From Gemmatimonadota bacterium (lineage in GTDB: Bacteria; Gemmatimonadota; Gemmatimonadetes; Gemmatimonadales; Gemmatimonadaceae): 64,000 nt of DNA. The position numbers and the translations under genes were made by a program. Below the pieces are notes generated by a model. It was given only the letters and a program-made list of their open reading frames with translations. It searched no databases and was not told the origin of the DNA. The stretch lies in NCBI GenBank assembly GCA_003155795.1, contig PMEM01000043.1, positions 31,925-95,924 of the forward strand. The letters are read 5' to 3'. The number at the start of each line of letters is the position of its first letter. Position 1 is the first letter of the stretch. This document shows, one piece after another, positions 1 through 64,000 of the stretch.

Positions 1-13
1 GGAATAGCTGCAT

Positions 14-529
14 TTGTTGGCGCAGGCCTGTTCCTCCCAAGTACAGTGTTACCGCGCGAGTGCATGTCGTCCTATCACTTACTTTGAGGAGTTCTCAATG
101 GAATCAGCCGATTCACCAGTATTCCCGCGTGCGCAAACAGCACGAAAGGATTTTGTACAAGGAGCTCGCCCCGCAGTTTCGCCAGAAGTCTCTGGGACAT
201 TCGAGTGCCCGGTGTGTGGAGAGCGCGAGCGGTTTGTTGGCACCGACATTCATGGTGCTGATGGCCCCGATGCCTGCAACTGCGACCGTCCCGGTGGAGA
301 CCACGATCTGGAATGTGGAATTTATGAGGATGTAGAACTGGTCCAGCACTTCCTGGTTATCTCCCAGGATGGTACCAGCGAGGGTGCTAACATCGACTAC
401 GACTCGCACGAAGGCGGTTGCTCGGGTGCTGAGATCGTCAGTTACACCTCAATCCACTGCGGTAATTGCGAGAGCCTCGTATGGGAGGAAGGTTTGCCGA
501 CGAGCAGTCCGATACCAGTGCGGGGGTGA
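14..529 (+). CDS. Cys-rich zinc-ribbon-like hypothetical protein
   Basis: ORF track. Contains CxxC pairs (CPVCGE, CGNCES) plus CNCD. Likely true start is the ATG at 98 (MESADS). Confidence 0.35.
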   Translation: MLAQACSSQVQCYRASACRPITYFEEFSMESADSPVFPRAQTARKDFVQGARPAVSPEVSGTFECPVCGERERFVGTDIHGADGPDACNCDRPGGDHDLECGIYEDVELVQHFLVISQDGTSEGANIDYDSHEGGCSGAEIVSYTSIHCGNCESLVWEEGLPTSSPIPVRG

Positions 530-634
530 CCGGGTTGCAACTCGTTACCTGACCTACATTCCGGGACGAAGGAAAGCGGCGCGGGTGCATGGAGATGAAT
601 CACATTCTCTCCGCGCATTCGCGCCGGGTCGCAT

Positions 635-1690
635 ATGGCATCCCCGATCTATCTCTACGAAGGTGAAGCGAACGCTGGACTCCATGCGATTGCACCTGGC
701 TCATGTTCTCTTGTAGTCACGTCACCACGGTATCTCTCACTCGTTGATTACGAGGCTGTAAGCCGTGGGCGAGCACTCAAGTGGCGTGATGGTGCGCAGC
801 TTGAGTCGCTCGACGCTTATGTACGCGAGCACCTTGAGAGTGTTCAGCAGATGGCGGAAATCTGCGCGCCCGATGCAACAATCTGCATCGAGATTGACTT
901 CTACCGTGACACAGAAGGACGCTGCCTGTTACCACTTCCAGACTTGTTCCGCGACATTTTGGTGGGATGTGGTTTTAGAATCGCGGAGAATGTCACACTA
1001 GCGCGCTACTTGGCACATGGTAGACGGAGCGGGCACTTCATCAAGTCAGCGGGGAAGCCAGGCACACTGTTTCCGGATAATCTGACGAGCGCGCTCATTA
1101 TTGCGAAGCGGGGTAATCCGGATGCGCGGTTGCGGCGCGGCGCGCGGCCAAAGGATCATTTGGATGTCGAAGCGCATCGGCGTTTCCTCGTCAATCTGTG
1201 GCGGATTAGTCCACCTGGGAAACGTGTATTGCCAGCGAATCATCCCGTGCCGATGGATGACGATGTGGTGCGAGCTCTTATCAGCGCGTATTCGCTACCG
1301 GGGGATACCGTGCTGGATTGCTGGGCCGGTTCTGGCACTGTCGGACGAATTTCCTCCGAGCTCGAACGCGAGTCTGTTCTGATTGAACGAGTCCCTCGTT
1401 TTGCAGCTTACATGCGTGAGCACCTGGGCGCACAACAACTCGTATGTCGCCCTCGGCCGCTAATCGTGCAAAGCGGTCAGATCGCGCTCCCGCTGGGAGT
1501 GCCAGCGATCACTGCCCTTCGCCGCGCCTTCAAGGAGAAAGCAGTAGGTGGAATCACGCCGCGGATGCGGGGGATTGCACGGCGTGTGCAGGCAGACGCT
1601 GGTGTAGAGGTACCGCCTGAGTTGATGGCCCTGGCTCTCAGGGCAGCACGTGCGTATTGGGCAAAGGGCGAGGCCAAAACGGCAGCCTGA
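635..1690 (+). CDS. N4/N6-type DNA methyltransferase (beta-class motif order) with variant motif IV
   Basis: 351 aa. Motif IV-like VVTSPRY sits upstream of motif I DTVLDCWAGSGTVG. The second Pro of the S/DPPY motif is replaced by Arg. Confidence 0.7.
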   Translation: MASPIYLYEGEANAGLHAIAPGSCSLVVTSPRYLSLVDYEAVSRGRALKWRDGAQLESLDAYVREHLESVQQMAEICAPDATICIEIDFYRDTEGRCLLPLPDLFRDILVGCGFRIAENVTLARYLAHGRRSGHFIKSAGKPGTLFPDNLTSALIIAKRGNPDARLRRGARPKDHLDVEAHRRFLVNLWRISPPGKRVLPANHPVPMDDDVVRALISAYSLPGDTVLDCWAGSGTVGRISSELERESVLIERVPRFAAYMREHLGAQQLVCRPRPLIVQSGQIALPLGVPAITALRRAFKEKAVGGITPRMRGIARRVQADAGVEVPPELMALALRAARAYWAKGEAKTAA

Positions 1691-1766
1691 TCCGCGCAGC
1701 CTCGACCTGCGCCGCGAGCGCATTCCTCCGGAGTAATCACACTCACACCCCCGGAGGGTCATCGCC

Positions 1767-3629
1767 ATGATGACCAAACTCGAATTCAGCACATGGAACC
1801 TGCGAAATGCCGAGCCGGCATCCGTCGCAGCGTTCGTGGCTGCCGGGGTCCCGCATCTTATCGCATGCATTCTCGCCGCCAGGGGCTTCCGTTCGATGGA
1901 GGAAGTCACCGCCTTCGCGGAATTGTCAGCTCGCAACATGACCTCGCCCGGCGATCTGGACGGGATGGAGCAAGCAATGGCGCGTCTTACACTCGCGATT
2001 GTGCGTGGTGAGCGTGTCTTTGTTCATGGCGACTTCGACGCCGACGGTGTGACGTCAACCTCGATACTGATGCGCGGTCTCGATACGCTTGGCCTCCAGG
2101 CAACGGCATACGTCCCTGACCGAGCGATTGATGGCCACGGCTTCAAGGAGGCTGCTGTCGAGCGTGCGTGTGACGTCGGGGCGAAGCTCATCATCACAAT
2201 TGACTGTGGTGTGTCGTCACGTGAGACGGTGGAGCTGGCGTCTTCGATCGGGATCGACACCATCATAATCGATCATCACGAACCAGACGGTGTCCTTCCT
2301 ACTGCAGCGGCCGTCATCGATCCGAAGGCATATCCTCGGAAGGACGGAGTACTTACAGATGTGTCCGCGGCGATGCTTGCATACAAGGTCGTGTGGGCTG
2401 CGCTCCGACTTGCGGTTGATCGTGGTGATGTCGTAGAGACGGACGCGAAGCGCGTACTGCGCGAATGCCTCGACCTCGCAGCGATTGGAACGATCGCAGA
2501 CTCGATGCCACTCGTCGGGGAGAATCGTGGTCTCGTACGTACGGCTCTGGATCGCTTGCGTCACACGGAGAGCGCAGGCCTGTCCGCATTACTGAACGAC
2601 GCACTTGCTCCACGGAATCGCCCCGGCCGTGGGGGCGTTATCAAACCTGTGAGACCCTTCCGCAGGCGAGAGGTTCTTATCGCCGCAACTCCGGAGAAGC
2701 GTGTAACAGCCAGAGACATCTCCCATGCGGTTGCGCCTGTGCTCAATGCCTTCGGGCGAATGGGTGATGCGGCGCGCGCTGTGTCGTTGCTCACGGCAGG
2801 CCGCGCGACGGCGCCAGGTCTCGCGACTGTTGGTCGCTACGAGAACGAGGCTCGTCGTGCAGAGGAGCAGAGGGTGTACGAATGCGCACTGGCGCAGGTG
2901 GACATCTCGGAGGAGTCAGGGGCGATCGTTGCCGTGGGTGAGGACTGGCATCCAGGGGTGCTCGGCAACGTCGCACCGCGTCTTGCTGAAAAATTCGGTC
3001 GGCCAGCGGTCGTGCTCAGTTTCAGGAATGGGGCAGCTCGTACACGTACAGATCTTGCTCGCGGTAGCGCTCGCGGCCCAGCCGGGAGCAACGTGCTTGG
3101 GTTGTTGCAGAGTGTGAGTGCGCACATCAAGGACTTCGGTGGGCATAAAGGTGCGGCCGGGGTCAGCGTTGAGCGTCGTCATCTCGACGGGTTCCGCGAC
3201 GCATTCCATGCTTCAGCGGAACATGCCCTGGGATCCGGTACTCCTGCAACGCCATTCGATGTGGACGCAACCGCTACTCTCTCAGAGCTACTCGATACAG
3301 CGTTAACCCCATGGATCGAGCGTCTTGAGCCATTCGGGCGTGGAAATCCGGAACCGACTATTCGGGTCGAGCAGGTATTCATCGCTGGTGCTCGTCTCGT
3401 CGGAGAGAAGCACGTCGCCGGCGAACTCCGCGTTGGTAGCGCGAGCCTTCCATTCATCGGCTTCAACATCGCGGACAACTATCCACCACAGTGGCTGTCG
3501 GGCAGTTACTGGACTGTTATTGGTCACCTCAGCCATGATCCGCGCGGAGGGCTGCAATTCCGCGTGACAGATCTTCGTGCAGTTGAACACCGCACGGTTG
3601 GAACCACCATCGTTTCTGCTGCTGCATAA
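1767..3629 (+). CDS. recJ: single-stranded-DNA exonuclease RecJ-like (DHH/DHHA1)
   Basis: 620 aa. DHH motifs HGDFDADG, ITIDCG and IIIDHH, plus DHHA1 motif FGGHKGAAG. Confidence 0.85.
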   Translation: MMTKLEFSTWNLRNAEPASVAAFVAAGVPHLIACILAARGFRSMEEVTAFAELSARNMTSPGDLDGMEQAMARLTLAIVRGERVFVHGDFDADGVTSTSILMRGLDTLGLQATAYVPDRAIDGHGFKEAAVERACDVGAKLIITIDCGVSSRETVELASSIGIDTIIIDHHEPDGVLPTAAAVIDPKAYPRKDGVLTDVSAAMLAYKVVWAALRLAVDRGDVVETDAKRVLRECLDLAAIGTIADSMPLVGENRGLVRTALDRLRHTESAGLSALLNDALAPRNRPGRGGVIKPVRPFRRREVLIAATPEKRVTARDISHAVAPVLNAFGRMGDAARAVSLLTAGRATAPGLATVGRYENEARRAEEQRVYECALAQVDISEESGAIVAVGEDWHPGVLGNVAPRLAEKFGRPAVVLSFRNGAARTRTDLARGSARGPAGSNVLGLLQSVSAHIKDFGGHKGAAGVSVERRHLDGFRDAFHASAEHALGSGTPATPFDVDATATLSELLDTALTPWIERLEPFGRGNPEPTIRVEQVFIAGARLVGEKHVAGELRVGSASLPFIGFNIADNYPPQWLSGSYWTVIGHLSHDPRGGLQFRVTDLRAVEHRTVGTTIVSAAA

Positions 3630-4405
3630 CAACACGCCTTTGGCCAGAATTCCTGGTGTGCATTTACTGGACAGTTGTTCACAAGCAAGAATGTTTATAG
3701 TGCGGAACCGCACTCACTTTCCATTACACCATGCAAGTTGTTACGTGGCCATGACTTCCGGGTGTTGCTTGAGGATCCCGATTACCTGAAACCCGTTGGA
3801 GAACCTGATTTATCTGGTGTGTAATCCGGGTGCCGAGGTCGATCCTTAGACCAATGGGACGATCTCAGTGTGCTCCGAAATGCGTTTGGTGGATAGGCGG
3901 GTGTATCCTCCTCAGAGCATGTTGCACTTCGTGCCAGAATACAGGAGTTGCTATTCGTGGGAACCGTTTCTACACAACCACCGATCGCCGGACCGTCGGC
4001 AATGGTTAGCGAAATTTTATCTCCGCGTTCGGCGCTGGCAGCAGTCCGGCAGCTTTGCGTCCAGCCTGTTGATAAGACACGTTTCGAGTCCGTAGTCCGT
4101 CGGTATTTTATCTTGCTGCGTTGTGCGAGTGGAGTTGACGGATGCGAAGCGGCTGCTGCAGACTCCAATGATGATTTCGCGTTGGACGATCAGATATTAG
4201 CGGATCAGGCGTTTCTGTTGCTTTCGTTCGGCATCCGTGTGCCTACGACTCGCGATGTTCGCGATGCGCTATTTGGTGGCCGTGGACATGGGGGCCTAGC
4301 GCCGCCCGGTCGTTTGCGGCTAGTTTCAGAAAGTACGACAACGAAGTAGCAGGATCAGCAGGACAAGAATTCGTAGGACTGACAACTTACTCTGACCAAA
4401 ATGGC

Positions 4406-5620
4406 ATGACTGCCTCTCGCCCATGGCGTGGGATCAGCATGCACCGGCGGCGCGTGATGTTGGGGAAATCAACCCTCAGCAGCACGACGAGCTCGGCGCG
4501 TGCTATCCCGCGATTAGTGAAGCATCTCGTATCGCCAAGCGTCGAAGTCATCGCATGCAGCCTTGCGTTGGGCTTCACCGTCGCGCCGATTACCGCAAGC
4601 GCGCAAGCCGGTATGGTTTGGGCCGTATCATTTAACGGTAGCGTTGCGTCACCGCCTTCGGCTGTATCTTCGACCGTACCGATGGCAGGGGCACCACCGG
4701 CGGCACCAAGGGTTCGGGTTCTCGCCGGAGACATGCCTGTTCATAAGTCTGCGCCGCGTCGTGATGGTTTAGCCTCACCGCGCCCGTCACGCCTTCCGGA
4801 CGTTGCAGAGGCACAGGTCGCACGGTGGGCCACTGCATACAGCACAGTTTACAAGGCTTCATTCGTTCGCGCCATCTCGCGCGGCCAGCCTTACGGTGAG
4901 ATGATCGCCACCAAATTGCGGAACGCCGGATTACCCGGCGCGCTCATCTACCTTCCAGTCGTTGAGAGTCGGTTTAGCCCGGGCGCGAAGTCGAGCGCTG
5001 GCGCTGTTGGACTCTGGCAGTTCATGCCGTCCACGGCGCGCGGCTACGGCTTGCGTGTGGACACCTGGGTTGACGAGCGCCGCGATCCTTATCGCGCGAC
5101 TGATGCTGCTGTGCGATACCTCCGCGACCTTCACAGGAACTTCGGTGACTGGTACTTGGCCCTCGCCGCATACAACGGCGGCGATGGGCGCGTAGCGCGC
5201 GCCGTACGGGCAAGTGGTGGGAAGGGAAGTGTGCATGCCTTCTGGGCGGCTCAGTCAGAGTTACCGCGAGAGACGCGTGACTACGTGCCGCAATTGCTTG
5301 GTGTCGCGCGCGTTGGCGCAAACCCGGCGAAGTACGGGGTAGTGATCCCTGTTGAACCACTATCAGAAAGCCTTGTCAGGGTGATGCTACCGCCGGCGTC
5401 CCGGCTCACAGCGTTGGCCGACGTGTGGGGGATCTCGCTTGACGAGATCGCTCGACTGAATCCGGCTCTGAATTGGGCAGCGACACCGCCCGATCGCAGC
5501 TATGCCGTCGTTGTACCGAGTGAGCAGGCAGAATCGAAGCGTGATGCTTTCATGCGGCTTCCGTCGCGGGTCCGGATTCTGACCCGGACGGAGATCGCCC
5601 GAATTTCAGGGAGAAGTTGA
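4406..5620 (+). CDS. lytic transglycosylase (SLT domain) with C-terminal LysM-like segment
   Basis: LPVVESRFSPGAKSSAGAVGLWQFMPSTA and AAYNGG are typical of the SLT/MltD family. N-terminal hydrophobic region. Start codon uncertain. Confidence 0.8.
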   Translation: MTASRPWRGISMHRRRVMLGKSTLSSTTSSARAIPRLVKHLVSPSVEVIACSLALGFTVAPITASAQAGMVWAVSFNGSVASPPSAVSSTVPMAGAPPAAPRVRVLAGDMPVHKSAPRRDGLASPRPSRLPDVAEAQVARWATAYSTVYKASFVRAISRGQPYGEMIATKLRNAGLPGALIYLPVVESRFSPGAKSSAGAVGLWQFMPSTARGYGLRVDTWVDERRDPYRATDAAVRYLRDLHRNFGDWYLALAAYNGGDGRVARAVRASGGKGSVHAFWAAQSELPRETRDYVPQLLGVARVGANPAKYGVVIPVEPLSESLVRVMLPPASRLTALADVWGISLDEIARLNPALNWAATPPDRSYAVVVPSEQAESKRDAFMRLPSRVRILTRTEIARISGRS

Positions 5621-6243
5621 GGGTGCTCTATTCCCAAAGTCGGAATTTTGTATTTATGGCAGCGGCTGCCTCGATAGTGATACCGATATCAGGTCAGGCA
5701 CAACTCCCATCGCATCCAACGTCCCGGCGACCGGCGGTAAGCAATGTCGTCGCCAAAGTTCCGGAACGCCTGGTCGGCGCGGTCGGCATCGAATCTCTCG
5801 TATGGGGGAGTGATACGGGTACCGTCAATCGAGCACTCGCACTTGCAGGCTACAAACGACAGGGCGCACCGGTTCTGTATACGCATGACCGCGATATCAG
5901 CGATGGCACCTCTGAGCTAGCGGAGACCTACATGCATCAGATTGGCGTTGTACCCGCGACTTTCAGGTTCGCGTTTTCAAACCATCGGCTTTCGCGGGTT
6001 GGCGTGATTGTGCACGACAACCCCAACGAGGGTGTAGATGTGCGACGAGCTTATCCGAGGATTCTCAGGACACTCATCGTACAGTTTGGTGCGCCGAGCC
6101 AAGTGGTGAATTCAGGTCTGAGGCAGGCGATGTGGACTGGATCTCACACTCGCTCATTGGTCACCCTAGCCGAGGCGAATACTCCGACCGGGAAGGGTGA
6201 ACACCAGCGGATCGTCATGCTCAACTTGTTTCCACTTCGATAG
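5617..6243 (+). CDS. hypothetical secreted protein
   Basis: 208-aa ORF abutting the upstream stop. Signal-like MAAAASIVIPISGQAQ. No recognised motif. Confidence 0.4.
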   Translation: MRVLYSQSRNFVFMAAAASIVIPISGQAQLPSHPTSRRPAVSNVVAKVPERLVGAVGIESLVWGSDTGTVNRALALAGYKRQGAPVLYTHDRDISDGTSELAETYMHQIGVVPATFRFAFSNHRLSRVGVIVHDNPNEGVDVRRAYPRILRTLIVQFGAPSQVVNSGLRQAMWTGSHTRSLVTLAEANTPTGKGEHQRIVMLNLFPLR

Positions 6244-6383
6244 CCACACGAGCGGCCAGGAGGACCTGCAGCCAACGTTCCAGGTGTAAGGCAAGGTCAC
6301 CCCGGGCTGTCTTGTGTACCGCCTGATCCGCCACACAACTGGTGGACTGACTTCAGGCGTTCATACCACCATAGAGGCCCCCG

Positions 6384-7694
6384 ATGCAGCCACCGCGATT
6401 GCTCGCCACTCTTTCTGTCTTCGATCGCTACACGTTTCCTCGATTCGGGCCAGATGCTCTTGCGTCGATGCTTCGGGAGGGCCGTGTAACGACCGCCCGC
6501 TTGAATGCGCGTGCTGATGCGATTGGTCCAATTGGTTGCGCCGATCTGCTTCATGTCATCATGGAGAACGTGCGGCCGCGTCGTGGCGTCGAATCGTTGT
6601 CTGGAACAGATGATGTGAATCGTGAGCGAGTCCAGGTGAAGGTTGCCGAGGACATGCTCGGTGAATCGTTAGTAGCAGACATCGTTGCGCGCGGGAATGC
6701 GGAGGGCGCACTCCCGTTTATCCGTTGGGGTTCCCGAACGACAGCCGTTGCTGCAGTAAGGGCGGTGAACGGTCGTGCCGCGTCGCGATACAACCCACCG
6801 CTCGCCAGTGACATCGTCAAGCAGGCGACTGACGCGATACTAGATCATGGTGCAGAGGACCAAAATCTGAATGGACCGAGCACGATCGACCTCGCTCGGG
6901 GAATTCGTTCGCGCGCCCTCTTCGACGAGATCGCGGAGGCGACCAACCGTGCGCACGGGTCTGAAACACCGGAGGAGAGTGCGCGTGCGGCGCGTGGTGA
7001 AGCTGTCCTTTTTGAGTCCCTCACGAATCCATTGTGTCAGCCGTACGGGGATGGTGGTCGAGATTCGGCGGCTGGCCGGCAGCAGCGTGCGCGGATCCTC
7101 GAGGTTACGGGTAGTCCGCATACGATCAGCATGGTGTGGGCACTTTCGGGTCAAGATCCAGTGGAGGCAGGTGCTGTTCTGGACGCGCTTGGCCGGACAG
7201 CGATCGTATCCTACGCCCGGTCGAACCGCGGTGCGACGACGTTGCGACACGCTGAACGCGCCGTGAAATGTCTTACAGTCGCGGAGCTTGTGATGCATTC
7301 GCTCGGATATTCGAGCGGCGGCGTGCCTCCTCATCACGCTGAGGCAATCGCAACTTTGAGGGATACTGCCATTGGTCTGCGCGCGAATAGTCACGGTGCT
7401 GCTTCGAACGGCTGGGCGCGTCAGCTATCCGCAAGTTCACTGATGGAATTCAACCACGTTGCAACGAGCTTTTTGAAGCTGACTGACCAGGCCGCTCGCG
7501 AACGCGCAGAGAGAAAACCGCGATCGCGTTCCAGTGCTGATCGATTGGTGCATACTTCACAACGTGTGACAGACCAGGTCCACGATCAGGACGATGGCGC
7601 CACCGAGGCAGGGATGTTGCCTTTGCTTGAAGATCCAGAGGCAGAGGAGAATGCCGAGTTGGGATTCCCGCTCAATTTAGGGAGTCCCAGGTAG
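6384..7694 (+). CDS. hypothetical protein
   Basis: 436-aa ORF, co-directional with its neighbours. No recognised motif. Confidence 0.4.
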   Translation: MQPPRLLATLSVFDRYTFPRFGPDALASMLREGRVTTARLNARADAIGPIGCADLLHVIMENVRPRRGVESLSGTDDVNRERVQVKVAEDMLGESLVADIVARGNAEGALPFIRWGSRTTAVAAVRAVNGRAASRYNPPLASDIVKQATDAILDHGAEDQNLNGPSTIDLARGIRSRALFDEIAEATNRAHGSETPEESARAARGEAVLFESLTNPLCQPYGDGGRDSAAGRQQRARILEVTGSPHTISMVWALSGQDPVEAGAVLDALGRTAIVSYARSNRGATTLRHAERAVKCLTVAELVMHSLGYSSGGVPPHHAEAIATLRDTAIGLRANSHGAASNGWARQLSASSLMEFNHVATSFLKLTDQAARERAERKPRSRSSADRLVHTSQRVTDQVHDQDDGATEAGMLPLLEDPEAEENAELGFPLNLGSPR

Positions 7695-7710
7695 TTATGA
7701 AGCGTCGCGG

Positions 7711-9009
7711 GTGCATGAGATAGGACTCACACATCTTCACGAGATCCTACCAATGACAGCACCAGATGCTCGTACGGCGAAAGCTATGCCGACACAGGGC
7801 CAGCTCACACTCAGCTTGTTGGACGTCCTGGCTGAGAAGCCGCGAGGCCCGAAGGCATTGGCTGATGAGCTTGCAAGAAGGTCGGATGTATCGCCCGAAG
7901 TACGGAATGCCCGAGTAACGATCGACGGTGGACGGCGTACAGTCAACTCGTTTGATCGTCATGTCCGATTCGCATTACTCAAAGCGCGCGCGTTGAAACT
8001 CGTCGAATCCCCATCGCGCAATTTGTGGACACTTACTCCCAAGGGAGAGAACGGACTACGTACCGCAACCCGTGGTGTTGTCATCACGCTGATCACAGGC
8101 GAACACGGAATCGGGTTGTGGGGATATGCCGAGGATGCTGCTGCGTTGTTGGATGACGGATCAGTCGCGCTCCTACTCACCAGCCCGCCTTATCCGCTGC
8201 TCACCCAGAAAACCTATTCTAACTTGCCAGAGCGCGAGCACACCGAGTGGTTGGTGAGGATGATCGAGCGGTACATGCCGAAGATCGATAAGCAGGGAAG
8301 CATTGTCTTGAATGTCGCGGATTGTTACCGTCGCGGAAAACCAGTCCTGAGTACTTACGTGGATCGCATGATCGTGCGCCTTGAAGACGAACTCGGTCTG
8401 CAGTTAAGCGGTCGCTTTGTGTGGGATAAGGGTAGTGCTGTTCTCCCCGCTCCTACAGAATGGTGCAATCGTCGGCGTTGCGTAGTGAAGTCGTCAACCG
8501 AATGGTTGCTGCACTTCGCGGTCGATTCGGAAGGCCGTACGCGAGCCAACAACCGGAATGTGCTTGTGCCGTACTCTGACGACATGAAGCGACTGATCGC
8601 GAGAGGAGGCCAGAAAGCAGCGGTCAGACCAAGCGGGTACTCCATGGGTGCCGGAGCATTCTCAGCGAACAATGACGGTGCAATCCCTACAAACGTGTTG
8701 CGGGTGTCGAATACCTCCTCGAACGACGCATATCACGTTGGCTGTAAGAAGCTTGGCATTCTGCGACATCCGGCCCGGTTTCCGAATGCGATCCCTAATT
8801 TCTTCATTCGCTATCTCACCGACAGTCCGGATCATCTTGTAGCCGACATCTTCGGTGGTAGCGGCACTACGGCGGAAGAAGCTGAGCGCCTGGATCGTCC
8901 GTGGTTCATTGTCGAAAGGGATATGACCTCGCTCGCTTCTGCACATGTCAGGCTTGCACCAGTTGTAGAGAACTATGTATGGCATGGCGGCCAGTTGGCG
9001 GCCGCATGA
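7711..9009 (+). CDS. N4/N6-type DNA methyltransferase with N-terminal Mrr_N-like winged helix
   Basis: Motif IV LLLTSPPYPL and motif I DIFGGSGTTAEEA. N-terminus LSLLDVLAEKPRGPKALADELA...WTLTPKG resembles a winged-helix DNA-binding domain. Alternative start at 7753. Confidence 0.8.
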   Translation: MHEIGLTHLHEILPMTAPDARTAKAMPTQGQLTLSLLDVLAEKPRGPKALADELARRSDVSPEVRNARVTIDGGRRTVNSFDRHVRFALLKARALKLVESPSRNLWTLTPKGENGLRTATRGVVITLITGEHGIGLWGYAEDAAALLDDGSVALLLTSPPYPLLTQKTYSNLPEREHTEWLVRMIERYMPKIDKQGSIVLNVADCYRRGKPVLSTYVDRMIVRLEDELGLQLSGRFVWDKGSAVLPAPTEWCNRRRCVVKSSTEWLLHFAVDSEGRTRANNRNVLVPYSDDMKRLIARGGQKAAVRPSGYSMGAGAFSANNDGAIPTNVLRVSNTSSNDAYHVGCKKLGILRHPARFPNAIPNFFIRYLTDSPDHLVADIFGGSGTTAEEAERLDRPWFIVERDMTSLASAHVRLAPVVENYVWHGGQLAAA

Positions 9010-9926
9010 AAGAGAAGCCTTCGAGTTCCCCACGCGTTCCGCGTCTCTCCGTTGGCTCGTCGACTCGGTGCGAGCGGCGCCAAGGACCAGGTAAGTGCGA
9101 TGCGTGGTTGGAAACCACCACCGATGGGCACGGCAACGCTGTGACGGTTTGCCCAGCATGTGAGCGGCGAAATAGAGGCATCTGTCGCGATTGTCCAAGG
9201 CCGGTATCTGGACGACGTGGCTACGCCACACGATGTGAAAATTGCAAAGCTCTAGCTCGGCGTGAACAAGGGCGAGTCTTTGAGGACTTGCACCGCGAGG
9301 AGAGGCTTGTGCAGAGCAGGAAGTACTATCAGGGCCATCCTGAGAAACGGGCTGCCAAAGCGACCTATCACCGAGCGCTCAGACAAGCTCAACCGGATCT
9401 AATTAAGAAGCAGAAGCGGGACGCTGGGATGAAGGGCAATGCAGCCCATGAGCACACACTTGAGTGGCATCGGAAGAATAACTCCAAGAAGCCCCGAATC
9501 CGGAAGAAACGCCGACAGGCGATGCATTCGTACTACCGGACTCATCCGAACCGGACTGTTCCCAAGTGTGCAGGGTGTGACCGGTGGCTCAGTTGGACGC
9601 CGCTACCAGGAGGCCGTGCAGGTGCCCCGCCGAAGTGGTGTGACGACTGTGCGACACCTGGCGAACGGACACGTCGAGCAAAGCTAGGGCGCTCCGTTGC
9701 TGGGTTGGTTGTGCCCCCGACGCGCAAGTACGAACCGGATGTCTATGAACTCGAAAAGGAATTTGGATTGCGCACATGCGTCACAGACGGATGTGAGGTT
9801 GTTGTCACGGGTAGGAAGAAGAAATGCAGCCGCTGCAAGGCTCGTGATGCCGCAGCCGCGCTTGAGTTCCTTGCAAAGGTTACGCGGCAGGATCAAACAC
9901 GAGTCGCGAAGAAGCGAGCAGCATAA
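9006..9926 (+). CDS. basic, Cys-rich multi-zinc-ribbon hypothetical protein
   Basis: The ATG at 9006 overlaps the methyltransferase stop (ATGA). Repeated CxxC pairs: CPACERRNRGICRDC, CENCK, CAGCD, CDDC, CSRCK. Confidence 0.5.
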   Translation: MKEKPSSSPRVPRLSVGSSTRCERRQGPGKCDAWLETTTDGHGNAVTVCPACERRNRGICRDCPRPVSGRRGYATRCENCKALARREQGRVFEDLHREERLVQSRKYYQGHPEKRAAKATYHRALRQAQPDLIKKQKRDAGMKGNAAHEHTLEWHRKNNSKKPRIRKKRRQAMHSYYRTHPNRTVPKCAGCDRWLSWTPLPGGRAGAPPKWCDDCATPGERTRRAKLGRSVAGLVVPPTRKYEPDVYELEKEFGLRTCVTDGCEVVVTGRKKKCSRCKARDAAAALEFLAKVTRQDQTRVAKKRAA

Positions 9927-9954
9927 CGTAAGGTCCTTGCGGGAGATTAGGTAA

Positions 9955-10413
9955 ATGACTGAATCAAAGAATACTAGCGCCGTGACCGACCTCGATCGTG
10001 AGGAGATCCCTGCTGCCGTGGCCGCAGCATCTCCAACCGAGATAGATCGACTTCATGCTCGGTTGGCTGAGGTCGAGGCCGAGAACCTTCGCCTTACACT
10101 GTTGCTCAATACTCCGGAGGTGACGGACTTCGCAAAGGGGGTTGTACTCGAGACGTTGCATCAGCGTGAGCGATGGGGGTCGGAACACGACGAAGGGAAA
10201 ACCCCATTCGACTGGTTTTGGCTCGTTGGCTACCTCGCACAGAAGGCAGCCTCGTCGCACCTAGCCGGGGATAGATCCAAGGCGCTGCACCATACTGTCA
10301 GCACGGCCGCCGCGCTCAACAACTGGCACGCTGCAATACTGGGGTTTACTGGGATGCGTCCCGGCATCGGGCCCGGTAATGCAGTGTTCGACACTGTGAG
10401 AAACGCCGATTAG
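9955..10413 (+). CDS. hypothetical protein
   Basis: 152-aa ORF with a coiled-coil-like N-terminus. Weak resemblance to phage all-alpha NTP-pyrophosphohydrolase-like proteins (ERWGSEHD); not secure. Confidence 0.4.
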   Translation: MTESKNTSAVTDLDREEIPAAVAAASPTEIDRLHARLAEVEAENLRLTLLLNTPEVTDFAKGVVLETLHQRERWGSEHDEGKTPFDWFWLVGYLAQKAASSHLAGDRSKALHHTVSTAAALNNWHAAILGFTGMRPGIGPGNAVFDTVRNAD

Positions 10414-10584
10414 GGGGAATCCGACCGGGAGTCGCACGGAATGGCCGGAGGGGTAGGGAAGGCGTGGGTGACGTAAGTAGTGAGTGAGCCGGGCTGTATC
10501 TGGTATAAGCGGCATCCCACCCAATCCAGACCCTTGCGGCTCTCCAGTGATTCGACGCGCAGAACCTTTACCATCTGAACCAAA

Positions 10585-11976
10585 GTGTTGACCGGACACG
10601 AATTGGCGATCAGCCGAGCGCGCCCGTTGCCACGCGTCTACGACGCGGCGGATGGGATACTCGGCGCCGCGCGCGCGGTTCGGTCCATTCCGACGAATGG
10701 AATTCACGCGCTCGACGGAATCCAGACTGAGGATGTAATCGATGCAGTCAGATCGAGGTTGCTTTCGCCTGGCGAGACAGACGCACTTGCTGCTCCTGAT
10801 GTTCTTCATGATCCAGTCCGATCATCCCATGTGGTGCTCGTCGCGAGAAGCATTTATCAAGATGGGATCGCGCGCGAAGTAGAGCGGGATCCAGGGATCA
10901 ACGAAGTGCCAGCGAATTCCGCCGGCGTGCGCGCTCTGGTGATGACTCTCGGAGCGGAAGCACTTCAAGCTGCCGTTCAACGCGACGGCGTGCTCCGGCA
11001 CGCGTGTCTCTGGTACGGTTCATCCGCTCGGTGCCGAGTTGCTGTGAGCGTAGCGATCGACGCGGGCGCAGCACTCGATATGCATGATGTCTCCTCACTC
11101 GCCCGGGATGCGGTCACTCAGCTCGCAATTGAGCCAGATGCGCCTGTCGCTGCTGGTGCGGTTATCGTGAGTGCATTACGAGTCCGGGAGTCCGTAAGCT
11201 CGGTGACGAAAGCCGTCGCTGAGTACAGCGAGGGTCAAGGATCGGATCGATCGCTCCCGCAAGCATTGGAGGGAATGTTGCTCGGGGCCCTCCGCCATCG
11301 GACGGCGTGGCAGACGACCGGGAGTGGTACTGCAAGCCAGGCATACAGCCGTGCGGCTTTTGACCTTGCGAGACGGAATGCCCTTACGGCGACGTCCGAT
11401 CTCACCGTTCTCGAGCGCGCAGTGCATTCCGATGTCGCACCCCTTGATGCGGAGGGGCACGCGTTGACAATCGAAGCGGCGATACGCGTCCAAAGGGAAC
11501 TTCTCAAGGGCGACCATCTTTCCGGAAAGTCCCTGCAGGCAGAAATTGTACTTCTCTCACTTGCCCGTGAGAACATTGAAGGTTCCGTTACATCATTCAC
11601 GCCAGCCTATCGTGACGCGGTGGCCCGGTTGTCATCTGACACTCTCGCGGCCGCAACGCGTTTACAGAGCGTAGAAGGCGGCGAGGTGCTTGCTCAAGCC
11701 GGCGCCGCGTTTGTTGTCGCAGTTGCAGCCGTGCACCCACTGTTGAAAGTCCCAACAACCCAGCAGATGTGGGACAATGTCTTGCAAGGATCGGCGATTG
11801 CCGCAGCAGCACGTTCCACACAGCGGGTTGCGGATGCGGGCGAGTTACAGCATCCGCCTGAAAACTTGATTGCAGCGGCGGAGTCAGGTGATCTGCAGCC
11901 CCCGTCCGAACAGCAGGCGCTCCGGGCTTCCGATCACACCGAGAATCACCCTACGACCGCGAGCTACAGTGTGTAG
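10585..11976 (+). CDS. hypothetical Ala-rich protein
   Basis: 463-aa ORF with no recognised motif. Start uncertain. Confidence 0.35.
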   Translation: MLTGHELAISRARPLPRVYDAADGILGAARAVRSIPTNGIHALDGIQTEDVIDAVRSRLLSPGETDALAAPDVLHDPVRSSHVVLVARSIYQDGIAREVERDPGINEVPANSAGVRALVMTLGAEALQAAVQRDGVLRHACLWYGSSARCRVAVSVAIDAGAALDMHDVSSLARDAVTQLAIEPDAPVAAGAVIVSALRVRESVSSVTKAVAEYSEGQGSDRSLPQALEGMLLGALRHRTAWQTTGSGTASQAYSRAAFDLARRNALTATSDLTVLERAVHSDVAPLDAEGHALTIEAAIRVQRELLKGDHLSGKSLQAEIVLLSLARENIEGSVTSFTPAYRDAVARLSSDTLAAATRLQSVEGGEVLAQAGAAFVVAVAAVHPLLKVPTTQQMWDNVLQGSAIAAAARSTQRVADAGELQHPPENLIAAAESGDLQPPSEQQALRASDHTENHPTTASYSV

Positions 11977-12020
11977 CGATCTCGGTCGGCCGAGAGGATT
12001 CTTGTGATGCTACGGCGTGG

Positions 12021-12254
12021 GTGCATATTCCCTGTATGTCACCGCGCCGCCTACTCTTCAAAGCCTCCGTTACGGTTCTCGGTAAGTCGATGTACGGTGC
12101 CGCTGAAGAACTGGGCGTGACCTACAACCACCTGGTCCTGGTACTCGATGGCGATCGGATCGGGAGTGAGCGATTGGAGGCGGGGATCAACAAGCTTCTT
12201 GTCTCGGCACAGGCAACACTTACCCCGGCGCCGGCTCGTCGATCGGCCCGCTGA
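12021..12254 (+). CDS. small putative helix-turn-helix DNA-binding protein
   Basis: 77 aa. KSMYGAAEELGVTYNHLVLVLDG resembles a Cro/YdaS-type HTH. Confidence 0.35.
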   Translation: MHIPCMSPRRLLFKASVTVLGKSMYGAAEELGVTYNHLVLVLDGDRIGSERLEAGINKLLVSAQATLTPAPARRSAR

Positions 12255-12539
12255 TGATCTGTGATCGCGTTGGGAGCGATCGTATCGAAACGCCGCCGGG
12301 CAGATTACGCATGGTTTCAGCTACTCGAACCTTTTCTCAGGGCCTCTCCATACGTCACTCTGTATCGAGAGGTTGATGATGCCCTGTTCCTGGTGCTAAA
12401 CGAATGCGAGTGGCAGGACTGTACGAAGTAGGCAGGGCATTAAGTGGTTAGCGACGGTTCAGTTGGCAGGTTGGGGAGCTACCGCGGGTGCATCAGGTGG
12501 TACGTGAAGTATCACCTGAAATCATCCAGTGAGGTTCCC

Positions 12540-13334
12540 ATGCGTACAGTTGCAACGTCCCAACCTACAATACCCGTTACTCACCAATCAGACCCAACGA
12601 AGCCGGTTGAGTACATCAGCTACGACGGACTCACCGCGATCGTGTCTGGCGAAGTCATGAGCGACGATGGTCGCTACATCGCCCTTGAGGTTGTGGGAGC
12701 CGAGGTGTCAGTTAAGGCAATTGCCGCGGCCCTCGTCATCGGGAAGCGCGTTGATGGATCCGAGAAGATTGTCGAGAAGGATACCGAGCGGATCAAGTTG
12801 GTTGATCGACCATTCCGGATGCTGACCGTACCGCTAACGGGCGGTGTAGTGAGTCTCGTGCTTCTCTCGGCCGATGCGGTTATCACCATGCCGCATGAAC
12901 AGGCACAGCAAACGAAGAAGCGTAAGAAGCGTCTGTCGGCCACCTACGACGACCGGAAGGCCCGCGCCGAGCGTGAACGTGACGATGGAAGCGAGTTGGG
13001 AACCGCTCGTGGCGACGACGAGGACAGGAAGGAGCTGCATTTCGTTACGTTGCCGCACTCTCCCGAGATTGATGGTGTGCCGGGAGGCTTGGCGGATGCC
13101 CTTGCGAGTGTGTTCCGACTTCCATTCCGCCGAGAATGGCTCCCCGATCTTGTGAAGCGAGGCACAGCGGCTGGACTGATTGTGCCATTCACAAGCAGCG
13201 GTACGCTGTCGGGGATGAAGCTCAACCTCATTCCGACCGCATGGGAAGACGTGTACCGTGATGCAGTGTCAGCGGCCCATCGCGCGAAGCGGCGAGAGGC
13301 AGGGCGGGTAGCAAAGGAACAGATCGCCGCATAG
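12540..13334 (+). CDS. hypothetical protein
   Basis: ORF 12444..13334. The ATG at 12540 is preceded by a GTGAGG SD-like sequence. Basic KKRKKR patch. No recognised domain. Confidence 0.4.
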   Translation: MRTVATSQPTIPVTHQSDPTKPVEYISYDGLTAIVSGEVMSDDGRYIALEVVGAEVSVKAIAAALVIGKRVDGSEKIVEKDTERIKLVDRPFRMLTVPLTGGVVSLVLLSADAVITMPHEQAQQTKKRKKRLSATYDDRKARAERERDDGSELGTARGDDEDRKELHFVTLPHSPEIDGVPGGLADALASVFRLPFRREWLPDLVKRGTAAGLIVPFTSSGTLSGMKLNLIPTAWEDVYRDAVSAAHRAKRREAGRVAKEQIAA

Positions 13335-13479
13335 ACAATCGCAACACGTAAGCGCGAATCATCGCGTCGGGGTGTCCACTGGACGCTCCGGCGCGTTTTG
13401 CTTTCGTGCCCCATGTGTCGTCGCGTGAGCGCACCACTCTCCATCTGATAACGCCTCAATCTCATTTGGAGTTTTCACC

Positions 13480-16400
13480 ATGGCCCGACTTGGAGCAGAC
13501 GCAAAAGCGCAGTACTACCCGACGCCTCTTTCGATCATCGAGACGGCGGCGAATATGATCCATGCCCCGAAGGGCGCGACGATCTATGATCCGTGCGCTG
13601 GAACCGGCGCAGCCGTGGCGTTGCTCGCTCGGCTCACTGGCATGACAGCCTACGGGAACGAGCTCGATGCAGAACGCGCAGGGTCAGCTCGAGCCGTGTT
13701 GGCCGAATGCACGGTTGGCCCATACGAGACTGTGACGCGCACGCAGGGCGACCGATTCTCGGCGGTGTTCTTCAACCCTCCATACTCGGATGCAGTAGGC
13801 AATCGTGGGCGTCTCGAAACCCTGGCGCTTCCTCACGCGCTACGGGATCTGGCAACGCATGGCCTGCTATTCGGCGTCCTCCCGATCGACACTGTACGCG
13901 ATTACACGTTCATGACTCGGCTGTGCGCGACTTGCGACGTGGTTTCGGTTGCTCGTTTCCCTGGTGATCTCTACGACTCTTTCAAGCAGGTGGTGGTCCT
14001 TGCCGTGAAACGTGCGAAAGGCACGACCGGCGAGAATGTGTACGTCTTGATGCAGCGGCTTGGACTCACTCCCCAAGCGCCTGTCCGCCATGGGTATTCC
14101 AAGCCTGTTCCACACGCGCTTGATGAATTCACGGTCGAGTATGTCTGCTCCCGCGCAGTGATCGAGGTTCCGGGAAGCCGTGCGCCCGTATCGCTAATCA
14201 ATCCGGCGTCCAATCCAATGGCGCTGCTCACCGATGCGGTTGCGAAGGGCGCAACAGCTACGCCGACGTTCCGGATGCTCACACGTGGCCGCACGTCTGA
14301 ACAGGGTAGGGCGCAAGCCGAGTTTCGCCCGTTGATGCCTCTCAAGCGCGGCCATGCGAGCATGTTACTCGCCGCCGGATTTCTGGACGGTGCGGAGGTC
14401 ACGTGGGAAGGCCGGGACTACGTTGTGCGCGGTTACTCGCGGAAATACCTCACCCGTAGGTCTGAAATTGTGGGTGAGAAGGAAGAAACCGAGAAGGTGT
14501 TCACTCGTGAGAACTTCGCTACAGTGATCGTTCTGGTCGACGCCGTGAACGGTGCGATCACCGAGCTGTCCCCGGATACCGACAAAGAGCGCTACCAGGC
14601 GTTTCTGCTCGATCAGGCTGATGCACTCACCAGCGTAGTTCAGAAGCGCTACCCGGCTCGCTACAATCCAGATTCCCCCGACTTCGCTGACCCTGTGATT
14701 GATGCCGTGCTTGCACGTGTAAAAGCACCAGGGAAACTCGCCGGGCGCGATACGGGCGGCCTGTTGGCGAAGCAGGCCGAGGTTGTTCGTGCAGGAGCGC
14801 GCTCATTGCGCGACGGTGAAAAGACCATCTGGTTTAACGCGCGCATGGGAACAGGAAAGACGCTGCTACTTCCAATCGCGTGGGCCGCATCGGAAGGCAA
14901 GCGGATGGACATTCGTGGATCGAATTCGCCAAAGGCTGTCGTACTTTGCCCGGCGCACCTTACACGGAAATGGGCGCGTCACATTGACGTGATGCTCTCC
15001 GATTTCGGAGCACGCGCGATTGTATGTAAGAAGCCGTCGGACGTTGATGCGGTGTTCAACATGAACAGGCCCGGTGTGGCGGTACTATCGTTCGAGCGGT
15101 CGAAGATGGGTAACGAATGGACGCATGCGGCGAATTGTCGGACCGTTCGCGGCGAGGTTTCGCGTGTCGCCGACAACGGCAAGATCGTTTGCGAGTCCAC
15201 CAACGTTCGTGTCTGTGCATGTCCCAAGTGCGGTACCATCCAACACGAAATTATCCGTGACGAGGAAGGCGACGCCGAGGATATGATGGGCGCCCCGTAC
15301 ACTTGGAGCGATCGCGACGGCCAGCGAGTGCCAGATTTCGGAAACCGTAGAAATCGGTGTGAGAACGAAGCGTGCGGCGAACCGCTTTGGCAGGTGGTCC
15401 CGTTTAAGGGCGGCCGAAACGGGCGCCATGCGCTTCCAAAGCCGGGAGAGTCGCGGTTCAACGGGGGCCTTGCCTACGGCGGAGGTCGCGCGGCGCTCGC
15501 CCAGTATATCTCTTCGCACTACGCAGGTCGTTACTCGGTCATTGGTGACGAGGTACACAAGCTTACCGCATCGGATACTGACCGTGGTTACGCGCTTATG
15601 GACCTTTGCGCCGGTGCAAAAAAGCGAATCATGGGATCCGGGTCATGGTTCAACGGAAAGGCGAGTGCGATTTTCGGTGTGTCGCTCCGAACGCTTCCGA
15701 CCTTTGTTGAGCGCGGTTTCAAGTACGGCGACGAGGCGTCATTCGTGCGCGCATACGGCCTCATTGAACAGGTTGAATACCGTTCCGCTAGCGCAACAGG
15801 CTCGACCAGCTCACTTGGTTACTCACGTCGCGAGGATGGCGTAAGGAGTAAGGAAATCGCCGGATGCCAGCCCGACTTGATGGCTCTCATTCTCCCAAAC
15901 TGCCTTTTCTTGGAGTTAGCGGATTTGGGTGAAGCGCTCCCACCTTACAACGAATACAGCGTCCACGTCGATCTACCGGAGGACGAGGAAATTAAGGTTG
16001 CGTTCCAGTCGATTGCTACGTTTCTCGAACAGGGACGCAAGGAGGCAAGGAAGGGCGATCCAACAGCGTTGAGCAGTGGAATTCAGCTCGCACTTGGTTT
16101 TCCGTATCGGATGGAAGGTGCGGAAGAAATCATCCATCGTCGCCGTGACAATGCGGTAATCTTTTCGATGGAAGGGCGCACAATGCCAGCGGGCGGTTGG
16201 CCGTTGGATCAATTGCTCGTGCGATATTGCCGCGCAGAGCGCGCGCGTGGACGCAAAGTGTTGGTTTATCTCGGTCAGATGGTACGCCGTGACGCGAGTG
16301 GTCGCCTGATTCACCTACTCACACAAGCCGGCCTACGCGTAGGCGTGTTGCGTCCGAACGTCGCCGCCGAGGGCCGCGAAGCGTGGCTTGCGGCGATTGA

Positions 16401-16977
16401 ACCAACCATCGACGTACTGTTTACGTCGGCGCCGTTGGTTGAAACTGGACTTGACCTCTACGCGTTCCCATCGATTGTGAATTTTGGGACAGAGCGTAGC
16501 ATTTTCACCTTGCAGCAGTCGTCGCGCCGTTCGTGGAGGTTGGGCCAGACGGAGCCGGTTGAGGTTTCGTTCTGGACGTATCGCGGAACGCTCTCCCACG
16601 ATGCGTTGCCAACCATCGCGCGCGGGCTTGCAGCAGCCGCGCGGTTCAACGGCAACACGGCGGAAGGCTTGGCGGCGACGTCGGAGGAAGGCGACGTTGA
16701 TTTGGTATCCGCGTTGATGCGCCAAGTTTTGACCGGCACCATCGAGCGTGGTACGCCGTTTCCGACCCTCACAATCCCGAGCGACGAGGAAGTAGCCGAA
16801 ATGGAGAAAGTGTCGGGGGTGATGATCCGTCCCGCGCCACACGCTCCGGCTCTCCCATCCGAAGTTGACGAGGCCACGGATGCAGTAGTCGCGGAGCCCG
16901 CAGCCATGGGTGGGGATGATTGGAAAGGTCGGAAAGTGGCGCAGATGTCACTATTCGATGCGCTGCTTGCGGCATAA
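13480..16977 (+). CDS. N6-adenine DNA methyltransferase fused to SNF2/DEAD-like helicase
   Basis: 1165 aa. Methyltransferase motif I IYDPCAGTGA and motif IV FFNPPYSD. Walker A ARMGTGKT, DEVH box VIGDEVHKL, Cys4 insert CACPKCG...CENEACG. C-terminal helicase motif QQSSRRSWRLGQ. Confidence 0.85.
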   Translation: MARLGADAKAQYYPTPLSIIETAANMIHAPKGATIYDPCAGTGAAVALLARLTGMTAYGNELDAERAGSARAVLAECTVGPYETVTRTQGDRFSAVFFNPPYSDAVGNRGRLETLALPHALRDLATHGLLFGVLPIDTVRDYTFMTRLCATCDVVSVARFPGDLYDSFKQVVVLAVKRAKGTTGENVYVLMQRLGLTPQAPVRHGYSKPVPHALDEFTVEYVCSRAVIEVPGSRAPVSLINPASNPMALLTDAVAKGATATPTFRMLTRGRTSEQGRAQAEFRPLMPLKRGHASMLLAAGFLDGAEVTWEGRDYVVRGYSRKYLTRRSEIVGEKEETEKVFTRENFATVIVLVDAVNGAITELSPDTDKERYQAFLLDQADALTSVVQKRYPARYNPDSPDFADPVIDAVLARVKAPGKLAGRDTGGLLAKQAEVVRAGARSLRDGEKTIWFNARMGTGKTLLLPIAWAASEGKRMDIRGSNSPKAVVLCPAHLTRKWARHIDVMLSDFGARAIVCKKPSDVDAVFNMNRPGVAVLSFERSKMGNEWTHAANCRTVRGEVSRVADNGKIVCESTNVRVCACPKCGTIQHEIIRDEEGDAEDMMGAPYTWSDRDGQRVPDFGNRRNRCENEACGEPLWQVVPFKGGRNGRHALPKPGESRFNGGLAYGGGRAALAQYISSHYAGRYSVIGDEVHKLTASDTDRGYALMDLCAGAKKRIMGSGSWFNGKASAIFGVSLRTLPTFVERGFKYGDEASFVRAYGLIEQVEYRSASATGSTSSLGYSRREDGVRSKEIAGCQPDLMALILPNCLFLELADLGEALPPYNEYSVHVDLPEDEEIKVAFQSIATFLEQGRKEARKGDPTALSSGIQLALGFPYRMEGAEEIIHRRRDNAVIFSMEGRTMPAGGWPLDQLLVRYCRAERARGRKVLVYLGQMVRRDASGRLIHLLTQAGLRVGVLRPNVAAEGREAWLAAIEPTIDVLFTSAPLVETGLDLYAFPSIVNFGTERSIFTLQQSSRRSWRLGQTEPVEVSFWTYRGTLSHDALPTIARGLAAAARFNGNTAEGLAATSEEGDVDLVSALMRQVLTGTIERGTPFPTLTIPSDEEVAEMEKVSGVMIRPAPHAPALPSEVDEATDAVVAEPAAMGGDDWKGRKVAQMSLFDALLAA

Positions 16978-17663
16978 TTTACCTGTAATGGGCGACGGCA
17001 TAACCGCAGTGCCGTCGTCATGCGCAGGCGCATGTCCTTGAAGGCGAATGGGCTTGATATGTGTTTCAAATCATTGCATCTATGAAAGCGACTGGATCCC
17101 GCGTGGCTCTCGAGACAGGGCGCAAAGGCTACACCCTTGGGGAAGGCAGAAGCTGATTGTCCCGCGTTTCGCGCGCGATTGGATGACGTCTGTAACCCGG
17201 AGTATATCGCGCACTGGCTTTAAGCGCTCCGCGACGATAACCGTGCGGTATTCCGTGCAGTCCGTGAGGCTCGGCAGGCGGTTGCCTATCTCTACGATCT
17301 GACAGAAACAGATACCGGTATAGTCCACCCCGACACATCGGCAAGTCAAACTACTTCTCAGTCTGTGGAGGGCGCACGATTATACAAACGACAACAATCA
17401 GTGCGGCGCCTTCGTATCGCGCCCCCAAAAGCCGGCGCCGATGTGCGCCGTGGAGCCAGAGCTGCCGGTGCGGCTGATACTCGCGCGGAGCGGGACAGTT
17501 AACTCACGATTGAGCGCGCACTCGAGGAGGCCGGCTGTTCGACTATGCGCGGCCGGAAATGGGAGCCGGCAACCGCGCAAACAAATTGGACGTATGCTTT
17601 ACACGTCATGAAAAACGCACCCGTGAAAGACGACCTATCGCCATACACAAATCGAGGGAGCAT

Positions 17664-18296
17664 ATGAAGCGGATCGGACTCGCGGTACTGGCACTAACGG
17701 TGTGCAACACCCTTGCGCAGGCGCAGGAAGGTCAGCACACTGCTACAGGATCAGTGTCCGGAAGCGTCTATCTAGTGATGCAGAACGGCGACACTAAGCG
17801 GGGGGCAGGCGTCACCGTCTATCTCTTGCGCGATACGAAAGACTTGGAACGTTGGCGTGATACCCTTTGCCCTCAACGGGCGCTTGGCAGCATCAAGCTT
17901 CAATTGAGCCACCTCTCTACAATGGTCTCCAGATATAAGGCGATGGAAGCCAATTCACGCACAAAAACGGATCTATACGCAAAGGAACAAGCTGCGAGTG
18001 AAGCACAGGCCGATTCGTTTAGTCAAGAGACGATCCGCCAAAGGAGAGAGAATCTTGCCGCAGCCATAGTAGATACGGTCGGCACAGGAATGGAGGCGCG
18101 CTACCAATTCGCAAACGTGATACCTGGGCAATATGTGCTCTTTGCTGAGTGGGCAATCGCAGACAAGCCCTACGCATGGTGGGCGCCGGTCGAAGTACTT
18201 CCGGGTCAATCTGTAAAACATGACTTGGATAATTCAACTGAGAAAGGTGGCGCGCTGTATTGCGGAGCGCCGCCCAAGTTCCCGCAGGAACCGTGA
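17664..18296 (+). CDS. secreted protein with carboxypeptidase-regulatory-like beta-sandwich
   Basis: ATG preceded by GAGGGA. Signal peptide MKRIGLAVLALTVCNTLAQAQ. GSVSGSVYLV...GAGVTVYLL pattern. Confidence 0.5.
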   Translation: MKRIGLAVLALTVCNTLAQAQEGQHTATGSVSGSVYLVMQNGDTKRGAGVTVYLLRDTKDLERWRDTLCPQRALGSIKLQLSHLSTMVSRYKAMEANSRTKTDLYAKEQAASEAQADSFSQETIRQRRENLAAAIVDTVGTGMEARYQFANVIPGQYVLFAEWAIADKPYAWWAPVEVLPGQSVKHDLDNSTEKGGALYCGAPPKFPQEP

Positions 18297-18698
18297 CGAC
18301 GTGGGAACTGGTGAACGCGCTACCGGCTGAGAACGTCGCCGGCGTGCTGCACATGGTGCGCGCCGAGCACGGCGGCACGTGGAAGTGTCCGGCGTGCGGG
18401 GGCCTCGCAGCTCCGGCCGTTCAACCCGAACGCTGGCGGGCAGGGTTTCGTGTACTGGAGCGGCTGCGGTGAAAAGTCTTTCACGTCGTTGAGTGGGCTC
18501 CATCGGTCTGGCGTGCCGACAGGAGACGCGCTGTGCGAGCCGTCGCGCCGGCCGCGCGAGATTGAGGATTTGCGGCGTACGATCACGCGGCCCCAGTTCC
18601 GTCATGGCAACGAAGATCAAGGAGGCGGCTCGCGAGGCCTTCTTGGGCCGGGAAGGGCGGGAGCGGTAGGGGGATTCGCATCAACCATGTGTCGGTGA
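18293..18698 (+). pseudogene. possible frameshifted primase-type zinc-ribbon gene
   Basis: The GTG at 18293 overlaps the upstream TGA. Frame 1 reads ...WKCPACGG. After the G5 run at 18398-18402, the next frame reads ...FNPNAGGQGFVYWSGCGEKS. Together these resemble a Prim_Zn_Ribbon motif. Confidence 0.3.
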
Positions 18699-18789
18699 CC
18701 GTGCACATCCCCGGCATCCCGGCCGTAGACTTACAAGACGAAAGAGGTGCGCGCGTCGCTATCACTTCGGTCTGTTTCCGCGGAGCCAT

Positions 18790-19629
18790 ATGGAATCCAC
18801 AATATCAGCGCAAGAAGCTGAGAGCGAAAGAAACGAACGTATCTTCCAGAGCCTTCCAAAGCTCGGGTCCGATGCTTATATGGACCTGCTCAAACACGGG
18901 AGTGCGTCCGACCTGCCTGCGCCAGTGCTGGTTCGCGCGTATAGACAGCTCGGTACAGGCCGCGCGGCCGAGGCAACACTGGGCCGTCTGCTTACAAATG
19001 ACGCCACCTATGGCTACCTGCGGCCGCTTCGAAAGATGGCGCGGCGAAAAGTCTCGAGCCGTGACTGGTTCAGCGCTGAGGACCTGGTAGACCAGTCAAT
19101 CAGTGTGATCTCGGAGGCACTCGCTGGGCCGCGCGGTGACGGCGCATGCGAGCATTGGATCAGCTTCCTGAAGCAGCGTATGGAGGATGCATATCGTTTG
19201 TTCAACGGTCGCCGCCGTGGCCGGCAGGATCCGCCTCGGGCGGATCCGCGCCAAGATCCGGAGTCGGGACTATGGTCGGACCCAGCGGATGACCCAGGCG
19301 CACTTCACGCTTCCTGGCACGGTCGTGTGGACTCGGGACATGAGGAGTGGCTGGAGGCGTTCATCACGCGCACGCTCGCCACGATCACCGACACACGCAT
19401 CCGCGAGGTTGCCCAGGATCTCTTTAGTGCCGCGCCTTCGCCAATCTCATCACAGGCTGGCATCGAAGAGGGCGGGAAGATACCTCTAACTGAGCGATAC
19501 GGGGTCGACCGTTACAAGATCTACAGGTGGCGCCGAATTGCGCGGGCAAAACTCTTGGCAGCGCTCCGCAATCAGAATGAACGTGAAGTTGACCTAAGCT
19601 GGCTGCAAGACTCAGCCGACGACGAATGA
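18790..19629 (+). CDS. sigma-70/ECF-like regulatory protein (putative)
   Basis: Region-2-like SAEDLVDQSISV and region-4-like LTERYGVDRYKIYRWRRIARAKLLAAL. Confidence 0.4.
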   Translation: MESTISAQEAESERNERIFQSLPKLGSDAYMDLLKHGSASDLPAPVLVRAYRQLGTGRAAEATLGRLLTNDATYGYLRPLRKMARRKVSSRDWFSAEDLVDQSISVISEALAGPRGDGACEHWISFLKQRMEDAYRLFNGRRRGRQDPPRADPRQDPESGLWSDPADDPGALHASWHGRVDSGHEEWLEAFITRTLATITDTRIREVAQDLFSAAPSPISSQAGIEEGGKIPLTERYGVDRYKIYRWRRIARAKLLAALRNQNEREVDLSWLQDSADDE

Positions 19630-19704
19630 CAGCAGCGATCGCTGTGCAAGCCCGACGAACGACAGCGCAACGGATCGTAGAGAAACGGGCAAGATCACTG
19701 AGAC

Positions 19705-20454
19705 ATGATAACTATGGAGTCTAAGATGCCGAACACCACCCCCGCGACCGACCTCATCCAGCAACTGGTTGTACGACTAGAGCATGCATGGAACACGAGC
19801 CATGACGACAGGCTTGTCGATCGCTTGGCTGCCGAGCACCCATCGTTCGCTGAGGAACTGTACGACTTCTTTGCTGACCTCGTAGAAGCGGAGTTGGAGA
19901 GAGATCATCCGTGTCCCGAACTTGAGGCCGCTGACGAGCGTACGCGGCAATGGTTGGAGCGCGAGGGTTACAGGAATGTGGCCGAGGCGCGCCGCTTGGA
20001 TGCAATAGGGCGAACGCCGACGCTTGGCTCCGCAGGATTGTCCTCTGGTCTATCCCCAGCCACACAGTCTGTTGCCTGGCCCGCGAATATCGCGAACGAT
20101 CGGGAGCTTGGCGCGCCTCGGCCATTCTTAGGCCTGCTGAAAGAGGCAACTAGCAAACCCACGGCTGCGCTCGCGGTCGCGCTGGAACTGACAGCGGGAT
20201 TTCTCGTCGATATCTCCGACAATGCCGACCTACTGCCTGACGCTGCGCGGGCGGAACTTGCCCATCGTGCGGAGAAAGCGTGGGGACTAGATCGGCGTCG
20301 TAGTTTAGCAGCACTGGCGACGGTAGACCACCAGTTTCAAAAGGCCGCTTCACGGGAGGGGCCGTACGAAGGTCACCGGGTGACGTACGCCGAGGTTGTT
20401 GCTCGATCCGGTATGAACTCGCAGCAAAAGCGGTACTGGCTTCTCTTAGCTTGA
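19705..20454 (+). CDS. hypothetical protein, possible XRE/ImmR-like HTH partner of the downstream peptidase
   Basis: 249 aa. LLKEATSKPTAALAVALELTAGFLVDI resembles an HTH. Lies immediately upstream of an ImmA/IrrE-domain gene. Confidence 0.35.
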   Translation: MITMESKMPNTTPATDLIQQLVVRLEHAWNTSHDDRLVDRLAAEHPSFAEELYDFFADLVEAELERDHPCPELEAADERTRQWLEREGYRNVAEARRLDAIGRTPTLGSAGLSSGLSPATQSVAWPANIANDRELGAPRPFLGLLKEATSKPTAALAVALELTAGFLVDISDNADLLPDAARAELAHRAEKAWGLDRRRSLAALATVDHQFQKAASREGPYEGHRVTYAEVVARSGMNSQQKRYWLLLA

Positions 20455-20538
20455 CGATTCGTCGATCGTCTACGAAGAATAGGCGAGCTGAGCATGTAAC
20501 CCATCGTTGTACGTCACCTCCGACTCTTCACCTCTTTC

Positions 20539-23500
20539 ATGCGCACACTCGAGCACGCGCGCGCCAAAGGCCGCGAATACCGCACCATTCTCGGGGCCAA
20601 TCCAGATGGGCTCTGTGGCCGTATCGTGCAACACATCGCTGAGATTTGGGGGATCGAAGCGGTTGCCATCAGTCGTGCTCAGATGGGGGGAAGTGTGGGG
20701 GAGGTTAATCCGAGCTCCGGCGTCCTCAAGTATGACCGTACGCTCTCGGACGCCGATAAACTCGACCTGTTCGCGCACGAGCTTGGGCATCTCGTTCTAC
20801 ACAAGCGACTAACAGATCCAAACATCCCTCGTGACCCGGTGCTAGGCTCTGCCTATACAAATTCCGGGTCGGGGGCAATCGCCCGTTATAGCCCGCGCGC
20901 AATGGAAGAGGCACAAGCCAGCGCGTTTGCGACCGAGCTCATATGTCCGAGTGCCAAATTGTTCGCAGATTGGCGCGCCGAGAACACGGCGACTGCGGCG
21001 TCGCTTGCTGAGCGCTTTGGCGTGCCGGTCAAAGTAGCGCATGCGCAGCTAGCGCATGCGCTTCACGAGTTCGCACTGGGGGCGAATGATCCGATAGCGA
21101 AGCCACAGCGCGCGATCGCGTTTACGCCACGTCAGCTTGAGGCGGCGCGCTTCACCGGGAAGCCTGCCCTTGTCGATGCGGGTCCAGGCACTGGAAAGAC
21201 CGCGACGCTCATCAGACGGATTCAGTTCCTGCTTGAGGAAAGCAGCGCCCGACCAAGCGAGATCCTTGTTCTAACATTCAGCAACGAAGCTGCACAGGAA
21301 CTGCGCGAGCGTGTCACGTTAGCGTTTGGCGCTGACGTGACTGAAGAGATGACAATCGCAACGTTCCATGGCTTTGGAATGACGTTCCTGCATCATCACG
21401 GACAGCATGTTGGCTACGATACTGCCTTCACGATACTAGACGAGGACACACAAGCTGAGCTAGTCACGTCAATCCTTGGAAGGGTGCCGTGCGGCCAGAT
21501 CCTCACGCTCCGAGATCCCCAGGAGACCGTCGATGCAGTTGTAGAGCACATCAATTATTGCAAGCAACGGCTGCGCGACTGTGACGCACTTCAAGAATGT
21601 GTCAGCGCTTGGACACCAACACCTGACGAAACTGACGCGAATGCGGCGTCTGGGCAATTCGCCGGGCTCTATCGCGAGTACGAATCCGCCAAGCACGCAG
21701 CTAAGCAAATCGACTTCGCCGATTTGATCATGTTACCTCTGCGCGTTCTGGAACAGCAACCCGAAATCGCTGCTGCTTACCAAAGCAAGTACCCGTGGGT
21801 GCTAGTCGACGAGTTTCAGGATGTGACCCGCGCCACGTCTCGGCTACTCAGGCAGCTGTGCGGGCCAACCAACCCGCCTTGGGTGGTTGGTGACGCGCGC
21901 CAGGCGATCTATCGCTTCCTGGGTGCAGCGCCGGAAAATGTACGTGAGTTCAGTACAGATTTCCCGGGCGCTGTAGTCTTCGAGCTCGAGGAGAATTATC
22001 GGTCCGCCGCGCCCGTAGTTCGAGCAGCCAATGAGCTCGCGACTCTAATGGAAGATCCGGAGCGCGCCGATGGTCAGGTTTATGAGCGATGGCGGGCGGC
22101 TACCGATCAGACACCGCTCGGCGATATGCCCATCGTAATCGCTGAAGCGACGTCTGACTACGCGGAACGCGAAGGCGTTGCCGATCAAGTGCAAGCCTGG
22201 CTTGAGACTGGACAGGTCACACCTAGCGAGATTGCCGTTCTTGCCAGACGGAACATCGACGTGCGGAATATTATTCTAGCCCTAGCTGCGCGCGGTGTGC
22301 GAGCACAAGCAAGCGGTCTGCTGACCGCTGACGGGGCGGCGGGGGACCTCGCCGCAGCCGTCACCCTGACCGATGCGCCGGTTGCTTCGATCCCACGCGT
22401 CGCGTTTGCGCTTGGCCGGGCGCGGTTCCCAGTAGGCGCCATAAACGCTGTAGTGCATCACGCGCTGGCAACGTTCCGTAAAGACCGTGGGTTCGACATA
22501 GCTGCGCCCGATAGCGGTGCCGAACTCGCGTCAGAAGTTGAGTTTGCTCGGGCGTGTCTCACGCGAGGGCACTTTACCGCCGACGGGTTTGCAACGCTCG
22601 CCACATTCCTCTTCGATGGCGGCTGCTACCTTCGCGTCCTACTTGATGCCGCAGATGGTGCCGAGCGCGCGATGGCACTCATGGAGATCGTAAGCGCGCT
22701 ATCGCTTGCCGTGAGCTACCGCGTCACGCACCCGGCTATGCCGCCTGCGCTTGCCCGAGTTGGCTTCGCCAGTCATCTTCGCGCACGGTTGGCTGAGACG
22801 ACACCGCTTCCGATCGTCGCGCGCGCGCGACCGGACGCCGTTAGGGTAATGACTTGTCATGCGTCAAAAGGCCTAGAGTTCCCCTGTGTCATCGTCGCCG
22901 GCCAAACAGTACCAAAGGCGCGAGCGAAGTACCCTTGGCTCCCACCCTCGTGGCGCCCCGCCACGGACGAAGACGTCGAGCAAGGGGACGCGCTCCTCTT
23001 CGTCGGTGTTACTCGCGGCCAGCGCGCTGTAGTCGTGTCATTCCCGAAGCAGGCAGGAGAGGGAGTACGCGGCCACGCGAAGCAGGTTGTTCGCCTGCTG
23101 GCGCGTTGGCGCGCCGCGCACGAGTTAGAAGTAGTCTCATGGACAGCGAGCGGGAATCCTACCTCCGAAGTCACCGTCGGCCTCATTTGGGGTGGACACA
23201 CACCGGCTGTGCTCAACCTGTCCGCGCTCGACACGTCAACCTGCGCAATTCAGACCTACCTGGAGGAGTTCTTGGGGGTATCCTTCCCGATTGCCGCGCG
23301 CGCACTGTACCCGGTCTTCTTCTCCGTTACGCGCCGCGTCCTTCGGCAGGTCGTCACGCGCGCCAATGAGACAGGACGGCTCGTCGAAGAGGCGGCAGTA
23401 CGTTCGATGGTCGCCGATGCGTGGCCTGAAGGAGAATTCGCTGAGCATCCCCACATTGGGATCTACCTTGATGCGACGCTTCGTATGGTGCTTGATTTCG

Positions 23501-23973
23501 CAAAGTTGTACCGACCTGTAGGAGTGCCGATTACATCGTTCGATCCCGAACTCACCGTTACTGCCGAAGGCGAAGAGCCAGCAGTGCGGCTCGATCTGAT
23601 TGGCCATTTTCTCCAGGCTGATGGGCGCATCGTCGCCCTTAGCTTCCGACCTGAATCACTCGGTGCAGACGCTAAGGATGGGGTTCTTAATTGGAGTGCG
23701 AAGCGCATCAATAGTAAGAAGAGGATGTCTTTCGTACTCCTGGAGCGGCGTACCCCAGGCATACTTCCGCACTTTTTTTCCGGAGCCGACGGGGAGATGT
23801 TCAGTTTCAAGTGGAGCACGCGGAAAGACTCGCTAACGAACGAGACGGCAAAGGTGATCGGTAAGCTGGAGGCGCTCTCGCACGGTGAGTTTGCGACCAA
23901 AATCTCGGCGTATACATGCGACCGCTGTCGCGCTCGTGTTAGCTGCCCTCACTGGGTGGGAGCACTCGGTTAG
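20539..23973 (+). CDS. ImmA/IrrE (M78) metallopeptidase - UvrD/PcrA helicase - Cas4/AddB-type PD-(D/E)XK nuclease fusion
   Basis: 1144 aa. HEXXH in FAHELGHLVLH. Helicase motifs DAGPGTGKT, VLVDEFQDV, ENYRS, CHASKGLEF, VGVTRG. C-terminal nuclease with TSTCAIQTYL and CDRCRARVSC cysteines. Confidence 0.85.
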   Translation: MRTLEHARAKGREYRTILGANPDGLCGRIVQHIAEIWGIEAVAISRAQMGGSVGEVNPSSGVLKYDRTLSDADKLDLFAHELGHLVLHKRLTDPNIPRDPVLGSAYTNSGSGAIARYSPRAMEEAQASAFATELICPSAKLFADWRAENTATAASLAERFGVPVKVAHAQLAHALHEFALGANDPIAKPQRAIAFTPRQLEAARFTGKPALVDAGPGTGKTATLIRRIQFLLEESSARPSEILVLTFSNEAAQELRERVTLAFGADVTEEMTIATFHGFGMTFLHHHGQHVGYDTAFTILDEDTQAELVTSILGRVPCGQILTLRDPQETVDAVVEHINYCKQRLRDCDALQECVSAWTPTPDETDANAASGQFAGLYREYESAKHAAKQIDFADLIMLPLRVLEQQPEIAAAYQSKYPWVLVDEFQDVTRATSRLLRQLCGPTNPPWVVGDARQAIYRFLGAAPENVREFSTDFPGAVVFELEENYRSAAPVVRAANELATLMEDPERADGQVYERWRAATDQTPLGDMPIVIAEATSDYAEREGVADQVQAWLETGQVTPSEIAVLARRNIDVRNIILALAARGVRAQASGLLTADGAAGDLAAAVTLTDAPVASIPRVAFALGRARFPVGAINAVVHHALATFRKDRGFDIAAPDSGAELASEVEFARACLTRGHFTADGFATLATFLFDGGCYLRVLLDAADGAERAMALMEIVSALSLAVSYRVTHPAMPPALARVGFASHLRARLAETTPLPIVARARPDAVRVMTCHASKGLEFPCVIVAGQTVPKARAKYPWLPPSWRPATDEDVEQGDALLFVGVTRGQRAVVVSFPKQAGEGVRGHAKQVVRLLARWRAAHELEVVSWTASGNPTSEVTVGLIWGGHTPAVLNLSALDTSTCAIQTYLEEFLGVSFPIAARALYPVFFSVTRRVLRQVVTRANETGRLVEEAAVRSMVADAWPEGEFAEHPHIGIYLDATLRMVLDFAKLYRPVGVPITSFDPELTVTAEGEEPAVRLDLIGHFLQADGRIVALSFRPESLGADAKDGVLNWSAKRINSKKRMSFVLLERRTPGILPHFFSGADGEMFSFKWSTRKDSLTNETAKVIGKLEALSHGEFATKISAYTCDRCRARVSCPHWVGALG

Positions 23974-24101
23974 CAGATGCGCTAAACGCGGGATTCGGCC
24001 TACCCATCGACGCACATCAGCCTGAGTGCGGCCGTAGGAGGTGTAGGGCGGCCAGAGTGGCTGCTCTGCACCTCTTTCGTTTGTTACTCTGGAGATACAA
24101 A

Positions 24102-24437
24102 ATGACCACAACGGCACACGGCGCAGACGCGTCGCAGGACGAAGCAGGGGACGAGCGCCACGGACCACCGCACGTCCAGCTACAAGTCCAGACCCCACGC
24201 GGGCTCTGGAGCATGACTGAGCCGGAAGAGGCGCCCCGCCGGCCAGACTATCCCATCTCCACAAAGATCCAAGTCGTGATCGACGACGCACGAACAGTCT
24301 TCAAGTTCGTCGAGAATGACAGCAAGTACACTTTGTTCCTGGGTGGAGAGATGCTTGCGCCCGAACGGACGCTCGCGAGCTATCATATTGCGCCCGACGC
24401 ACTCTTGGTGCTCTCCGTCCAAGGTGGGAACGCGTGA
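24102..24437 (+). CDS. bilA: ubiquitin-like beta-grasp protein (Bil-type Ubl)
   Basis: ATG at 24102 with a GGAGA SD. Ends LAPERTLASYHIAPDALLVLSVQGG-NA, which parallels the ubiquitin C-terminus. First gene of the Ubl-E2-JAB-E1 operon. Confidence 0.8.
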   Translation: MTTTAHGADASQDEAGDERHGPPHVQLQVQTPRGLWSMTEPEEAPRRPDYPISTKIQVVIDDARTVFKFVENDSKYTLFLGGEMLAPERTLASYHIAPDALLVLSVQGGNA

Positions 24438-24892
24438 GCGTTCCCGTCTCTCTGTCACTTGAGACCGTGCGCTGCGAACTCGCCGCTGCGACAGCTTATG
24501 CCGCGGCTGCGGGGCTCGAGCTTGATGCCAGTGAATTGAGCGAGAATACGCTTCAGTTTCATGTTGTGTTCTGGAACATGCAGCGCGAGCGATTCACGGC
24601 AGAATTCGATTGTCGTGATTACTCAATGTATCCGCCGACGATTGAATTCGTGGATGCGACCCGCACCCTGCGAGGTACGCCCGCTCTTTATCCAGCAGGG
24701 TTCCATGGAATGCCATGCGTATGCGCGCGCTATAATCGCAAAGCATACACAGAGCGCGGCGGGCCTCACGGAGACTGGCGGCTGGTTGACTGGCAATTAC
24801 CTACCGGCAACGGGGTTGCAATCGACAGTCTGGCTATGATTCTAAGCGACCTTCATAGTAAGATTTCGCAGTCTGCAGGGAGACTGGGATGA
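24434..24892 (+). CDS. bilB: E2-like ubiquitin-conjugating enzyme homologue
   Basis: GTG start overlaps the Ubl stop (GTGA). UBC-like core FTAEFDCRDYSMYPPTIEFV. Candidate catalytic Cys in FHGMPCVCARYN. Confidence 0.75.
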   Translation: MSVPVSLSLETVRCELAAATAYAAAAGLELDASELSENTLQFHVVFWNMQRERFTAEFDCRDYSMYPPTIEFVDATRTLRGTPALYPAGFHGMPCVCARYNRKAYTERGGPHGDWRLVDWQLPTGNGVAIDSLAMILSDLHSKISQSAGRLG

Positions 24893-25422
24893 GTGACAAG
24901 GTCCCCATCATCTACATCCCTGCAACCTTACTCGGTGCCACAGGGATGCTTCTCGCTAGCTTCGCAGAGGAGTTACCCTCCGAAGGCATTGTTTACTGGT
25001 TCGGACTCGAGCTCGGGCCGCGGGCCATCGTGGCGTCGCTCGTCGTCCCAAATGCCGACTCATCTCGTGGAGACATCGTGACTTCAGCTGCCGCGAACGC
25101 TGAAGCACTTGGGGCGGTTGTGGGAACCCCGCTCGTTCTCCTCGGACAAGCTCACTCGCACCCACGCGCGAATGTACGCCACTCGCCTGTCGATGACCGC
25201 GAGACGTACGCGCAGTTTCCCGGTGCACTCTCAGTCGTTGTGCCGTTCTTCAGCCGGAACGGGATCGACCTCTCACGCTGCGGTGTGCATCGTCATCTAG
25301 CGGGCCGGTATCAGCTTATCCCACGCGACCAAGTGCAACAACACGTGAGAGTCGTTCCTGGCATCGTTGACTTCCGGCGTGATCGATTCACTACTGAGAT
25401 GTCCCGTGCACGTGCACTCTGA
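24889..25422 (+). CDS. bilC: JAB/JAMM metalloisopeptidase (deubiquitinase-like)
   Basis: ATGA overlap with the E2 stop. JAMM motif HSHPRANVRHSPVD (HxHx7Sx2D) with an upstream Glu (PSEGIVYW). Confidence 0.85.
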   Translation: MSDKVPIIYIPATLLGATGMLLASFAEELPSEGIVYWFGLELGPRAIVASLVVPNADSSRGDIVTSAAANAEALGAVVGTPLVLLGQAHSHPRANVRHSPVDDRETYAQFPGALSVVVPFFSRNGIDLSRCGVHRHLAGRYQLIPRDQVQQHVRVVPGIVDFRRDRFTTEMSRARAL

Positions 25423-26920
25423 ACAGGCGATAACATCGCCGCTCACGCCGGCCGACCGACTTCGTGTTGCTGATCGCTGGCGGACGGCGGAGTCGTTCTA
25501 CCGGGAGCGCGATGACCGCACCACGCGTAATGTTGGTGACCTCGCGACACACGCGTACCGTGCCGTTGAAATCCACGTCGATCCCGGCGCCGCGGCTAAT
25601 CTCACCGTGCAGCGTATGGCACTCACCGTAGCAAATCTCACCGCCCGTTGGGCGCGTCGGGTGCGTATTGTGCTCGCAGCCGACGCGCCTCTTGCGCCCA
25701 TTCTCCGTCGGGACGGTGCGGCGTGCCTCAGCGATCGACTGATTCGCGAGATGTGCGCGGCTGACCCGTTCGGCGAGTTCAATATAGCTGTGACGGGCAC
25801 AAGTGTCGCCAATGACGGCCGAGCACCGTTACGCCTCTTTGTCGGCCCATGGACGCTCCACCCACAAGCATTGAGCAGTGAAGACTATCAGGTGCACGCG
25901 TCATCGTGGACAGCTTTGGGGAGACGCACGGGAACGCAAGGGCGGCTTCTAGGAATCATGAACGGAGCAGAAGCAACCGCAGCGGCGGCAGGCTTAGCCG
26001 GCGCCCTCGGTGCCGCAGACCTTTTCAAGCGAGCTGTTGGTCACGTCCACGCGAACTGGATGCCTACATTCGCTTGGGATACCTGGGCGGGTATCCTCGA
26101 CACCTCACCGATGGCATGGTCAACGGTTGGACATCGCTCTGTACCGGAGCACTTGGATTTCGGCGAGACTCTGCTCGCGGGCGTTGGTGCGATCGGCTCA
26201 GCTTTTATCTACCTCGCTGATTTTATGCCGCTCAGCGGTGCGCTCACGCTGCTCGACCGAGACGCCATCGAGATCACGAACTTGAACCGAACGCCGCTAT
26301 TTACGGTCATGCACGCGCTCGACGAACCGAAGAAGACGGGAGCAGTTGCTGCGTACCTCACCGGCCGAGGTGTCAAAGTCGAAAGTCTGACGGGACCATG
26401 GCGGGAGCACGCAGCGGCGCTGGCAGAGCGGCCTTTCGACGCTTGGATCAGCCTCATAAATGAAGACGGTGCGTGGGCTGAGGTGCCGTTCCAACTCCCT
26501 CCTGTAGTCCTCCACGGTACGACGACGAGCGGCTGGGGCTTCGGTATGGGGCGACACATCCCAGGGCGCGAGGACTGCACGCTCTGCCGCCTCCCGCGGC
26601 CGGCCACGGAGTTCCGCGGGCCTTGTGCCCAGGGCGAAATCGCCCTGGGTGTGGACCGGGAGCCCGTCCGGGCATCGCTCCCGTTCCTCTCGACGGCGGC
26701 CGCCGCCTTGGTACTTACCGCGTACCTTCAGCTTGGGGAAGGATCTGCTGCGGTGTCATTACCGAACGACGTGTCCGCTGATCTAGGCTCCGGTCTCCCG
26801 GCGCTGATCGCCCTGCATCGTGGTCCAAGCGTGGGGTGTCGAGGATGCCATGCGCAAAGCTCTGTGGCATGGCACTCACGCGGCGGTAGAGGTCGATTCG
26901 CACATTACTCAACCCCGTGA
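25367..26920 (+). CDS. bilD: E1-like ThiF/MoeB-family activating enzyme
   Basis: Rossmann motif LLAGVGAIGSAF followed by LLDRDAIEITNLNRTP. CTLCRLP Cys pair. The roughly 265-aa N-terminal extra domain is consistent with an inactive adenylation domain. The real start may be GTG at 25406 or 25412, overlapping the JAB stop. Confidence 0.8.
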   Translation: MTSGVIDSLLRCPVHVHSEQAITSPLTPADRLRVADRWRTAESFYRERDDRTTRNVGDLATHAYRAVEIHVDPGAAANLTVQRMALTVANLTARWARRVRIVLAADAPLAPILRRDGAACLSDRLIREMCAADPFGEFNIAVTGTSVANDGRAPLRLFVGPWTLHPQALSSEDYQVHASSWTALGRRTGTQGRLLGIMNGAEATAAAAGLAGALGAADLFKRAVGHVHANWMPTFAWDTWAGILDTSPMAWSTVGHRSVPEHLDFGETLLAGVGAIGSAFIYLADFMPLSGALTLLDRDAIEITNLNRTPLFTVMHALDEPKKTGAVAAYLTGRGVKVESLTGPWREHAAALAERPFDAWISLINEDGAWAEVPFQLPPVVLHGTTTSGWGFGMGRHIPGREDCTLCRLPRPATEFRGPCAQGEIALGVDREPVRASLPFLSTAAAALVLTAYLQLGEGSAAVSLPNDVSADLGSGLPALIALHRGPSVGCRGCHAQSSVAWHSRGGRGRFAHYSTP

Positions 26921-26996
26921 ATATGACCCGCAGCGCTCTGGCCAACTCAAGAATATGACGGTTCGGTCACTATCGATCGGACCTAGCATGTCGAAT

Positions 26997-27119
26997 GACA
27001 AAGTCGTTGCGACTAGAGTAGCTAATATCGGCGAAAAGCGTCAAAGTGGTTGCGAATTTGGGTCGCCGCCGGCCAAAGGCGATGCGACTGACCCGCGCTC
27101 GGTCAAAGACGATGCGACC
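26997..27119 (+). repeat. four spaced copies of an 18-bp subterminal repeat (left end)
   Basis: GACAAAGTCGTTGCGACT (26997), GTCAAAGTGGTTGCGAAT (27040), GCCAAAGGCGATGCGACT (27072), GTCAAAGACGATGCGACC (27102). Spacing 43/32/30 bp. Confidence 0.8.
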
Positions 27120-27209
27120 GTCACTACCGGGGTATTTTCTGGTAGATCTTTGTCACCGAATAGACTCAGGATCAACAGGGAGGTGCCCCCACGTTCATAA
27201 ACTGCAACG

Positions 27210-27782
27210 CTAAACTGGCGCAGTGGTAAGGCCCAGTTGGAGCAGAGCTAGTGGTGCAGTAAGAGGACGTGCTTGCCAGAAGCTCCCAAATAACAAGAAC
27301 GGCAAGGCGATAAGTGCGCCCGTAAGTGCACTCGGCTGGATGAGGACTTCGAGCACGAGATCGAAGACCCAAATCCGCCTGAGAGGCTCCAATAGGTCCC
27401 ACGACGAAATCCTATCGCCCTCGTTAGCGGCTGCATACGCGCCGCTCTTCGATATGTCTGCCACCGGGCTGGTCGGTACAGTTTTAGCTACCTCCCGATG
27501 GAACTCGCGTAGGACGGCATATGCTTCGGCGATGTCTTGAAACCTGCGTGTTGCTACGGCACGCTCCCCCGGCGTGAAAAAACGGTCAGGATGGAATCGA
27601 CTAGCGAGAGTTCTGAAGCGTGAACGAATCTCATCAAGACTTGCAGTCGACTCTAGCTGTAATAGGGCGCATGCCTCCACCATATTCATATTGTTACCGG
27701 AAGGTGCGGCGCCCAAGCCTTGCTTGCTATAGAGCGTATTGCCATAAATAGGAAGGCGATCGTTCGACGATCGCCTGACCAC
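27210..27782 (-). CDS. J-domain (DnaJ-like) protein with C-terminal transmembrane segments
   Basis: LDEIRSRFRTLASRFHPDRF...FQDIAEAYAVL has the HPD motif. Hydrophobic C-terminus ALTGALIALPFLLFGSFW. An internal Met start is possible. Confidence 0.7.
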   Translation of the reverse strand: MVRRSSNDRLPIYGNTLYSKQGLGAAPSGNNMNMVEACALLQLESTASLDEIRSRFRTLASRFHPDRFFTPGERAVATRRFQDIAEAYAVLREFHREVAKTVPTSPVADISKSGAYAAANEGDRISSWDLLEPLRRIWVFDLVLEVLIQPSALTGALIALPFLLFGSFWQARPLTAPLALLQLGLTTAPV

Positions 27783-27815
27783 TTCAGCGTTAGCTTAACA
27801 GCATAATCAACGAAA

Positions 27816-28157
27816 CTACCGCGATTGCGTTGGTGGCGCATCGAGAATGTCGAGTCCTACGCCGCCATTTGCCTTGTGATGAAGGATGACATACTTCCCC
27901 GGATACGCCGCGATCGCACCCGCGACGCCAGTGGTCTCGAATAGCGTCATAAGGTGCTCCGGATCGTAGTCTTCCAGTATCGCTCGCGTGATTCGGATCG
28001 TTCGAGTAATTGTCAGCTTGTCGTGCCTCCATGCCAAAACACGAAAGTCAAAGGCAAAGTCGCGCTCTGTCACGGGCCAATCGTGTCCATCGAACCACTG
28101 CGTGATTGCTGCGTCATGCACAGCGAACTTCGCAAATATTGGATCGCTGATCGTCAT
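27816..28157 (-). CDS. hypothetical protein (cargo of the mini-element)
   Basis: 113-aa ORF upstream of and co-directional with the J-domain gene. No recognised motif. Confidence 0.45.
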   Translation of the reverse strand: MTISDPIFAKFAVHDAAITQWFDGHDWPVTERDFAFDFRVLAWRHDKLTITRTIRITRAILEDYDPEHLMTLFETTGVAGAIAAYPGKYVILHHKANGGVGLDILDAPPTQSR

Positions 28158-28451
28158 ACGTTCCTCGATATATAGATCCCATGGTTGTCAACGCTCGAAC
28201 CGCGGTCGGCAGCTAACACATCTAGCGGTGCTCCGCGCACGGGGGGGGCGGCGAAGCTCCGACGGTAGTCGTAATCACAGGGGCGCTGAGACGCTTCGCG
28301 GATCATAGGTGGGAGTGTTGCCACCCTATCAAATCAACTTTGATGTATATGATCGCTGTCGGCTCATACCTAACTTGGCCAGTCCGGAAAATTCTCGTAC
28401 GCTCCGATTAATTCTTGTTTTTCACATCACCGTCAGCCGCAACTGGCAGTC

Positions 28452-28510
28452 AGTTGCAACGACTTTGGCTGTAGTCGCAACGGCTTTGGCCATTTCGCAT
28501 CCTCTTTGTC
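28452..28510 (-). repeat. three tightly packed copies of the same 18-bp repeat (right end, inverted)
   Basis: Reverse complements: GCCAAAGTCGTTGCAACT (28452-28469), GCCAAAGCCGTTGCGACT (28473-28490), GACAAAGAGGATGCGAAA (28493-28510). Period 20-21 bp. Confidence 0.8.
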
Positions 28511-29682
28511 ATCCGACATAGCAATCACTAAGTAAGTATGCAGCAGTCTTCTTTTATTTGCCATCCAATTAGTTGTGTCCGTGCTTGCGAGCTTCTCCGG
28601 CCTCACCCGTTGAGACCAGTGGTCCGATTATCTGTTGTATAAGGCCTTGGGTAGCGCCGGTGTGTGCCTGAAATTCCGGTACCGAAATGCCACCCCTGTT
28701 GAGCCCGCCGTTTGGAATCCTGGGAGCCTGGTTCCCGGGTGGCCGGGAATCCTAAGAGCGGGCTGGGGCGGGGGTTGGGTAGGCCTAACCCTTGGGGGTG
28801 TTTTTGGGAATGGTGGTTGGTCACGGACACAACTTATAATTTCATAGTTCTGCAAAATTGGCGATGAAATAGAACTGAGCAGGTCAGACTTGGCGGAGCA
28901 CGAGGTGCACGGCCGCAACCGACACCACAGAGACAGCCCCGAGCCTGGCCGATTACCCGTCTGTAACTGTCGGATAATTCCGGGATAACCGCCCAGGGCA
29001 CCCAGGGAGAAACAGGTACCGATGGGCGGTGACCCCTCATCCCATCAGTTTCCGGCGGCGACTCGCGTTCCAGTAGCCCATAGCATCCACACATCGAGCG
29101 CCGCACACAGAACTACCCTTCCTGCCATCTCCGCCGGCTTTGAGAGCCACAACGAAAAACGGGGGTATCGCTGGCTAAATGGGGGCAGTACAAGCCGGAT
29201 GGCCACCGCTGCGAGTAGAAGGACGTCTAGCTCTATCCCAGTGTGCCCCAGGAGAATCTCCTTACAGGCTTCCACCTGAATCACCACCCAGCCGCCGGCG
29301 AAACTGTCTGCTACGAGCTTGGCGAGCGACCAAACGGCCGGCAAAGCCAGTGTACGGAGCGAGCGGAAACCGAGCCGCCACGGCTGGAGGGAAGCGGCCA
29401 GCAGAATAACTAGGGCGATTCGGGCAGCAATGTGGAGCATTCAAGCCTCTTTGGTCGGGGAGGCTTTCTACTTATGGGTCTCGGACGGGAGGCAGCAGTA
29501 GGGCCGAGGGTGACCGGTCGCGAGTGTTCTAGCAGTGCTTGACTATCAGAGAGAGGAGGCATCCGCCGCCGGCGCCGGCTACGAGCCAGGACAAGAATTG
29601 CCCCACCGTCCAATCGGAGATGCTTGAGCGCACGGAGTCCCACCAAGCAGTCCTTCCCTTGTTGTCAGCGATCGCGTGAAAT

Positions 29683-31511
29683 GGGGTCTGCTCAGATTTT
29701 GGTGAAAGGTGAGGCGAGGAGTTAGGCTTCAGGGATCGTTTTGGAGGTGCTGCACCACATGGATGCATTGACTGCGAGCCCGCTGTGCCCGTCTCCGCTG
29801 GAGCTACAGCTCGCCGAGATTCGCTTTGCCGCGCCGGAGCTGATCGTCACCGCAACGGCTCGCCGACGAGTGGTCGCCTGCCCCAAGTGTGGCCACGCCA
29901 GCACGCGGGTGCACAGCCGGTACAGTCGGACGCTCTCCGATCTCCCATGGCACGGGCTACGAGTGCGCCTTGACGTCCACGTTCGCCGCTTCTTCTGCGA
30001 TGTACCGGGCTGCAAGCGGCGGATATTCACCGAGCGACTCCCGAAGACCGCCTCCTCCTATGCCCGGCGCACCGCACGTGCAGCGTCGGCGCTGGAAGCT
30101 ATCGGGCTTGCTCTTGGCGGTCGTGCTGGCGCCCGGCTCGCAGCAGCACTGGGTCTCGCCGGTGCTCCATCGGAAATCCTCTCGATCCTATCCGCCATTC
30201 ATGCCGTCGTAAGCGACTGCAGTAGTGACCGCGCTACATCCACTGTGCGGGTGTTGGGCGTGGATGACTGGGCGTGGCGCAAGGGCCAGCGGTATGGCAC
30301 GATCTTGGTCGACCTGGAGCGGCATCACGTAATCGACTTACTACCGGACCGTGAGTCTGACACGCTCGTCGCATGGCTGTGTGCGCATCCCGGGGTCGAG
30401 TTCATCAGCCGGGACCGCGCAGGTGGTTACGCAGATGCTGCAAGGCGCGGAGCGCCCGGCGCCATTCAAATCGCTGATCGTTTCCACCTGCTGCGCAATC
30501 TGACCGATGCCGCACAGCACGCGTTGGAACGACATCACACCATCGTGCGAGCAATCGGTCTCGATGCAAAGCCGCCGACGCCGGTATTGCTGAAACGTGG
30601 TGGCCCTGTGTCACGCCGATGGACACTTGGAGCGAGCGATCTGCCAGCCAATCCACCGAACGATCCGCCGCTCGCGGAACAGCGCAAGCTCGCCCGGCGT
30701 GCTCGGCGACAGTCGCGCTACGACGAGATGATCGCGCTTCGTACGGGTGGCGCGTCGGTCGCGGCCATCCACCGCTCGCTCGGGCTCAGCCGAAAGACGA
30801 TAATGCGCTGGACAGGAGCAGGCGCCTTCCCCGAGCGGCAGCCCGCAGTGAGAAGAGAGACGTCGTTAACACCACACGCTGAGTATCTCGCCGAGCGGTG
30901 GCGTGGCGGATGTCACAACGTGACCCAACTGTGGCGCGAGCTCCGCGACGGGCGCGGATTTCACGGTGGCCTCACCACTGTACTGGCGTGGGCCCGATTG
31001 CATCTGCGTGGAACGGTGATACCGAAGATACCGGAAGCATCGCTCGCGGTGACGGCGCGTCCGACATCACGTCCGTCCTCACGCCGCGCGGCCTGGCTGC
31101 TGACCGCTCCATTGGATCAGCTCAAAGCGCCGGAACTGCGCTACGTCGAGGCGATCTGCACCGAGTCGAGCGCACTTGCTGCCGTGCATAGTCTCGCGAT
31201 GGAGTTTCGCGGTATGCTCAAGACTCATGATCCTAACGCGCTCGCGCTCTCGCTCGATACGGCCGAGCGCAGCGAGCTTCGATCCCTTGCTGCGGGTCTG
31301 CGGCGTGACAAGGACGCGGTGCTCGCAGCCATCCTCTTCCGCTGGAGTAACGGGCAGGTCGAAGGCCAGGTGAACCGGCTCAAGCTCATCAAGCGCACGA
31401 TGTACGGTCGGGCCGGCTTCGCGCTGCTCCGACGACGTGTGCTCGCCGCCTGACTGCAACGAACCCCAACTCCGAGAGGCGAGTGCCTTCATCAAAAGTT
31501 TGTCAGACCCC
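29683..31511 (+). mobile_element. ISL3-family insertion sequence
   Basis: Imperfect terminal IRs of about 26 bp sharing the 8-bp tip GGGGTCTG (29683-29709, and reverse complement of 31486-31511). They enclose a single ISL3 transposase gene. No target-site duplication seen. Confidence 0.8.
29741..31453 (+). CDS. ISL3 family transposase
   Basis: N-terminal zinc finger CPKCGH...RRFFC. DDE region DDWAWRKGQRYGTILVDLERHHVIDLLPDRE. C-terminus NGQVEGQVNRLKLIKRTMYGRAGFALLRRRVL. Confidence 0.9.
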   Translation: MEVLHHMDALTASPLCPSPLELQLAEIRFAAPELIVTATARRRVVACPKCGHASTRVHSRYSRTLSDLPWHGLRVRLDVHVRRFFCDVPGCKRRIFTERLPKTASSYARRTARAASALEAIGLALGGRAGARLAAALGLAGAPSEILSILSAIHAVVSDCSSDRATSTVRVLGVDDWAWRKGQRYGTILVDLERHHVIDLLPDRESDTLVAWLCAHPGVEFISRDRAGGYADAARRGAPGAIQIADRFHLLRNLTDAAQHALERHHTIVRAIGLDAKPPTPVLLKRGGPVSRRWTLGASDLPANPPNDPPLAEQRKLARRARRQSRYDEMIALRTGGASVAAIHRSLGLSRKTIMRWTGAGAFPERQPAVRRETSLTPHAEYLAERWRGGCHNVTQLWRELRDGRGFHGGLTTVLAWARLHLRGTVIPKIPEASLAVTARPTSRPSSRRAAWLLTAPLDQLKAPELRYVEAICTESSALAAVHSLAMEFRGMLKTHDPNALALSLDTAERSELRSLAAGLRRDKDAVLAAILFRWSNGQVEGQVNRLKLIKRTMYGRAGFALLRRRVLAA

Positions 31512-33109
31512 CACTGCAAGCGTCTCGGCTAACTGACGACGGCGGCCGGATCCGAAAGGGTCCGGCCGTTCTTGCGGTTCATAAGCTGGCCGAGCCCACG
31601 CTGCCCAAACGACTGCTCGCGAAAATCGGTTCGCTGACTCTTGCGAGGATAGCCAAGTTCCTGCACTATAACGACGTTGGCAATCCTGCCGACAAAACGC
31701 AGCCCACTTTGGGGGTGGCGAATGGGACTCTTCAGCAACGAGGACAAGCCGAGCGAGGAGACGGAGGAACACAACCGGGGTCAAGAGGAAGGTGCGCACG
31801 AAACCCTCTGGGACCAGTTGACTACTCCGCGGATCTTTGAGTCCTCGGCTCACGAGAAGGGCAGAGAGAACGGCCACAGGAACCGACCGGACGAGCCCGA
31901 TGAGGAGTCCGACGACGAGTGACGCGGGTCTGTAACGGAGCTCGGCCGAGTACCTGACCCAAGTCGGGGGTACTCGGCCGAGCTTACGTTTGATGTGGAA
32001 CCGCCGCGGGATGCCGGCGGCGGCAACGGGTGGTTTAGCACTCGGCTTCCGCGCGGGAGGCCATCATCATCGACAGGAGGCGGGGCGGAAGCGGCTCGGG
32101 TTGTCCAGCGTCGGGCACGCGTGGCCGGCATGTTCGAGCCGGCGTGCGCTGAAGGATGTCAACGTGACGACGGCTCTTCTTGGTGCTTGCGGCGGTGGTC
32201 TCCATAAGGGCTCCAGGATTGAAAGGTCTCTGCGCTGTCGATGGTTCAGCTTTGTCTCCCGGCAGATCCCGAATCGAGAGTCCTGGAAAAGTTTTTCAAG
32301 ATGTTTTGGCGAGTCGCTGGGGGGACCAGCGCCCCATGCGTATCAAGCATGGGAATCCCCCTGAGGATTAGCCACTGCCTAAGGGTCCCGGGGCATTCGG
32401 GGGAAAGAAGTGCCTCCTGGGCCGCCTCCAGCGGGACATCGGGGAATGAAGGAATCTAGGGTGTAGCGCCCATGGTCTGAGAGCTCAACATCGCCGAAGA
32501 CGGACGCCGGCGTGATGTATGTAGGTAGTGCGACGTCCCACCGGTTGAGGGCGCACACCACATGCGGCCACTGTAAAGAGGAGAGCGCCTACCGCCATGC
32601 GAGGGAGGGGCGCATCCAGCTGGCACCTGTCGCCATAGCCGGTAATACGAATCCCACCCCAGGCGACCCAACGCTCGATGCCGGTCCATCGGCCGCTCGT
32701 CAAGACCAGCACCAGACAACGTGGTCGATATGGTCCAAGGTCACGAGAAACCCGTTAGGAAACCACGACCAAATGGGCCACAGGTCAGCGGAGGCTCTTA
32801 GCACCCGGGACAGAACCGTGTGGGGTGACCGCGTGTCGCTAGGGGAGGAATCCAAGGCCAGCATAGTATCACAATACAGGTCCTCTCCGGCCGACCGCTT
32901 GACGACCTTAGAACTGTAGGCAGCGCGAGTGAAGTTGGTTACAAGCTGCGCTTGCGCGAGCCAGAGACCGGCGGGATTATAGGTAGTACGCTCAGGCTCG
33001 TATGTCTCGTCGGCAGCACATTGCCAACGACGAAAATAGCGGTGCGGGCACAATCCGCGTAGGACAGCCATGACTTCGTTGCTTGCCTTAACACCAACCG
33101 AAAACATCA

Positions 33110-34957
33110 ATGCCGGATAATCCCCGAGATGGAGTTTCGGGAACGCGCTCGCAACGACAGGCGCTTTCACAGTTTATGCGATTACTTCGGCTCGCTCATC
33201 CATATTGGGGAGGCCTAACCAAAGGTCTCTTTCTAGGCATCATCTTGGGCTTGCTCGGGCTAATAACTCCCTACGCCTCGAAACTCCTATTCGACAATGT
33301 GTATCCGGCTCGCGACCTAACGCTACTAAACGTCGTCGTCATCGGAGTAGCGGTCATATCTATAACGACCACGACGATGGGGGCGCTACGCGGGTACTAC
33401 GGCCAAGTGGTCACAGGGAAGCTGGGAAGCGCTGTCGGACTTCTGTACTTCAATCATGTACAGCACCTCCCAGTCGCATTCTTTGACGTGCATCGGGTTG
33501 GCGAGGTCATGAGCAGAGTAGGAGACATTCGCACCGCGCTCGGAACCGTCTCCAAGGTTATACAGTCGGTCTTGGTAAATGGCGTTTTTCTCATTTGTGT
33601 TCCACCCTTCTTAATCGCACTCAGTTGGAAGCTCTCGTTGATTGCCGTCGTGACTACACCTCTTACTGTTGGTGTTACTGCGATAACAAGCCGAGCCGTT
33701 CAACGGTACTTTCGACTCAGCGCAGAAGCGTTCGCCGAGCTTAGCGCGATTCAGGTCGAGGCATTCACGCACATTCGCACAATCAAGGCAATGGCCGGCG
33801 AGCACACGTTTTTCGCCAGCGCGCGCGCCCAAACAGTCAGTACGATTCAGGCCCAACTACGCGCGGCCCGCGTCGGCTCGATAGTGACTATTGTTAATGG
33901 GGTCGTGCGCATAGCGGGTACGGGAGTTCTAACCTGGTATGCGTGGCGATTGATCATCGCGGGTGAATTGACGCTGGGGACCTACGTAGCCTTCACGGCC
34001 TATCTCGGCTATCTAACAGGACCAATAGGTCAACTAACGGATCTCTTTTCGGACTTTCAGCAAACGGCAGTCTCTCTTACCCGCGCATTTGAGTATCTCG
34101 ACATTCTCCCTGAGCAGGACCCGCGCCTCGCTTACGTTCCGCCGTCTGCTCCGACCAAAGGTCGCGGTAGTCTGAAGCTAATCGCGGTCAACCTATCCTA
34201 TGGGTCGGGAAGGCCTATCCTAAAAGAGATATCAGCAGTTCTCGAGGCGGGCAGCATCACGGCTATTGTCGGGCCGAGCGGCGCCGGAAAGTCGTCAATT
34301 TTACGTCTCCTCTGCCGCATGAGCGAACCAACTTCCGGGCAAATCTTGTATGGAGACAGCCCCATCAGTGAATTGAAGATTGGCGACTTCCGTCGCGACG
34401 TCGCGGTGGTCTGGCAAGACCCGGCTCTTTTTCGGGGCACCATTTGGGACAACCTCGCAATGGGAACTTTGGCGGTGTCGATGCAACGAGTTCGCGAAGT
34501 GGTGGCACTGTGCCAGCTCGACAGCCTAATTGACGAGCTTCCACAGCGGTACGAAACGCCAGTTGCAGAATGGGGTGCGACTCTATCAGGTGGACAGCGG
34601 CAGCGGATTGCAATCGCACGTGCCCTTCTCCGGGATACCCCGATCCTGTTGCTCGACGAAGCGACCGCGCAAGTCGATGTGAGAATGGAGAGAGAACTAT
34701 TGACGGCGTTGTTGTCGTGGGCGACGACCAAAATCGTTGTAATTGTGACGCACCGCGTCACGACCGCAGCGATAGCCAATCAGATCTGCGTTGTGGAGGC
34801 GGGGAGAATTACGGCTTCCGGTACACACGAAACGGTTACGGCTGCGAGTCCGATGTATCGCGAATTATGGCAGGCAGCACAAGCAAGTGACACCTTTGCG
34901 GTTGATTGTCCTACAGGAATATTGCGCGCGCGCGACGGGTTGCCTGCGTTCGGGTGA
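33110..34957 (+). CDS. ABC exporter (fused permease/ATPase, no peptidase domain)
   Basis: Six-TM ABC_membrane-like N-terminal half. Walker A GPSGAGKSS, signature LSGGQRQRIAIARAL, Walker B ILLLDEAT. Confidence 0.85.
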   Translation: MPDNPRDGVSGTRSQRQALSQFMRLLRLAHPYWGGLTKGLFLGIILGLLGLITPYASKLLFDNVYPARDLTLLNVVVIGVAVISITTTTMGALRGYYGQVVTGKLGSAVGLLYFNHVQHLPVAFFDVHRVGEVMSRVGDIRTALGTVSKVIQSVLVNGVFLICVPPFLIALSWKLSLIAVVTTPLTVGVTAITSRAVQRYFRLSAEAFAELSAIQVEAFTHIRTIKAMAGEHTFFASARAQTVSTIQAQLRAARVGSIVTIVNGVVRIAGTGVLTWYAWRLIIAGELTLGTYVAFTAYLGYLTGPIGQLTDLFSDFQQTAVSLTRAFEYLDILPEQDPRLAYVPPSAPTKGRGSLKLIAVNLSYGSGRPILKEISAVLEAGSITAIVGPSGAGKSSILRLLCRMSEPTSGQILYGDSPISELKIGDFRRDVAVVWQDPALFRGTIWDNLAMGTLAVSMQRVREVVALCQLDSLIDELPQRYETPVAEWGATLSGGQRQRIAIARALLRDTPILLLDEATAQVDVRMERELLTALLSWATTKIVVIVTHRVTTAAIANQICVVEAGRITASGTHETVTAASPMYRELWQAAQASDTFAVDCPTGILRARDGLPAFG

Positions 34958-35048
34958 CCGCCTGGCGCGGATGGCTCAACACAAGCTCCTGGCTAGAAGC
35001 ACGAGTAGTGTATCGACCACACACTGTCGTTGAACTCTAGGAGAAAAG

Positions 35049-37034
35049 ATGGTGCTTCCAACATTGCTGGAGAAAGATCAACGCGCACTTAGCGATGTCG
35101 CCTCTGACATTGGCGAGCAGCTGTGTCGTGCGGCACTCATCGATGGCAAGACGCGGCACTGGCCGCGTGATTCACCAAGAGATATTCAACCAAACTCGCA
35201 CGACCCAGGCGATGCGACCGTATACGCGGGAAGTGCGGGCATATCTATTGTCCTGGGCGAGTTGTTACGCGCGGAGGGGTCAACAAGAATAGAGGAGGTC
35301 GCAGTCGGTGCTCTTAGACATGCGCTCGAATCCGACAGCACGGTCCTTCCAAGTCATTGTGGCTTCTTTAATGGCCGAGTCGGTTCTGCATACGCGGCCT
35401 TCCGCGTGGGAGAAGCCGCCGGAGATCCTACCTTTATCGAGCGCGGTCGTCGCATTGTGGACGAGCTTCACGGACATGAGTCCGAGGATTACGGAATTGA
35501 TGTCATCTCTGGGGCTGCTGGCGCAATTCCGGTTCTGCTTCGCCTCCAACGCGAGTTCAACATAGATGTAGCTGGCGCCGTAGCGGTCGGACTCGGCGAC
35601 AATCTGCTCGCGCGCGCACGGAGGGAACCGACTGGATGGTCCTGGGATTTCGCGTCAATTTCTTCGGTCCGAAACCTGTCCGGTTTCGCCCATGGCGCAT
35701 CGGGTATCGCCAGTGCTCTTCTCGACTTGTTCGATACAACTGATGACACAAGATATTTATATGCAGCCGAACAGGCTCTCCTGTTCGAGCGTCAGTTCTT
35801 CAATCACCAACTGTGTAATTGGCGCGACAATCGCCATTCAGGAATCCTCCAATTGCAAGAAGCGCACGGCATTGAAGGCGTAGCAGGATTCTTGTCAGCT
35901 GGCGGGAAACTCAAGCCCTACGAACCCTCCTATTCATGCGCTTGGTGCCATGGAGCTCCGGGCATGATTGACGTGCGGCTCCGCATTGGCCTTTTGCTCC
36001 ATGAGCCAACTTGGCTTGAAGAGGCACGCCTAGCCGAAACACCAGTAACTGCGTCGCTCTATACGACAACAAATTACTCTCTATGCCACGGCTCACTTGG
36101 GAACGCAGAGGCTTTGTATCGTGCGGCGCGCGTGTCAGGCGACGTCAGGCTCGGACAAGATATCTTGACATGGTCTACTCAAATACCGACGTGGCATGAG
36201 TCACCAACGCTGAATTGGCGGCCGTCTGGCGCTGCCGCCGACACGGATAAGGTAGAATACTCACTTATGCTCGGTCTCGCTGGTGTGGCTTACTACTGTC
36301 TCATGCTTGCCAATCCCGATGTGCCGTCAATCTTATTCCCGGGAGGGGCGGCAGGTTCTCGTTCTGAACGTGCGGAAAAGTGGCGCGACGGCTGCGACGC
36401 CGCATACTGTGACCACTTCTTTCGTGAAAGTATTCGCATTTCTTCCAGTCTAGGTAATGCGCTCAATCCAACCCGGGTTCCCGGCAACAATAGTTCCGCG
36501 CCACGGGAGCTTTACGCCTCGTTGCTAGGCGTACTGACGGCGGCGGAAGGAGTAACTACCGCTCTCTTACAAGACGCGTCAGCGATTGAACGAACACGAT
36601 TCCTTCTAGAAGTCGACTCTGAAGATCACTTAAGCGACAAGCTCGAGCGGCTTTACAGCGAAGCAGTAGGTGAGCGATGGCGTAACCTGCCGTTACGCGT
36701 GGCTCCGGGAGTGCGCGTGGTCGAAACGGACTACGATTGGGCCGAATGGTCACAACAGTCAGAGGCAGATCGCCCACCAGTGCCCCGGGCCGTCGCTCAG
36801 ACTCACCTGCTCGTGTGGTCACATCGTGGTGTAGCGCAGTACAAGATAGACGAGTTGTCAGCCCAGCTTATCGCATACATGGATCGTCCATACGTGTTAA
36901 AGGATCTATTGGACGAGACGGGTGTGGCGGACGGCGAAACGGACGAGTTGAAAGTACGCGCTGCCGTCAGTCGTGCCGTTGAGCAACTATATGCGGTTGA
37001 CGCATTGATCATTGATATTCCGCTGTTCGAGTAG
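35049..37034 (+). CDS. lanC: LanC-like lanthionine cyclase with roughly 220-aa C-terminal extension
   Basis: GFAHGASGIASAL, AWCHGAPGM and SLCHGSLGNAEAL match the LanC His and Zn-ligand motifs. The extension is beyond normal LanC length. Confidence 0.8.
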   Translation: MVLPTLLEKDQRALSDVASDIGEQLCRAALIDGKTRHWPRDSPRDIQPNSHDPGDATVYAGSAGISIVLGELLRAEGSTRIEEVAVGALRHALESDSTVLPSHCGFFNGRVGSAYAAFRVGEAAGDPTFIERGRRIVDELHGHESEDYGIDVISGAAGAIPVLLRLQREFNIDVAGAVAVGLGDNLLARARREPTGWSWDFASISSVRNLSGFAHGASGIASALLDLFDTTDDTRYLYAAEQALLFERQFFNHQLCNWRDNRHSGILQLQEAHGIEGVAGFLSAGGKLKPYEPSYSCAWCHGAPGMIDVRLRIGLLLHEPTWLEEARLAETPVTASLYTTTNYSLCHGSLGNAEALYRAARVSGDVRLGQDILTWSTQIPTWHESPTLNWRPSGAAADTDKVEYSLMLGLAGVAYYCLMLANPDVPSILFPGGAAGSRSERAEKWRDGCDAAYCDHFFRESIRISSSLGNALNPTRVPGNNSSAPRELYASLLGVLTAAEGVTTALLQDASAIERTRFLLEVDSEDHLSDKLERLYSEAVGERWRNLPLRVAPGVRVVETDYDWAEWSQQSEADRPPVPRAVAQTHLLVWSHRGVAQYKIDELSAQLIAYMDRPYVLKDLLDETGVADGETDELKVRAAVSRAVEQLYAVDALIIDIPLFE

Positions 37035-37059
37035 CGCTCTCACGGGGCGAAAACTTTGT

Positions 37060-39039
37060 ATGGGCATGAATTTTATTATGTCGGCTACAAATGAACGCCT
37101 TGTCGTACCCAAGGCAGCCAGATGTGCTCGCGCGGGACTTTTTGATAGACTGCTCGTTACACTGAGCTTGCTACTCTTGTGGAATGCGACAATTGGTGTA
37201 CCGGCACAAGGCCAGGGAATACTGAATTCGGGATTCGAAGTCCCTAGCGACATCGATCCAGCTCATGCCTGGGGGTGGAGTAGCGATCAAACTGCGTATG
37301 AAGCGTTGAGAGACTGCCGTGTTGCAAAGACGGGCCGCTGTTCGCTGTTAGTGCGCTCCGCGCCTTCTACGAATGCGTCTGACACCGGTACCGTCGCTCG
37401 CCAAATCACCGCTGCCGCGTTAAGGTCCAAGGACGTGGAAGTTCAGGTAAGCGTCCACATCGGCGCTGGCGATGGCCAAGTTAGTCTTTGGATCCGTGCC
37501 GACGGACCTGACGGCCGGAACGAAGGTTTTATTGAAACCCGCCTGCAAGAATCAGCAGACTCGACACAATGGACTACGCTGCGAGCTCGGCTGCACGTTA
37601 CGCACAAAACGCAAGCCTTGACCGTCGGTTTTTTGGTCGTCGGGAGACGGACCGTCTGGTTCGATGATCTACGGATACTCGTAAACGGTTCTGACTACGA
37701 TACTGTCCTAGCGGCCGAGGTACAGCATGCGGTCCCGGAACGAAAGCTTCGTCAATATGCCACTTCGATGGGAACTTCTAATCCTCTGATACCGCTTTCG
37801 GACACGGCCGCGCTCGCGCGGGTCATCGACGGTGCGCGAGTTGTTGCGCTCGGTGAAGCAACGCACGGCACGCATGAGTTTTTTGCAATGAAGGACCGCG
37901 TGATACGGTCGCTCTTCGAACGAAACGGTTTTACTGCGGTATTGATGGAGTGTAGCATGCAGCAAGCTCGGCGCGTAAACGCGTATATACTCACTGGCGC
38001 TGGAGATCCTCGTAAGCTCGTTGCAAACCTTGGATTCTGGTCGTGGGACACTGGCGAGGTAGTTGAACTGATCAGATGGCTTCGGCTATATAAGCTTCAA
38101 GGTCATGAAGTGGAGTTCTGGGGATTCGACACGCAATCCCCCGAAGGAGCGATGGACAGCGTGATTGCGTTCTCACAATCGACAAACCCTGCTATCGCAG
38201 ATCGGATCGCCCGGCGCTATGCTGCAATTCGTCCAATATTACAAAGGCTTCCAGCAACTGGTGGCGGCACCGATTCCGCAAGTTCACAATTCTGGGTTAG
38301 CGCTTCGCGCGACGGGCTTGCACTACTGGATCAGCAGGTTGGATCGGACGTTAACGTCGGTTCACGCGAGAGGTGGGCCCGCCTATATGCAAATATTGTT
38401 GTTCAATCAGGCCTGCAGTCACTTGCCGCAAGCACCCGAAACGGATTAGTACGGGATAGTATTATGGCGGCGAACATCGAGTGGATTATCGCCCAGCTGC
38501 CAAGTACGGCACACGCAGTCGTTTGGGCGCATAACGGACATGTAGAGCGGAGCCAGGCATCCATGGGCTGGCATCTTAACCAGAAGTTCGGTGATAAGTA
38601 CCGAGTTATCGGGATGACCAGCTATGAAGGAAGCTACCTTGCGGCGGGCCCTAACGGTTTTCGGGCTTATTCTGAGGGTGTCGCGCCCGTCGGTAGTATT
38701 GAGTCGGCTCTTCATCGTTTAGGGGTTCCGATCCTGCTATTGAACGTTCGCTCGTTGCGAGCCGATCCAGCTATGATTTGGTTCGCCGAACCACACGAGT
38801 TCCTTGCCGTTGGCGCGATTGCGGAGGAACCATCGTTTTCCCCGGTGACCTTGGCGACAGCGTTCGATGGGCTAATTTATTTCGCTCATACTTCCCCATC
38901 CGCTACTGCGCTTTCGCTGTTGCTACCGGCCACAGTTGCAACGCACGGCTTCATTCGATGGAGCTACGTCCCACTGCTGGTAATTATCGTAGCAGTCAGC
39001 GCGCTAACCGGGCTATATGTTAAAAAGCGCGCGAAGTAG
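37060..39039 (+). CDS. erythromycin-esterase-family protein with N-terminal beta-sandwich module and C-terminal TM anchor
   Basis: VVALGEATHGTHEFFAMKDRVIRSLF matches the Ere/ChaN-type motif. Signal-like N-terminus. C-terminal VPLLVIIVAVSALTGLYVKKRAK. Confidence 0.65.
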   Translation: MGMNFIMSATNERLVVPKAARCARAGLFDRLLVTLSLLLLWNATIGVPAQGQGILNSGFEVPSDIDPAHAWGWSSDQTAYEALRDCRVAKTGRCSLLVRSAPSTNASDTGTVARQITAAALRSKDVEVQVSVHIGAGDGQVSLWIRADGPDGRNEGFIETRLQESADSTQWTTLRARLHVTHKTQALTVGFLVVGRRTVWFDDLRILVNGSDYDTVLAAEVQHAVPERKLRQYATSMGTSNPLIPLSDTAALARVIDGARVVALGEATHGTHEFFAMKDRVIRSLFERNGFTAVLMECSMQQARRVNAYILTGAGDPRKLVANLGFWSWDTGEVVELIRWLRLYKLQGHEVEFWGFDTQSPEGAMDSVIAFSQSTNPAIADRIARRYAAIRPILQRLPATGGGTDSASSQFWVSASRDGLALLDQQVGSDVNVGSRERWARLYANIVVQSGLQSLAASTRNGLVRDSIMAANIEWIIAQLPSTAHAVVWAHNGHVERSQASMGWHLNQKFGDKYRVIGMTSYEGSYLAAGPNGFRAYSEGVAPVGSIESALHRLGVPILLLNVRSLRADPAMIWFAEPHEFLAVGAIAEEPSFSPVTLATAFDGLIYFAHTSPSATALSLLLPATVATHGFIRWSYVPLLVIIVAVSALTGLYVKKRAK

Positions 39040-39232
39040 TCCCGGCGTCAGCGACGCTCACCACCACCGTCATTAGACGCTGTGGCCCACCGAGTGCTAA
39101 AGATTTGGGCGCGCGCTAGACCTGAGCAAAGAGCCGACCGATGTTCGGCCAACTTGAATCGCACGCGTTGTCGGATGTTACGCAGACATCGATTTTGTTG
39201 TCTCTTAGTACCGCCCGGACGCTAGATCACCG

Positions 39233-39856
39233 TTAGACTATACGATCGATTCCGGACGTGCGTTTGACAAATAAATGTTCCGCGCGCCTGCGGATGATGG
39301 GACGTTGCTTATACGCTTGTATCGCGGAAACGAGATCGGACATTTTGCACCTGTAGCCCTTCGCAGCGTATCGATGGGTTCGGCATAGGCATTTTAAGGT
39401 GCTAACGTTATTTGGATTCGACTTGCCAAGGATGCCGGCAGCGAAGCATTCTAGAGTGTTTGCGCCTACAAAAAGGACGTTGTCGCCTAAACTGTAAACC
39501 AGCGCTGATATTTCAAAATCCTCCAAACGTGATAGCAAGTGCCGCGCATCACGGAACACTGCTTTGTTTACATCTATCGTAGTGTAGTTGACTTTGCCTG
39601 TCCCACAATCTTGCAATGCGTATCGTCTCCCGCGCAGCGAGTTAAGTCGCTTCTGATCTTCACTGTTACCCGCAGCGATATCCACGTCTCCAAACGGCTC
39701 GGCTCCCGTTAGACAGTGCCGTATGTAGCCCCCGTACAAGTACATAGAGCGAACGCCAAGGCCGGCTATACCTGTAACTGAGAGTAGACGTCGAACTCCG
39801 GCGGCTAGTCGAGGAAATTCGTCCAACCGCCGTATCTCTAGCGGAGACTGATCCAT
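39233..39856 (-). CDS. minimal CCA-adding-enzyme/poly(A)-polymerase-like nucleotidyltransferase
   Basis: MYLYGGYIRHCLTGAEPFGDVDIAA matches the GGxVRD...DxD head-domain motif. LEDFEISALVY resembles RDFTINAL. Confidence 0.6.
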   Translation of the reverse strand: MDQSPLEIRRLDEFPRLAAGVRRLLSVTGIAGLGVRSMYLYGGYIRHCLTGAEPFGDVDIAAGNSEDQKRLNSLRGRRYALQDCGTGKVNYTTIDVNKAVFRDARHLLSRLEDFEISALVYSLGDNVLFVGANTLECFAAGILGKSNPNNVSTLKCLCRTHRYAAKGYRCKMSDLVSAIQAYKQRPIIRRRAEHLFVKRTSGIDRIV

Positions 39857-39898
39857 ATAGTTGCGTTTGAGTCGCCATGCAAGTTCGCATTCGCTGCG

Positions 39899-40438
39899 TT
39901 ACACAATTACGACCCCCCCCGAATGGCGCGCGACTTCTTCGGGATTCAGTTCCGGAAAATCCTTTGGCAGTAAGTCGATAATTCGCAAGAATTCTGGGAA
40001 AGGAATGCCATAACCTCTTGAAGCATACTTATACGTTCTTAGCAGCGAAATCAGAGCTCGGCTGGGTGAAATGCGATTCACTGTCAGCAACCGCTGCGCG
40101 ACATGCTCGAAGAAGTGTGATCCAATCAAGAATTCTCCGTCATGGAACGCGATCTGACACACCGTGAAGTCGGCGTCGCGAAGTACGCACGTTGGGTCTG
40201 AATAAATTACTGGGGAACTTACTACGAATGGCGAAGCCGTCAGCTGCGCCGCGAATTGCGCACGGGATGACTCGCTCACGAATGCCACGTTTACATTGGC
40301 AGTTGTCTCGCGTGTCCATAAAGCGCGGACTGCACTGCCAAAAAGCGTGTACTCTGACGCGGGCAAAGCCGCCAAATCGTACCGCTCCAGCAGATTGCGC
40401 AGGGCTCGCAAGACCGACGGGGAACTCTCAGTTCGCAT
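39899..40438 (-). CDS. paralogue of the nucleotidyltransferase-like protein lacking catalytic carboxylates
   Basis: Aligns with 39233..39856 and 48400..48987 (FGSAVRALWTRE, DFTVCQIAFHDGEFLIGSHFFEHVAQRLL). The DxD position reads NVNVA. The ORF extends to 40537; Met at 40438 chosen from the paralogue alignment. Confidence 0.5.
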   Translation of the reverse strand: MRTESSPSVLRALRNLLERYDLAALPASEYTLFGSAVRALWTRETTANVNVAFVSESSRAQFAAQLTASPFVVSSPVIYSDPTCVLRDADFTVCQIAFHDGEFLIGSHFFEHVAQRLLTVNRISPSRALISLLRTYKYASRGYGIPFPEFLRIIDLLPKDFPELNPEEVARHSGGVVIV

Positions 40439-41293
40439 TCGTTGGCGCCCGCCATTTAGTGGTCTGCCTCTTATCCGACTTCCAGCCATACTAAGGTGGA
40501 GTTGAGCTCCCGTTATTGCAAGACCTTGACGTCCCACCGCAAAATGGGTCTAAGGTTAAGTTAACCCGGGTCTGGCCGCACCCGAACTACGGCGAGAGCT
40601 AGGGTGAGTTGGGCATGGTTTCGAAAGCTTCGACGCTAAGGTCCGCGCCAGATCTCGACTGCTGTGAGCCCCGATTAGACGGGACGCTCTGGGAAGGTAG
40701 TTTCACTTCTCAGAAGGGGCTATCTCAATGGAGACACATCGGCGCGGTGCAGATGGCAGGGAATCAACTGACTCGATCGGGGTACCGCTCAGCCGGAGCG
40801 ACATCATCCGCCTTCAATCTGTATCGTGTCACTGGTTACTCCAAGCGGCTCCGCCACATCGCGCTGCCGTAAGCCAAGTGCCATCCGCCGGTTCCGGACT
40901 GATCTCCAATCGTCTTCGGGTCCCCGCGCTTACGCTGGCCGAACCTAGCGCGACGCGGGGACTGCCAGCGTTATTGGTGAAGATCGCCCAGTCGATGATG
41001 CTGGTTCACCCTCCCGACGCTGACAAGCCCGAAAACCTGATCGCATCAATCGATGCGGCGCTTGCAACCGCGAAGTTATAGCGAGTCGATTGTATGACGT
41101 GTGTTGCGAATATTGGCTGGTGGCGGCGACCCGTCTTTTTGATTGGCCAGCGGAGTTTGAGGCAACAACAGCAAGAGTCGTTGTGCCTCCGACTCTCGCC
41201 AATGACGAAGATGGACAAACAGGCACTGTCGAAAGGACCTACGCAAGCTGCCGCCCGTCGAGACCGGCGAGTCCGCGAGACTGCTGGCGAAGT

Positions 41294-43747
41294 TCACGGA
41301 GCCACTCGCCCGCTCACCACTTTGAGCGCGCGCGCGAGCACTTCATCCGTTCCGTCCCGCAGACCCTCGAGTGTCGGTGAGACGGGAATCGTCGGGTGGA
41401 TCCCGACACCGTGATGGGGCGTTCCGTTGCGCTTCTCGACGCGCATCCCGGTCCAAATGACGCTATACCCGCCAGGCAATGCGAAGGGGTCGATAGCGCC
41501 GTTCGTCCCTGCGGTCGTCTCCCCGACAATGGGCCCGAGGTGGTTCTCCTCGACCACGCCCATCGTCGACTCCGCATAGCTCACCGCGCCAGCGCCGGTC
41601 AGGAACACCACTTTCGCGGGCAGGCGAGGCAGCAGTGGCGCGATGACCCAGCCGACGTCGGCGTAGCGCATCAGCGTGTGATCCGGGCGAAGGACTAGTG
41701 GCAGTTCAAAGCGTGCGGAATAGATCGTCGAGTCGCTCAGGTGCGCGAGGAGCGCGGGCGTGTTCAAGCCACGGCTTGGGTAGCCGCGCATATCGAAAAC
41801 GATACCACGTGCTGCCTCCAGACGCGGCATTGCCTGCGCGACATCCCTATCGGTCACACGACTGAGGTCGACGTAGAAGATTCCCGGTTGCAGCTCGGCG
41901 ACTTTATCCGGCCGTGGCTCTGCTGGTGGTTGTTGCAGAACGCGTGAAAGTCGTACGTCGCGCAATGGCGAATTCGCCTGGAGCGGATCGCGCAGACGTA
42001 GCACGGCGACGGTGCCCGGTATTCCGAGCAACACCTTGGAGAGCGCGGCGTGACGGACCCATTGCGTTGTCGCACCCGAAGTGCGGGCCTCGGCGTCGCG
42101 CAACTTCGCCATAGCCGATCGACCATCGACTGCCACAATCTCGTCGCCGATGTGCACGCCCAGCGCGCGCGCCGAATCACCGACGGCGAGCACAACGATT
42201 CGGTTTTCCACCCAACCAAGGAGGACGTCCGGCGCGGCCTGCACGACGGTCGTCCGAAGGACGTTCCCGTGCCCGTCATGCAGGGCGGCGATGAGTCGCT
42301 GCAGCGTCCCGTCGAACGCAGTAGCGTCTGAGTCGAGCGCGGCCTCGTTGAGGGCCGTGCGAAGCGCCGCCGGCCAGTCGGTGTGCACGACGTCGAAGTA
42401 CGGATAGAAGTGCTGCGGGACCATCCATAGCAGTGCCACGTCTGCTAGCCGCGTGGTGCGATCGTCCAGATCGAAGCGTTCCGTCGCAGGTGTGGGCTGC
42501 CACGTCGATCCGGCCGATGCAGTCGCAGTGAGCGAATCCGGCACCGCTTCTTCGGACAAGGCGAGCGGCACAGACGCGGACATGCCCGCGCCGAGTTGAG
42601 CGACGAATGCGGTGTCGGGGCTGGGCACCGGCATCGTGCGCGACGGTCCACAGTCTGTGACGGTGACGTCGCTAGGCAGTCGGCCGGCCGACGCGGAGAC
42701 GCGTCGCAGGCTACTGTGATAACTAGCCCGCGGCAGACCCGCGGGAGGATCCGGCACACCGAAGCCGCAATGCTCCCAGAATACGACGCTGCCATTCCGA
42801 CCAACGCTGTCAGTGTGCCGTGAATGCGGCGGGGCCGCCCCGTTACGATAGAGGTCAACCGTAGGAGCAACGCGCGCGAAGAGCGCGCGAAGAGCGATAA
42901 TGAGACTGTCGGCAGTCGGCACATTCTCCACCACGCGCATGCCGTGCACCGTGAACTCGTTCCAGTTCGTCATCAACGCGACGCTGCCGGGATACCAGAA
43001 TCGCACGTAGCCCACGAGACGCGTAAAGGCGATGATGTTATCGAGAGCACGTGCGGTGAGCGGGGGGAGCGGCTCGCGCCGGGTCGCCGTGAGCCCACGT
43101 CTCGTGCTGCTGGCGGCGACACGCGCAACTCCGATGAGTATGTGCGGTGACCTTAACCCGAGCACACTCGCACGCTGCACCGAACCGACGGACCCAGATT
43201 CGGAGCTCCCAGGACTGTGAGGGCGCGAAATCACGGCGAGCTTAACATCGTCAATCCAGAGGCGCCCGCGGCCTAGGGACAGCGCTCCCAGCCCGATTGA
43301 TGAAGCCCCGTTGGCAACGTCGAGGTCCACTGTGACCGACGTCCAGTCCAGGTTTCCGCCGACATAGCGACGGTCTTGCGTCGTTGCGAAGGCGATGAGC
43401 TTCTCGCCGCTATCTGCACAGACGCAGACCGCGGCGCTTTGTCCGCCGAGTGCCGCGGCTTGCGGGGCGGTGGAGACTTCAATCCGACGTCCGGTGTACG
43501 CAGCAGCTGAGACGCCGGTGCCGGCGTCGGCGAAGCCCGTAGGGTCAACGTTGGTCGACACTCGTAGACCCGCCCGTCCGCTGCGCACCTCGGTGCTGTC
43601 GGCGACGGTCTGAAGGTGGGTGACGGCAACGCCCATCGCGAACCAGCGGTTGAACGACGCCGATTGTGCGACCGCGGAGGCCGATGCAGACACTGTAACG
43701 AGGAACGCAGCGAGCAAGCTAAGCGATGGGTGGCGACAGGAATGCAT
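41294..43747 (-). CDS. secreted S41-family (C-terminal processing/tricorn-like) serine peptidase with PDZ and N-terminal beta-sandwich
   Basis: Signal peptide MHSCRHPSLSLLAAFLVTVSASASAVAQ at the internal Met (ORF runs to 44008). PDZ-like GVHIGDEIVAVDG. Ser motif TGAGAVSYAEST. Confidence 0.7.
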   Translation of the reverse strand: MHSCRHPSLSLLAAFLVTVSASASAVAQSASFNRWFAMGVAVTHLQTVADSTEVRSGRAGLRVSTNVDPTGFADAGTGVSAAAYTGRRIEVSTAPQAAALGGQSAAVCVCADSGEKLIAFATTQDRRYVGGNLDWTSVTVDLDVANGASSIGLGALSLGRGRLWIDDVKLAVISRPHSPGSSESGSVGSVQRASVLGLRSPHILIGVARVAASSTRRGLTATRREPLPPLTARALDNIIAFTRLVGYVRFWYPGSVALMTNWNEFTVHGMRVVENVPTADSLIIALRALFARVAPTVDLYRNGAAPPHSRHTDSVGRNGSVVFWEHCGFGVPDPPAGLPRASYHSSLRRVSASAGRLPSDVTVTDCGPSRTMPVPSPDTAFVAQLGAGMSASVPLALSEEAVPDSLTATASAGSTWQPTPATERFDLDDRTTRLADVALLWMVPQHFYPYFDVVHTDWPAALRTALNEAALDSDATAFDGTLQRLIAALHDGHGNVLRTTVVQAAPDVLLGWVENRIVVLAVGDSARALGVHIGDEIVAVDGRSAMAKLRDAEARTSGATTQWVRHAALSKVLLGIPGTVAVLRLRDPLQANSPLRDVRLSRVLQQPPAEPRPDKVAELQPGIFYVDLSRVTDRDVAQAMPRLEAARGIVFDMRGYPSRGLNTPALLAHLSDSTIYSARFELPLVLRPDHTLMRYADVGWVIAPLLPRLPAKVVFLTGAGAVSYAESTMGVVEENHLGPIVGETTAGTNGAIDPFALPGGYSVIWTGMRVEKRNGTPHHGVGIHPTIPVSPTLEGLRDGTDEVLARALKVVSGRVAP

Positions 43748-44498
43748 CTGTAGAGTGTCCGGATACAAATCGGCGGTGGCGGCAGCGGGTTCGTGGTGCC
43801 GCACGAGTCGAAGCCTCTGCCTGCAGCCCAAACGGTCTGGGTATTGACGCGTGGTTGCAGTATTGCCCAAGCTACCTGCGCACGTTGGCGTTTGTAATCG
43901 GTGCTCTGATCTCATAGAAGCATCTGGTGTTGCGGCATGATTCGCAGTTCGCTCTCCGCGTGCGCGGATGCGGCGAGCAGCGGTACTTCGATAGGAGGTT
44001 AGACTCATTTACTTCGAGCGATTGATAGTCATCTAAAGTACCTCACTATTGCGGTCGTGGAGCAATCTGGAAACATCGTTTCGGAGAAGGGGCTCTACCA
44101 CGCAGACTGCTGCGCTCATTTCCACCGTGGAGCCGTATCGGCCAATCGAGGCAGGAGTAGAGACATTTCCATTTTGCCCATGGGTTTACGATGTGCTGGC
44201 CCCGAGGGGATCGGTCTTATTTGGCGCGCCAATGTCGCACCCCAAGGAGCTCGAGGCAATTTCCCACGCTAACTAAAAGCCGGCTGAGCGAGACGCGTTG
44301 TTACTAGCTCGCATAGTAAGCGGCCGCCTCATTCCGGAAGTCTATGCGCGAGCTGGCCCGCAGGGTGACACCGTGCGTGTACTAGTACCATTGCGGCGTT
44401 TCGCGTTCGCACCAAATGGACATGGGTTCTCGACGTAGCGGAGCTAGATGACGCCGTTGGTACAAAATGCACCGTATTGCTACCGCCGCCATACTGAG

Positions 44499-45713
44499 TT
44501 AAGACGCGCTACTCGCGCGCGCGCGCAGCTCGTCGAGAAGCAGTTCTGACACGCGGGCCTTTCCCGTCACTATCTTGCCGCGAACGGCGAAACCGCGCTT
44601 AAAGTCTCCCGGTAACCTACCCATAGTATCATGCAGGTCGATTCGTACGACTACCGCAAACCGTCCGGTACCATCAGTCGGCGGAGACATCGGAGTGCCC
44701 GCGGTGCCAAGTCGCGTCGCAGATTCGGGGGCTACCGAGACCACGCTACCGTGGAGATCCCGGCCCTTCAAGAACAACGCAGAGGGAAGAGTCAGAATGA
44801 CGGCTTGGCCGACGCGCACATCGTGAACATTTCGCTCATCGACTAGCAGGCGCGCTGTCCAACTGCCGAGATCTTCGATCTCGAGAATTCCCTCGCCGGC
44901 TGATACGGACGCGCCGATGAGATCTCGTGGCCGTTCAGTGAGCACGATTCCGTCGATCGGGGCAGTAAGATCCACTCGTCGGCGTTCGCCACGCGCGTGA
45001 GCAACGTCAGCGCGAAGTCGATCAAGCTCAAGAGTACTCTTGGCGAAGTCCAATGAATCGAGCTTTGCTTGCTCGCGCGCAGCAACCGCCGACTTCACTC
45101 GTGCTTCTGCCGACTGCACATCAGCGATCGCAAGATCAACATTGACACTCTTGCCGATCGTATAGGCTTTCAGCACTGAATCGACGTTGGCCCTTAGGCT
45201 AAACTCCATCAATCGCTGCCGAAGAGCCGCTTGCGCCTTAATTACATTTGTCTGTTCTTGGGTTACTTGAGCTGTCTTTTGGATCAGATCGAGTGGCGCA
45301 GTAGCTCGAGCACGGTTGAGCTCACCGCGACTCTCATCGTACTGGATTTCGAGGCGTTGTAGGTCCGCGTCGGCAGACACTGGATCTAAGCGTGCTACTA
45401 TTTGTCCGACTTTGACTGGCTGGCTAACGTCAACATCCACCTGTGTAACAATTCCGCCAATTGAAGGGCGCACATTCGCGACGTGGAGTGGCTCTAAAGT
45501 TCCATCAGCGCCGACAGATACAGTCACGGAAAGCAAGAACGCGGTGAGAGCACTTAGCAGCACCAGCGTCGCAAATGCGCCGATTGTAAGGCCAACCGCG
45601 CGCTGCACAATACGCTGCCCCGGGACTATGACGTCATCGAGCGAGGGCAGCTCAAACACGTACTTCGCGTTAGCCGAGTTAGCCATTCGGACAGCTTGTT
45701 GGCAAGTTGGCAC
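44499..45713 (-). CDS. HlyD-family membrane fusion (periplasmic adaptor) protein
   Basis: N-terminal TM, long coiled-coil region, lipoyl/beta-barrel segments (VKVGQIVARLD, GQAVILTL). Alternative start at 45686. Confidence 0.75.
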   Translation of the reverse strand: MPTCQQAVRMANSANAKYVFELPSLDDVIVPGQRIVQRAVGLTIGAFATLVLLSALTAFLLSVTVSVGADGTLEPLHVANVRPSIGGIVTQVDVDVSQPVKVGQIVARLDPVSADADLQRLEIQYDESRGELNRARATAPLDLIQKTAQVTQEQTNVIKAQAALRQRLMEFSLRANVDSVLKAYTIGKSVNVDLAIADVQSAEARVKSAVAAREQAKLDSLDFAKSTLELDRLRADVAHARGERRRVDLTAPIDGIVLTERPRDLIGASVSAGEGILEIEDLGSWTARLLVDERNVHDVRVGQAVILTLPSALFLKGRDLHGSVVSVAPESATRLGTAGTPMSPPTDGTGRFAVVVRIDLHDTMGRLPGDFKRGFAVRGKIVTGKARVSELLLDELRARASSAS

Positions 45714-45788
45714 TAACTGCGCGGAGAGTGCACCAAAAAAGGAGTCACACCTATCACATTCGCCAAAGCACGTACGACTCCCCTCCGA

Positions 45789-46088
45789 CTACGGCATGTA
45801 ACACGGAGCGCAGGTCCACGACATGTCTTGAGTTGGACACGCACAGGATCCGCAACTTTGCTGACAAGTATTGCATTCGCTATAGTGGCAGCTCATCGGG
45901 CACGTTGTGCCGGCCGTACAGGCCCAACACGTCTTTACACTTGGACAAGTACAATATCGGAGCTGGCTGGTTGAATCTCCTCCGTAATACGTTGCCGTCC
46001 CTCCTGCGACCTTCGCAAGCGCGCTGTCACCCAGCTTTCGCAGTGTTTCGCGAGTAATGGTGAGCTTGCGCCTTTGTGGATTGTCCAT
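45789..46088 (-). CDS. lanA: lanthipeptide/RiPP precursor peptide with double-glycine leader
   Basis: Leader MDNPQRRKLTITRETLRKLGDSALAKVAGG. 69-aa core with 13 Cys and 19 Ser/Thr. Lies between the C39-ABC and HlyD genes. Confidence 0.8.
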   Translation of the reverse strand: MDNPQRRKLTITRETLRKLGDSALAKVAGGTATYYGGDSTSQLRYCTCPSVKTCWACTAGTTCPMSCHYSECNTCQQSCGSCACPTQDMSWTCAPCYMP

Positions 46089-46201
46089 CGCCCCCCCCGT
46101 GTGAACAAGTATGTGCACCGGTGGCCCGTTTGCTAGGCCAAGACGCCACGGCGCAATTTTACCCTCCCGTAGTATGCGCCAGCAGTATGCCGTAGCAAGT
46201 G

Positions 46202-48187
46202 TTAAATCAAGACATTATCGGGTAGTTTTAGGACACGTCCTTTCCACTCAGGCGGAGCTTCTTGTGCAGATAGGACGACAAGAATTCCGGTAAGATCGCA
46301 TAGTATATCAAGGGCATGGTCACGAGAAGCCGCGTCGAGAGACATCGTGGGTTCGTCGAGTATATAAACTTGCGATGTAGCGATGAGCGCACGAGCAATG
46401 GCAAGTCGGGCTAAGACAGATGGGCGCAGCTGGCCGCCGAGCGGATCGAGGCGCGTTTGGAGACCGAGAGGGAGACTGGAAATCTCGACATCGAGACGAA
46501 GCGTAGCGCAGACGTCGCGCAGGGCGGTGTCCGGGACCCCGCTCCTTCCGCACCGGAGATTGTCTGCGATAGAGCCGTGATACCAGCAGGCTCGCTCTAG
46601 CAAGGCACCCACGTCTTGAAACTTTGAATCGCGAGATGAGATGTTTACGTCGATGCCGTTCCACAACACACGTCCACTTTGGGGTTTCAGAATCCCCAAT
46701 ACTATCTGGCCAAGCATCGTCTTCCCGCTACCGGACGGACCTGTAACCCAAAGCCGATCCCCTTCGAGGAGAGACAATGAGAATGGCGGCGAGTTCGCGC
46801 ACGCAGCGGCGCCAATCTTGACATCTTCCACGCAGATTCTTGTCACCCGTTCCCGCACAAGCGCACCCGGCACAGACGATGCTGGCTGACTCAACTTCCG
46901 TTCTTCAAGCGAATGCGGAGAGAAGGCAGACGCGGCGAGTTTCATATTCTCCTCAACTGCTCGAAAACATAAGCCAACCACACAGGCACCCACGAATTGT
47001 CGAAATGGAACCGTAGCCGACCACTCGATCGCTATTACAACGGTTGTCGCAAGAGCCGACAGGGCGAGCCATTTTAGGGGGCCCAAGTTCTTTTTCTCGC
47101 GCTTGGATTCGCTCTGTGCAACTCTACGCGTCTCTAATACATATTGTAATACGTTAGAGCGAGTACCGGTCGCAGCGAATGTTGGCATACCCGTCAGCGA
47201 GCGCGCGACCGCTGCCCTGTGACGAGTCCAATATATATTCTCGGATTCTGGAGGATGAAGGACCGCCGCAATAAAGGTGGCCCACAGGCTTGTTGTTAGG
47301 ACCAATGCTGACACAGCCAACGAATGAACCAATATTGATTGGCCGGCCGGTGCACACAGCAATGGAAGAAGTGTTCCGGTAATCAACGCCGCAGTCCACG
47401 TACCCTTCGCTGCACTCGATCCTGCAACTGTATTCGCCTCGAATGCCGCTAGCTGCCACCTACCGACGTTACTCTTGGAAACAGTAGGGGTCGCGGAAGG
47501 CGGGAAAAGTGCCGACTGGGCTATCGTCAACCACAAGCGTTCTCGCCGCGTTACTGCTTCTTCCAAAGCGTGGGCTAGGACAAGTAACGAAAGCGCCGTA
47601 GCGGTCGTCGCGCTAACGGCGGCGATGACCGTTGGCGCAACGTCGTTTCTAGTGAACGCGACGCCAAGAAGCAATCCGGCCACCAAAGCGCCCAGGACGG
47701 CGACCGTGAGTTCGTACGAGGTTACCGTATTCAGCGCGCCTCGGAGAGAACTTGTGCAACGAATGATCCAGCCCAAGACACTTCGTGAAGGTTTGCTAAA
47801 GTGGAGAGCTGTCCCTCCGAAACGCGCTATTGCCTCACTAGTTGCCACGGCCCTGCGGCCCGCGGCAGGATCGACAATTGTAATCTCTGATGCACCTGCG
47901 TGTTCTAGAATCACAAAGTGCATGGGCGTCCATTCCAGAATTGCCGGAGTTGATAATAGATTCAGCTGCGTCGGCTCAATTGCCACGCCAACGCCGTGTA
48001 AACCGGATGCATGGGCAATGGCCAACAAGTCAGCGGCTGTCATGACGTCGCCGGACGCCTGAATCGCGAGCGTCATATCCCGGGCGTAGTAGTCCAACAC
48101 CATGGCGATACAGACAAGACCGCAATCGGAATTGCTGGACTGCCGAATTATGCGGACACGCCCAAACCTCTTGAAGGGATTTCTCAA
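46202..48187 (-). CDS. lanT: bifunctional C39 peptidase-ABC transporter (PCAT/LanT type)
   Basis: C39 motifs QSSNSDCGLVCIAMVLDYY and MHFVILEH. Walker A GPSGSGKT, Walker B VYILDEPT. Divergent signature PLGGQLRPS. Confidence 0.8.
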   Translation of the reverse strand: MRNPFKRFGRVRIIRQSSNSDCGLVCIAMVLDYYARDMTLAIQASGDVMTAADLLAIAHASGLHGVGVAIEPTQLNLLSTPAILEWTPMHFVILEHAGASEITIVDPAAGRRAVATSEAIARFGGTALHFSKPSRSVLGWIIRCTSSLRGALNTVTSYELTVAVLGALVAGLLLGVAFTRNDVAPTVIAAVSATTATALSLLVLAHALEEAVTRRERLWLTIAQSALFPPSATPTVSKSNVGRWQLAAFEANTVAGSSAAKGTWTAALITGTLLPLLCAPAGQSILVHSLAVSALVLTTSLWATFIAAVLHPPESENIYWTRHRAAVARSLTGMPTFAATGTRSNVLQYVLETRRVAQSESKREKKNLGPLKWLALSALATTVVIAIEWSATVPFRQFVGACVVGLCFRAVEENMKLAASAFSPHSLEERKLSQPASSVPGALVRERVTRICVEDVKIGAAACANSPPFSLSLLEGDRLWVTGPSGSGKTMLGQIVLGILKPQSGRVLWNGIDVNISSRDSKFQDVGALLERACWYHGSIADNLRCGRSGVPDTALRDVCATLRLDVEISSLPLGLQTRLDPLGGQLRPSVLARLAIARALIATSQVYILDEPTMSLDAASRDHALDILCDLTGILVVLSAQEAPPEWKGRVLKLPDNVLI

Positions 48188-48399
48188 GCGCCGTGCCGCG
48201 GAAACGAAGAGCGCGATAAGTTGTCAGTCACAACTGGCGTTGCGGACAGGGGGTAGCGTGGCCGCGTGTATAGCCGAGAGCCCGCCGTGATGGTGCGGTT
48301 GCGAAAGCGGTATAGTTGCAATTCGAGTGCGATGCCTCAGAAGAACCAGCGGCGGTAAATGATTCTCCTCGGACCTTGGGCTCGCCACGAAGATTGGCT

Positions 48400-48987
48400 C
48401 TAACGAGTAGGAAGCACAGTTCCGCCCGCAAGCGAGTAGAGATCGAGCGGCTGACTCGGCGCTCCCGACAGATTTAACGCATTAAGAATCATATCCAAGT
48501 GTTCAGCTGAAACGCGAAATCCCATCGCTACTAACCGAAATGTGCGGAGCAGCGTGATGTAAGCCGTGGCCGGCTCAATGTTTCTCAGAACGAGTAATTG
48601 TTCCGCGACATGCTCGAAGAAGCTGTGTCCAACGATGAATTGCCCGTCATGCCAGGCGACTTGATCTATGGTAAAAGCACCTCGTTGCACAATTTGAGCG
48701 GTAGAAATGCCATTTCCGTTGGCGATTTCAAGAGCAGCGTGGCGTAGCGGTACGCGCGTGAGGAAATCGACTTCCGCTGCTCGGCTCGTGAAATGGATCC
48801 GTACCAGCGCAGGTGCTTCCCTTGTCCAAAGTGCCCTAATCCCATCGCCCGAGAGCGCGTAAGATTTAGCCGACGTTCCGTTTAGTCTAAAATCGCTCCT
48901 AAGGCTACGAAGGTGCTCGGCAATTATTGGGAAGCGAGCTTCGTCCTCTTGGGCGACAGCGTTCCAGTCCGCGATATTAGTTGTCAT
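48400..48987 (-). CDS. second catalytically degenerate paralogue of the nucleotidyltransferase-like protein
   Basis: YALSGDGIRALWTRE...AFTIDQVAWHDGQFIVGHSFFEHVAEQLL aligns with 39899..40438. Sits between lanB and lanT. The ORF extends to 49044. Confidence 0.5.
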   Translation of the reverse strand: MTTNIADWNAVAQEDEARFPIIAEHLRSLRSDFRLNGTSAKSYALSGDGIRALWTREAPALVRIHFTSRAAEVDFLTRVPLRHAALEIANGNGISTAQIVQRGAFTIDQVAWHDGQFIVGHSFFEHVAEQLLVLRNIEPATAYITLLRTFRLVAMGFRVSAEHLDMILNALNLSGAPSQPLDLYSLAGGTVLPTR

Positions 48988-49088
48988 TCGAGGACTGACC
49001 AACGCCGGCTTAGGCGGTAAGAAGGGCGGGGAGACCGGTACCAACCCGGCTGAGAGGTCGTACTAGCTGCGATTAGGTGTACTTTCAT

Positions 49089-52000
49089 TTACGCGTTAGT
49101 GGCATCATGGGATGGAGGGGGTGTTACCGCTCGCACTCGCGCGAACGCAGACTCGTGGAAACGACGAATGAAATCGTAAACTCTCTGTTCCTCAACCGGG
49201 TTAGTTGTTCCTACCATTCGGTTTACGTGCATGTGGGTGAGGCTCAGAGCAATGTCCTCGAGAGCCGCTCCGAGCTCGCCGCAGCGCAGCAGATCGTGAA
49301 GGCGTGCCGCCGAGGCCGCAACTCGCATCGATCGTCGCACTAATTCTTCGCATGCATTTGCAAAAGTGGGCTCCGTTGCCGCGTGAAGGCCAAGGACGGT
49401 TTCAATATCGCCGCGGTTAGCACGATACGCTTCACTCCACACGCGGCGTGCGTCCCCCGAGGGCGGGCGTAGACGTCCAAGCAAGAGTACACGCTGCTCA
49501 GCCGTAAATTGAAGATCGGCAAGCAATGTATCTATTCCTCGCAGTAAAATCATGTCGCGAGCATGCGCATTCTCATCCCCTGGGTAGCCCCCCAGTACCG
49601 TAATAGCAAAGTCACTATCGGCGCAAAAAACATCCTCCGCAATGGTAATGGAACGACTCCCGCCATAGCGTTCGATCTCGCGCGAATAGGTATCGTAACG
49701 CAGGGACGTGAGCAGGCGGTTATCGAGGAATTCTTCTGATCGCGCTTCGAGATCTGGTAAGACTTCGCACCGGATCCGAGACGGATCGCCACAAAGGCGA
49801 AGCCGAATATGCGGTTTTGGATCTGAATACCGAATGAAAAACCAACGATCGATGGCGCCCGAGTCACGCGCCGTCTGAATCACGGGTGCGACGAGATGGC
49901 TAAGAATTCGGTTAGTCGTCCCCTCACCTGCGAAGAGTTGCGCGTACGTCCATCCAGACGTCGGCGTAAACTTTCGTCGGATTGAGGTCGGCGCGATCGT
50001 TACTGTGTTCGGCGCCATTACTTCTTCCCGACTCGTCTGCCGGCGTCGTAAGAACGGAACGATCAGTTCGTGGGTGAATCTTCCCTCTGGTCCTTCTACC
50101 ACGAGAGAATTGTCGTCGGGATATTGCTCCGCCAGTTGTACGGCGTGGTGCTTTCTGATCGACTCGACGACAACATCCACAGCGATCGGAAGATCCAGAT
50201 CCAGCGACAGTAAACTGTCTCCCTCTGAAAGGAGTACTCGTCGCGGGATACCGCGCTCGTTACGGAGCAACTGGAATGCTTGGTACGTAGCGACTCTTGC
50301 GGTACTCGGCTTCAAGGCTAATTCGGATGCAGCAATTCTCCATTGAGCGCGGCAGAGGACCGCCTGCCCGTAAACCACTCGCGGAAGAAAGGGCAATTGT
50401 TCCAGCCGCCCCCAAACCCAAGACGCGCCGAACAGTACGCCTTGTTCACGTAGAAGTGCGAAAAAGCGGTAAATCGGGAGGTTGCGAGGGTGACTCAAAT
50501 TGTGCGCCGTAGTAATGCGCGGCAGGACCTCGCGACCGAGACGGCGAGACCACAAAACTACACGATCGTCCCGAACGGTTACGAAGAGATCAGATATGGG
50601 AATCTGCTGCGACGCTGGCGCTCCAGATCTTCCCAGGAAAGGAATTTCATAGTCGCGAAGCACGGGCCGACAAAGGATGTTTCCCATGCGTCCTTCAGGC
50701 AGATGCACGACTTCAGCGAGAGCCTGATCGGGGAATAGCGCTGCCTCGCTACTGAGAAAGCGCTGTAGCGCATGCGTAAGATCCTCATCGCAGTGACAGA
50801 ATCGGCCCAGCAGATTTCCACCGGATGGCCCGGTAACCATATGAAATAGCACTCTAAGCGGGCTAGGTGTGCTTCCGGGCCGTACATCACGCACCAGCGT
50901 AACGACTGCAGCTATGGACGATGGTAACGGCGACGGAGTGCGTGACGCAAGCGAGGCAACGTCGTCGGCAGTAAGCGCGACTTCCACAGCCCCTGATTTC
51001 GCGGCACGTATTACAAGACCAGCCAAAACGGCCTGGCGAGCTCCCTCAGCACTTAGCTCTCGTAGATCACCTTCGCTAACGGCGCCTTCAAGACCTAGGT
51101 TGTCTAGGCCGATTCCAATTTCCGCATCGAGTGCCTCCGCGAGCGGCACGAGTTCCATCTCATACCGTTCGCGAAACGCGCGACGGAACGAGCGAAGAGG
51201 ATCGGTCGGTAGCGTTATACGTTGGAGAAGATCAATCCCCGCCTCAATCTCATGCATCTCAACAGCTCCGATAACCGCAGCCTCAAGACTCGTTGACATG
51301 TCTACTTGGAAAAGCCGCGCAGGATCCGCCCGTACCGGGAACTCGCCCAGGAGCTCGGCGATCCCGTTATAGTCCTGTACCGAGCAGCCGATGCCACGAG
51401 CGTCGATGTTTGCAAGCAGTTCCCGGGCGCGTTTAAGTCGATCGACCGTTGGCGCGGTCACCTCCTGCGTAGATAGCGTGTCAATCATGCCGTCGAGTGC
51501 GGCCATACCGGTCACCAACGGCTCGATATCCGCCACGATGATTTGAGCATCAAGGAGTTCATACACGAAATCGCGCGCCTCGTTGACTGAAACGTCTTCG
51601 TTCACCAATGCAAGTGCCAGTTCCGCGATCGTAGCTCCATTCTCAGCAAGTCGAATAACTTCGTCCAGAGGGTCTGACCGGTCGACAGCAACAAGTCGGT
51701 ACGCCCGATCCCCACCTTGACTGTATGCTTCCATATAATGAAAGCGGCCCCCGGCTGCGTACAGACTTGAGTTCGGTCGGATGGTAAATACGGGTCCGAA
51801 TGTACGATTAAGCAGAACTGCATCGGCTAAATCGCCAAGAAATTGTGTGTCCAACCGAGTGGTACGCCGGTAAGTTTCCCGGCTTGCGAGGCGTAGATCC
51901 GTTTGGTCGCCCACTGCCCCGAGCGCGAATCCGGCAAACAAGCCGAACGGAGTCGCACGTGCGGACATGCGTGCGAAATAACGAAACAGGCTGCGACCAA

Positions 52001-52349
52001 TGCGATGACCGCGCTCTGACTCTGGGTTGATTTCCCAGGCGGCAATTCGATTGTGAAGATCCGGAGTAGCGAGATAAATCGCCTCGCGCACTCCACGCAA
52101 CTTGAGAACGCGAGTCATCAATCGCCAGACACTTGCATCGTCCGCAGCGATCCCCTCGCTAAGTTCACCCGACTCACCAGCGCAAGCAAGTCCTACCGCG
52201 ATCGTCTCTCCAACCATAAACTCGTTCGAGGCGAGGAATGGCGTCCTTAAAGCAAAGAACCCACCCGCAGAATAGCCGGTCAGCACTGACGGTACGGCGG
52301 ACAAAGCTCTTGAAGGAATCGCTGCGTCGCCATCGTGAGTTGTATTCAT
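49089..52349 (-). CDS. lanB: full-length class I lanthipeptide dehydratase (LanB)
   Basis: 1086 aa. N-terminal GGFFALRTPFL motif. C-terminal SpaB_C/thiopeptide-type domain WFFIRYSDPKPHIRLRL. Confidence 0.85.
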   Translation of the reverse strand: MNTTHDGDAAIPSRALSAVPSVLTGYSAGGFFALRTPFLASNEFMVGETIAVGLACAGESGELSEGIAADDASVWRLMTRVLKLRGVREAIYLATPDLHNRIAAWEINPESERGHRIGRSLFRYFARMSARATPFGLFAGFALGAVGDQTDLRLASRETYRRTTRLDTQFLGDLADAVLLNRTFGPVFTIRPNSSLYAAGGRFHYMEAYSQGGDRAYRLVAVDRSDPLDEVIRLAENGATIAELALALVNEDVSVNEARDFVYELLDAQIIVADIEPLVTGMAALDGMIDTLSTQEVTAPTVDRLKRARELLANIDARGIGCSVQDYNGIAELLGEFPVRADPARLFQVDMSTSLEAAVIGAVEMHEIEAGIDLLQRITLPTDPLRSFRRAFRERYEMELVPLAEALDAEIGIGLDNLGLEGAVSEGDLRELSAEGARQAVLAGLVIRAAKSGAVEVALTADDVASLASRTPSPLPSSIAAVVTLVRDVRPGSTPSPLRVLFHMVTGPSGGNLLGRFCHCDEDLTHALQRFLSSEAALFPDQALAEVVHLPEGRMGNILCRPVLRDYEIPFLGRSGAPASQQIPISDLFVTVRDDRVVLWSRRLGREVLPRITTAHNLSHPRNLPIYRFFALLREQGVLFGASWVWGRLEQLPFLPRVVYGQAVLCRAQWRIAASELALKPSTARVATYQAFQLLRNERGIPRRVLLSEGDSLLSLDLDLPIAVDVVVESIRKHHAVQLAEQYPDDNSLVVEGPEGRFTHELIVPFLRRRQTSREEVMAPNTVTIAPTSIRRKFTPTSGWTYAQLFAGEGTTNRILSHLVAPVIQTARDSGAIDRWFFIRYSDPKPHIRLRLCGDPSRIRCEVLPDLEARSEEFLDNRLLTSLRYDTYSREIERYGGSRSITIAEDVFCADSDFAITVLGGYPGDENAHARDMILLRGIDTLLADLQFTAEQRVLLLGRLRPPSGDARRVWSEAYRANRGDIETVLGLHAATEPTFANACEELVRRSMRVAASAARLHDLLRCGELGAALEDIALSLTHMHVNRMVGTTNPVEEQRVYDFIRRFHESAFARVRAVTPPPSHDATNA

Positions 52350-52450
52350 CAGTTCTTTCGTTGAAGGATTTCCGCCAGACCGAAGTGCAATCCCTTTTCA
52401 CCTGAATTCGGGAATCAGCACTCCGGGCACTCAACAGGTGGTAGCACAAT

Positions 52451-53248
52451 TCACGCGTCCCGTAATCGCCTAACAATGCAATCGACAAATGCCTTCGCGT
52501 CCATCTCCGCGCGGATCTCGAGAACCCCCATCCCTGTTAATTCCCTACATTGTTTGTCGAGTCTACGATGTTCGCTATACCCAAGGAAGGTAGCCGTCCG
52601 CTTCATGCTGAGGTCGCGGTCCATAAGACAGGGAAACGCGCGAACGAGCCGCGCTGCAGCAACCAACCGACGCGTCGAAGTAATTCGCGCTCGGAAAATC
52701 CATCTATCAAGTGAGCGTCGTGTCAGTCCAGCTGCAGCCGCCAACTGCTGCGCCGACTGAGGAGCGATCGGGGCTGTGAACATTAGAGTGATCGCGAACT
52801 GCAATCGCTCTGGGAGCACAGAAATGAGGGGACTAAGCCGTTCGGCGAGTTGCAGATCAAGGCCGGCCATGGGCAGCGCAGCGAAAGCCTCCCCCAACCG
52901 ATCCATTCCAGATGTCGGATTTCTAAGGACTACATCAACGTATGAGACACGGGACAGTACAAGTAACGCGACGATAAGCCGCGGTGTCAGCGAGCCATAC
53001 AGCACGACTGGAATTTGGCGCCTGTGTAGAGCGGCAGCGATCGCGTAAATGTTTGTCTCGTCAGTCAGCGCCGGATCCAACACGAGAACGTCCACACCAA
53101 TCCGCACCGCTTCAATATCGAGCCCGCAGACGATGTGTTGCGTCTGATGAGGACCCACGCTGAGAAGCGCTGTCCGAAGGGAGGCAGCTGCGAGGGCCGG
53201 GAGCCGGATCAGCACATGCACGTCAATTGGCCTCAGAAGGCGAGCCAT
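52451..53248 (-). CDS. AraC-type HTH regulator with receiver-like N-terminal domain (putative)
   Basis: C-terminus FLGYSEHRRLDKQCRELTGMGVLEIR resembles the AraC second HTH. N-terminal VDVLVLDP...IPVVLYG resembles a CheY-like fold. Confidence 0.45.
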   Translation of the reverse strand: MARLLRPIDVHVLIRLPALAAASLRTALLSVGPHQTQHIVCGLDIEAVRIGVDVLVLDPALTDETNIYAIAAALHRRQIPVVLYGSLTPRLIVALLVLSRVSYVDVVLRNPTSGMDRLGEAFAALPMAGLDLQLAERLSPLISVLPERLQFAITLMFTAPIAPQSAQQLAAAAGLTRRSLDRWIFRARITSTRRLVAAARLVRAFPCLMDRDLSMKRTATFLGYSEHRRLDKQCRELTGMGVLEIRAEMDAKAFVDCIVRRLRDA

Positions 53249-53835
53249 AAATTACCACTTCCCGTAGACATCGGCGTCACGATCAGCGCGAATCGTGGTT
53301 GGAGGCTTCTGATATCGATCTATCCCGCCGATGCCCTGAGCGAAAAGGGGTTGCCCAGCGAGTAATTCAAATTCGGGCTTCCACGCGTCAAGTCTGTGAA
53401 CCTAGAGAGCCGAACGAGGCGAGGCACTCGTCCGAGTCGGACCCGGACCGTGCCGCCGCCAACCGCCTGCAATGGTACCTGAGGGGTTGTCGTCAAAACT
53501 CGGTATCGCCCAGGGGCCTTCGAGATCTCAAACTAGGGCGGTCAGACGGGTGCGATGAACTGCCCGCCACAAATGCCCCACCCCCACCTCGTGTCGCTGG
53601 CTGCCGCGGGTCCCCCATTCTCCATCGCTGTCGACACGGCGTTTGGGGAGGGGCCGCACCGCGGGTAGTCGTTCGGAATCGGGGCGACCACTGTTGGCGC
53701 TGGAACCGCGAACAACCATGCGCCATCTTTTCCAGACGCACCTCGACGCGAGCGCTGCTTAGCGATAAGGAGTCAATCGCGCCACGCGGGTCATAAGGGA
53801 CCTCAGCGGTGAGATGTAAGGAGCGGGTGAAAATT

Positions 53836-54075
53836 TCAAACGATCATTGACACCTTGTGCCCCTGGGTGCGGAATTCGGGGGCCTCGTAGACAACATGGT
53901 AGTGCGAGTTCGTGATGTTTATGTCCCCGTTCTTGGTGAAGTAGACCTTTGAAGAACGGACCGGGAATGCTCGAGAGGAGGCTTCGTCACCCGAACAGGT
54001 CCGTACAGGTAAGGCCACAGTGTTCTGGAGATCCATCGGTTTCTTCCGGTGCCCCTTTACTCGTGTATTGCTCAT
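53836..54075 (-). CDS. small hypothetical protein
   Basis: 79-aa ORF with a good SD (GGAGGG, 5 nt before the ATG). No motif. Confidence 0.35.
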   Translation of the reverse strand: MSNTRVKGHRKKPMDLQNTVALPVRTCSGDEASSRAFPVRSSKVYFTKNGDINITNSHYHVVYEAPEFRTQGHKVSMIV

Positions 54076-54334
54076 TCTCCCTCCGCGGTTTGCTGCGATT
54101 CAATTCTGTCGTCTTCCAGCCAGGCTAATTGGCACACCCAGCCCTATAGTGGGTGTCCAAGTGGCCCAACCTGACAGTCTTTCGTCGGCTGAGCGCGCTA
54201 CCCTCTACCTCGGAAAAGGCGACCAGCGGACAAAGGCTGAATCACTAGGCGTAGAACTGGGTGCGTTGGGGCTGTCTTTTGTAGCCCGAGGTTTTGGAGT
54301 GCGCGCCTAAAAAGGCGTAGGGCGTATCGTCTGC

Positions 54335-54865
54335 ATGTGGCCACGTCAGTCACGAGCACGCAGCAAAGTCAACGAACCACTCCGAAACAAGGCGACCGAA
54401 ATCACCATGTCCGATTCCCCCTCTCTTTTTCCGAACGATGGCGCAGGCGGCGGTTCCCGCCGGCGGGCTCCGTCCAGTGGTTCAATCGTGACGCGGAATG
54501 CCGCTGTCCCGGTTGCCCCAGCGTTCGGTGTGCGTGTGCGCGATGCTGCGACGAACACTTACTCAGAGCACATCGTTGACATCGTGACCGGTCCGCTCGG
54601 TTTCACGGTCATACACGCGCGGGTGTCTGTCGAGGATACGATCCCGCTCGAGCTCCCGACCGGAACAGAGAACGACGACATCATCCACGAGAGCGATGCC
54701 GCAGAACGCAATGGCGGAATCGTTTCGATCGACGTGACCGATGAGACTCAGTTCTTCATCGGACCGCATGGAAACCCGATTCGTCTCTATGGCGATGATG
54801 GAGTAGAGGCCGCGCGCGAGTTCCTTGCGCGCGGTGAACCCGCCGTACCACCGCCGCCACTCTAA
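54335..54865 (+). CDS. hypothetical protein
   Basis: 176-aa ORF. Alternative start at 54407. No motif. Confidence 0.35.
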   Translation: MWPRQSRARSKVNEPLRNKATEITMSDSPSLFPNDGAGGGSRRRAPSSGSIVTRNAAVPVAPAFGVRVRDAATNTYSEHIVDIVTGPLGFTVIHARVSVEDTIPLELPTGTENDDIIHESDAAERNGGIVSIDVTDETQFFIGPHGNPIRLYGDDGVEAAREFLARGEPAVPPPPL

Positions 54866-54899
54866 CGCAGATAGTTCCTGCATCTTCCAGAGACTCGCA

Positions 54900-56006
54900 A
54901 TGCCACAGTCCTCCGCTTCGCCAACTGATCTATTCGGTCGCAAGATCGAGAACGTGTTTTCGTCAGTGCAGTCCGTGCCCCACACCGCGGACCGCGGCTT
55001 TGGTGCGCCTGCGCTCAACACGGCGCGAGAGGCGGTCCGGCAGGATGCGGTGAAACATGGAAACAGCGATCCCTCGTCACTCTGGTCGGAACGCCGGATG
55101 CAGCTCAGTCCGCGTAGCCGTACCGAACATCTGGCGATCGGGAGCGGCGCCCAGAATGAAATGTTCGCGTTCACGCCAGGCTCGCGCGCGGTTGACCCCA
55201 AATCGGCCGAAGCGTTGCCGTATAGTGACTACTTCGACATGTGGTGGAAGCGACGCGACGTTGATGCGAGCGAACGAGATTACTTCGCCCATGCGTTCGC
55301 ACGGAGCCACAAGGTTATAGCGACGCGGAGTAAGCCTGGCACCACTGCAGTCAGCGTCGCTGTAGCAGGACTCGTGTTCGAGTCAAATGGAACCGATCTG
55401 TACGACGCGCTGGATTCGCTTGCCTATACGGTTCGCGGCGGTCCGGCGATGTCAGCTCGGCCCGCCGCACCGGAACCATCAGCCTTGGACCTCATCGCCC
55501 AGGCGCGAGCTCGCATGCCGGAAGCCGAACGCGCGCGCCGTGATGCGTATTCCCATTTCATGGGCCGTCGCATCGCGCTCAGTCGATCGCGCGATCGTGG
55601 TTTCCTGCTCACAGTCTCAGCGAACGATAAGCGACACGCCGCTACCCTCGGGATCACGCCACCAGAAGGTGACCGTGCGTCTGAAATCACTGAAATTGCC
55701 AAGTTCTTCGGGGAGTGCGCTGATATGACGCGCGACCTTGAAGATGCAGCGTGGTTTGGACTGACAAAGGATCTCCTGCCAGGCGAGGCCATGGAGCGCG
55801 CAACCGCGCAGGTGCAGCGAGTGGAGAGGTACCAGAACGATAGGTACATCGATCACTCGGCACGGGCGCACGGAAACTCGGATGGGCGGGTTGGCGACTC
55901 AGGTGATCGAACCGATAGCCTCTTGGAGCGAAGTGCAGTGCTCGAGTCGGGTGCTGATCCCCTAGGTGAAAGTGAGGAGGTATCCGATGAAGGCCGTACT
56001 GCATGA
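54900..56006 (+). CDS. hypothetical protein
   Basis: ORF 54825..56006. The Met at 54900 avoids overlap with the upstream gene. No motif. Confidence 0.4.
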   Translation: MPQSSASPTDLFGRKIENVFSSVQSVPHTADRGFGAPALNTAREAVRQDAVKHGNSDPSSLWSERRMQLSPRSRTEHLAIGSGAQNEMFAFTPGSRAVDPKSAEALPYSDYFDMWWKRRDVDASERDYFAHAFARSHKVIATRSKPGTTAVSVAVAGLVFESNGTDLYDALDSLAYTVRGGPAMSARPAAPEPSALDLIAQARARMPEAERARRDAYSHFMGRRIALSRSRDRGFLLTVSANDKRHAATLGITPPEGDRASEITEIAKFFGECADMTRDLEDAAWFGLTKDLLPGEAMERATAQVQRVERYQNDRYIDHSARAHGNSDGRVGDSGDRTDSLLERSAVLESGADPLGESEEVSDEGRTA

Positions 56007-56328
56007 TGCACTTCGTACTGTGTTTCGCCCGGCGCTTGGCGGATGGATGCGGTCACAGGTGGGCGTAGCACCTTCTCGCGTGTTGATCACTCCTCACGAG
56101 CCGAGTTCGCCAGCCCGCTGTGGTGCGTGTGGCGAAACACTTCCGTTGGTAGCAACGGCAACATATCCGGATATGGACCACGGGATCGGCTCGACGCACA
56201 CTGACGTGGTCGTTTGCGAGCTGTGTGGGGGATGTGAGCGAGCAGCACTCGGCGTGGGGCGACCAATTGGATTGATGCTGTGCCGTGACTCCGCCGATCT
56301 TCGCGCGAGCGCATCCGACCGTCAGTAG
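55966..56328 (+). CDS. small Cys-containing hypothetical protein
   Basis: CGACGE ... CELCGGCE zinc-ribbon-like pairs. Start probably at 55987. Confidence 0.35.
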   Translation: MKVRRYPMKAVLHDALRTVFRPALGGWMRSQVGVAPSRVLITPHEPSSPARCGACGETLPLVATATYPDMDHGIGSTHTDVVVCELCGGCERAALGVGRPIGLMLCRDSADLRASASDRQ

Positions 56329-56361
56329 TCCGCACTCTTTCGACTCAAGCAATACAAGCAA

Positions 56362-56886
56362 ATGATCCTTTCTAACGGCCAACACGAGATGTTGACTGAA
56401 TCCCGATTGACTTCGACCATTCCATCTCAGGCAATTACGCTGACGGAGCCGTGGGCTTCCCTTGTAGTGCTGCTTCTCAAGCGCTACGAGACGAGAGGCT
56501 GGCCTACGCGATTCAGAAAGACACTCTTCGTTCATGCCGCGAAAGGGATGCCACGGTATGCACGTGAGGCTGTGTGCACGTCACCATTTCTTGAAGATCT
56601 CACTGCTGCGTTCCATGTAGATACGGCATCGCAAGTTCTCGAGGTACTCGATGCTCGACGTGGCCATATCATTGGCCAGTGCGAGATCAGAGGATGCCAC
56701 CGGTCAGAGGATGTACGTGGCACTCTCTCCGATCGGGAGTGCGCTTACGGAGACTACAGCGATGATCGTTATGCATTTGCGATTGAGCGCGCTGTGGCAT
56801 TCGACTCGTTCATTCCGTGTCGAGGCATGTTGGGCATCTGGACAGTTCCTGCCGATACACTCGCCGCGCTCCAACGCGCAGCCTAA
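56362..56886 (+). CDS. ASCH (PUA-like) domain protein
   Basis: ITLTEPWASLVVLLLKRYETRGWPTRFRKTLFVHAAKG is typical of phage ASCH proteins. Confidence 0.6.
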   Translation: MILSNGQHEMLTESRLTSTIPSQAITLTEPWASLVVLLLKRYETRGWPTRFRKTLFVHAAKGMPRYAREAVCTSPFLEDLTAAFHVDTASQVLEVLDARRGHIIGQCEIRGCHRSEDVRGTLSDRECAYGDYSDDRYAFAIERAVAFDSFIPCRGMLGIWTVPADTLAALQRAA

Positions 56887-56898
56887 CCGGAATATCGA

Positions 56899-57978
56899 AT
56901 GGGCGCGAAAACAAAGATAGAATGGAGTGACAGCTCGTGGAATCCGCTGCGCGGATGTTCCAGAGTTTCTCGAGCATGTGAGCACTGCTACGCTGAGGTG
57001 GTAGCGGGCCGATTCTCGGGTCCAGGGTTGCCTTATGAAGGTCTCACGCGCGCGACGACAGGAGGAGCGCGTTGGACAGGGAAGATCATGCTTGTTCCCG
57101 AGCATCTTGCGGATCCACTTCGCTGGAAGCGCCCGCGGTTGATCTTCGTCAACTCGATGAGCGATCTGTTTCATCCCAATGTGCCGGATGAATATATCGC
57201 TGCTGTATTCGGCGTCATGATGTATGCACGTCGACACACGTTTCAAGTGCTTACAAAGCGCCCGGAACGTATGGCAGCTTTGCTGCCGACGCTGACCGCA
57301 CTTCGATGCCATGTGACCGCGAGCGAGATCCTCGGGTACACCCCGGCGTGGGAGCGCACGTACCAGCCGGCGGATGCGACGTTCCCACTGCCGAATGTCT
57401 GGCTCGGTGCGAGTGTGGAAGATCAGCCGACCGCGGATGAACGTATTCCGCACCTGCTCAACACACCCGCAGCGGTGCGCTTCCTGTCGTGTGAGCCATT
57501 GCTCGGGCCGATCACACTGACGGTTCCTGGCGAGTCGGGGAAGATCCGGATCGACGTTCTTACAGGTGGCTGGGCTGTACCGCGCAACGATGGATCGCAT
57601 CACCAGGAGCCGCGCATTCACTGGGTAATTGTGGGTGGCGAATCTGGCGCCGGCGCGAGGCCCATGCATCCGGATTGGGCAAGGTCACTTCGAGATCAAT
57701 GCGTTCGCGCCGGTGTCCCGTTTTTCTTTAAGCAATGGGGTGAGTGGGTTCCAATTGCGGCTCCGGGGCTGAACAACGACGCTGACGAACCCAAGCTAGC
57801 TGTATTGTCCCGAACCGGAGAGTGCTTCTCGGCGACGCCTGCTGAGGCGATGTTAGCCACAGGATCGTTACACGCAGTCCAAAGATTAGGCAAGCACAAA
57901 GCCGGCCGTCACCTCGATTGCCGCGCGTGGGACGAGATGCCGATCGCATGTGGCAGCGTTGCGTCCCAGGACGCGTGA
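56899..57978 (+). CDS. phage Gp37/Gp68 family protein (DUF5131)
   Basis: The N-terminus KIEWSDSSWNPLRGCSRVSRACEHCYAE is the family hallmark. Confidence 0.8.
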   Translation: MGAKTKIEWSDSSWNPLRGCSRVSRACEHCYAEVVAGRFSGPGLPYEGLTRATTGGARWTGKIMLVPEHLADPLRWKRPRLIFVNSMSDLFHPNVPDEYIAAVFGVMMYARRHTFQVLTKRPERMAALLPTLTALRCHVTASEILGYTPAWERTYQPADATFPLPNVWLGASVEDQPTADERIPHLLNTPAAVRFLSCEPLLGPITLTVPGESGKIRIDVLTGGWAVPRNDGSHHQEPRIHWVIVGGESGAGARPMHPDWARSLRDQCVRAGVPFFFKQWGEWVPIAAPGLNNDADEPKLAVLSRTGECFSATPAEAMLATGSLHAVQRLGKHKAGRHLDCRAWDEMPIACGSVASQDA

Positions 57979-58361
57979 CGGTGAGTTACAAGCTGATCCT
58001 TAATCGACTCGTAAATGAGCTGCCCCGATTCGCGTACAACTACGCAGACGAGCGCCAGCTACATGAAGGACTTGCCGCAGTACTCACGTCAGCCGGCATA
58101 CGTTTCGACCGTGAATACATAGCTGGTCCCAAGGATCGATTCGACTTTCTCTGCGATGAGGGGGTCGTGATCGAGGCGAAGATCAAGGGGACGTTCTCCG
58201 AGGCACTACGCCAGATCGATCGCTATTGCGCTCGCGATGACGTCAAGGCTGTCCTTCTGGTGACAACCTGTTTGTGGGGTCAGGCTCGTGGGTGGCGTGA
58301 CGATGCTGTGCTACACACGAAACCAGTCCGAATGGTTCGTATCGGAAGGCAGGCGTTTTGA
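57975..58361 (+). CDS. PD-(D/E)XK nuclease-fold protein (VRR-NUC-like)
   Basis: The GTG at 57975 overlaps the upstream TGA. DRFDFLCDEGVVIEAKIKG gives a D...ExK motif. Immediately precedes the SNF2 helicase, as in many phages. Confidence 0.5.
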   Translation: MTVSYKLILNRLVNELPRFAYNYADERQLHEGLAAVLTSAGIRFDREYIAGPKDRFDFLCDEGVVIEAKIKGTFSEALRQIDRYCARDDVKAVLLVTTCLWGQARGWRDDAVLHTKPVRMVRIGRQAF

Positions 58362-60112
58362 TAACCTTTGGGCAGGTCTCACATACCGGAACTCGGTGGG
58401 TGATTAATTGCGAACCGCACGTTCGCACACGCCTCAAGCGCGTGTTCCCGCGAGCTCCACAGTATGCCTCCGAGAAGATCTCGATATCGGATACGCCGGA
58501 GAACTGCCGCGATTTGCTCTGGTTTCTCGATCGCTATCCCATGCAAGTCGACAAGCCTGAATTACTCACTGGGCGCGCGCGAGAGCATCTGGATACGGAA
58601 GCGCGGCTCGCGGACCTATTGGCTGCCAGGCATCCGCCACACAAGGTCGTACTCGCACAACCGCCGCGTGAGTATCAAGAGATCGCCGAGAACGTGGTTG
58701 AGCTTATGGAAGGATTGCTCCTCGCTGATGAGGTTGGCGTCGGGAAGTCGGTTTCAGCGATTTGTTCGATGACGCGGATCGAAAACCTACCAGCTCTAGT
58801 GGTTTGTCCTGCACATCTGCCTGACCAATGGGCGGAGATGATTGCGCAATTTGCGCCTGATCTCAAGGTTCACATTCTGCGGAAAAGTCAGCCCTACGAT
58901 CTTACACGTCCGGAGCGCGGGGGGCAGCGGGACTTGCTCCCGGATCGGCTACCAGACGTGATCGTTACGAGTTATCACAAACTGCGTGGATGGGCTGAAA
59001 CGCTCGCTGGCGTTGCGCGCCTTGTCGTATTCGATGAATGCCAGCAACTCCGCAATCCTGATAGTAACATCTACGCTGCCGCGAAACTCGTTGCTGATAA
59101 GGCACGACGTCGCCTTGGACTCTCTGCAACCCCGATCTACAACTACGGGTCGGAGTTCTTCTGGGTTGTTGATGCGCTTCGACCTGGCGCGCTCGGCCAA
59201 CGTGATGAGTTTGTGAGGGAATGGTGTACGAGTGACGATGGAAGAAAGGCACGGATCTCAGACTCCGTGGAGTTCGGAGCCTATCTCCGCCGCGAAGGGA
59301 TCATGCTGCTTCGTACGCGCAAGGATGTTGGCCGCGAGTTGCCGCCGCTTACTCGGGTCGTTCATACCGTTGCGTCGGATCCTGCTACACTCAATGCGTT
59401 GAAGGGCGATGCAGTAGCTCTAGCACGCATCGTATTAAGCCACAACGAGCAGTATCGCGGTCAAAGGATGCAGGCAGCGGGTGAGTTCGATTCACTCATG
59501 CGTCAGGTAACGGGCGTCGCAAAAGCCCCGTATGTGGCAGAGTTCGTCAGGTTGCTGCTTGAAGCGGGCGAGCGCGTGGTCTTGTTCGGGTGGCACCGTG
59601 AGGTGTATTCGATTTGGCTCGAGGCGCTCAAGGACTTTAACCCGCACCTTTACACAGGGAGTGAGTCGGCGACACAGAAGGCGGCGTCGAAGGCGGCTTT
59701 CGTGAGTGGCGAAACGAAGCTGCTCATAATTTCCCTACGCGCCGGTGCCGGCATTGACGGCTTGCAGGGAGTTTGTCATATCGGCGTGTTCGGCGAGATC
59801 GATTGGAGCCCAGGTGTCCACGAACAATGTGTAGGCCGCTTTTACCGTGATGGCCAGTCAGATCCTTGTGTTGCTTACTTTCTGCTGTCCGAGGACGGGG
59901 CCGACCCAATTATGGCAGAGGTGGTCGGTGTGAAGCGTGAACAACTCGAAGGTGTCAGGAATCCCGGCCATGCTCTCGCGGAGCGCATCGACACAGGGGA
60001 AAACAACATCCGCCGGCTGGCGCGTGAGTTCCTGGCGCGTAAAGGTGAAACCTTCGAGGGAGAGGATCCGGTAGCGATCCACCCAGAGGGTGAATTGGCG
60101 GTGTGCGTATGA
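58358..60112 (+). CDS. SNF2-family helicase
   Basis: LLADEVGVGKSVSAI (motif I), VVFDECQQLRN (DEXQ), GAGIDGLQ, QCVGRFYRDGQ (motif VI). Confidence 0.85.
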   Translation: MITFGQVSHTGTRWVINCEPHVRTRLKRVFPRAPQYASEKISISDTPENCRDLLWFLDRYPMQVDKPELLTGRAREHLDTEARLADLLAARHPPHKVVLAQPPREYQEIAENVVELMEGLLLADEVGVGKSVSAICSMTRIENLPALVVCPAHLPDQWAEMIAQFAPDLKVHILRKSQPYDLTRPERGGQRDLLPDRLPDVIVTSYHKLRGWAETLAGVARLVVFDECQQLRNPDSNIYAAAKLVADKARRRLGLSATPIYNYGSEFFWVVDALRPGALGQRDEFVREWCTSDDGRKARISDSVEFGAYLRREGIMLLRTRKDVGRELPPLTRVVHTVASDPATLNALKGDAVALARIVLSHNEQYRGQRMQAAGEFDSLMRQVTGVAKAPYVAEFVRLLLEAGERVVLFGWHREVYSIWLEALKDFNPHLYTGSESATQKAASKAAFVSGETKLLIISLRAGAGIDGLQGVCHIGVFGEIDWSPGVHEQCVGRFYRDGQSDPCVAYFLLSEDGADPIMAEVVGVKREQLEGVRNPGHALAERIDTGENNIRRLAREFLARKGETFEGEDPVAIHPEGELAVCV

Positions 60113-60837
60113 CAGCCAGGTACGAGCGGCGAAGCGTACTCGGGCCAACCTTGAAGATCGATCCCAGCGTGCTCTCGATCAAGGATGCTTTAGCATTCAG
60201 CGCCGCACGGGACGCAGCGAAGCTGGCGGGCAATCCAATGCCCACGGTCGAGGAGTATTTGAACAATGCCGCTCGGCGCTCGATCGCGCCTGTAGACAAG
60301 ACGCTACCTCACTCAAAACGCGACCAGGTGTCCGCGGCGCTACGTGTCGCCACCAGTAGTCAGGAGGCGGACGCAATTTGTCCGCCGGTGGTGACGCTAC
60401 GCCGAATGGGTGATTGTATCGCGGGATCAGTTCTTCTGGCGCCACGAACAAAGAAGAACAGTACAGAGCTCGGCATCCGTCAATCCCCAGCGTATCGCGC
60501 GTATAGGGGGGCTGCACTTCCTGCGATCCGCGATGCGGTTTCGCAGATCGGCTCACTTCAAGCTGATGTCCGTTACAACGTTTGCGCTCATTTCTACCCG
60601 GACAGCTCGGGAAATAGAGCCGACGCCAATAATTTTTATGCGTCTCTCGCCGATCTACTCGAGAACGCGGGCTTGATTCCCAACGATCGCCAGTTCTGCA
60701 GATGGTGGGGGAGTGATGTGTTTGTTGACCACGGCACAACTCCACGGACTGAATTCGTAATCACCCCCATCGAGATGGTTACTGTGACTGTAAGCCCGAG
60801 TATGTGGCGTCTTCTCTCGCGCGGGTGCACTGCGTGA
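60103..60837 (+). CDS. RusA-like Holliday-junction resolvase with N-terminal extension (putative)
   Basis: LLAPRTKKNS...NRADANNFYASLADLLENAGLIPNDRQF parallels the RusA DxDN...D.L...DD layout. Carboxylates only partly conserved. Confidence 0.4.
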   Translation: MRMTARYERRSVLGPTLKIDPSVLSIKDALAFSAARDAAKLAGNPMPTVEEYLNNAARRSIAPVDKTLPHSKRDQVSAALRVATSSQEADAICPPVVTLRRMGDCIAGSVLLAPRTKKNSTELGIRQSPAYRAYRGAALPAIRDAVSQIGSLQADVRYNVCAHFYPDSSGNRADANNFYASLADLLENAGLIPNDRQFCRWWGSDVFVDHGTTPRTEFVITPIEMVTVTVSPSMWRLLSRGCTA

Positions 60838-60842
60838 CCACT

Positions 60843-61406
60843 ATGCAAATCAAGATGGATGTCGATGGTTTATCCCCCTTGCCAGGAGATGTTCGATCCA
60901 ACCTGAGCGCCACTACTTCGCGGGAAATCCGGTTCTATCGCGCGAGCGAACGCCCGTATGGAGTCTTCTCAAATCTCCATCGACGTCCGATTAGTTTCGA
61001 AGGCCGCGATTTCCCCACTGCAGAGCACGCATACCAGTTTGGCAAGGCGCGAAAGCCAGCCGTACAGGAATGGTTAATGGCCGCACCATCTCCGTCTCTT
61101 CTCGCGATGGCTGCTCACGGATTGTACGCGTGGGACATTGCGCCTGGATGGTCGCAAGCGAAGGTCGATCGAATGCGTTGCGTCCTACAGTCAAAGTTCT
61201 CTCAACACGCCGATTTGCGAGAGATTCTCATCGGAACTGGCGACGCGCGCCTGGTTGAATCGGCCACTGCTGATTCGTCGGTCAACCGTTTCTGGGGAGA
61301 AGTCAACGGACAAGGCCGAAACATGCTTGGAACACTCCTTATGGAAGTACGTGAGTCCATCTTGGCGCGCAACGAACATCAAGACGACGGTGGTGGTGGT
61401 CTGTAG
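60843..61406 (+). CDS. NADAR (DUF1768/YbiA-like) family protein
   Basis: FYRASERPYGVFSNL...FPTAEHAYQFGKA...LQSKFSQHADLREILIGTGDARLVE...FWGEVNGQGRNMLGTLLMEVRE matches NADAR hallmarks. Confidence 0.8.
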   Translation: MQIKMDVDGLSPLPGDVRSNLSATTSREIRFYRASERPYGVFSNLHRRPISFEGRDFPTAEHAYQFGKARKPAVQEWLMAAPSPSLLAMAAHGLYAWDIAPGWSQAKVDRMRCVLQSKFSQHADLREILIGTGDARLVESATADSSVNRFWGEVNGQGRNMLGTLLMEVRESILARNEHQDDGGGGL

Positions 61407-61649
61407 CCAAGCGGATGGGAGTCCAGTTTGGGTGTAGCGTGCCCGACGCAGCCGCAAGGGTGAAACTCCGGCGCGAACACTCATGGATAGACGGGGATCA
61501 TAGCTGCAAATGAGCCTGACGGGTTGCAGATCGGGATTCTAGAAGCCCGACCAAAGACGAGCGCGTGCCCTGGGGCAGAGAGCTGCACGAGGTAGCTACA
61601 CCCAAACTGGATCGAATACGGAACAGCTCGCGCAGGTGCAGTTCCGCTT

Positions 61650-62069
61650 GTGGACAGCCGTGGAGGTAAGAAGATGAGCCGGTCCGTGAAGTCTAGGAAC
61701 TCCATTCGTTTTGACATCCCGGTCCCGCCTGTGGCATACGGTCGGGAACATGTCGATGCTCAACTACCGACTGGCTGGCGTCGGGGAGTTGTAGTAGAGG
61801 GCCGCTCATTTACTTCCTACGGCGCAGTCAACCCGCACGTCGTTTTTGTTCGCACAGACGGAGCGGAAGTCAACATGATCCACGAGACATGGCGTCCTGA
61901 TTGGCGTAGTCACAGGGTGTGGGCCGCCTTTGCGCCAGGTGAGGACTATCCGTTGACATTTGACCGTTGGCACTCGCGGGCTAGATCGCCGCGGTTATAC
62001 ATGACGCCAACGGCTGCGATTCAGATGTTGAACCGCGAATTTCCGATGACAAGACGGCGGAGCCGTTGA
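61650..62069 (+). CDS. hypothetical protein
   Basis: 139-aa ORF. No motif. Confidence 0.35.
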   Translation: MDSRGGKKMSRSVKSRNSIRFDIPVPPVAYGREHVDAQLPTGWRRGVVVEGRSFTSYGAVNPHVVFVRTDGAEVNMIHETWRPDWRSHRVWAAFAPGEDYPLTFDRWHSRARSPRLYMTPTAAIQMLNREFPMTRRRSR

Positions 62070-62079
62070 GAGGTCGTAT

Positions 62080-62367
62080 ATGAGCAGACACAGAAAGTCA
62101 CCAAATGATCCGGTAACAGCGACGGAAGCGAGTACTGCTACGCGGTGTGCGCGTCAGTATTATCTCGAGCATGTGGCCCTGGCTCCGATTGGCGCGGATG
62201 CGCAGCGTAGCCGCCGCGCTGGAACCGAGCGTCACAACGAGTACACTCGCCAACACTTCGGAGTCGGTAAACGCCGGAGGCGTTCGCTGCTGCGTACGAT
62301 ACTGGCTGCTCTCGGCTTGCTGGCACTCGCGTGGTTCGCCCTTCGCGCTGTTGGGTTGATCCGATGA
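62080..62367 (+). CDS. N-terminal piece of a Cas4/RecB-like nuclease with C-terminal TM helix
   Basis: TEASTATRCARQYYLEHV resembles the Cas4 N-terminal Cys motif. GTERHNEY follows. C-terminal LLRTILAALGLLALAWFAL. Confidence 0.45.
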   Translation: MSRHRKSPNDPVTATEASTATRCARQYYLEHVALAPIGADAQRSRRAGTERHNEYTRQHFGVGKRRRRSLLRTILAALGLLALAWFALRAVGLIR

Positions 62368-62882
62368 TAGCGATCGCTGTGTTTGTACTATGTCTTTGCG
62401 TGTTGGTTTGGTATCGCGCTACGCGCAAACGCGCCGGCGTGTCCTTGGTTGCCGCTGATGTGAGTGGTGGTGGGCGTCGGTGGACGTTGAGAGACCCGCG
62501 CCTTAACGTCGTAGCGGTGGCTGATCATGTGTTGGGCATTACTGATGCGGGTGGTCACCGGGTAATGTTTCCTCACGAGCTCAAGCCGACACGGAGGGCG
62601 AGAAAGCCATATACGGCGGACGTGGTGCAGCTCGGCGCACAGATGGCCGGACTGCAAGCCGAAGTCGGGAGTAAGTTCGCGGGGTTCGGTATCCTTGAGT
62701 ATAGTGGCGGCCGGCAGTTCCGTATCGAGTGGAATGAACAGGTTGCCACGACGCTCGAGCGCGCCGTTGGCCTTGTTCGGACCCTTCGCGCCGCACGGAC
62801 GCCACCGCCGCGGACTCACAACGAAGTGCATATCTGTCAGCACTGTCCGGTCAGAGACTCATGCGACCAGAGGTTGTCATAA
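62364..62882 (+). CDS. C-terminal piece of a Cas4/RecB-like PD-(D/E)XK nuclease with N-terminal TM helix
   Basis: ATGA overlap with the upstream stop. TM MIAIAVFVLCLCVLVWY. ADHVLG...PHELKPT (D...ExK), VVQLGAQ, and the CxxCx5C cluster CQHCPVRDSC. Confidence 0.55.
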   Translation: MIAIAVFVLCLCVLVWYRATRKRAGVSLVAADVSGGGRRWTLRDPRLNVVAVADHVLGITDAGGHRVMFPHELKPTRRARKPYTADVVQLGAQMAGLQAEVGSKFAGFGILEYSGGRQFRIEWNEQVATTLERAVGLVRTLRAARTPPPRTHNEVHICQHCPVRDSCDQRLS

Positions 62883-62938
62883 CAATTCGGCGACGTGTGG
62901 CGCTACAGGCGCAGGTGCATCAGTGAGTAACCATTTGA

Positions 62939-63556
62939 GTGAGGGATAATATGTCACCAAAAGTGCGTGACGTTTCAGATCGCAAGACGCTTTATATGAG
63001 TGACATCCGGAAGGAAGGTCGCATTGCTGTTCGTTTCGGGTCATTCTTTGAGAGTGTGAACAACCCTGGCCAGTGGGTCGCGGATATTGAGTGGCGCGGT
63101 GAGCGCCGCTACTTCAACGTCGACGGTGAGGTAGACCGGGAAAGTTTCAAGCGCCTCCCTGAAAACCTGGATGTTGAGATCGAAAGTGTTGGTCGCTCTG
63201 GACTCGACAAGGTTGCGATATGGAAAGGCGATCGGCGAATTGACTTGCACGCTGAGAAGGAACGTGCTGTAGTCGACGAAATTGGTGGCGCAACGAGCTC
63301 GAACGAAGTCAGCACCCCTGCGGCCGCCCCCATCTCCCTCGATCAAGTGCTTAAAGCTTACGCGAAGGCGTTCCTCAAAGCCGTGCCAATGGTGAATGAG
63401 TTAGATCCCGCAGGAGAGCAGGGACTGACGGCCGAGAAGATTGTGGCTACAGTTCTTACGGCCTATCTAGTGTTGCTTCCAACGGTAAGAAACATTTCGG
63501 GTCCGCTAAACAACGGAATGGCGGAAGGCAAAAGATGTGGATGCCGTTGTCGTTAA
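62939..63556 (+). CDS. hypothetical protein
   Basis: 205-aa ORF. No motif. Confidence 0.35.
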   Translation: MRDNMSPKVRDVSDRKTLYMSDIRKEGRIAVRFGSFFESVNNPGQWVADIEWRGERRYFNVDGEVDRESFKRLPENLDVEIESVGRSGLDKVAIWKGDRRIDLHAEKERAVVDEIGGATSSNEVSTPAAAPISLDQVLKAYAKAFLKAVPMVNELDPAGEQGLTAEKIVATVLTAYLVLLPTVRNISGPLNNGMAEGKRCGCRCR

Positions 63557-63701
63557 ATGACTTACGGCTGGCGTTTAGCTGATTTTCGGGGCCTTGAAAA
63601 CAACCGATCGCGGCAGTGGGAGGCGCGCGGTTAGTGCGTCTGCTGCAGTGGAGGGCGGAAACGCGAGGTTAGAGTGGGGATGGAGCTCTCATGGATGGCC
63701 G

Positions 63702-63744
63702 TGATTCTTCGGGCGCGGTAAGAATCTCTGCGCCCGAAGAATCA
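63702..63744. terminator. 15-bp perfect stem-loop between convergent genes
   Basis: TGATTCTTCGGGCGC (63702-63716) pairs with GCGCCCGAAGAATCA (63730-63744), with a 13-nt loop. No clear U-tract. Confidence 0.35.
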
Positions 63745-63814
63745 GTCACCCAGTTCCAATCTCGGGAGAATCCTTTATAGACCGTCAACCATCGGCGAAA
63801 CTTGAGCTGTACTT

Positions 63815-64000
63815 CTACTTCAGTGGCTCGGGTGACGATATCAAGGAGCGAATACTTTCTTGCTGCAATGGGCGCATGTGCGCCGGCATAAGTTTGTAGT
63901 AACCCATCGTAGTGCGGATGTCGGCGTGACCCATCGCCTGCATAACGATTTGGGCGGAGTGGCCGGCCCCAAGCCAGGTGGTAACGCGGCGGTGGCGCAG
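63815..64000 (-). CDS. tyrosine recombinase/phage integrase, C-terminal fragment (runs off the window)
   Basis: My translation of the minus strand reads LRHRRVTTWLGAGHSAQIVMQAMGHADIRTTMGYYKLMP...K*. It contains the HxxR and GH...T..Y catalytic box. Absent from the ORF track because the Met lies outside the window. Confidence 0.8.
   Translation of the reverse strand: MRHRRVTTWLGAGHSAQIVMQAMGHADIRTTMGYYKLMPAHMRPLQQESIRSLISSPEPLK

Follow-up and report, generated by a model that had tools for sequence, protein, structure and literature searches.

The window, a stretch of 64,000 nucleotides from a Gemmatimonadota bacterium, contains at positions 33110-53248 a group of genes for the synthesis, processing and export of a modified peptide. 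Pfam and NCBIfam scans recovered every gene that the earlier note had named in this interval (LanB, LanC, the precursor, a C39-ABC protein, HlyD, a second ABC protein, an S41 protease and an esterase-like protein). In addition, three genes encoding proteins of about 210 aa, termed NT1, NT2 and NT3 below, are also members of the cluster. The genes are as follows:

33110-34957, + strand: ABC2, a canonical ABC half-transporter (TMD + NBD) of 615 aa (Pfam ABC_membrane 7e-39, ABC_tran 2e-31)
35049-37034, + strand: LanC cyclase, long form, 661 aa (Pfam LANC_like, PF05147, 1.5e-48)
37012-39039, + strand: exported protein of the erythromycin-esterase superfamily (Pfam Erythro_esteras 2e-57, residues 303-627)
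39233-39856, - strand: NT1, a minimal class II nucleotidyltransferase-like protein of 207 aa with an intact GG..R...DxD motif
39899-40537, - strand: NT2, a paralogue of NT1 (BLASTP against NT1, E 9e-7) with a degenerate metal-binding motif (NVNV)
41294-44008, - strand: exported S41-family serine protease (Pfam Peptidase_S41, PF03572, 1.7e-9; 37.9 bits against a 24-bit cut-off)
44499-45713, - strand: HlyD-family periplasmic adaptor (Pfam HlyD_3 and HlyD_D23; TIGR01843 3.5e-20)
45789-46088, - strand: lanA, encoding a 99-aa precursor with a 30-aa leader (LxIxRx5L ... VAGG), a TATYYGG spacer and a 62-aa core
46202-48187, - strand: PCAT-like protein (Pfam C39, PF03412, 1.3e-17; ABC_tran 1.5e-15)
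48400-49044, - strand: NT3, a third NT-like paralogue with a degenerate catalytic motif, between lanB and the PCAT-like gene
49089-52349, - strand: LanB, a full-length glutamyl-tRNA-dependent dehydratase of 1086 aa (Pfam Lant_dehydr_N 3e-140, Lant_dehydr_C 7e-56)
52451-53248, - strand: AraC-type HTH protein (Pfam HTH_18 7.7e-8; 33.0 bits, just under the cut-off of 33.6)

These genes form two blocks. The + strand block (ABC2, LanC and the esterase-like gene) starts at 33110 and ends at 39039; the - strand block, which reads from the lanB side AraC-type gene, LanB, NT3, PCAT-like, lanA, HlyD, S41, NT2 and NT1, ends at 39233. The coordinates agree with the strands given earlier for lanC (+) and for lanB-lanT-lanA (-); the blocks are, however, convergent and not divergent, as had been stated. 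From its position at the head of the - strand block, the AraC-type protein is presumed to be the regulator. No open reading frame is disrupted, and LanB, LanC and the C39 domain keep their catalytic residues.

The modifying enzymes are those of class I. LanB contains both the glutamylation (amino-terminal, PF04738) and elimination (carboxy-terminal, PF14028) domains. Aligned with 24 homologues, it matches at every one of the 150+ invariant columns, those of the RxxxRxT and HMHVNR motifs among them. LanC is composed of a LANC domain (residues 53-428) and a carboxy-terminal extension of about 220-230 residues, which is folded in the AF2 model (pLDDT 89; best fold matches LanCL, LicM2, MadC and NisC). 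The AHG, WCHG and CHG motifs of a stand-alone cyclase, which provide the Zn ligands (Cys, Cys, His) and the catalytic His, are conserved, and His215, Trp299-Cys300 and Cys346-His347 are invariant among 27 long homologues.

The precursor, LanA, is made up of the leader MDNPQRRKLTITRETLRKLGDSALAKVAGG, the spacer TATYYGG and a core that begins DSTSQ. Its two GG pairs, at positions 29-30 and 36-37, correspond to the glycines at 30 and 37 that had been proposed as cleavage points. The 69 residues following G30 include 13 Cys and 19 Ser/Thr, and the 62-residue core after the spacer retains 13 Cys and 17 Ser/Thr. LanA could bear as many as 13 thioether rings, a number that would be unusually high among lanthipeptides. 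The leader follows the LxLxKx5L pattern with a terminal Gly-Gly (L9-T-I11-T-R13-ETLRK-L19 ... VAGG30, where I and R are conservative replacements), and resembles dozens of KKLxLxKETLRxL..VVGG precursors that adjoin relatives of LanB. Against the leader model NF038153 (lant_leader_L1a) it scores E 0.0034 and 17.5 bits, under the cut-off of 22; it behaves as a member of that family, yet is a divergent relative. A G-rich ribosome-binding stretch lies upstream of the lanA ATG, and the hairpin 3' of the gene is no better than those of shuffled sequence (z = -1.0).

The genome has one LanB, one LanC and one credible precursor, with no other ORF of the LanA type. A genome-wide search for the alternative partners that would undermine the proposed pairing, an FNLD-type precursor and a LanP, found no second precursor and no S8 subtilisin. 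The diderm nature of the host, also claimed earlier, is borne out by an lpxD-lpxC/fabZ-lpxA operon and by about 14 OEP/TolC-family genes, none of which lies within the cluster or its contig region. As read from its sequence, the interval 33110-53248 is a real lanthionine-peptide gene cluster with a predicted ring-rich product in a Gram-negative host. LanB is absent from the 79 relatives examined, none of 400 genomes from the phylum has the NT family, and the cluster sits in mobile DNA with an ISL3 transposase on its flank; together these observations point to horizontal acquisition.

The best explanation, which we consider probable, is that the host acquired by horizontal transfer a class I lanthipeptide cluster whose precursor has a double-glycine leader, and that this cluster works as follows. 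LanB would dehydrate Ser/Thr residues of the core with Glu-tRNA(Glu), and LanC would then close up to 13 thioether rings. The C39 domain would cleave LanA after Gly30; the residues Val-4, Leu-7, Leu-12 and Leu-15 agree with the known PCAT recognition rule, and the C39 peptidase is encoded in the same cluster. A homodimer of ABC2, together with HlyD and a TolC encoded elsewhere, would move the peptide over both membranes, with the PCAT-like protein serving chiefly as a membrane-bound leader peptidase or dock, not as the motor. Finally, the S41 protease, and perhaps also the esterase-like protein, would act in the periplasm or outside the cell, either in trimming the TATYYGG spacer or in protecting the producer in the manner of NSR.

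The division of labour between the two ABC proteins is suggested by their sequences. In alignments with canonical PCATs, the C39 domain of the PCAT-like protein conserves the Gln, Cys, His and Asp residues (RQSSNSDCG, MHFVIL, IVDPA). The membrane domain is divergent: ABC_membrane (PF00664) gives no match even at E 10, a crude hydropathy scan finds four segments, and the CydC model aligns over residues 284-633. The unusual signature noted earlier, PLGGQLRPS, is present, and the decay is wider than had been claimed. Of the motifs of a catalytically competent PCAT NBD (Walker A/B, Q-loop Gln, LSGGQ and H-loop His), the window copy conserves Walker A (GPSGSGKT) and Walker B (ILDEPT), but the Q-loop Gln is replaced by Glu, the H-loop His is lost, the signature reads LGGQ with an insertion, and the carboxy terminus is short. 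Since Walker A and the Walker B Asp-Glu are kept, this NBD may still bind or hydrolyze some ATP. The H-loop His is missing from all four PCATs that are associated with NT genes (in the window and in the related loci L090, L098 and L099), and the three counterparts follow the same trend of decay; those of L090 and L099 have variously lost the Q-loop, the signature and the Walker B Glu.

ABC2, by contrast, has canonical motifs throughout its NBD and no peptidase domain, and is likely to be the export motor. It is 49-52% identical to ABC genes of L090, L099 and L097 and 39% identical to that of L089, and occurs in the window, L090 and L099, which are all of the NT-associated clusters that do not break off ahead of it. 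The HlyD adaptor, which has a single amino-terminal TM segment at about residues 35-65, is 37% identical to the adaptor of L090 and 33% identical to that of L097. The two genes are adjacent in L090, L097, L089 and L101, and in L090 they are translationally coupled. Because such pairs occur without any PCAT in L089, L097 and L101, an ABC2-like protein and HlyD can make an exporter alone. The parts of a tripartite type I secretion system are thus available: HlyD and an ABC protein in the cluster, and an outer-membrane factor from among the TolC-family genes of the host.

Two other arrangements of the export machinery need to be weighed. In the first, the PCAT-like protein is itself a working leader-cleaving exporter, a homodimer that operates with HlyD and TolC in the manner of CvaB/CvaA/TolC, and ABC2 has another role, such as that of a LanFEG-like self-protection pump. 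The intact Walker motifs of the window copy favor this arrangement, as does gene order, since the HlyD gene closely follows the PCAT gene and lanA and is read in the same direction, while that of ABC2 is on the opposite strand at a distance of 11 kb; moreover, canonical PCAT and LanBC clusters that lack a second ABC are known in our survey (L003, for example). We nevertheless consider it unlikely, given the consistent loss of the H-loop His and the further losses in L090 and L099, the missing ABC_membrane match, the adjacency and translational coupling of ABC2 and HlyD in L090, and the recurrence of ABC2-like and HlyD pairs without a PCAT. In the second, the PCAT-like protein pairs with ABC2 in a heterodimeric exporter whose ATP sites are asymmetric, comparable to the NHLP/Nif11 sets of two ABC proteins and HlyD (TIGR03796/03797/03794). 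The best NCBIfam match of the PCAT-like protein is indeed TIGR03796, ABC2 matches TIGR03797 at 2e-90, HlyD matches TIGR03794 weakly, and the presence of ABC2 in every uncut NT-associated cluster would also be expected. All three scores, however, fall far under the family cut-offs, the PCAT-like NBD is degenerate on both its catalytic and signature sides, so that both composite sites would be impaired and not one, and the ABC2-like and HlyD pairs of L089, L097 and L101 have no PCAT partner; a heterodimer is therefore quite improbable.

A third alternative, in which the + strand block is an unrelated neighbor and the - strand block lacks a cyclase, or in which the cluster is a remnant in decay within a mobile element, draws on the 12 kb and the opposite strand that separate the LanC gene from lanB, on the short LanCs of another type in L090 and L098, and on the mobile DNA and adjoining ISL3 transposase, but is highly improbable in view of the intact ORFs and catalytic residues, the window LanC being the sole LanC in the genome, a long LanC directly adjoining LanB in L095 (the closest LanB relative, 42% identity) and L097, and the recurrence of ABC2 with the - strand gene set. 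The earlier note had made its reading depend on whether the + block is conserved with the - block, and it is: ABC2 recurs beside the - strand genes in L090 and in L099, and beside a LanC of the long form in L097. Because the related clusters L090, L095, L097, L098 and L099 have + strand genes in common with the window, the + and - strand genes belong together. No related cluster contains a counterpart of the esterase-like gene.

NT1 conserves motif A (YGGYIRHCLTG..GDVDIA) and a DF[TE]I motif B; its AF2 model (pLDDT 91.8) finds CCA-adding enzymes as its best Foldseek matches (E 5e-7, probability 1.0). Motif A of the Pol-beta-like head (GG..R..DxD) is complete in NT1 alone, NT2 and NT3 being without the Asp pair. 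The body and tail domains that hold tRNA are lacking in all three: the NT proteins are 207-214 aa in length and align to about the first half of enzymes of 340-440 aa, with a TM score normalized by target of about 0.3. Homologues of the NT proteins bear precomputed Gad2 (PF26128) matches. The counterparts of NT1 in L090 and L099 are 39% identical to it, NT2 is 47% identical to a gene of L090 and 41% identical to genes of L099 and L098, and a gene at the position of NT3 also occurs in L098, between LanB/LanA and the PCAT-like gene.

NT genes always occur in pairs or trios adjoining a peptide export and processing module, and these gene neighborhoods suggest that the NT proteins are tied to that module and not to the chemistry of LanB. 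To our knowledge, no role has been described for small CCA-adding-enzyme-like proteins in peptide natural products. As a tentative proposal, one that we hold to be rather unlikely, the NT proteins, an ATPase-degenerate C39-ABC protein (elsewhere an Rce1-like membrane protease), a canonical ABC protein and HlyD may constitute an undescribed processing and export module that serves more than one RiPP chemistry (LanBC, radical SAM, perhaps ATP-grasp), with the one catalytically intact NT performing a new step, such as nucleotidylating the cargo or spacer or controlling the exporter.

The S41 protease had been described as secreted, and the predicted protein does have a signal peptide and a catalytic Ser. 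Its likely start is M88 (43747), which gives a protein of 817 aa whose hydrophobic amino terminus ends at AVA/QS. The nucleophile is the Ser in GAGAVSYAES, which aligns with the catalytic Ser of CtpB, while the position of the dyad Lys is occupied by Thr (TAGTNG versus TFGKG). A His may be the general base in place of Lys, as hinted at by a DGHG motif and by a CPAF match, itself weak, at residues 564-648. Homologues occur in L090 (29%) and L039 (45%); in L098 the BLASTP match is limited to the amino-terminal module (36%), and the S41 domain is annotated by Pfam. That module, which appears to be beta-sandwich-like, is homologous between the S41 and esterase-like proteins (E 7e-7). The latter, with a likely start near 37060 and PDB matches to 2RAD/2QGM and EreC, has hydrophobic segments at residues 47-65 and 647-665, and is likely to consist of this amino-terminal module, the esterase domain and a carboxy-terminal TM anchor. 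Together with the YYGG spacer, which is conserved, the S41 protease suggests that maturation takes two steps; either role of the protease, trimming or immunity, is guessed from gene position and from precedent.

The LanBs of the window, L095, L090 and L098 form a clade with an SH-like support of 0.996. This well-supported sub-clade, based on four or five loci of which three are on cut contigs, does look new, as a small undescribed branch of the known GG-leader class I type. Its traits are a C39-ABC protein in which the protease residues remain but ATPase motifs, the H-loop His among them, are gone, an accompanying canonical ABC and HlyD, two or three adjoining CCA-adding-enzyme-like proteins, an S41 protease and an aromatic/glycine (YYGG) spacer. 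The leader type, with such a spacer after the first GG, is common to all four sub-clade precursors (the window, L090, L098 and L099). The gene orders are LanC-LanB-ABC2(49%)-HlyD(37%)-NT-NT-PCAT-ADH-S41 in L090, LanC-LanB-LanA-NT-PCAT-NT-NT-ADH-S41 in L098, and LanA-NT-NT-PCAT-ABC2(51%) in L099. The type of LanC varies: the window and L095 have the long form, and L090 and L098 have short ones whose BLASTP similarity to the window LanC is absent or only local. In this sub-clade, the two functions of a PCAT would appear to be naturally separated, the protease being kept and the ATPase motifs shed, with the ABC/HlyD pair responsible for transport. We know of almost no class I lanthipeptides of the GG-leader kind that have been obtained from a native Gram-negative producer.

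The combination of class I enzymes with a GG leader and C39 and ABC/HlyD export, in place of an FNLD leader and LanP, thus holds as a single cluster, but the novelty implied by calling it a hybrid logic does not. Walker et al. 2020 (PMC7268733) described class I precursors whose leader has the form LxLxKx5L...GG and whose clusters encode a C39 protease, the combination has been shown experimentally for viridisins A1/A2 (PMC9680876), and NCBIfam already has the leader model NF038153. The viridisin paper cites Ped15.1/15.2 (Pedobacter lusitanus) and thalassomonasins A/B as further double-glycine examples. The combination is also common in our own survey, which spans seven phyla: a C39 transporter lies within 10 kb in 43 of the 80 loci that hold LanB relatives. 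That a Gram-negative should combine class I enzymes and a GG leader with a pump that removes the leader is therefore established, and in itself not new.

Like the clusters of Walker et al., the window has separate LanB and LanC, an L-x-[LI]-x-[KR]-x5-L...GG leader, a C39 protein in the cluster, no LanP and a Gram-negative host. It differs from these and from the viridisin type in its much longer precursor with far more Cys (13), the aromatic/Gly spacer after the first GG, a leader under the NF038153 cut-off, an ATPase-degenerate C39-ABC protein, and the additional canonical ABC, three NT-like, S41 and esterase-like proteins. With the CvaB/CvaA/TolC system of microcin V (PMC8277102, PMC10231218) it shares the GG leader, C39-ABC, HlyD adaptor and an outer-membrane channel encoded elsewhere; CvaB, however, is a single ATPase-competent PCAT, whereas the window peptidase protein has lost the H-loop His and other motifs, and the adaptor is conserved together with another ABC protein, which is canonical. 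The NHLP/Nif11 export set likewise has an ABC with C39, an ABC without it and one adaptor, but the window proteins score 140 versus 853.3 bits (TIGR03796), 304 versus 709.4 (TIGR03797) and 22.4 versus 156.2 (TIGR03794) and so fall outside these families, the leader is neither NHLP nor Nif11, and the genes are not adjacent.

NSR is an S41 protease that cuts nisin (PMC4698656), and the window S41 protein is similar to it in being an exported serine protease in a lanthipeptide context without the dyad Lys, though no sequence similarity between the two was detected directly. NSR is a resistance factor of non-producers, whereas the window S41 gene lies inside producer clusters and encodes a large extra amino-terminal module. 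The NT proteins share the head and neck fold of class II CCA-adding enzymes, poly(A) polymerases and Gad2 (PF26128), and NT1 shares motifs A and B; unlike CCA-adding enzymes, they are only about 200 aa in length, have no body or tail domains for tRNA binding, and in two of the three copies lack the metal-binding Asp pair.

The genes between 33110 and 53248 are listed below. Pfam and NCBIfam scans bear out the lanthipeptide gene content proposed in the earlier note (LanB, LanC, the C39-ABC protein, HlyD, a second ABC exporter, S41 protease and esterase), and three further genes, nucleotidyltransferase-like (NT1, NT2 and NT3), are paralogous to one another.

33110-34957, +, ABC exporter with membrane and ATPase domains (ABC2; Pfam, NCBIfam)
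35049-37034, +, LanC-like protein, 661 aa (Pfam, NCBIfam)
37012-39039, +, erythromycin-esterase-superfamily protein (Pfam, NCBIfam)
39233-39856, -, NT1, ~210 aa (paralogy)
39899-40537, -, NT2, ~210 aa (paralogy)
41294-44008, -, S41 peptidase (Pfam, NCBIfam)
44499-45713, -, HlyD adaptor (Pfam, NCBIfam)
46088-45789, -, LanA precursor open reading frame, 99 codons, between the C39-ABC gene and hlyD
46202-48187, -, protein with C39 peptidase and ABC ATPase domains (Pfam, NCBIfam)
48400-49044, -, NT3, ~210 aa (paralogy)
49089-52349, -, LanB, full-length, 1086 aa (Pfam, NCBIfam)
52451-53248, -, AraC-type regulator (Pfam, NCBIfam)

The two strand blocks had been described as divergent; they are in fact convergent, ending at 39039 (+ block) and 39233 (- block). 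The host is, as had been assumed, a diderm: the source genome encodes an lpxD-lpxC/fabZ-lpxA operon with an LpxC-FabZ fusion, marking an LPS-bearing organism, and about 14 TolC-family genes, none of them inside the cluster.

The LanA precursor reads MDNPQRRKLTITRETLRKLGDSALAKVAGG-TATYYGG-DSTSQLRYCTC..., with a G-rich ribosome-binding stretch upstream of the open reading frame and 13 Cys and 19 Ser/Thr in the 69 residues past the first GG (Gly29-Gly30). Its leader fits the LxLxKx5L...GG motif (L9-x-I11-x-R13-x5-L19 ... GG30) and scores 17.5 bits against the NCBIfam leader model NF038153, below the cut-off of 22. Attenuator-type stem-loops are commonly found after lanA genes, and a stem-loop followed by UUUUUU lies directly 3' of the lanA stop codon (45725-45795, - strand); it was rejected as an attenuator because it does not fold significantly more stably than shuffled sequence (z = -1.0). 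Counted from G30, Val-4, Leu-7, Leu-12 and Leu-15 agree with the recognition rule for C39-peptidase-bearing ABC transporters (PCATs) summarised in PMC10885120, which the second GG (positions 36-37) does not satisfy. Past the first GG, an aromatic/glycine spacer occurs in all four precursors of the sub-clade, those of the window and of the comparison loci L090, L098 and L099: VAGG-TATYYGG-D in the window, IAGG-ALYYGGGGG in L090, AAGG-YWYGYGG-D in L098 and AAGG-MWYYGGGG... in L099.

Leader types vary among the loci compared. L098 holds two in one cluster: beside one GG-leader precursor are three further precursors of a second type (3-1214), with leader KLKLRLDDLQVDTFQT and core regions built from C(D/N)(A/G)SC(N/Y)GTC repeats. 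Another locus, L097 (6109-16876), combines a long LanC and a LanB in split form with an ABC protein, HlyD, a small S8 protease and an LDDLTVESF-type leader. Across the compared clusters the leader type follows the protease type, and the ABC/HlyD pair is constant.

Our analysis supports a double-glycine leader and C39 route, as the earlier note had proposed, rather than the usual class I combination of an FNLD leader and a LanP subtilisin. The genome contains one LanB and one LanC. No match to PF00082 (Peptidase_S8, subtilisin) was found across the whole genome (3.98 Mb, 94.7% complete), no FxLD/Cys-rich small open reading frame was found in the cluster, and the only credible leader-plus-Cys-rich precursor in a six-frame motif scan of the genome is the LanA of the window. 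A LanP and an FNLD-type precursor encoded elsewhere as the true partners are therefore excluded.

The assignment of the two strand blocks to one cluster likewise holds, since the + block genes recur in related loci (L090, L095, L097 and L099), the esterase-like gene excepted; it alone of the window set has no counterpart in the related loci compared. The refuting condition set in the earlier note, a + block not conserved alongside the - block, is thus contradicted by the comparison. L090, a metagenomic contig, has the order LanC-LanB-ABC-HlyD-NT-NT-(C39-ABC)-ADH-S41, with identities to the window of 49% for the ABC protein, 37% for HlyD, 47% and 39% for the NT genes and 29% for S41. The order in L098 is LanC-LanB-LanA-NT-(C39-ABC)-NT-NT-ADH-S41, and in L099 LanA-NT-NT-(C39-ABC)-ABC, where the last ABC protein is 51% identical to ABC2. 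The long form of LanC, with about 30 homologues of 650-715 aa, directly adjoins LanB in L095 and L097, and in L097 occurs together with ABC (52%) and HlyD (33%) proteins resembling those of the window. The closest relative of the window LanB is that of L095 (42%), and a maximum-likelihood tree built from 86 LanBs groups those of the window, L095, L090 and L098 in one clade (SH-like support 0.996). In L090 (12873-13997) and L098 (11114-12256), the two clusters nearest to the window in synteny, a zinc-type alcohol dehydrogenase (ADH) gene, which may encode a LanJ(A)-like Dha reductase, lies between the C39-ABC/NT genes and S41; the window lacks an ADH gene, having instead the esterase-like one.

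The C39-ABC protein retains the Gln, Cys, His and Asp of the protease, with a decayed ATPase domain. The divergent ABC signature noticed earlier (LGGQ with an insertion) is confirmed, and the decay extends to the Q-loop (Gln to Glu), the H-loop (His missing) and a short C-terminus. The H-loop His is also missing in the counterparts from L090, L098 and L099, where the signature or the Walker B Glu is variously lost, and none of these four C39-ABC proteins matches ABC_membrane in Pfam. ABC2, conserved at 49-52%, is canonical at every motif. L097, L101 and L089 each have an ABC2-like protein paired with HlyD and lack a C39 protein, the pair in L097 being accompanied by the S8 protease and a different leader (LDDLxVESF). 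Where the mechanistic steps go beyond domain identity we infer them: these observations suggest that export would be carried out by ABC2, HlyD and a TolC, with the C39 protein acting mainly as a membrane-bound leader peptidase. Less probably, the C39-ABC protein may be a still-active PCAT or may form a heterodimer with ABC2.

The window, L090 and L098 all retain an exported S41 protease. In the window protein the catalytic Ser is present and the Lys of the Ser/Lys dyad is replaced by Thr; a weak match to CPAF suggests that it may be of the Ser/His type. A role in a second maturation step that trims the spacer would fit, as would self-protection by analogy with NSR, the S41 nisin resistance protein (PMC4698656). 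The N-terminal module of the esterase-like protein is homologous to that of S41 (37060-37800 and 42900-43747; 26% identity over 135 aa, E 7e-7), and the S41 protein of L098 carries the same module. At its C-terminus the esterase-like protein has a membrane anchor. The C-terminal extension of LanC (residues ~440-661; 36370-37034), common to the long-form homologues, has no Pfam match at E 10, and Foldseek matches to the whole model are dominated by the LanC domain. The extension is confidently folded in the model (pLDDT mostly 85-95) as a helical bundle and, after it, a strands-then-three-helices unit at residues 549-649, which could be a leader-binding RRE.

The motif GG..R...DxD is kept in NT1 and lost in NT2 and NT3. 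In Foldseek the AlphaFold model of NT1 (pLDDT 91.8) matches class II CCA-adding enzymes over their head/neck (E 5e-7). A word-based homologue search of this family returned only self matches, an exhaustive HMMER search yielded 216 relatives, of which 29 have E values under 1e-10, and a metagenome scan with the NT alignment found one 1.5-kb contig. The relatives are arranged as adjacent active and inactive pairs or as fusions, and those with enough context, including L101 and the radical-SAM cluster L089, have as neighbours an ABC/HlyD pair and a membrane protease, either C39-ABC or Rce1-like. These neighbourhoods argue against a role specific to LanB tRNA chemistry. The settings in which NT relatives adjoin peptide export genes include lanthipeptide and radical-SAM clusters, among others (L089, L090 and L098-L101). 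A cluster-borne tRNA(Glu) or other RNA gene as an explanation of the NT-like genes was ruled out, as ARAGORN and Rfam found none in the cluster, and the ~200-aa open reading frames after LanB in two comparison loci (L002 and L003) were dismissed as NT3 homologues for lack of similarity. A literature search found no paper tying NT-like proteins to lanthipeptide clusters.

None of 79 close relatives, 20 of them genomes from the same genus, encodes a LanB, no NT family member occurs among 400 genomes of the phylum, and an ISL3-family transposase (DDE_Tnp_ISL3 and zinc ribbon; 29741-31453) lies 1.6 kb left of the cluster. We therefore regard the cluster as accessory and as a probable horizontal acquisition; it looks like mobile cargo.

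The earlier interpretation has the mechanism right and the novelty wrong, as class I enzymes with a GG leader and a C39 protease have already been described (PMC7268733, PMC9680876). Our survey covered 80 LanB-relative loci from Acidobacteriota, Actinomycetota, Myxococcota, Planctomycetota, Gemmatimonadota, Chloroflexota and Bacillota. A C39 transporter lies within 10 kb of the LanB relative in 43 of them, such neighbours being scattered throughout the LanB tree, and about 35 have KKLxLxKETLRxL..VVGG-type precursors. Within this known GG-leader class I kind, of which the cluster is a member, it belongs to a small and apparently undescribed variant whose defining features are a C39-ABC protein with a degenerate ATPase domain, a separate exporter made up of ABC and HlyD, NT-like proteins, S41 and a YYGG spacer. 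Walker et al. (2020; PMC7268733) reported many class I LanAs, known at the time from Bacteroidetes, with an LxLxKx5L leader ending in Gly-Gly and often a C39 protease encoded beside them; counting these, GG leaders occur in about a third of all LanAs. Experiments have established the viridisins, from a Gram-negative source, as class I products whose leaders are of the double-glycine type, and Ped15.1/15.2 and the thalassomonasins are cited as further double-glycine examples (PMC9680876). Diderms normally pair a GG-leader exporter with a HlyD adaptor, as in CvaAB/TolC (PMC8277102, PMC10231218).

Follow-up and report, generated by a model that had tools for sequence, protein, structure and literature searches.

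The window, the whole 64,000-nucleotide stretch of DNA that was analyzed, contains two groups of genes that converge on each other. The minus-strand group is a LanB operon that includes a gene for a Cys-rich precursor peptide (LanA) and reads AraC, LanB, 195-aa protein, C39-ABC, LanA, HlyD, S41, 212-aa protein and 207-aa protein, without a LanC. The plus-strand group encodes an ABC exporter, a long LanC and an esterase-like protein. The features are as follows.

33110-34957, plus strand: ABC exporter without a peptidase domain (ABC615), 615 aa; Pfam ABC_membrane and ABC_tran
35049-37034, plus strand: long LanC, 661 aa; Pfam LANC_like 1.5e-48
37012-39039, plus strand: erythromycin-esterase-like protein, 675 aa; Erythro_esteras 2e-57; start overlaps the long LanC stop
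39233-39856, minus strand: 207-aa accessory protein; distant member of the 195/212 family; 40% identical to the L003 gene at 18269-18903
39899-40537, minus strand: 212-aa accessory protein; 43% identical to the L003 gene at 17718-18269 and 33% to the 195-aa protein
41294-44008, minus strand: S41-family peptidase-like protein, 904 aa; Peptidase_S41 1.7e-09; between HlyD and the 212/207 pair
44499-45713, minus strand: HlyD-family periplasmic adaptor, 404 aa; Pfam HlyD_3 and HlyD_D23
45789-46088, minus strand: LanA precursor gene, identified by translation, composition and an independent leader HMM
46088-45999, minus strand: LanA leader, 30 aa, VAGG end
45998-45792, minus strand: LanA core, 69 aa; stop codon at 45791-45789
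46202-48187, minus strand: C39-peptidase ABC exporter, LanT/PCAT-like, 661 aa; Peptidase_C39 1e-17, ABC_tran 1.5e-15
48400-48987, minus strand: 195-aa accessory protein; ORF extendable to a TTG at 49044; paralogue of the 212-aa and 207-aa proteins
49089-52349, minus strand: LanB dehydratase, 1086 aa, full-length; Lant_dehydr_N 3e-140, Lant_dehydr_C 7e-56
52451-53248, minus strand: AraC-type regulator upstream of LanB; Pfam HTH_18 7.7e-08, 33.0 bits, just under the 33.6-bit cutoff

The precursor gene, its leader and its core

The minus strand was re-translated over 45780-46100 and gave the leader MDNPQRRKLTITRETLRKLGDSALAKVAGG followed by the core TATYYGGDSTSQLRYCTCPSVKTCWACTAGTTCPMSCHYSECNTCQQSCGSCACPTQDMSWTCAPCYMP and a stop codon, identical to the translation from the ATG at 46088 in an earlier note on this DNA. 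The residue counts in that note agree with ours. The 69-aa core has 13 Cys, 11 Thr and 8 Ser (19 Ser/Thr), and Ser or Thr directly precedes eight of the Cys, compared to 3.6 expected from composition-preserving shuffles (P = 0.005). The highest Cys content per 69-aa segment in all six frames of the 64-kb window is 13 and lies in the LanA ORF. Among the matches listed, all segments with 11-13 Cys are inside this ORF, and only three further six-frame segments in the window have at least nine. The ATG is at the same start position as in homologous leaders and has a G-rich, Shine-Dalgarno-like run upstream; a GTG at 46118 is an alternative start that would extend the ORF. A leader HMM was built from seven leaders of other loci, leaving out the window's own sequence, and the LanA ORF was its sole match in the six-frame window (E = 1e-11, 41 bits; runner-up E = 1.3). 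The match of an independent HMM to this ORF alone identifies LanA as a real gene and not a chance ORF. LanA is the only precursor found in the 64-kb window by tblastn or the leader HMM. A promoter and terminator scan gave nothing above chance, and a hairpin 3' of LanA was no more stable than shuffled sequence.

The leader motif, LxIxRx5L...VAGG, fits the class I LxLxKx5L...GG pattern. Class I LanAs that carry LxLxKx5L, terminate in GG and are clustered with a C39 protease were described first in Bacteroidetes (Walker et al. 2020, PMC7268733). The NF038153 lant_leader_L1a model aligned with LanA residues 7-30 at 17.5 bits, which is under its curated 22-bit cutoff, and a Pfam search of LanA gave no leader-family match at E values up to 10. 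A phmmer search of 1.84 billion representative proteins returned two true LanA relatives, P0122 (58 aa) and P0123 (108 aa), each matching in the leader only; two further matches, P0121 and P0124, are spurious repetitive proteins. A word-indexed search with the LanA peptide gave no match. P0123 sits in locus L003, which has the gene order LanA-LanC-LanB-ABC-HlyD. Clusters of the closest LanB relatives have the order LanA(s)-LanC-LanB-small HlyD-like protein-C39 ABC, and their precursors belong to Pfam PF28317 with leaders such as KKLTLSKETLRTLDEKDLSQVVGG. Six of the seven leader-family peptides in the retrieved loci (L003, L005-L008) adjoin LanC and LanB, and for the seventh, P0122 in locus L004, the fetched flanks contain no LanB. 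These comparisons support assignment of the LanA leader to the class I family that ends in GG and is paired with C39 transporters. The proposal that LanA is a lanthipeptide precursor with a double-glycine leader is upheld by the leader HMM and by the LanB and C39-ABC genes in the operon.

Substrates of double-glycine (C39/PCAT) proteases have GG at -2/-1, a small residue at -3 and hydrophobic residues at -4, -7 and -12, and the C39 peptidase has a Cys/His/Asp triad. LanA and the C39 exporter carry all of these features, with a predicted cut after Gly30. The earlier note considered the cleavage site ambiguous due to a second GG (YYGG, G36-G37). Cleavage there would place Tyr, Tyr, Thr and Lys at -3, -4, -7 and -12, which does not fit the pattern, and this settles the ambiguity in favor of Gly30. 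The L003 precursor likewise has AGG-x3-YYGG, an arrangement seen in these two sequences only. Further trimming, with the S41 peptidase as one candidate, is a speculative possibility.

The core was described as lacking a characterized match, and the exhaustive phmmer search found no homologue of it among the 1.84 billion representative proteins. Leader-family precursors were sampled with a degenerate DNA leader pattern, which gave at least 120 metagenomic stretches and 118 unique complete precursors. Among the matches listed, the 118 cores have a median of 30 aa and 4 Cys, only two are at least 60 aa long, and five have at least nine Cys, with a maximum of 11 (L034 and L098; cores of 57 and 59 aa). 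LanA has the most Cys of the 119 members (13 versus the next 11), and its Cys density of 0.19 is below the family maximum of 0.24 among the same matches. The claim that the peptide is exceptional stands for its Cys count in the family sample and falls as to uniqueness, because relatives have 9-11 Cys and precursors of long-LanC loci have 12-14. Within its leader family, LanA marks the upper end of a continuum in Cys count and is not a singleton.

Characterized lanthipeptides have up to seven bridges (geobacillin I and elgicin), and the 2024 survey that reports this value gives eight bridges as its own predicted maximum and 78 aa as the longest known precursor (PMC11251773). A published pairing rule works from the C-terminus and assigns each Cys to the nearest free Ser/Thr at least three residues upstream (PMC11251773). 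This heuristic paired 13 of 13 Cys in the LanA core with spans of 3-7 residues, and the predicted ring code, SSCCSSCCSSCSCSCSCSCSCCSSCC, is a chain of overlapping rings. The core also has four CxxC plus CxC motifs, and some Cys may be disulfide-bonded or free instead of in thioethers. The number of rings could be anywhere up to 13, and the core could bear nearly twice the sulfur cross-links of any characterized relative. In nisin, the intertwined rings D and E arise from a Thr-Cys dipeptide arrangement (Thr25-Cys26). The four giant precursors (LanA and those of L011, L013 and L015) together have 27 [ST]-Cys dipeptides compared to 12 expected, and none of the shuffles reached 27.

The enzymes and the extent of the cluster

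LanB has predicted glutamylation and elimination domains and is encoded in the same operon as LanA. Its relatives in the PDB are MadB, MibB and NisB. The nearest LanB relatives are 39-42% identical, and identity is 41-42% to LanBs of GG-leader clusters and of the long-LanC locus L009. No close LanB was found in GTDB representative genomes, where the sole match was a 36%-identical protein of a Haliangiales locus (L001). A TIGR03891 'thiopeptide-type' match corresponds to the LanB elimination domain. A thiopeptide or azole RiPP, considered on account of this name and the Ser/Thr/Cys-rich core, would need a YcaO cyclodehydratase and a [4+2] pyridine synthase in the cluster; it was rejected after a Pfam scan of ORFs of at least 150 aa found no YcaO or related family.

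The C39 exporter has the predicted catalytic residues Cys22, His90 and Asp106 (motifs QSSNSDCG, MHFVIL and IVDPAAG), with a spacing like that of the LahT triad (Cys27/His101/Asp117). Its ABC signature motif is degenerate (LGGQ). LanB and LanC genes had been placed with LanA. This is correct for LanB, which is in the operon, but the neighboring ORF at 44499-45713, a candidate LanC, is HlyD by Pfam, and the LanC is a long form 9 kb away. The HlyD protein is 37% identical to the HlyD of lanthipeptide locus L003. The S41 peptidase-like protein has no counterpart in the related loci; its position points to membership in the cluster, and it may have a trimming or an immunity role.

The 195-aa protein has no match in Pfam, NCBIfam or the PDB, and its single-sequence AF2 model was unusable (pLDDT 37). 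Its identity to the gene that follows HlyD in L003 is 33%. In L005-L007, LanB is followed by genes of 182-212 aa for HlyD-like stubs (FRREALE...), which have no relationship to the 195-aa protein. The motif GGYIRHCLTGAEPFGDVDIAAG in the 207-aa protein (GGxIRxxLxGxxxxGDVDI) resembles the head of CCA-adding enzymes and poly(A) polymerases, and the Pfam PolyA_pol match has an E value of only 0.19. A nucleotidyltransferase-like reading of this protein is a lead, not a finding. Neither a profile of the 195/212/207 family nor the 207-aa protein alone gave a PDB match.

The long LanC is the only cyclase and lies about 9 kb from LanA on the opposite strand. The motifs AHG (H215), WCHG (C300) and CHG (C346 and H347) lie in a LanM-type cyclase domain at residues ~50-430. 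This region matches positions 543-932 of the TIGR03897 LanM model (209 bits) and LicM2 (E = 3e-14), and is closer to LanM C-terminal domains than to NisC. Identity to the ordinary LanCs of GG-leader clusters is ~30% over only ~100 aa. An AF2 model based on the family alignment has a pLDDT of 89.6 and a pTM of 0.91. Foldseek aligned the whole model with LanCL1/2, LicM2, MadC and NisC over ~440 columns only, corresponding to the LanC toroid. Residues ~440-661 (~230 aa) form an extra C-terminal helix-and-strand domain in the model, and this domain has no Pfam or PDB sequence match. The catalytic His and Zn ligands (H215, C300, C346 and H347) are invariant in 33 long-LanC family members.

The whole long-LanC architecture is found in about 30 proteins of 650-780 aa with 25-36% identity, and the gene contexts of six were inspected. 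One of them, L014, has no LanB in the fetched stretch and no precursor was identified there. The other five are as follows.

L009: full-length LanB, 41.8% identical to that of the window; the LanB stop overlaps the long LanC start; C39 gene alongside; precursor beyond the contig
L011: split LanB, then long LanC, ABC, HlyD and S8 peptidase; precursor of 113 aa with 12 Cys
L012: split LanB, then long LanC; precursor of 66 aa with 4 Cys
L013: split LanB, then long LanC, ABC, HlyD and S8 peptidase; precursor of 125 aa with 14 Cys
L015: long LanC and S8 peptidase, with ABC, HlyD fragments and a split LanB a few kb away on the other strand; precursor of 111 aa with 13 Cys

Judged by these gene contexts, the long LanC is a genuine LanB partner that goes with giant Cys-rich precursors, and the 13-Cys LanA core fits the predicted pattern of its substrates. 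The L011, L012, L013 and L015 precursors have a different leader, MKKLxLxLDDLxVESF. Among the matches listed, all LanCs detected in the leader-family loci are ordinary ones of 420-470 aa, and the C-terminal extension is absent from them. A GG leader paired with a long LanC therefore lacks precedent in the loci sampled. L009, with LanB, a long LanC and a C39 gene but a precursor beyond the contig, is a possible exception.

The components of L003 (LanA, LanC, LanB, ABC, HlyD and the 184-aa and 227-aa genes) all have counterparts in the window, and the counterparts are divided between the two operons. For ABC615, identity is 51% to its counterparts in L011 and L003 and 48% to the one in L013, and the long LanC stands where L003 has an ordinary LanC. 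The division of the L003 counterparts over both operons argues for a single cluster at 33110-53248 (~20 kb). Neither a LanB remnant nor a second precursor was found near the long LanC. The erythromycin-esterase-like protein has no counterpart in the related loci. An ISL3 transposase gene (29741-31453) lies 1.7 kb upstream of the long-LanC operon, and its proximity makes a recent rearrangement of the cluster possible. The AraC-LanB-195aa-C39 segment is identical on an independent ENA scaffold (WOOD18-1_SAMN07125006, L002), where the AraC regulator is also kept beside LanB, and an identical long LanC is present on a 185,897-bp ENA contig. Genes typical of mobile elements are abundant in the window (methylases, SLT, DUF6094, UvrD, the ISL3 transposase, SNF2 and DUF5131).

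Proposed pathway and its alternatives

LanA is probably the structural gene of a class I lanthipeptide in a ~20-kb cluster of two convergent operons, with a pathway that runs from LanB to the long LanC to C39 export. The components of a class I system seen here are a LanA with leader and core, a LanB with both domains, and a LanC with the Zn site and catalytic His that is atypical in being non-adjacent and divergent. Direct observations are the gene and the family of its leader, the families of the enzymes, their intact motifs for catalysis and metal binding, and the linkage between the operons; the action of LanB and the long LanC on LanA, the number of rings and any activity are inferences. 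The 30-aa leader (LxIxRx5L...VAGG) would dock LanA on LanB, which would glutamylate Ser/Thr with Glu-tRNA(Glu) and eliminate glutamate to form Dha and Dhb. In E. coli, class I systems of distant phyla frequently require tRNA-Glu and GluRS of the producer type (PMC9993889). The Zn-dependent long LanC would then add Cys thiols to Dha/Dhb to form many (methyl)lanthionine rings, which the frequent Ser/Thr-Cys dipeptides would interlock in the manner of nisin rings D/E. Cleavage after Gly30 would be carried out by the C39 domain of the exporter, and the product would be exported with HlyD across a Gram-negative envelope. Counted against this pathway were the absence of LanC from the LanA-LanB operon, the divergence of the long LanC, the lack of precedent in the loci sampled for a GG leader with a long LanC, and the ISL3 transposase.

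The strongest alternative, which we consider unlikely, keeps LanA as a lanthipeptide precursor and removes the long LanC as its cyclase. The ABC/long LanC/esterase operon would be the remnant of a cluster of the L011/L013/L015 type, and the GG cluster would have lost its own LanC, so that rings form non-enzymatically or through an unlinked cyclase, or the product remains largely dehydrated and retains free or disulfide-bonded Cys. The exclusively ordinary LanCs (420-470 aa) of the GG-leader loci among the matches listed, the high divergence of the long LanC from them and the other leader (LxLxLDDLxVESF) of the L011, L013 and L015 precursors are consistent with this scenario, and the nearby ISL3 transposase makes a leftover operon conceivable. 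Against it, the ABC, HlyD and 184/227-aa genes that adjoin in L003 are split between the two window operons, which points to one functional unit. In addition, no LanB remnant or second precursor accompanies the long LanC, in L009 the LanB, with 42% identity to that of the window, adjoins a long LanC and has a C39 gene beside it, and the high Cys count of LanA matches the precursors of long-LanC loci.

It is very improbable that LanA is a secreted bacteriocin or a metal-binding peptide with many disulfides or free thiols, which the C39 transporter would export unmodified, with LanB irrelevant or inactive. Unmodified bacteriocins also use GG leaders, the four CxxC plus CxC motifs occur in metallothionein-like and zinc-ribbon sequences, and one leader-family member, P0122, has no LanB in its flanks. 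Against this, the leader family adjoins LanB and LanC in the other retrieved loci, and LanA is the sole candidate substrate within the operon of a LanB whose domains are intact. Ser/Thr also outnumber Cys and are found 3-7 residues upstream of every Cys. Least credible is a decaying or silent cluster on a mobile element with no mature product, for which the mobile-element genes, the layout rearranged relative to L003 and the degenerate LGGQ signature could be cited. Against it, none of the cluster ORFs is disrupted or truncated, the catalytic motifs are in place, and the LanB/195-aa/C39 segment recurs unchanged on the independent ENA scaffold.

The class I pathway through LanB and the long LanC extends a known kind of system and is not a new one, because both its chemistry and its type of leader were known before. 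It is set apart by an orphan, record-size Cys-rich core and by an apparently undescribed long LanC. Searches of the literature for lanthipeptides with more than seven rings or for long LanC proteins gave nothing relevant, and no description of a long LanC family that recurs with giant Cys-rich precursors was found in the literature searched. If most of the 13 Cys form thioethers, the LanA product would be the most cross-linked lanthipeptide known (characterized maximum seven) and would probe the synthetic limit that has been suggested for ring number and ring overlap. Such a highly constrained product would probably be very protease-stable and thus an attractive scaffold. The C-terminal domain of the long LanC could show how a cyclase handles substrates of 70-100 residues, and the modularity of the new combination of parts (GG leader, C39 export and long LanC) could serve engineering. 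A broader and tentative proposal, on balance doubtful, is that LanA and the L011, L013 and L015 precursors form an unrecognized group of hyper-crosslinked class I lanthipeptides. In this group the C-terminal domain of the long LanC would hold long substrates and install 12-14 interlocked rings, nearly double the seven known. The conserved 195/212/207 family, with its nucleotidyltransferase-like motif, would contribute a new accessory activity that may be connected with the Glu-tRNA co-substrate.

Comparison with known systems

The closest known system is the GG-leader class I family (PF28317 Lant_leader_dom; NF038153; PMC7268733), which shares the leader motif, GG end, LanB and C39-ABC with the window, and HlyD as in L003. 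The window differs in its core (69 aa and 13 Cys; among the matches listed, the family medians are 30 aa and 4 Cys and the highest Cys count is 11), in an NF038153 score of 17.5 bits that is below the 22-bit cutoff, and in its cyclase, which is a long LanC in a separate convergent operon and not an ordinary LanC of 420-470 aa.

The L011, L013 and L015 clusters resemble the window in the long LanC (30-36% identity over >90% of its length), in precursors of 99-125 aa with 12-14 Cys and [ST]-Cys enrichment, and in an ABC exporter (48-51% identity) with HlyD. These clusters have a split LanB, the MKKLxLxLDDLxVESF leader and an S8 peptidase and lack a C39 domain; in the window, LanB is full-length, the leader is of the GG type and the ABC exporter includes a C39 domain. 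The named relatives of the long-LanC clusters come from Thermoanaerobaculia, Gemmatimonadales and Longimicrobium, and no publication on this group with LanB, long LanC and giant precursors was found in the literature searched.

Nisin, geobacillin I and elgicin share the LanB/LanC chemistry, and nisin the Thr-Cys dipeptide arrangement. Known peptides have no more than seven bridges, and their precursors do not exceed 78 aa (PMC11251773). Nisin, geobacillin I and elgicin have an FNLD-type leader, a LanP protease and Gram-positive producers, and their cores have no similarity to the LanA core. The cyclase domain of LicM2/LanM (class II) is the best sequence match of the window's cyclase domain and has the same conserved Zn ligands. 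Unlike LanM, the long LanC is a stand-alone protein without the LanM dehydratase domain, has an extra C-terminal domain and is partnered with LanB.

The C-terminal domain of the long LanC and its partners elsewhere

The 661-aa LanC cyclase of the window cluster has an extra C-terminal domain, and cyclases of this long type also occur in loci elsewhere, among them L011, L013 and L015, where they and a split LanB adjoin giant putative precursors.

Window 36339-37031 (+): extra C-terminal domain of the long LanC, residues ~440-661
L011 12146-12487: giant putative class I precursor, 113 aa, 12 Cys
L013 3430-3807: giant putative class I precursor, 125 aa, 14 Cys
L015 8537-8872: giant putative class I precursor, 111 aa, 13 Cys

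A confident structure model of the domain consists of helices followed by a small beta-sheet and three further helices. The domain is kept across ~30 long LanC proteins and has no sequence match in Pfam or the PDB. A possible role is binding of the substrate or the leader. The three giant putative precursors share the leader MKKLxLxLDDLxVESF, and no description of them was found in the literature searched.

Relatives of the window peptide and the LanA hairpin

Window 45714-45790 (-): 13-bp hairpin plus trailing U run, directly 3' of the LanA stop codon
L004 5335-5511: P0122, a 58-aa member of the leader family

By number of Cys, the precursors that come nearest the window peptide are those of L034 and L098, which belong to the same GG-leader family and have 11 Cys each in cores of 57-59 aa. 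Both come from metagenome contigs that end too soon to reveal enzyme genes. In L097, another locus, a 2211-aa ORF (228-6860, +) adjoins a GG-leader precursor. This ORF ends in a LanC-like domain (residues ~1873-2145) and may be a large fusion enzyme. No LanB or LanC gene lies within the flanks of P0122 (~5 kb upstream, 10 kb downstream); TIR/SIR2 and STAND-NTPase genes are found near it. Leaky terminators are frequent in lantibiotic operons at the position of the LanA hairpin, whose energy of -23.6 kcal/mol gives it no advantage over shuffled sequence (z = 0).

Surroundings and composition of the cluster

Window 29741-31453: ISL3 transposase
Window 24434-26920 (+): ThiF/E1-like protein (517 aa) and two small ORFs

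The surroundings of the cluster (1-31453 and 56899-61406) look like a mobile element. Besides the ISL3 transposase, they encode two N6/N4 DNA methylases, a RecJ-like protein, an SLT transglycosylase, a 1165-aa DUF6094 methyltransferase-like protein, an M78-UvrD helicase, DUF5131, an SNF2 helicase and NADAR. The ThiF/E1-like gene is preceded by two overlapping ORFs (152 and 177 aa) that match no known family, and the three may form a ubiquitin-like conjugation or defence operon. GC content reaches 0.648 at window 42001-44000, inside the S41 peptidase-like gene, versus ~0.56 in the remaining cluster, which hints that this gene may have a separate origin.

Accessory paralogues of ~200 aa

Window 48400-48987, 39899-40537 and 39233-39856 (all -): three accessory paralogues
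L003 17718-18269 and 18269-18903: their counterparts

This group is common to the window cluster and L003, a related lanthipeptide locus, and the three window paralogues fall into no known family. The 207-aa member (39233-39856) has no PDB match. Its motif GGxIRxxLxGxxxxGDVDI resembles the head-domain motif of CCA-adding enzymes and poly(A) polymerases, with a Pfam match at just E = 0.19.
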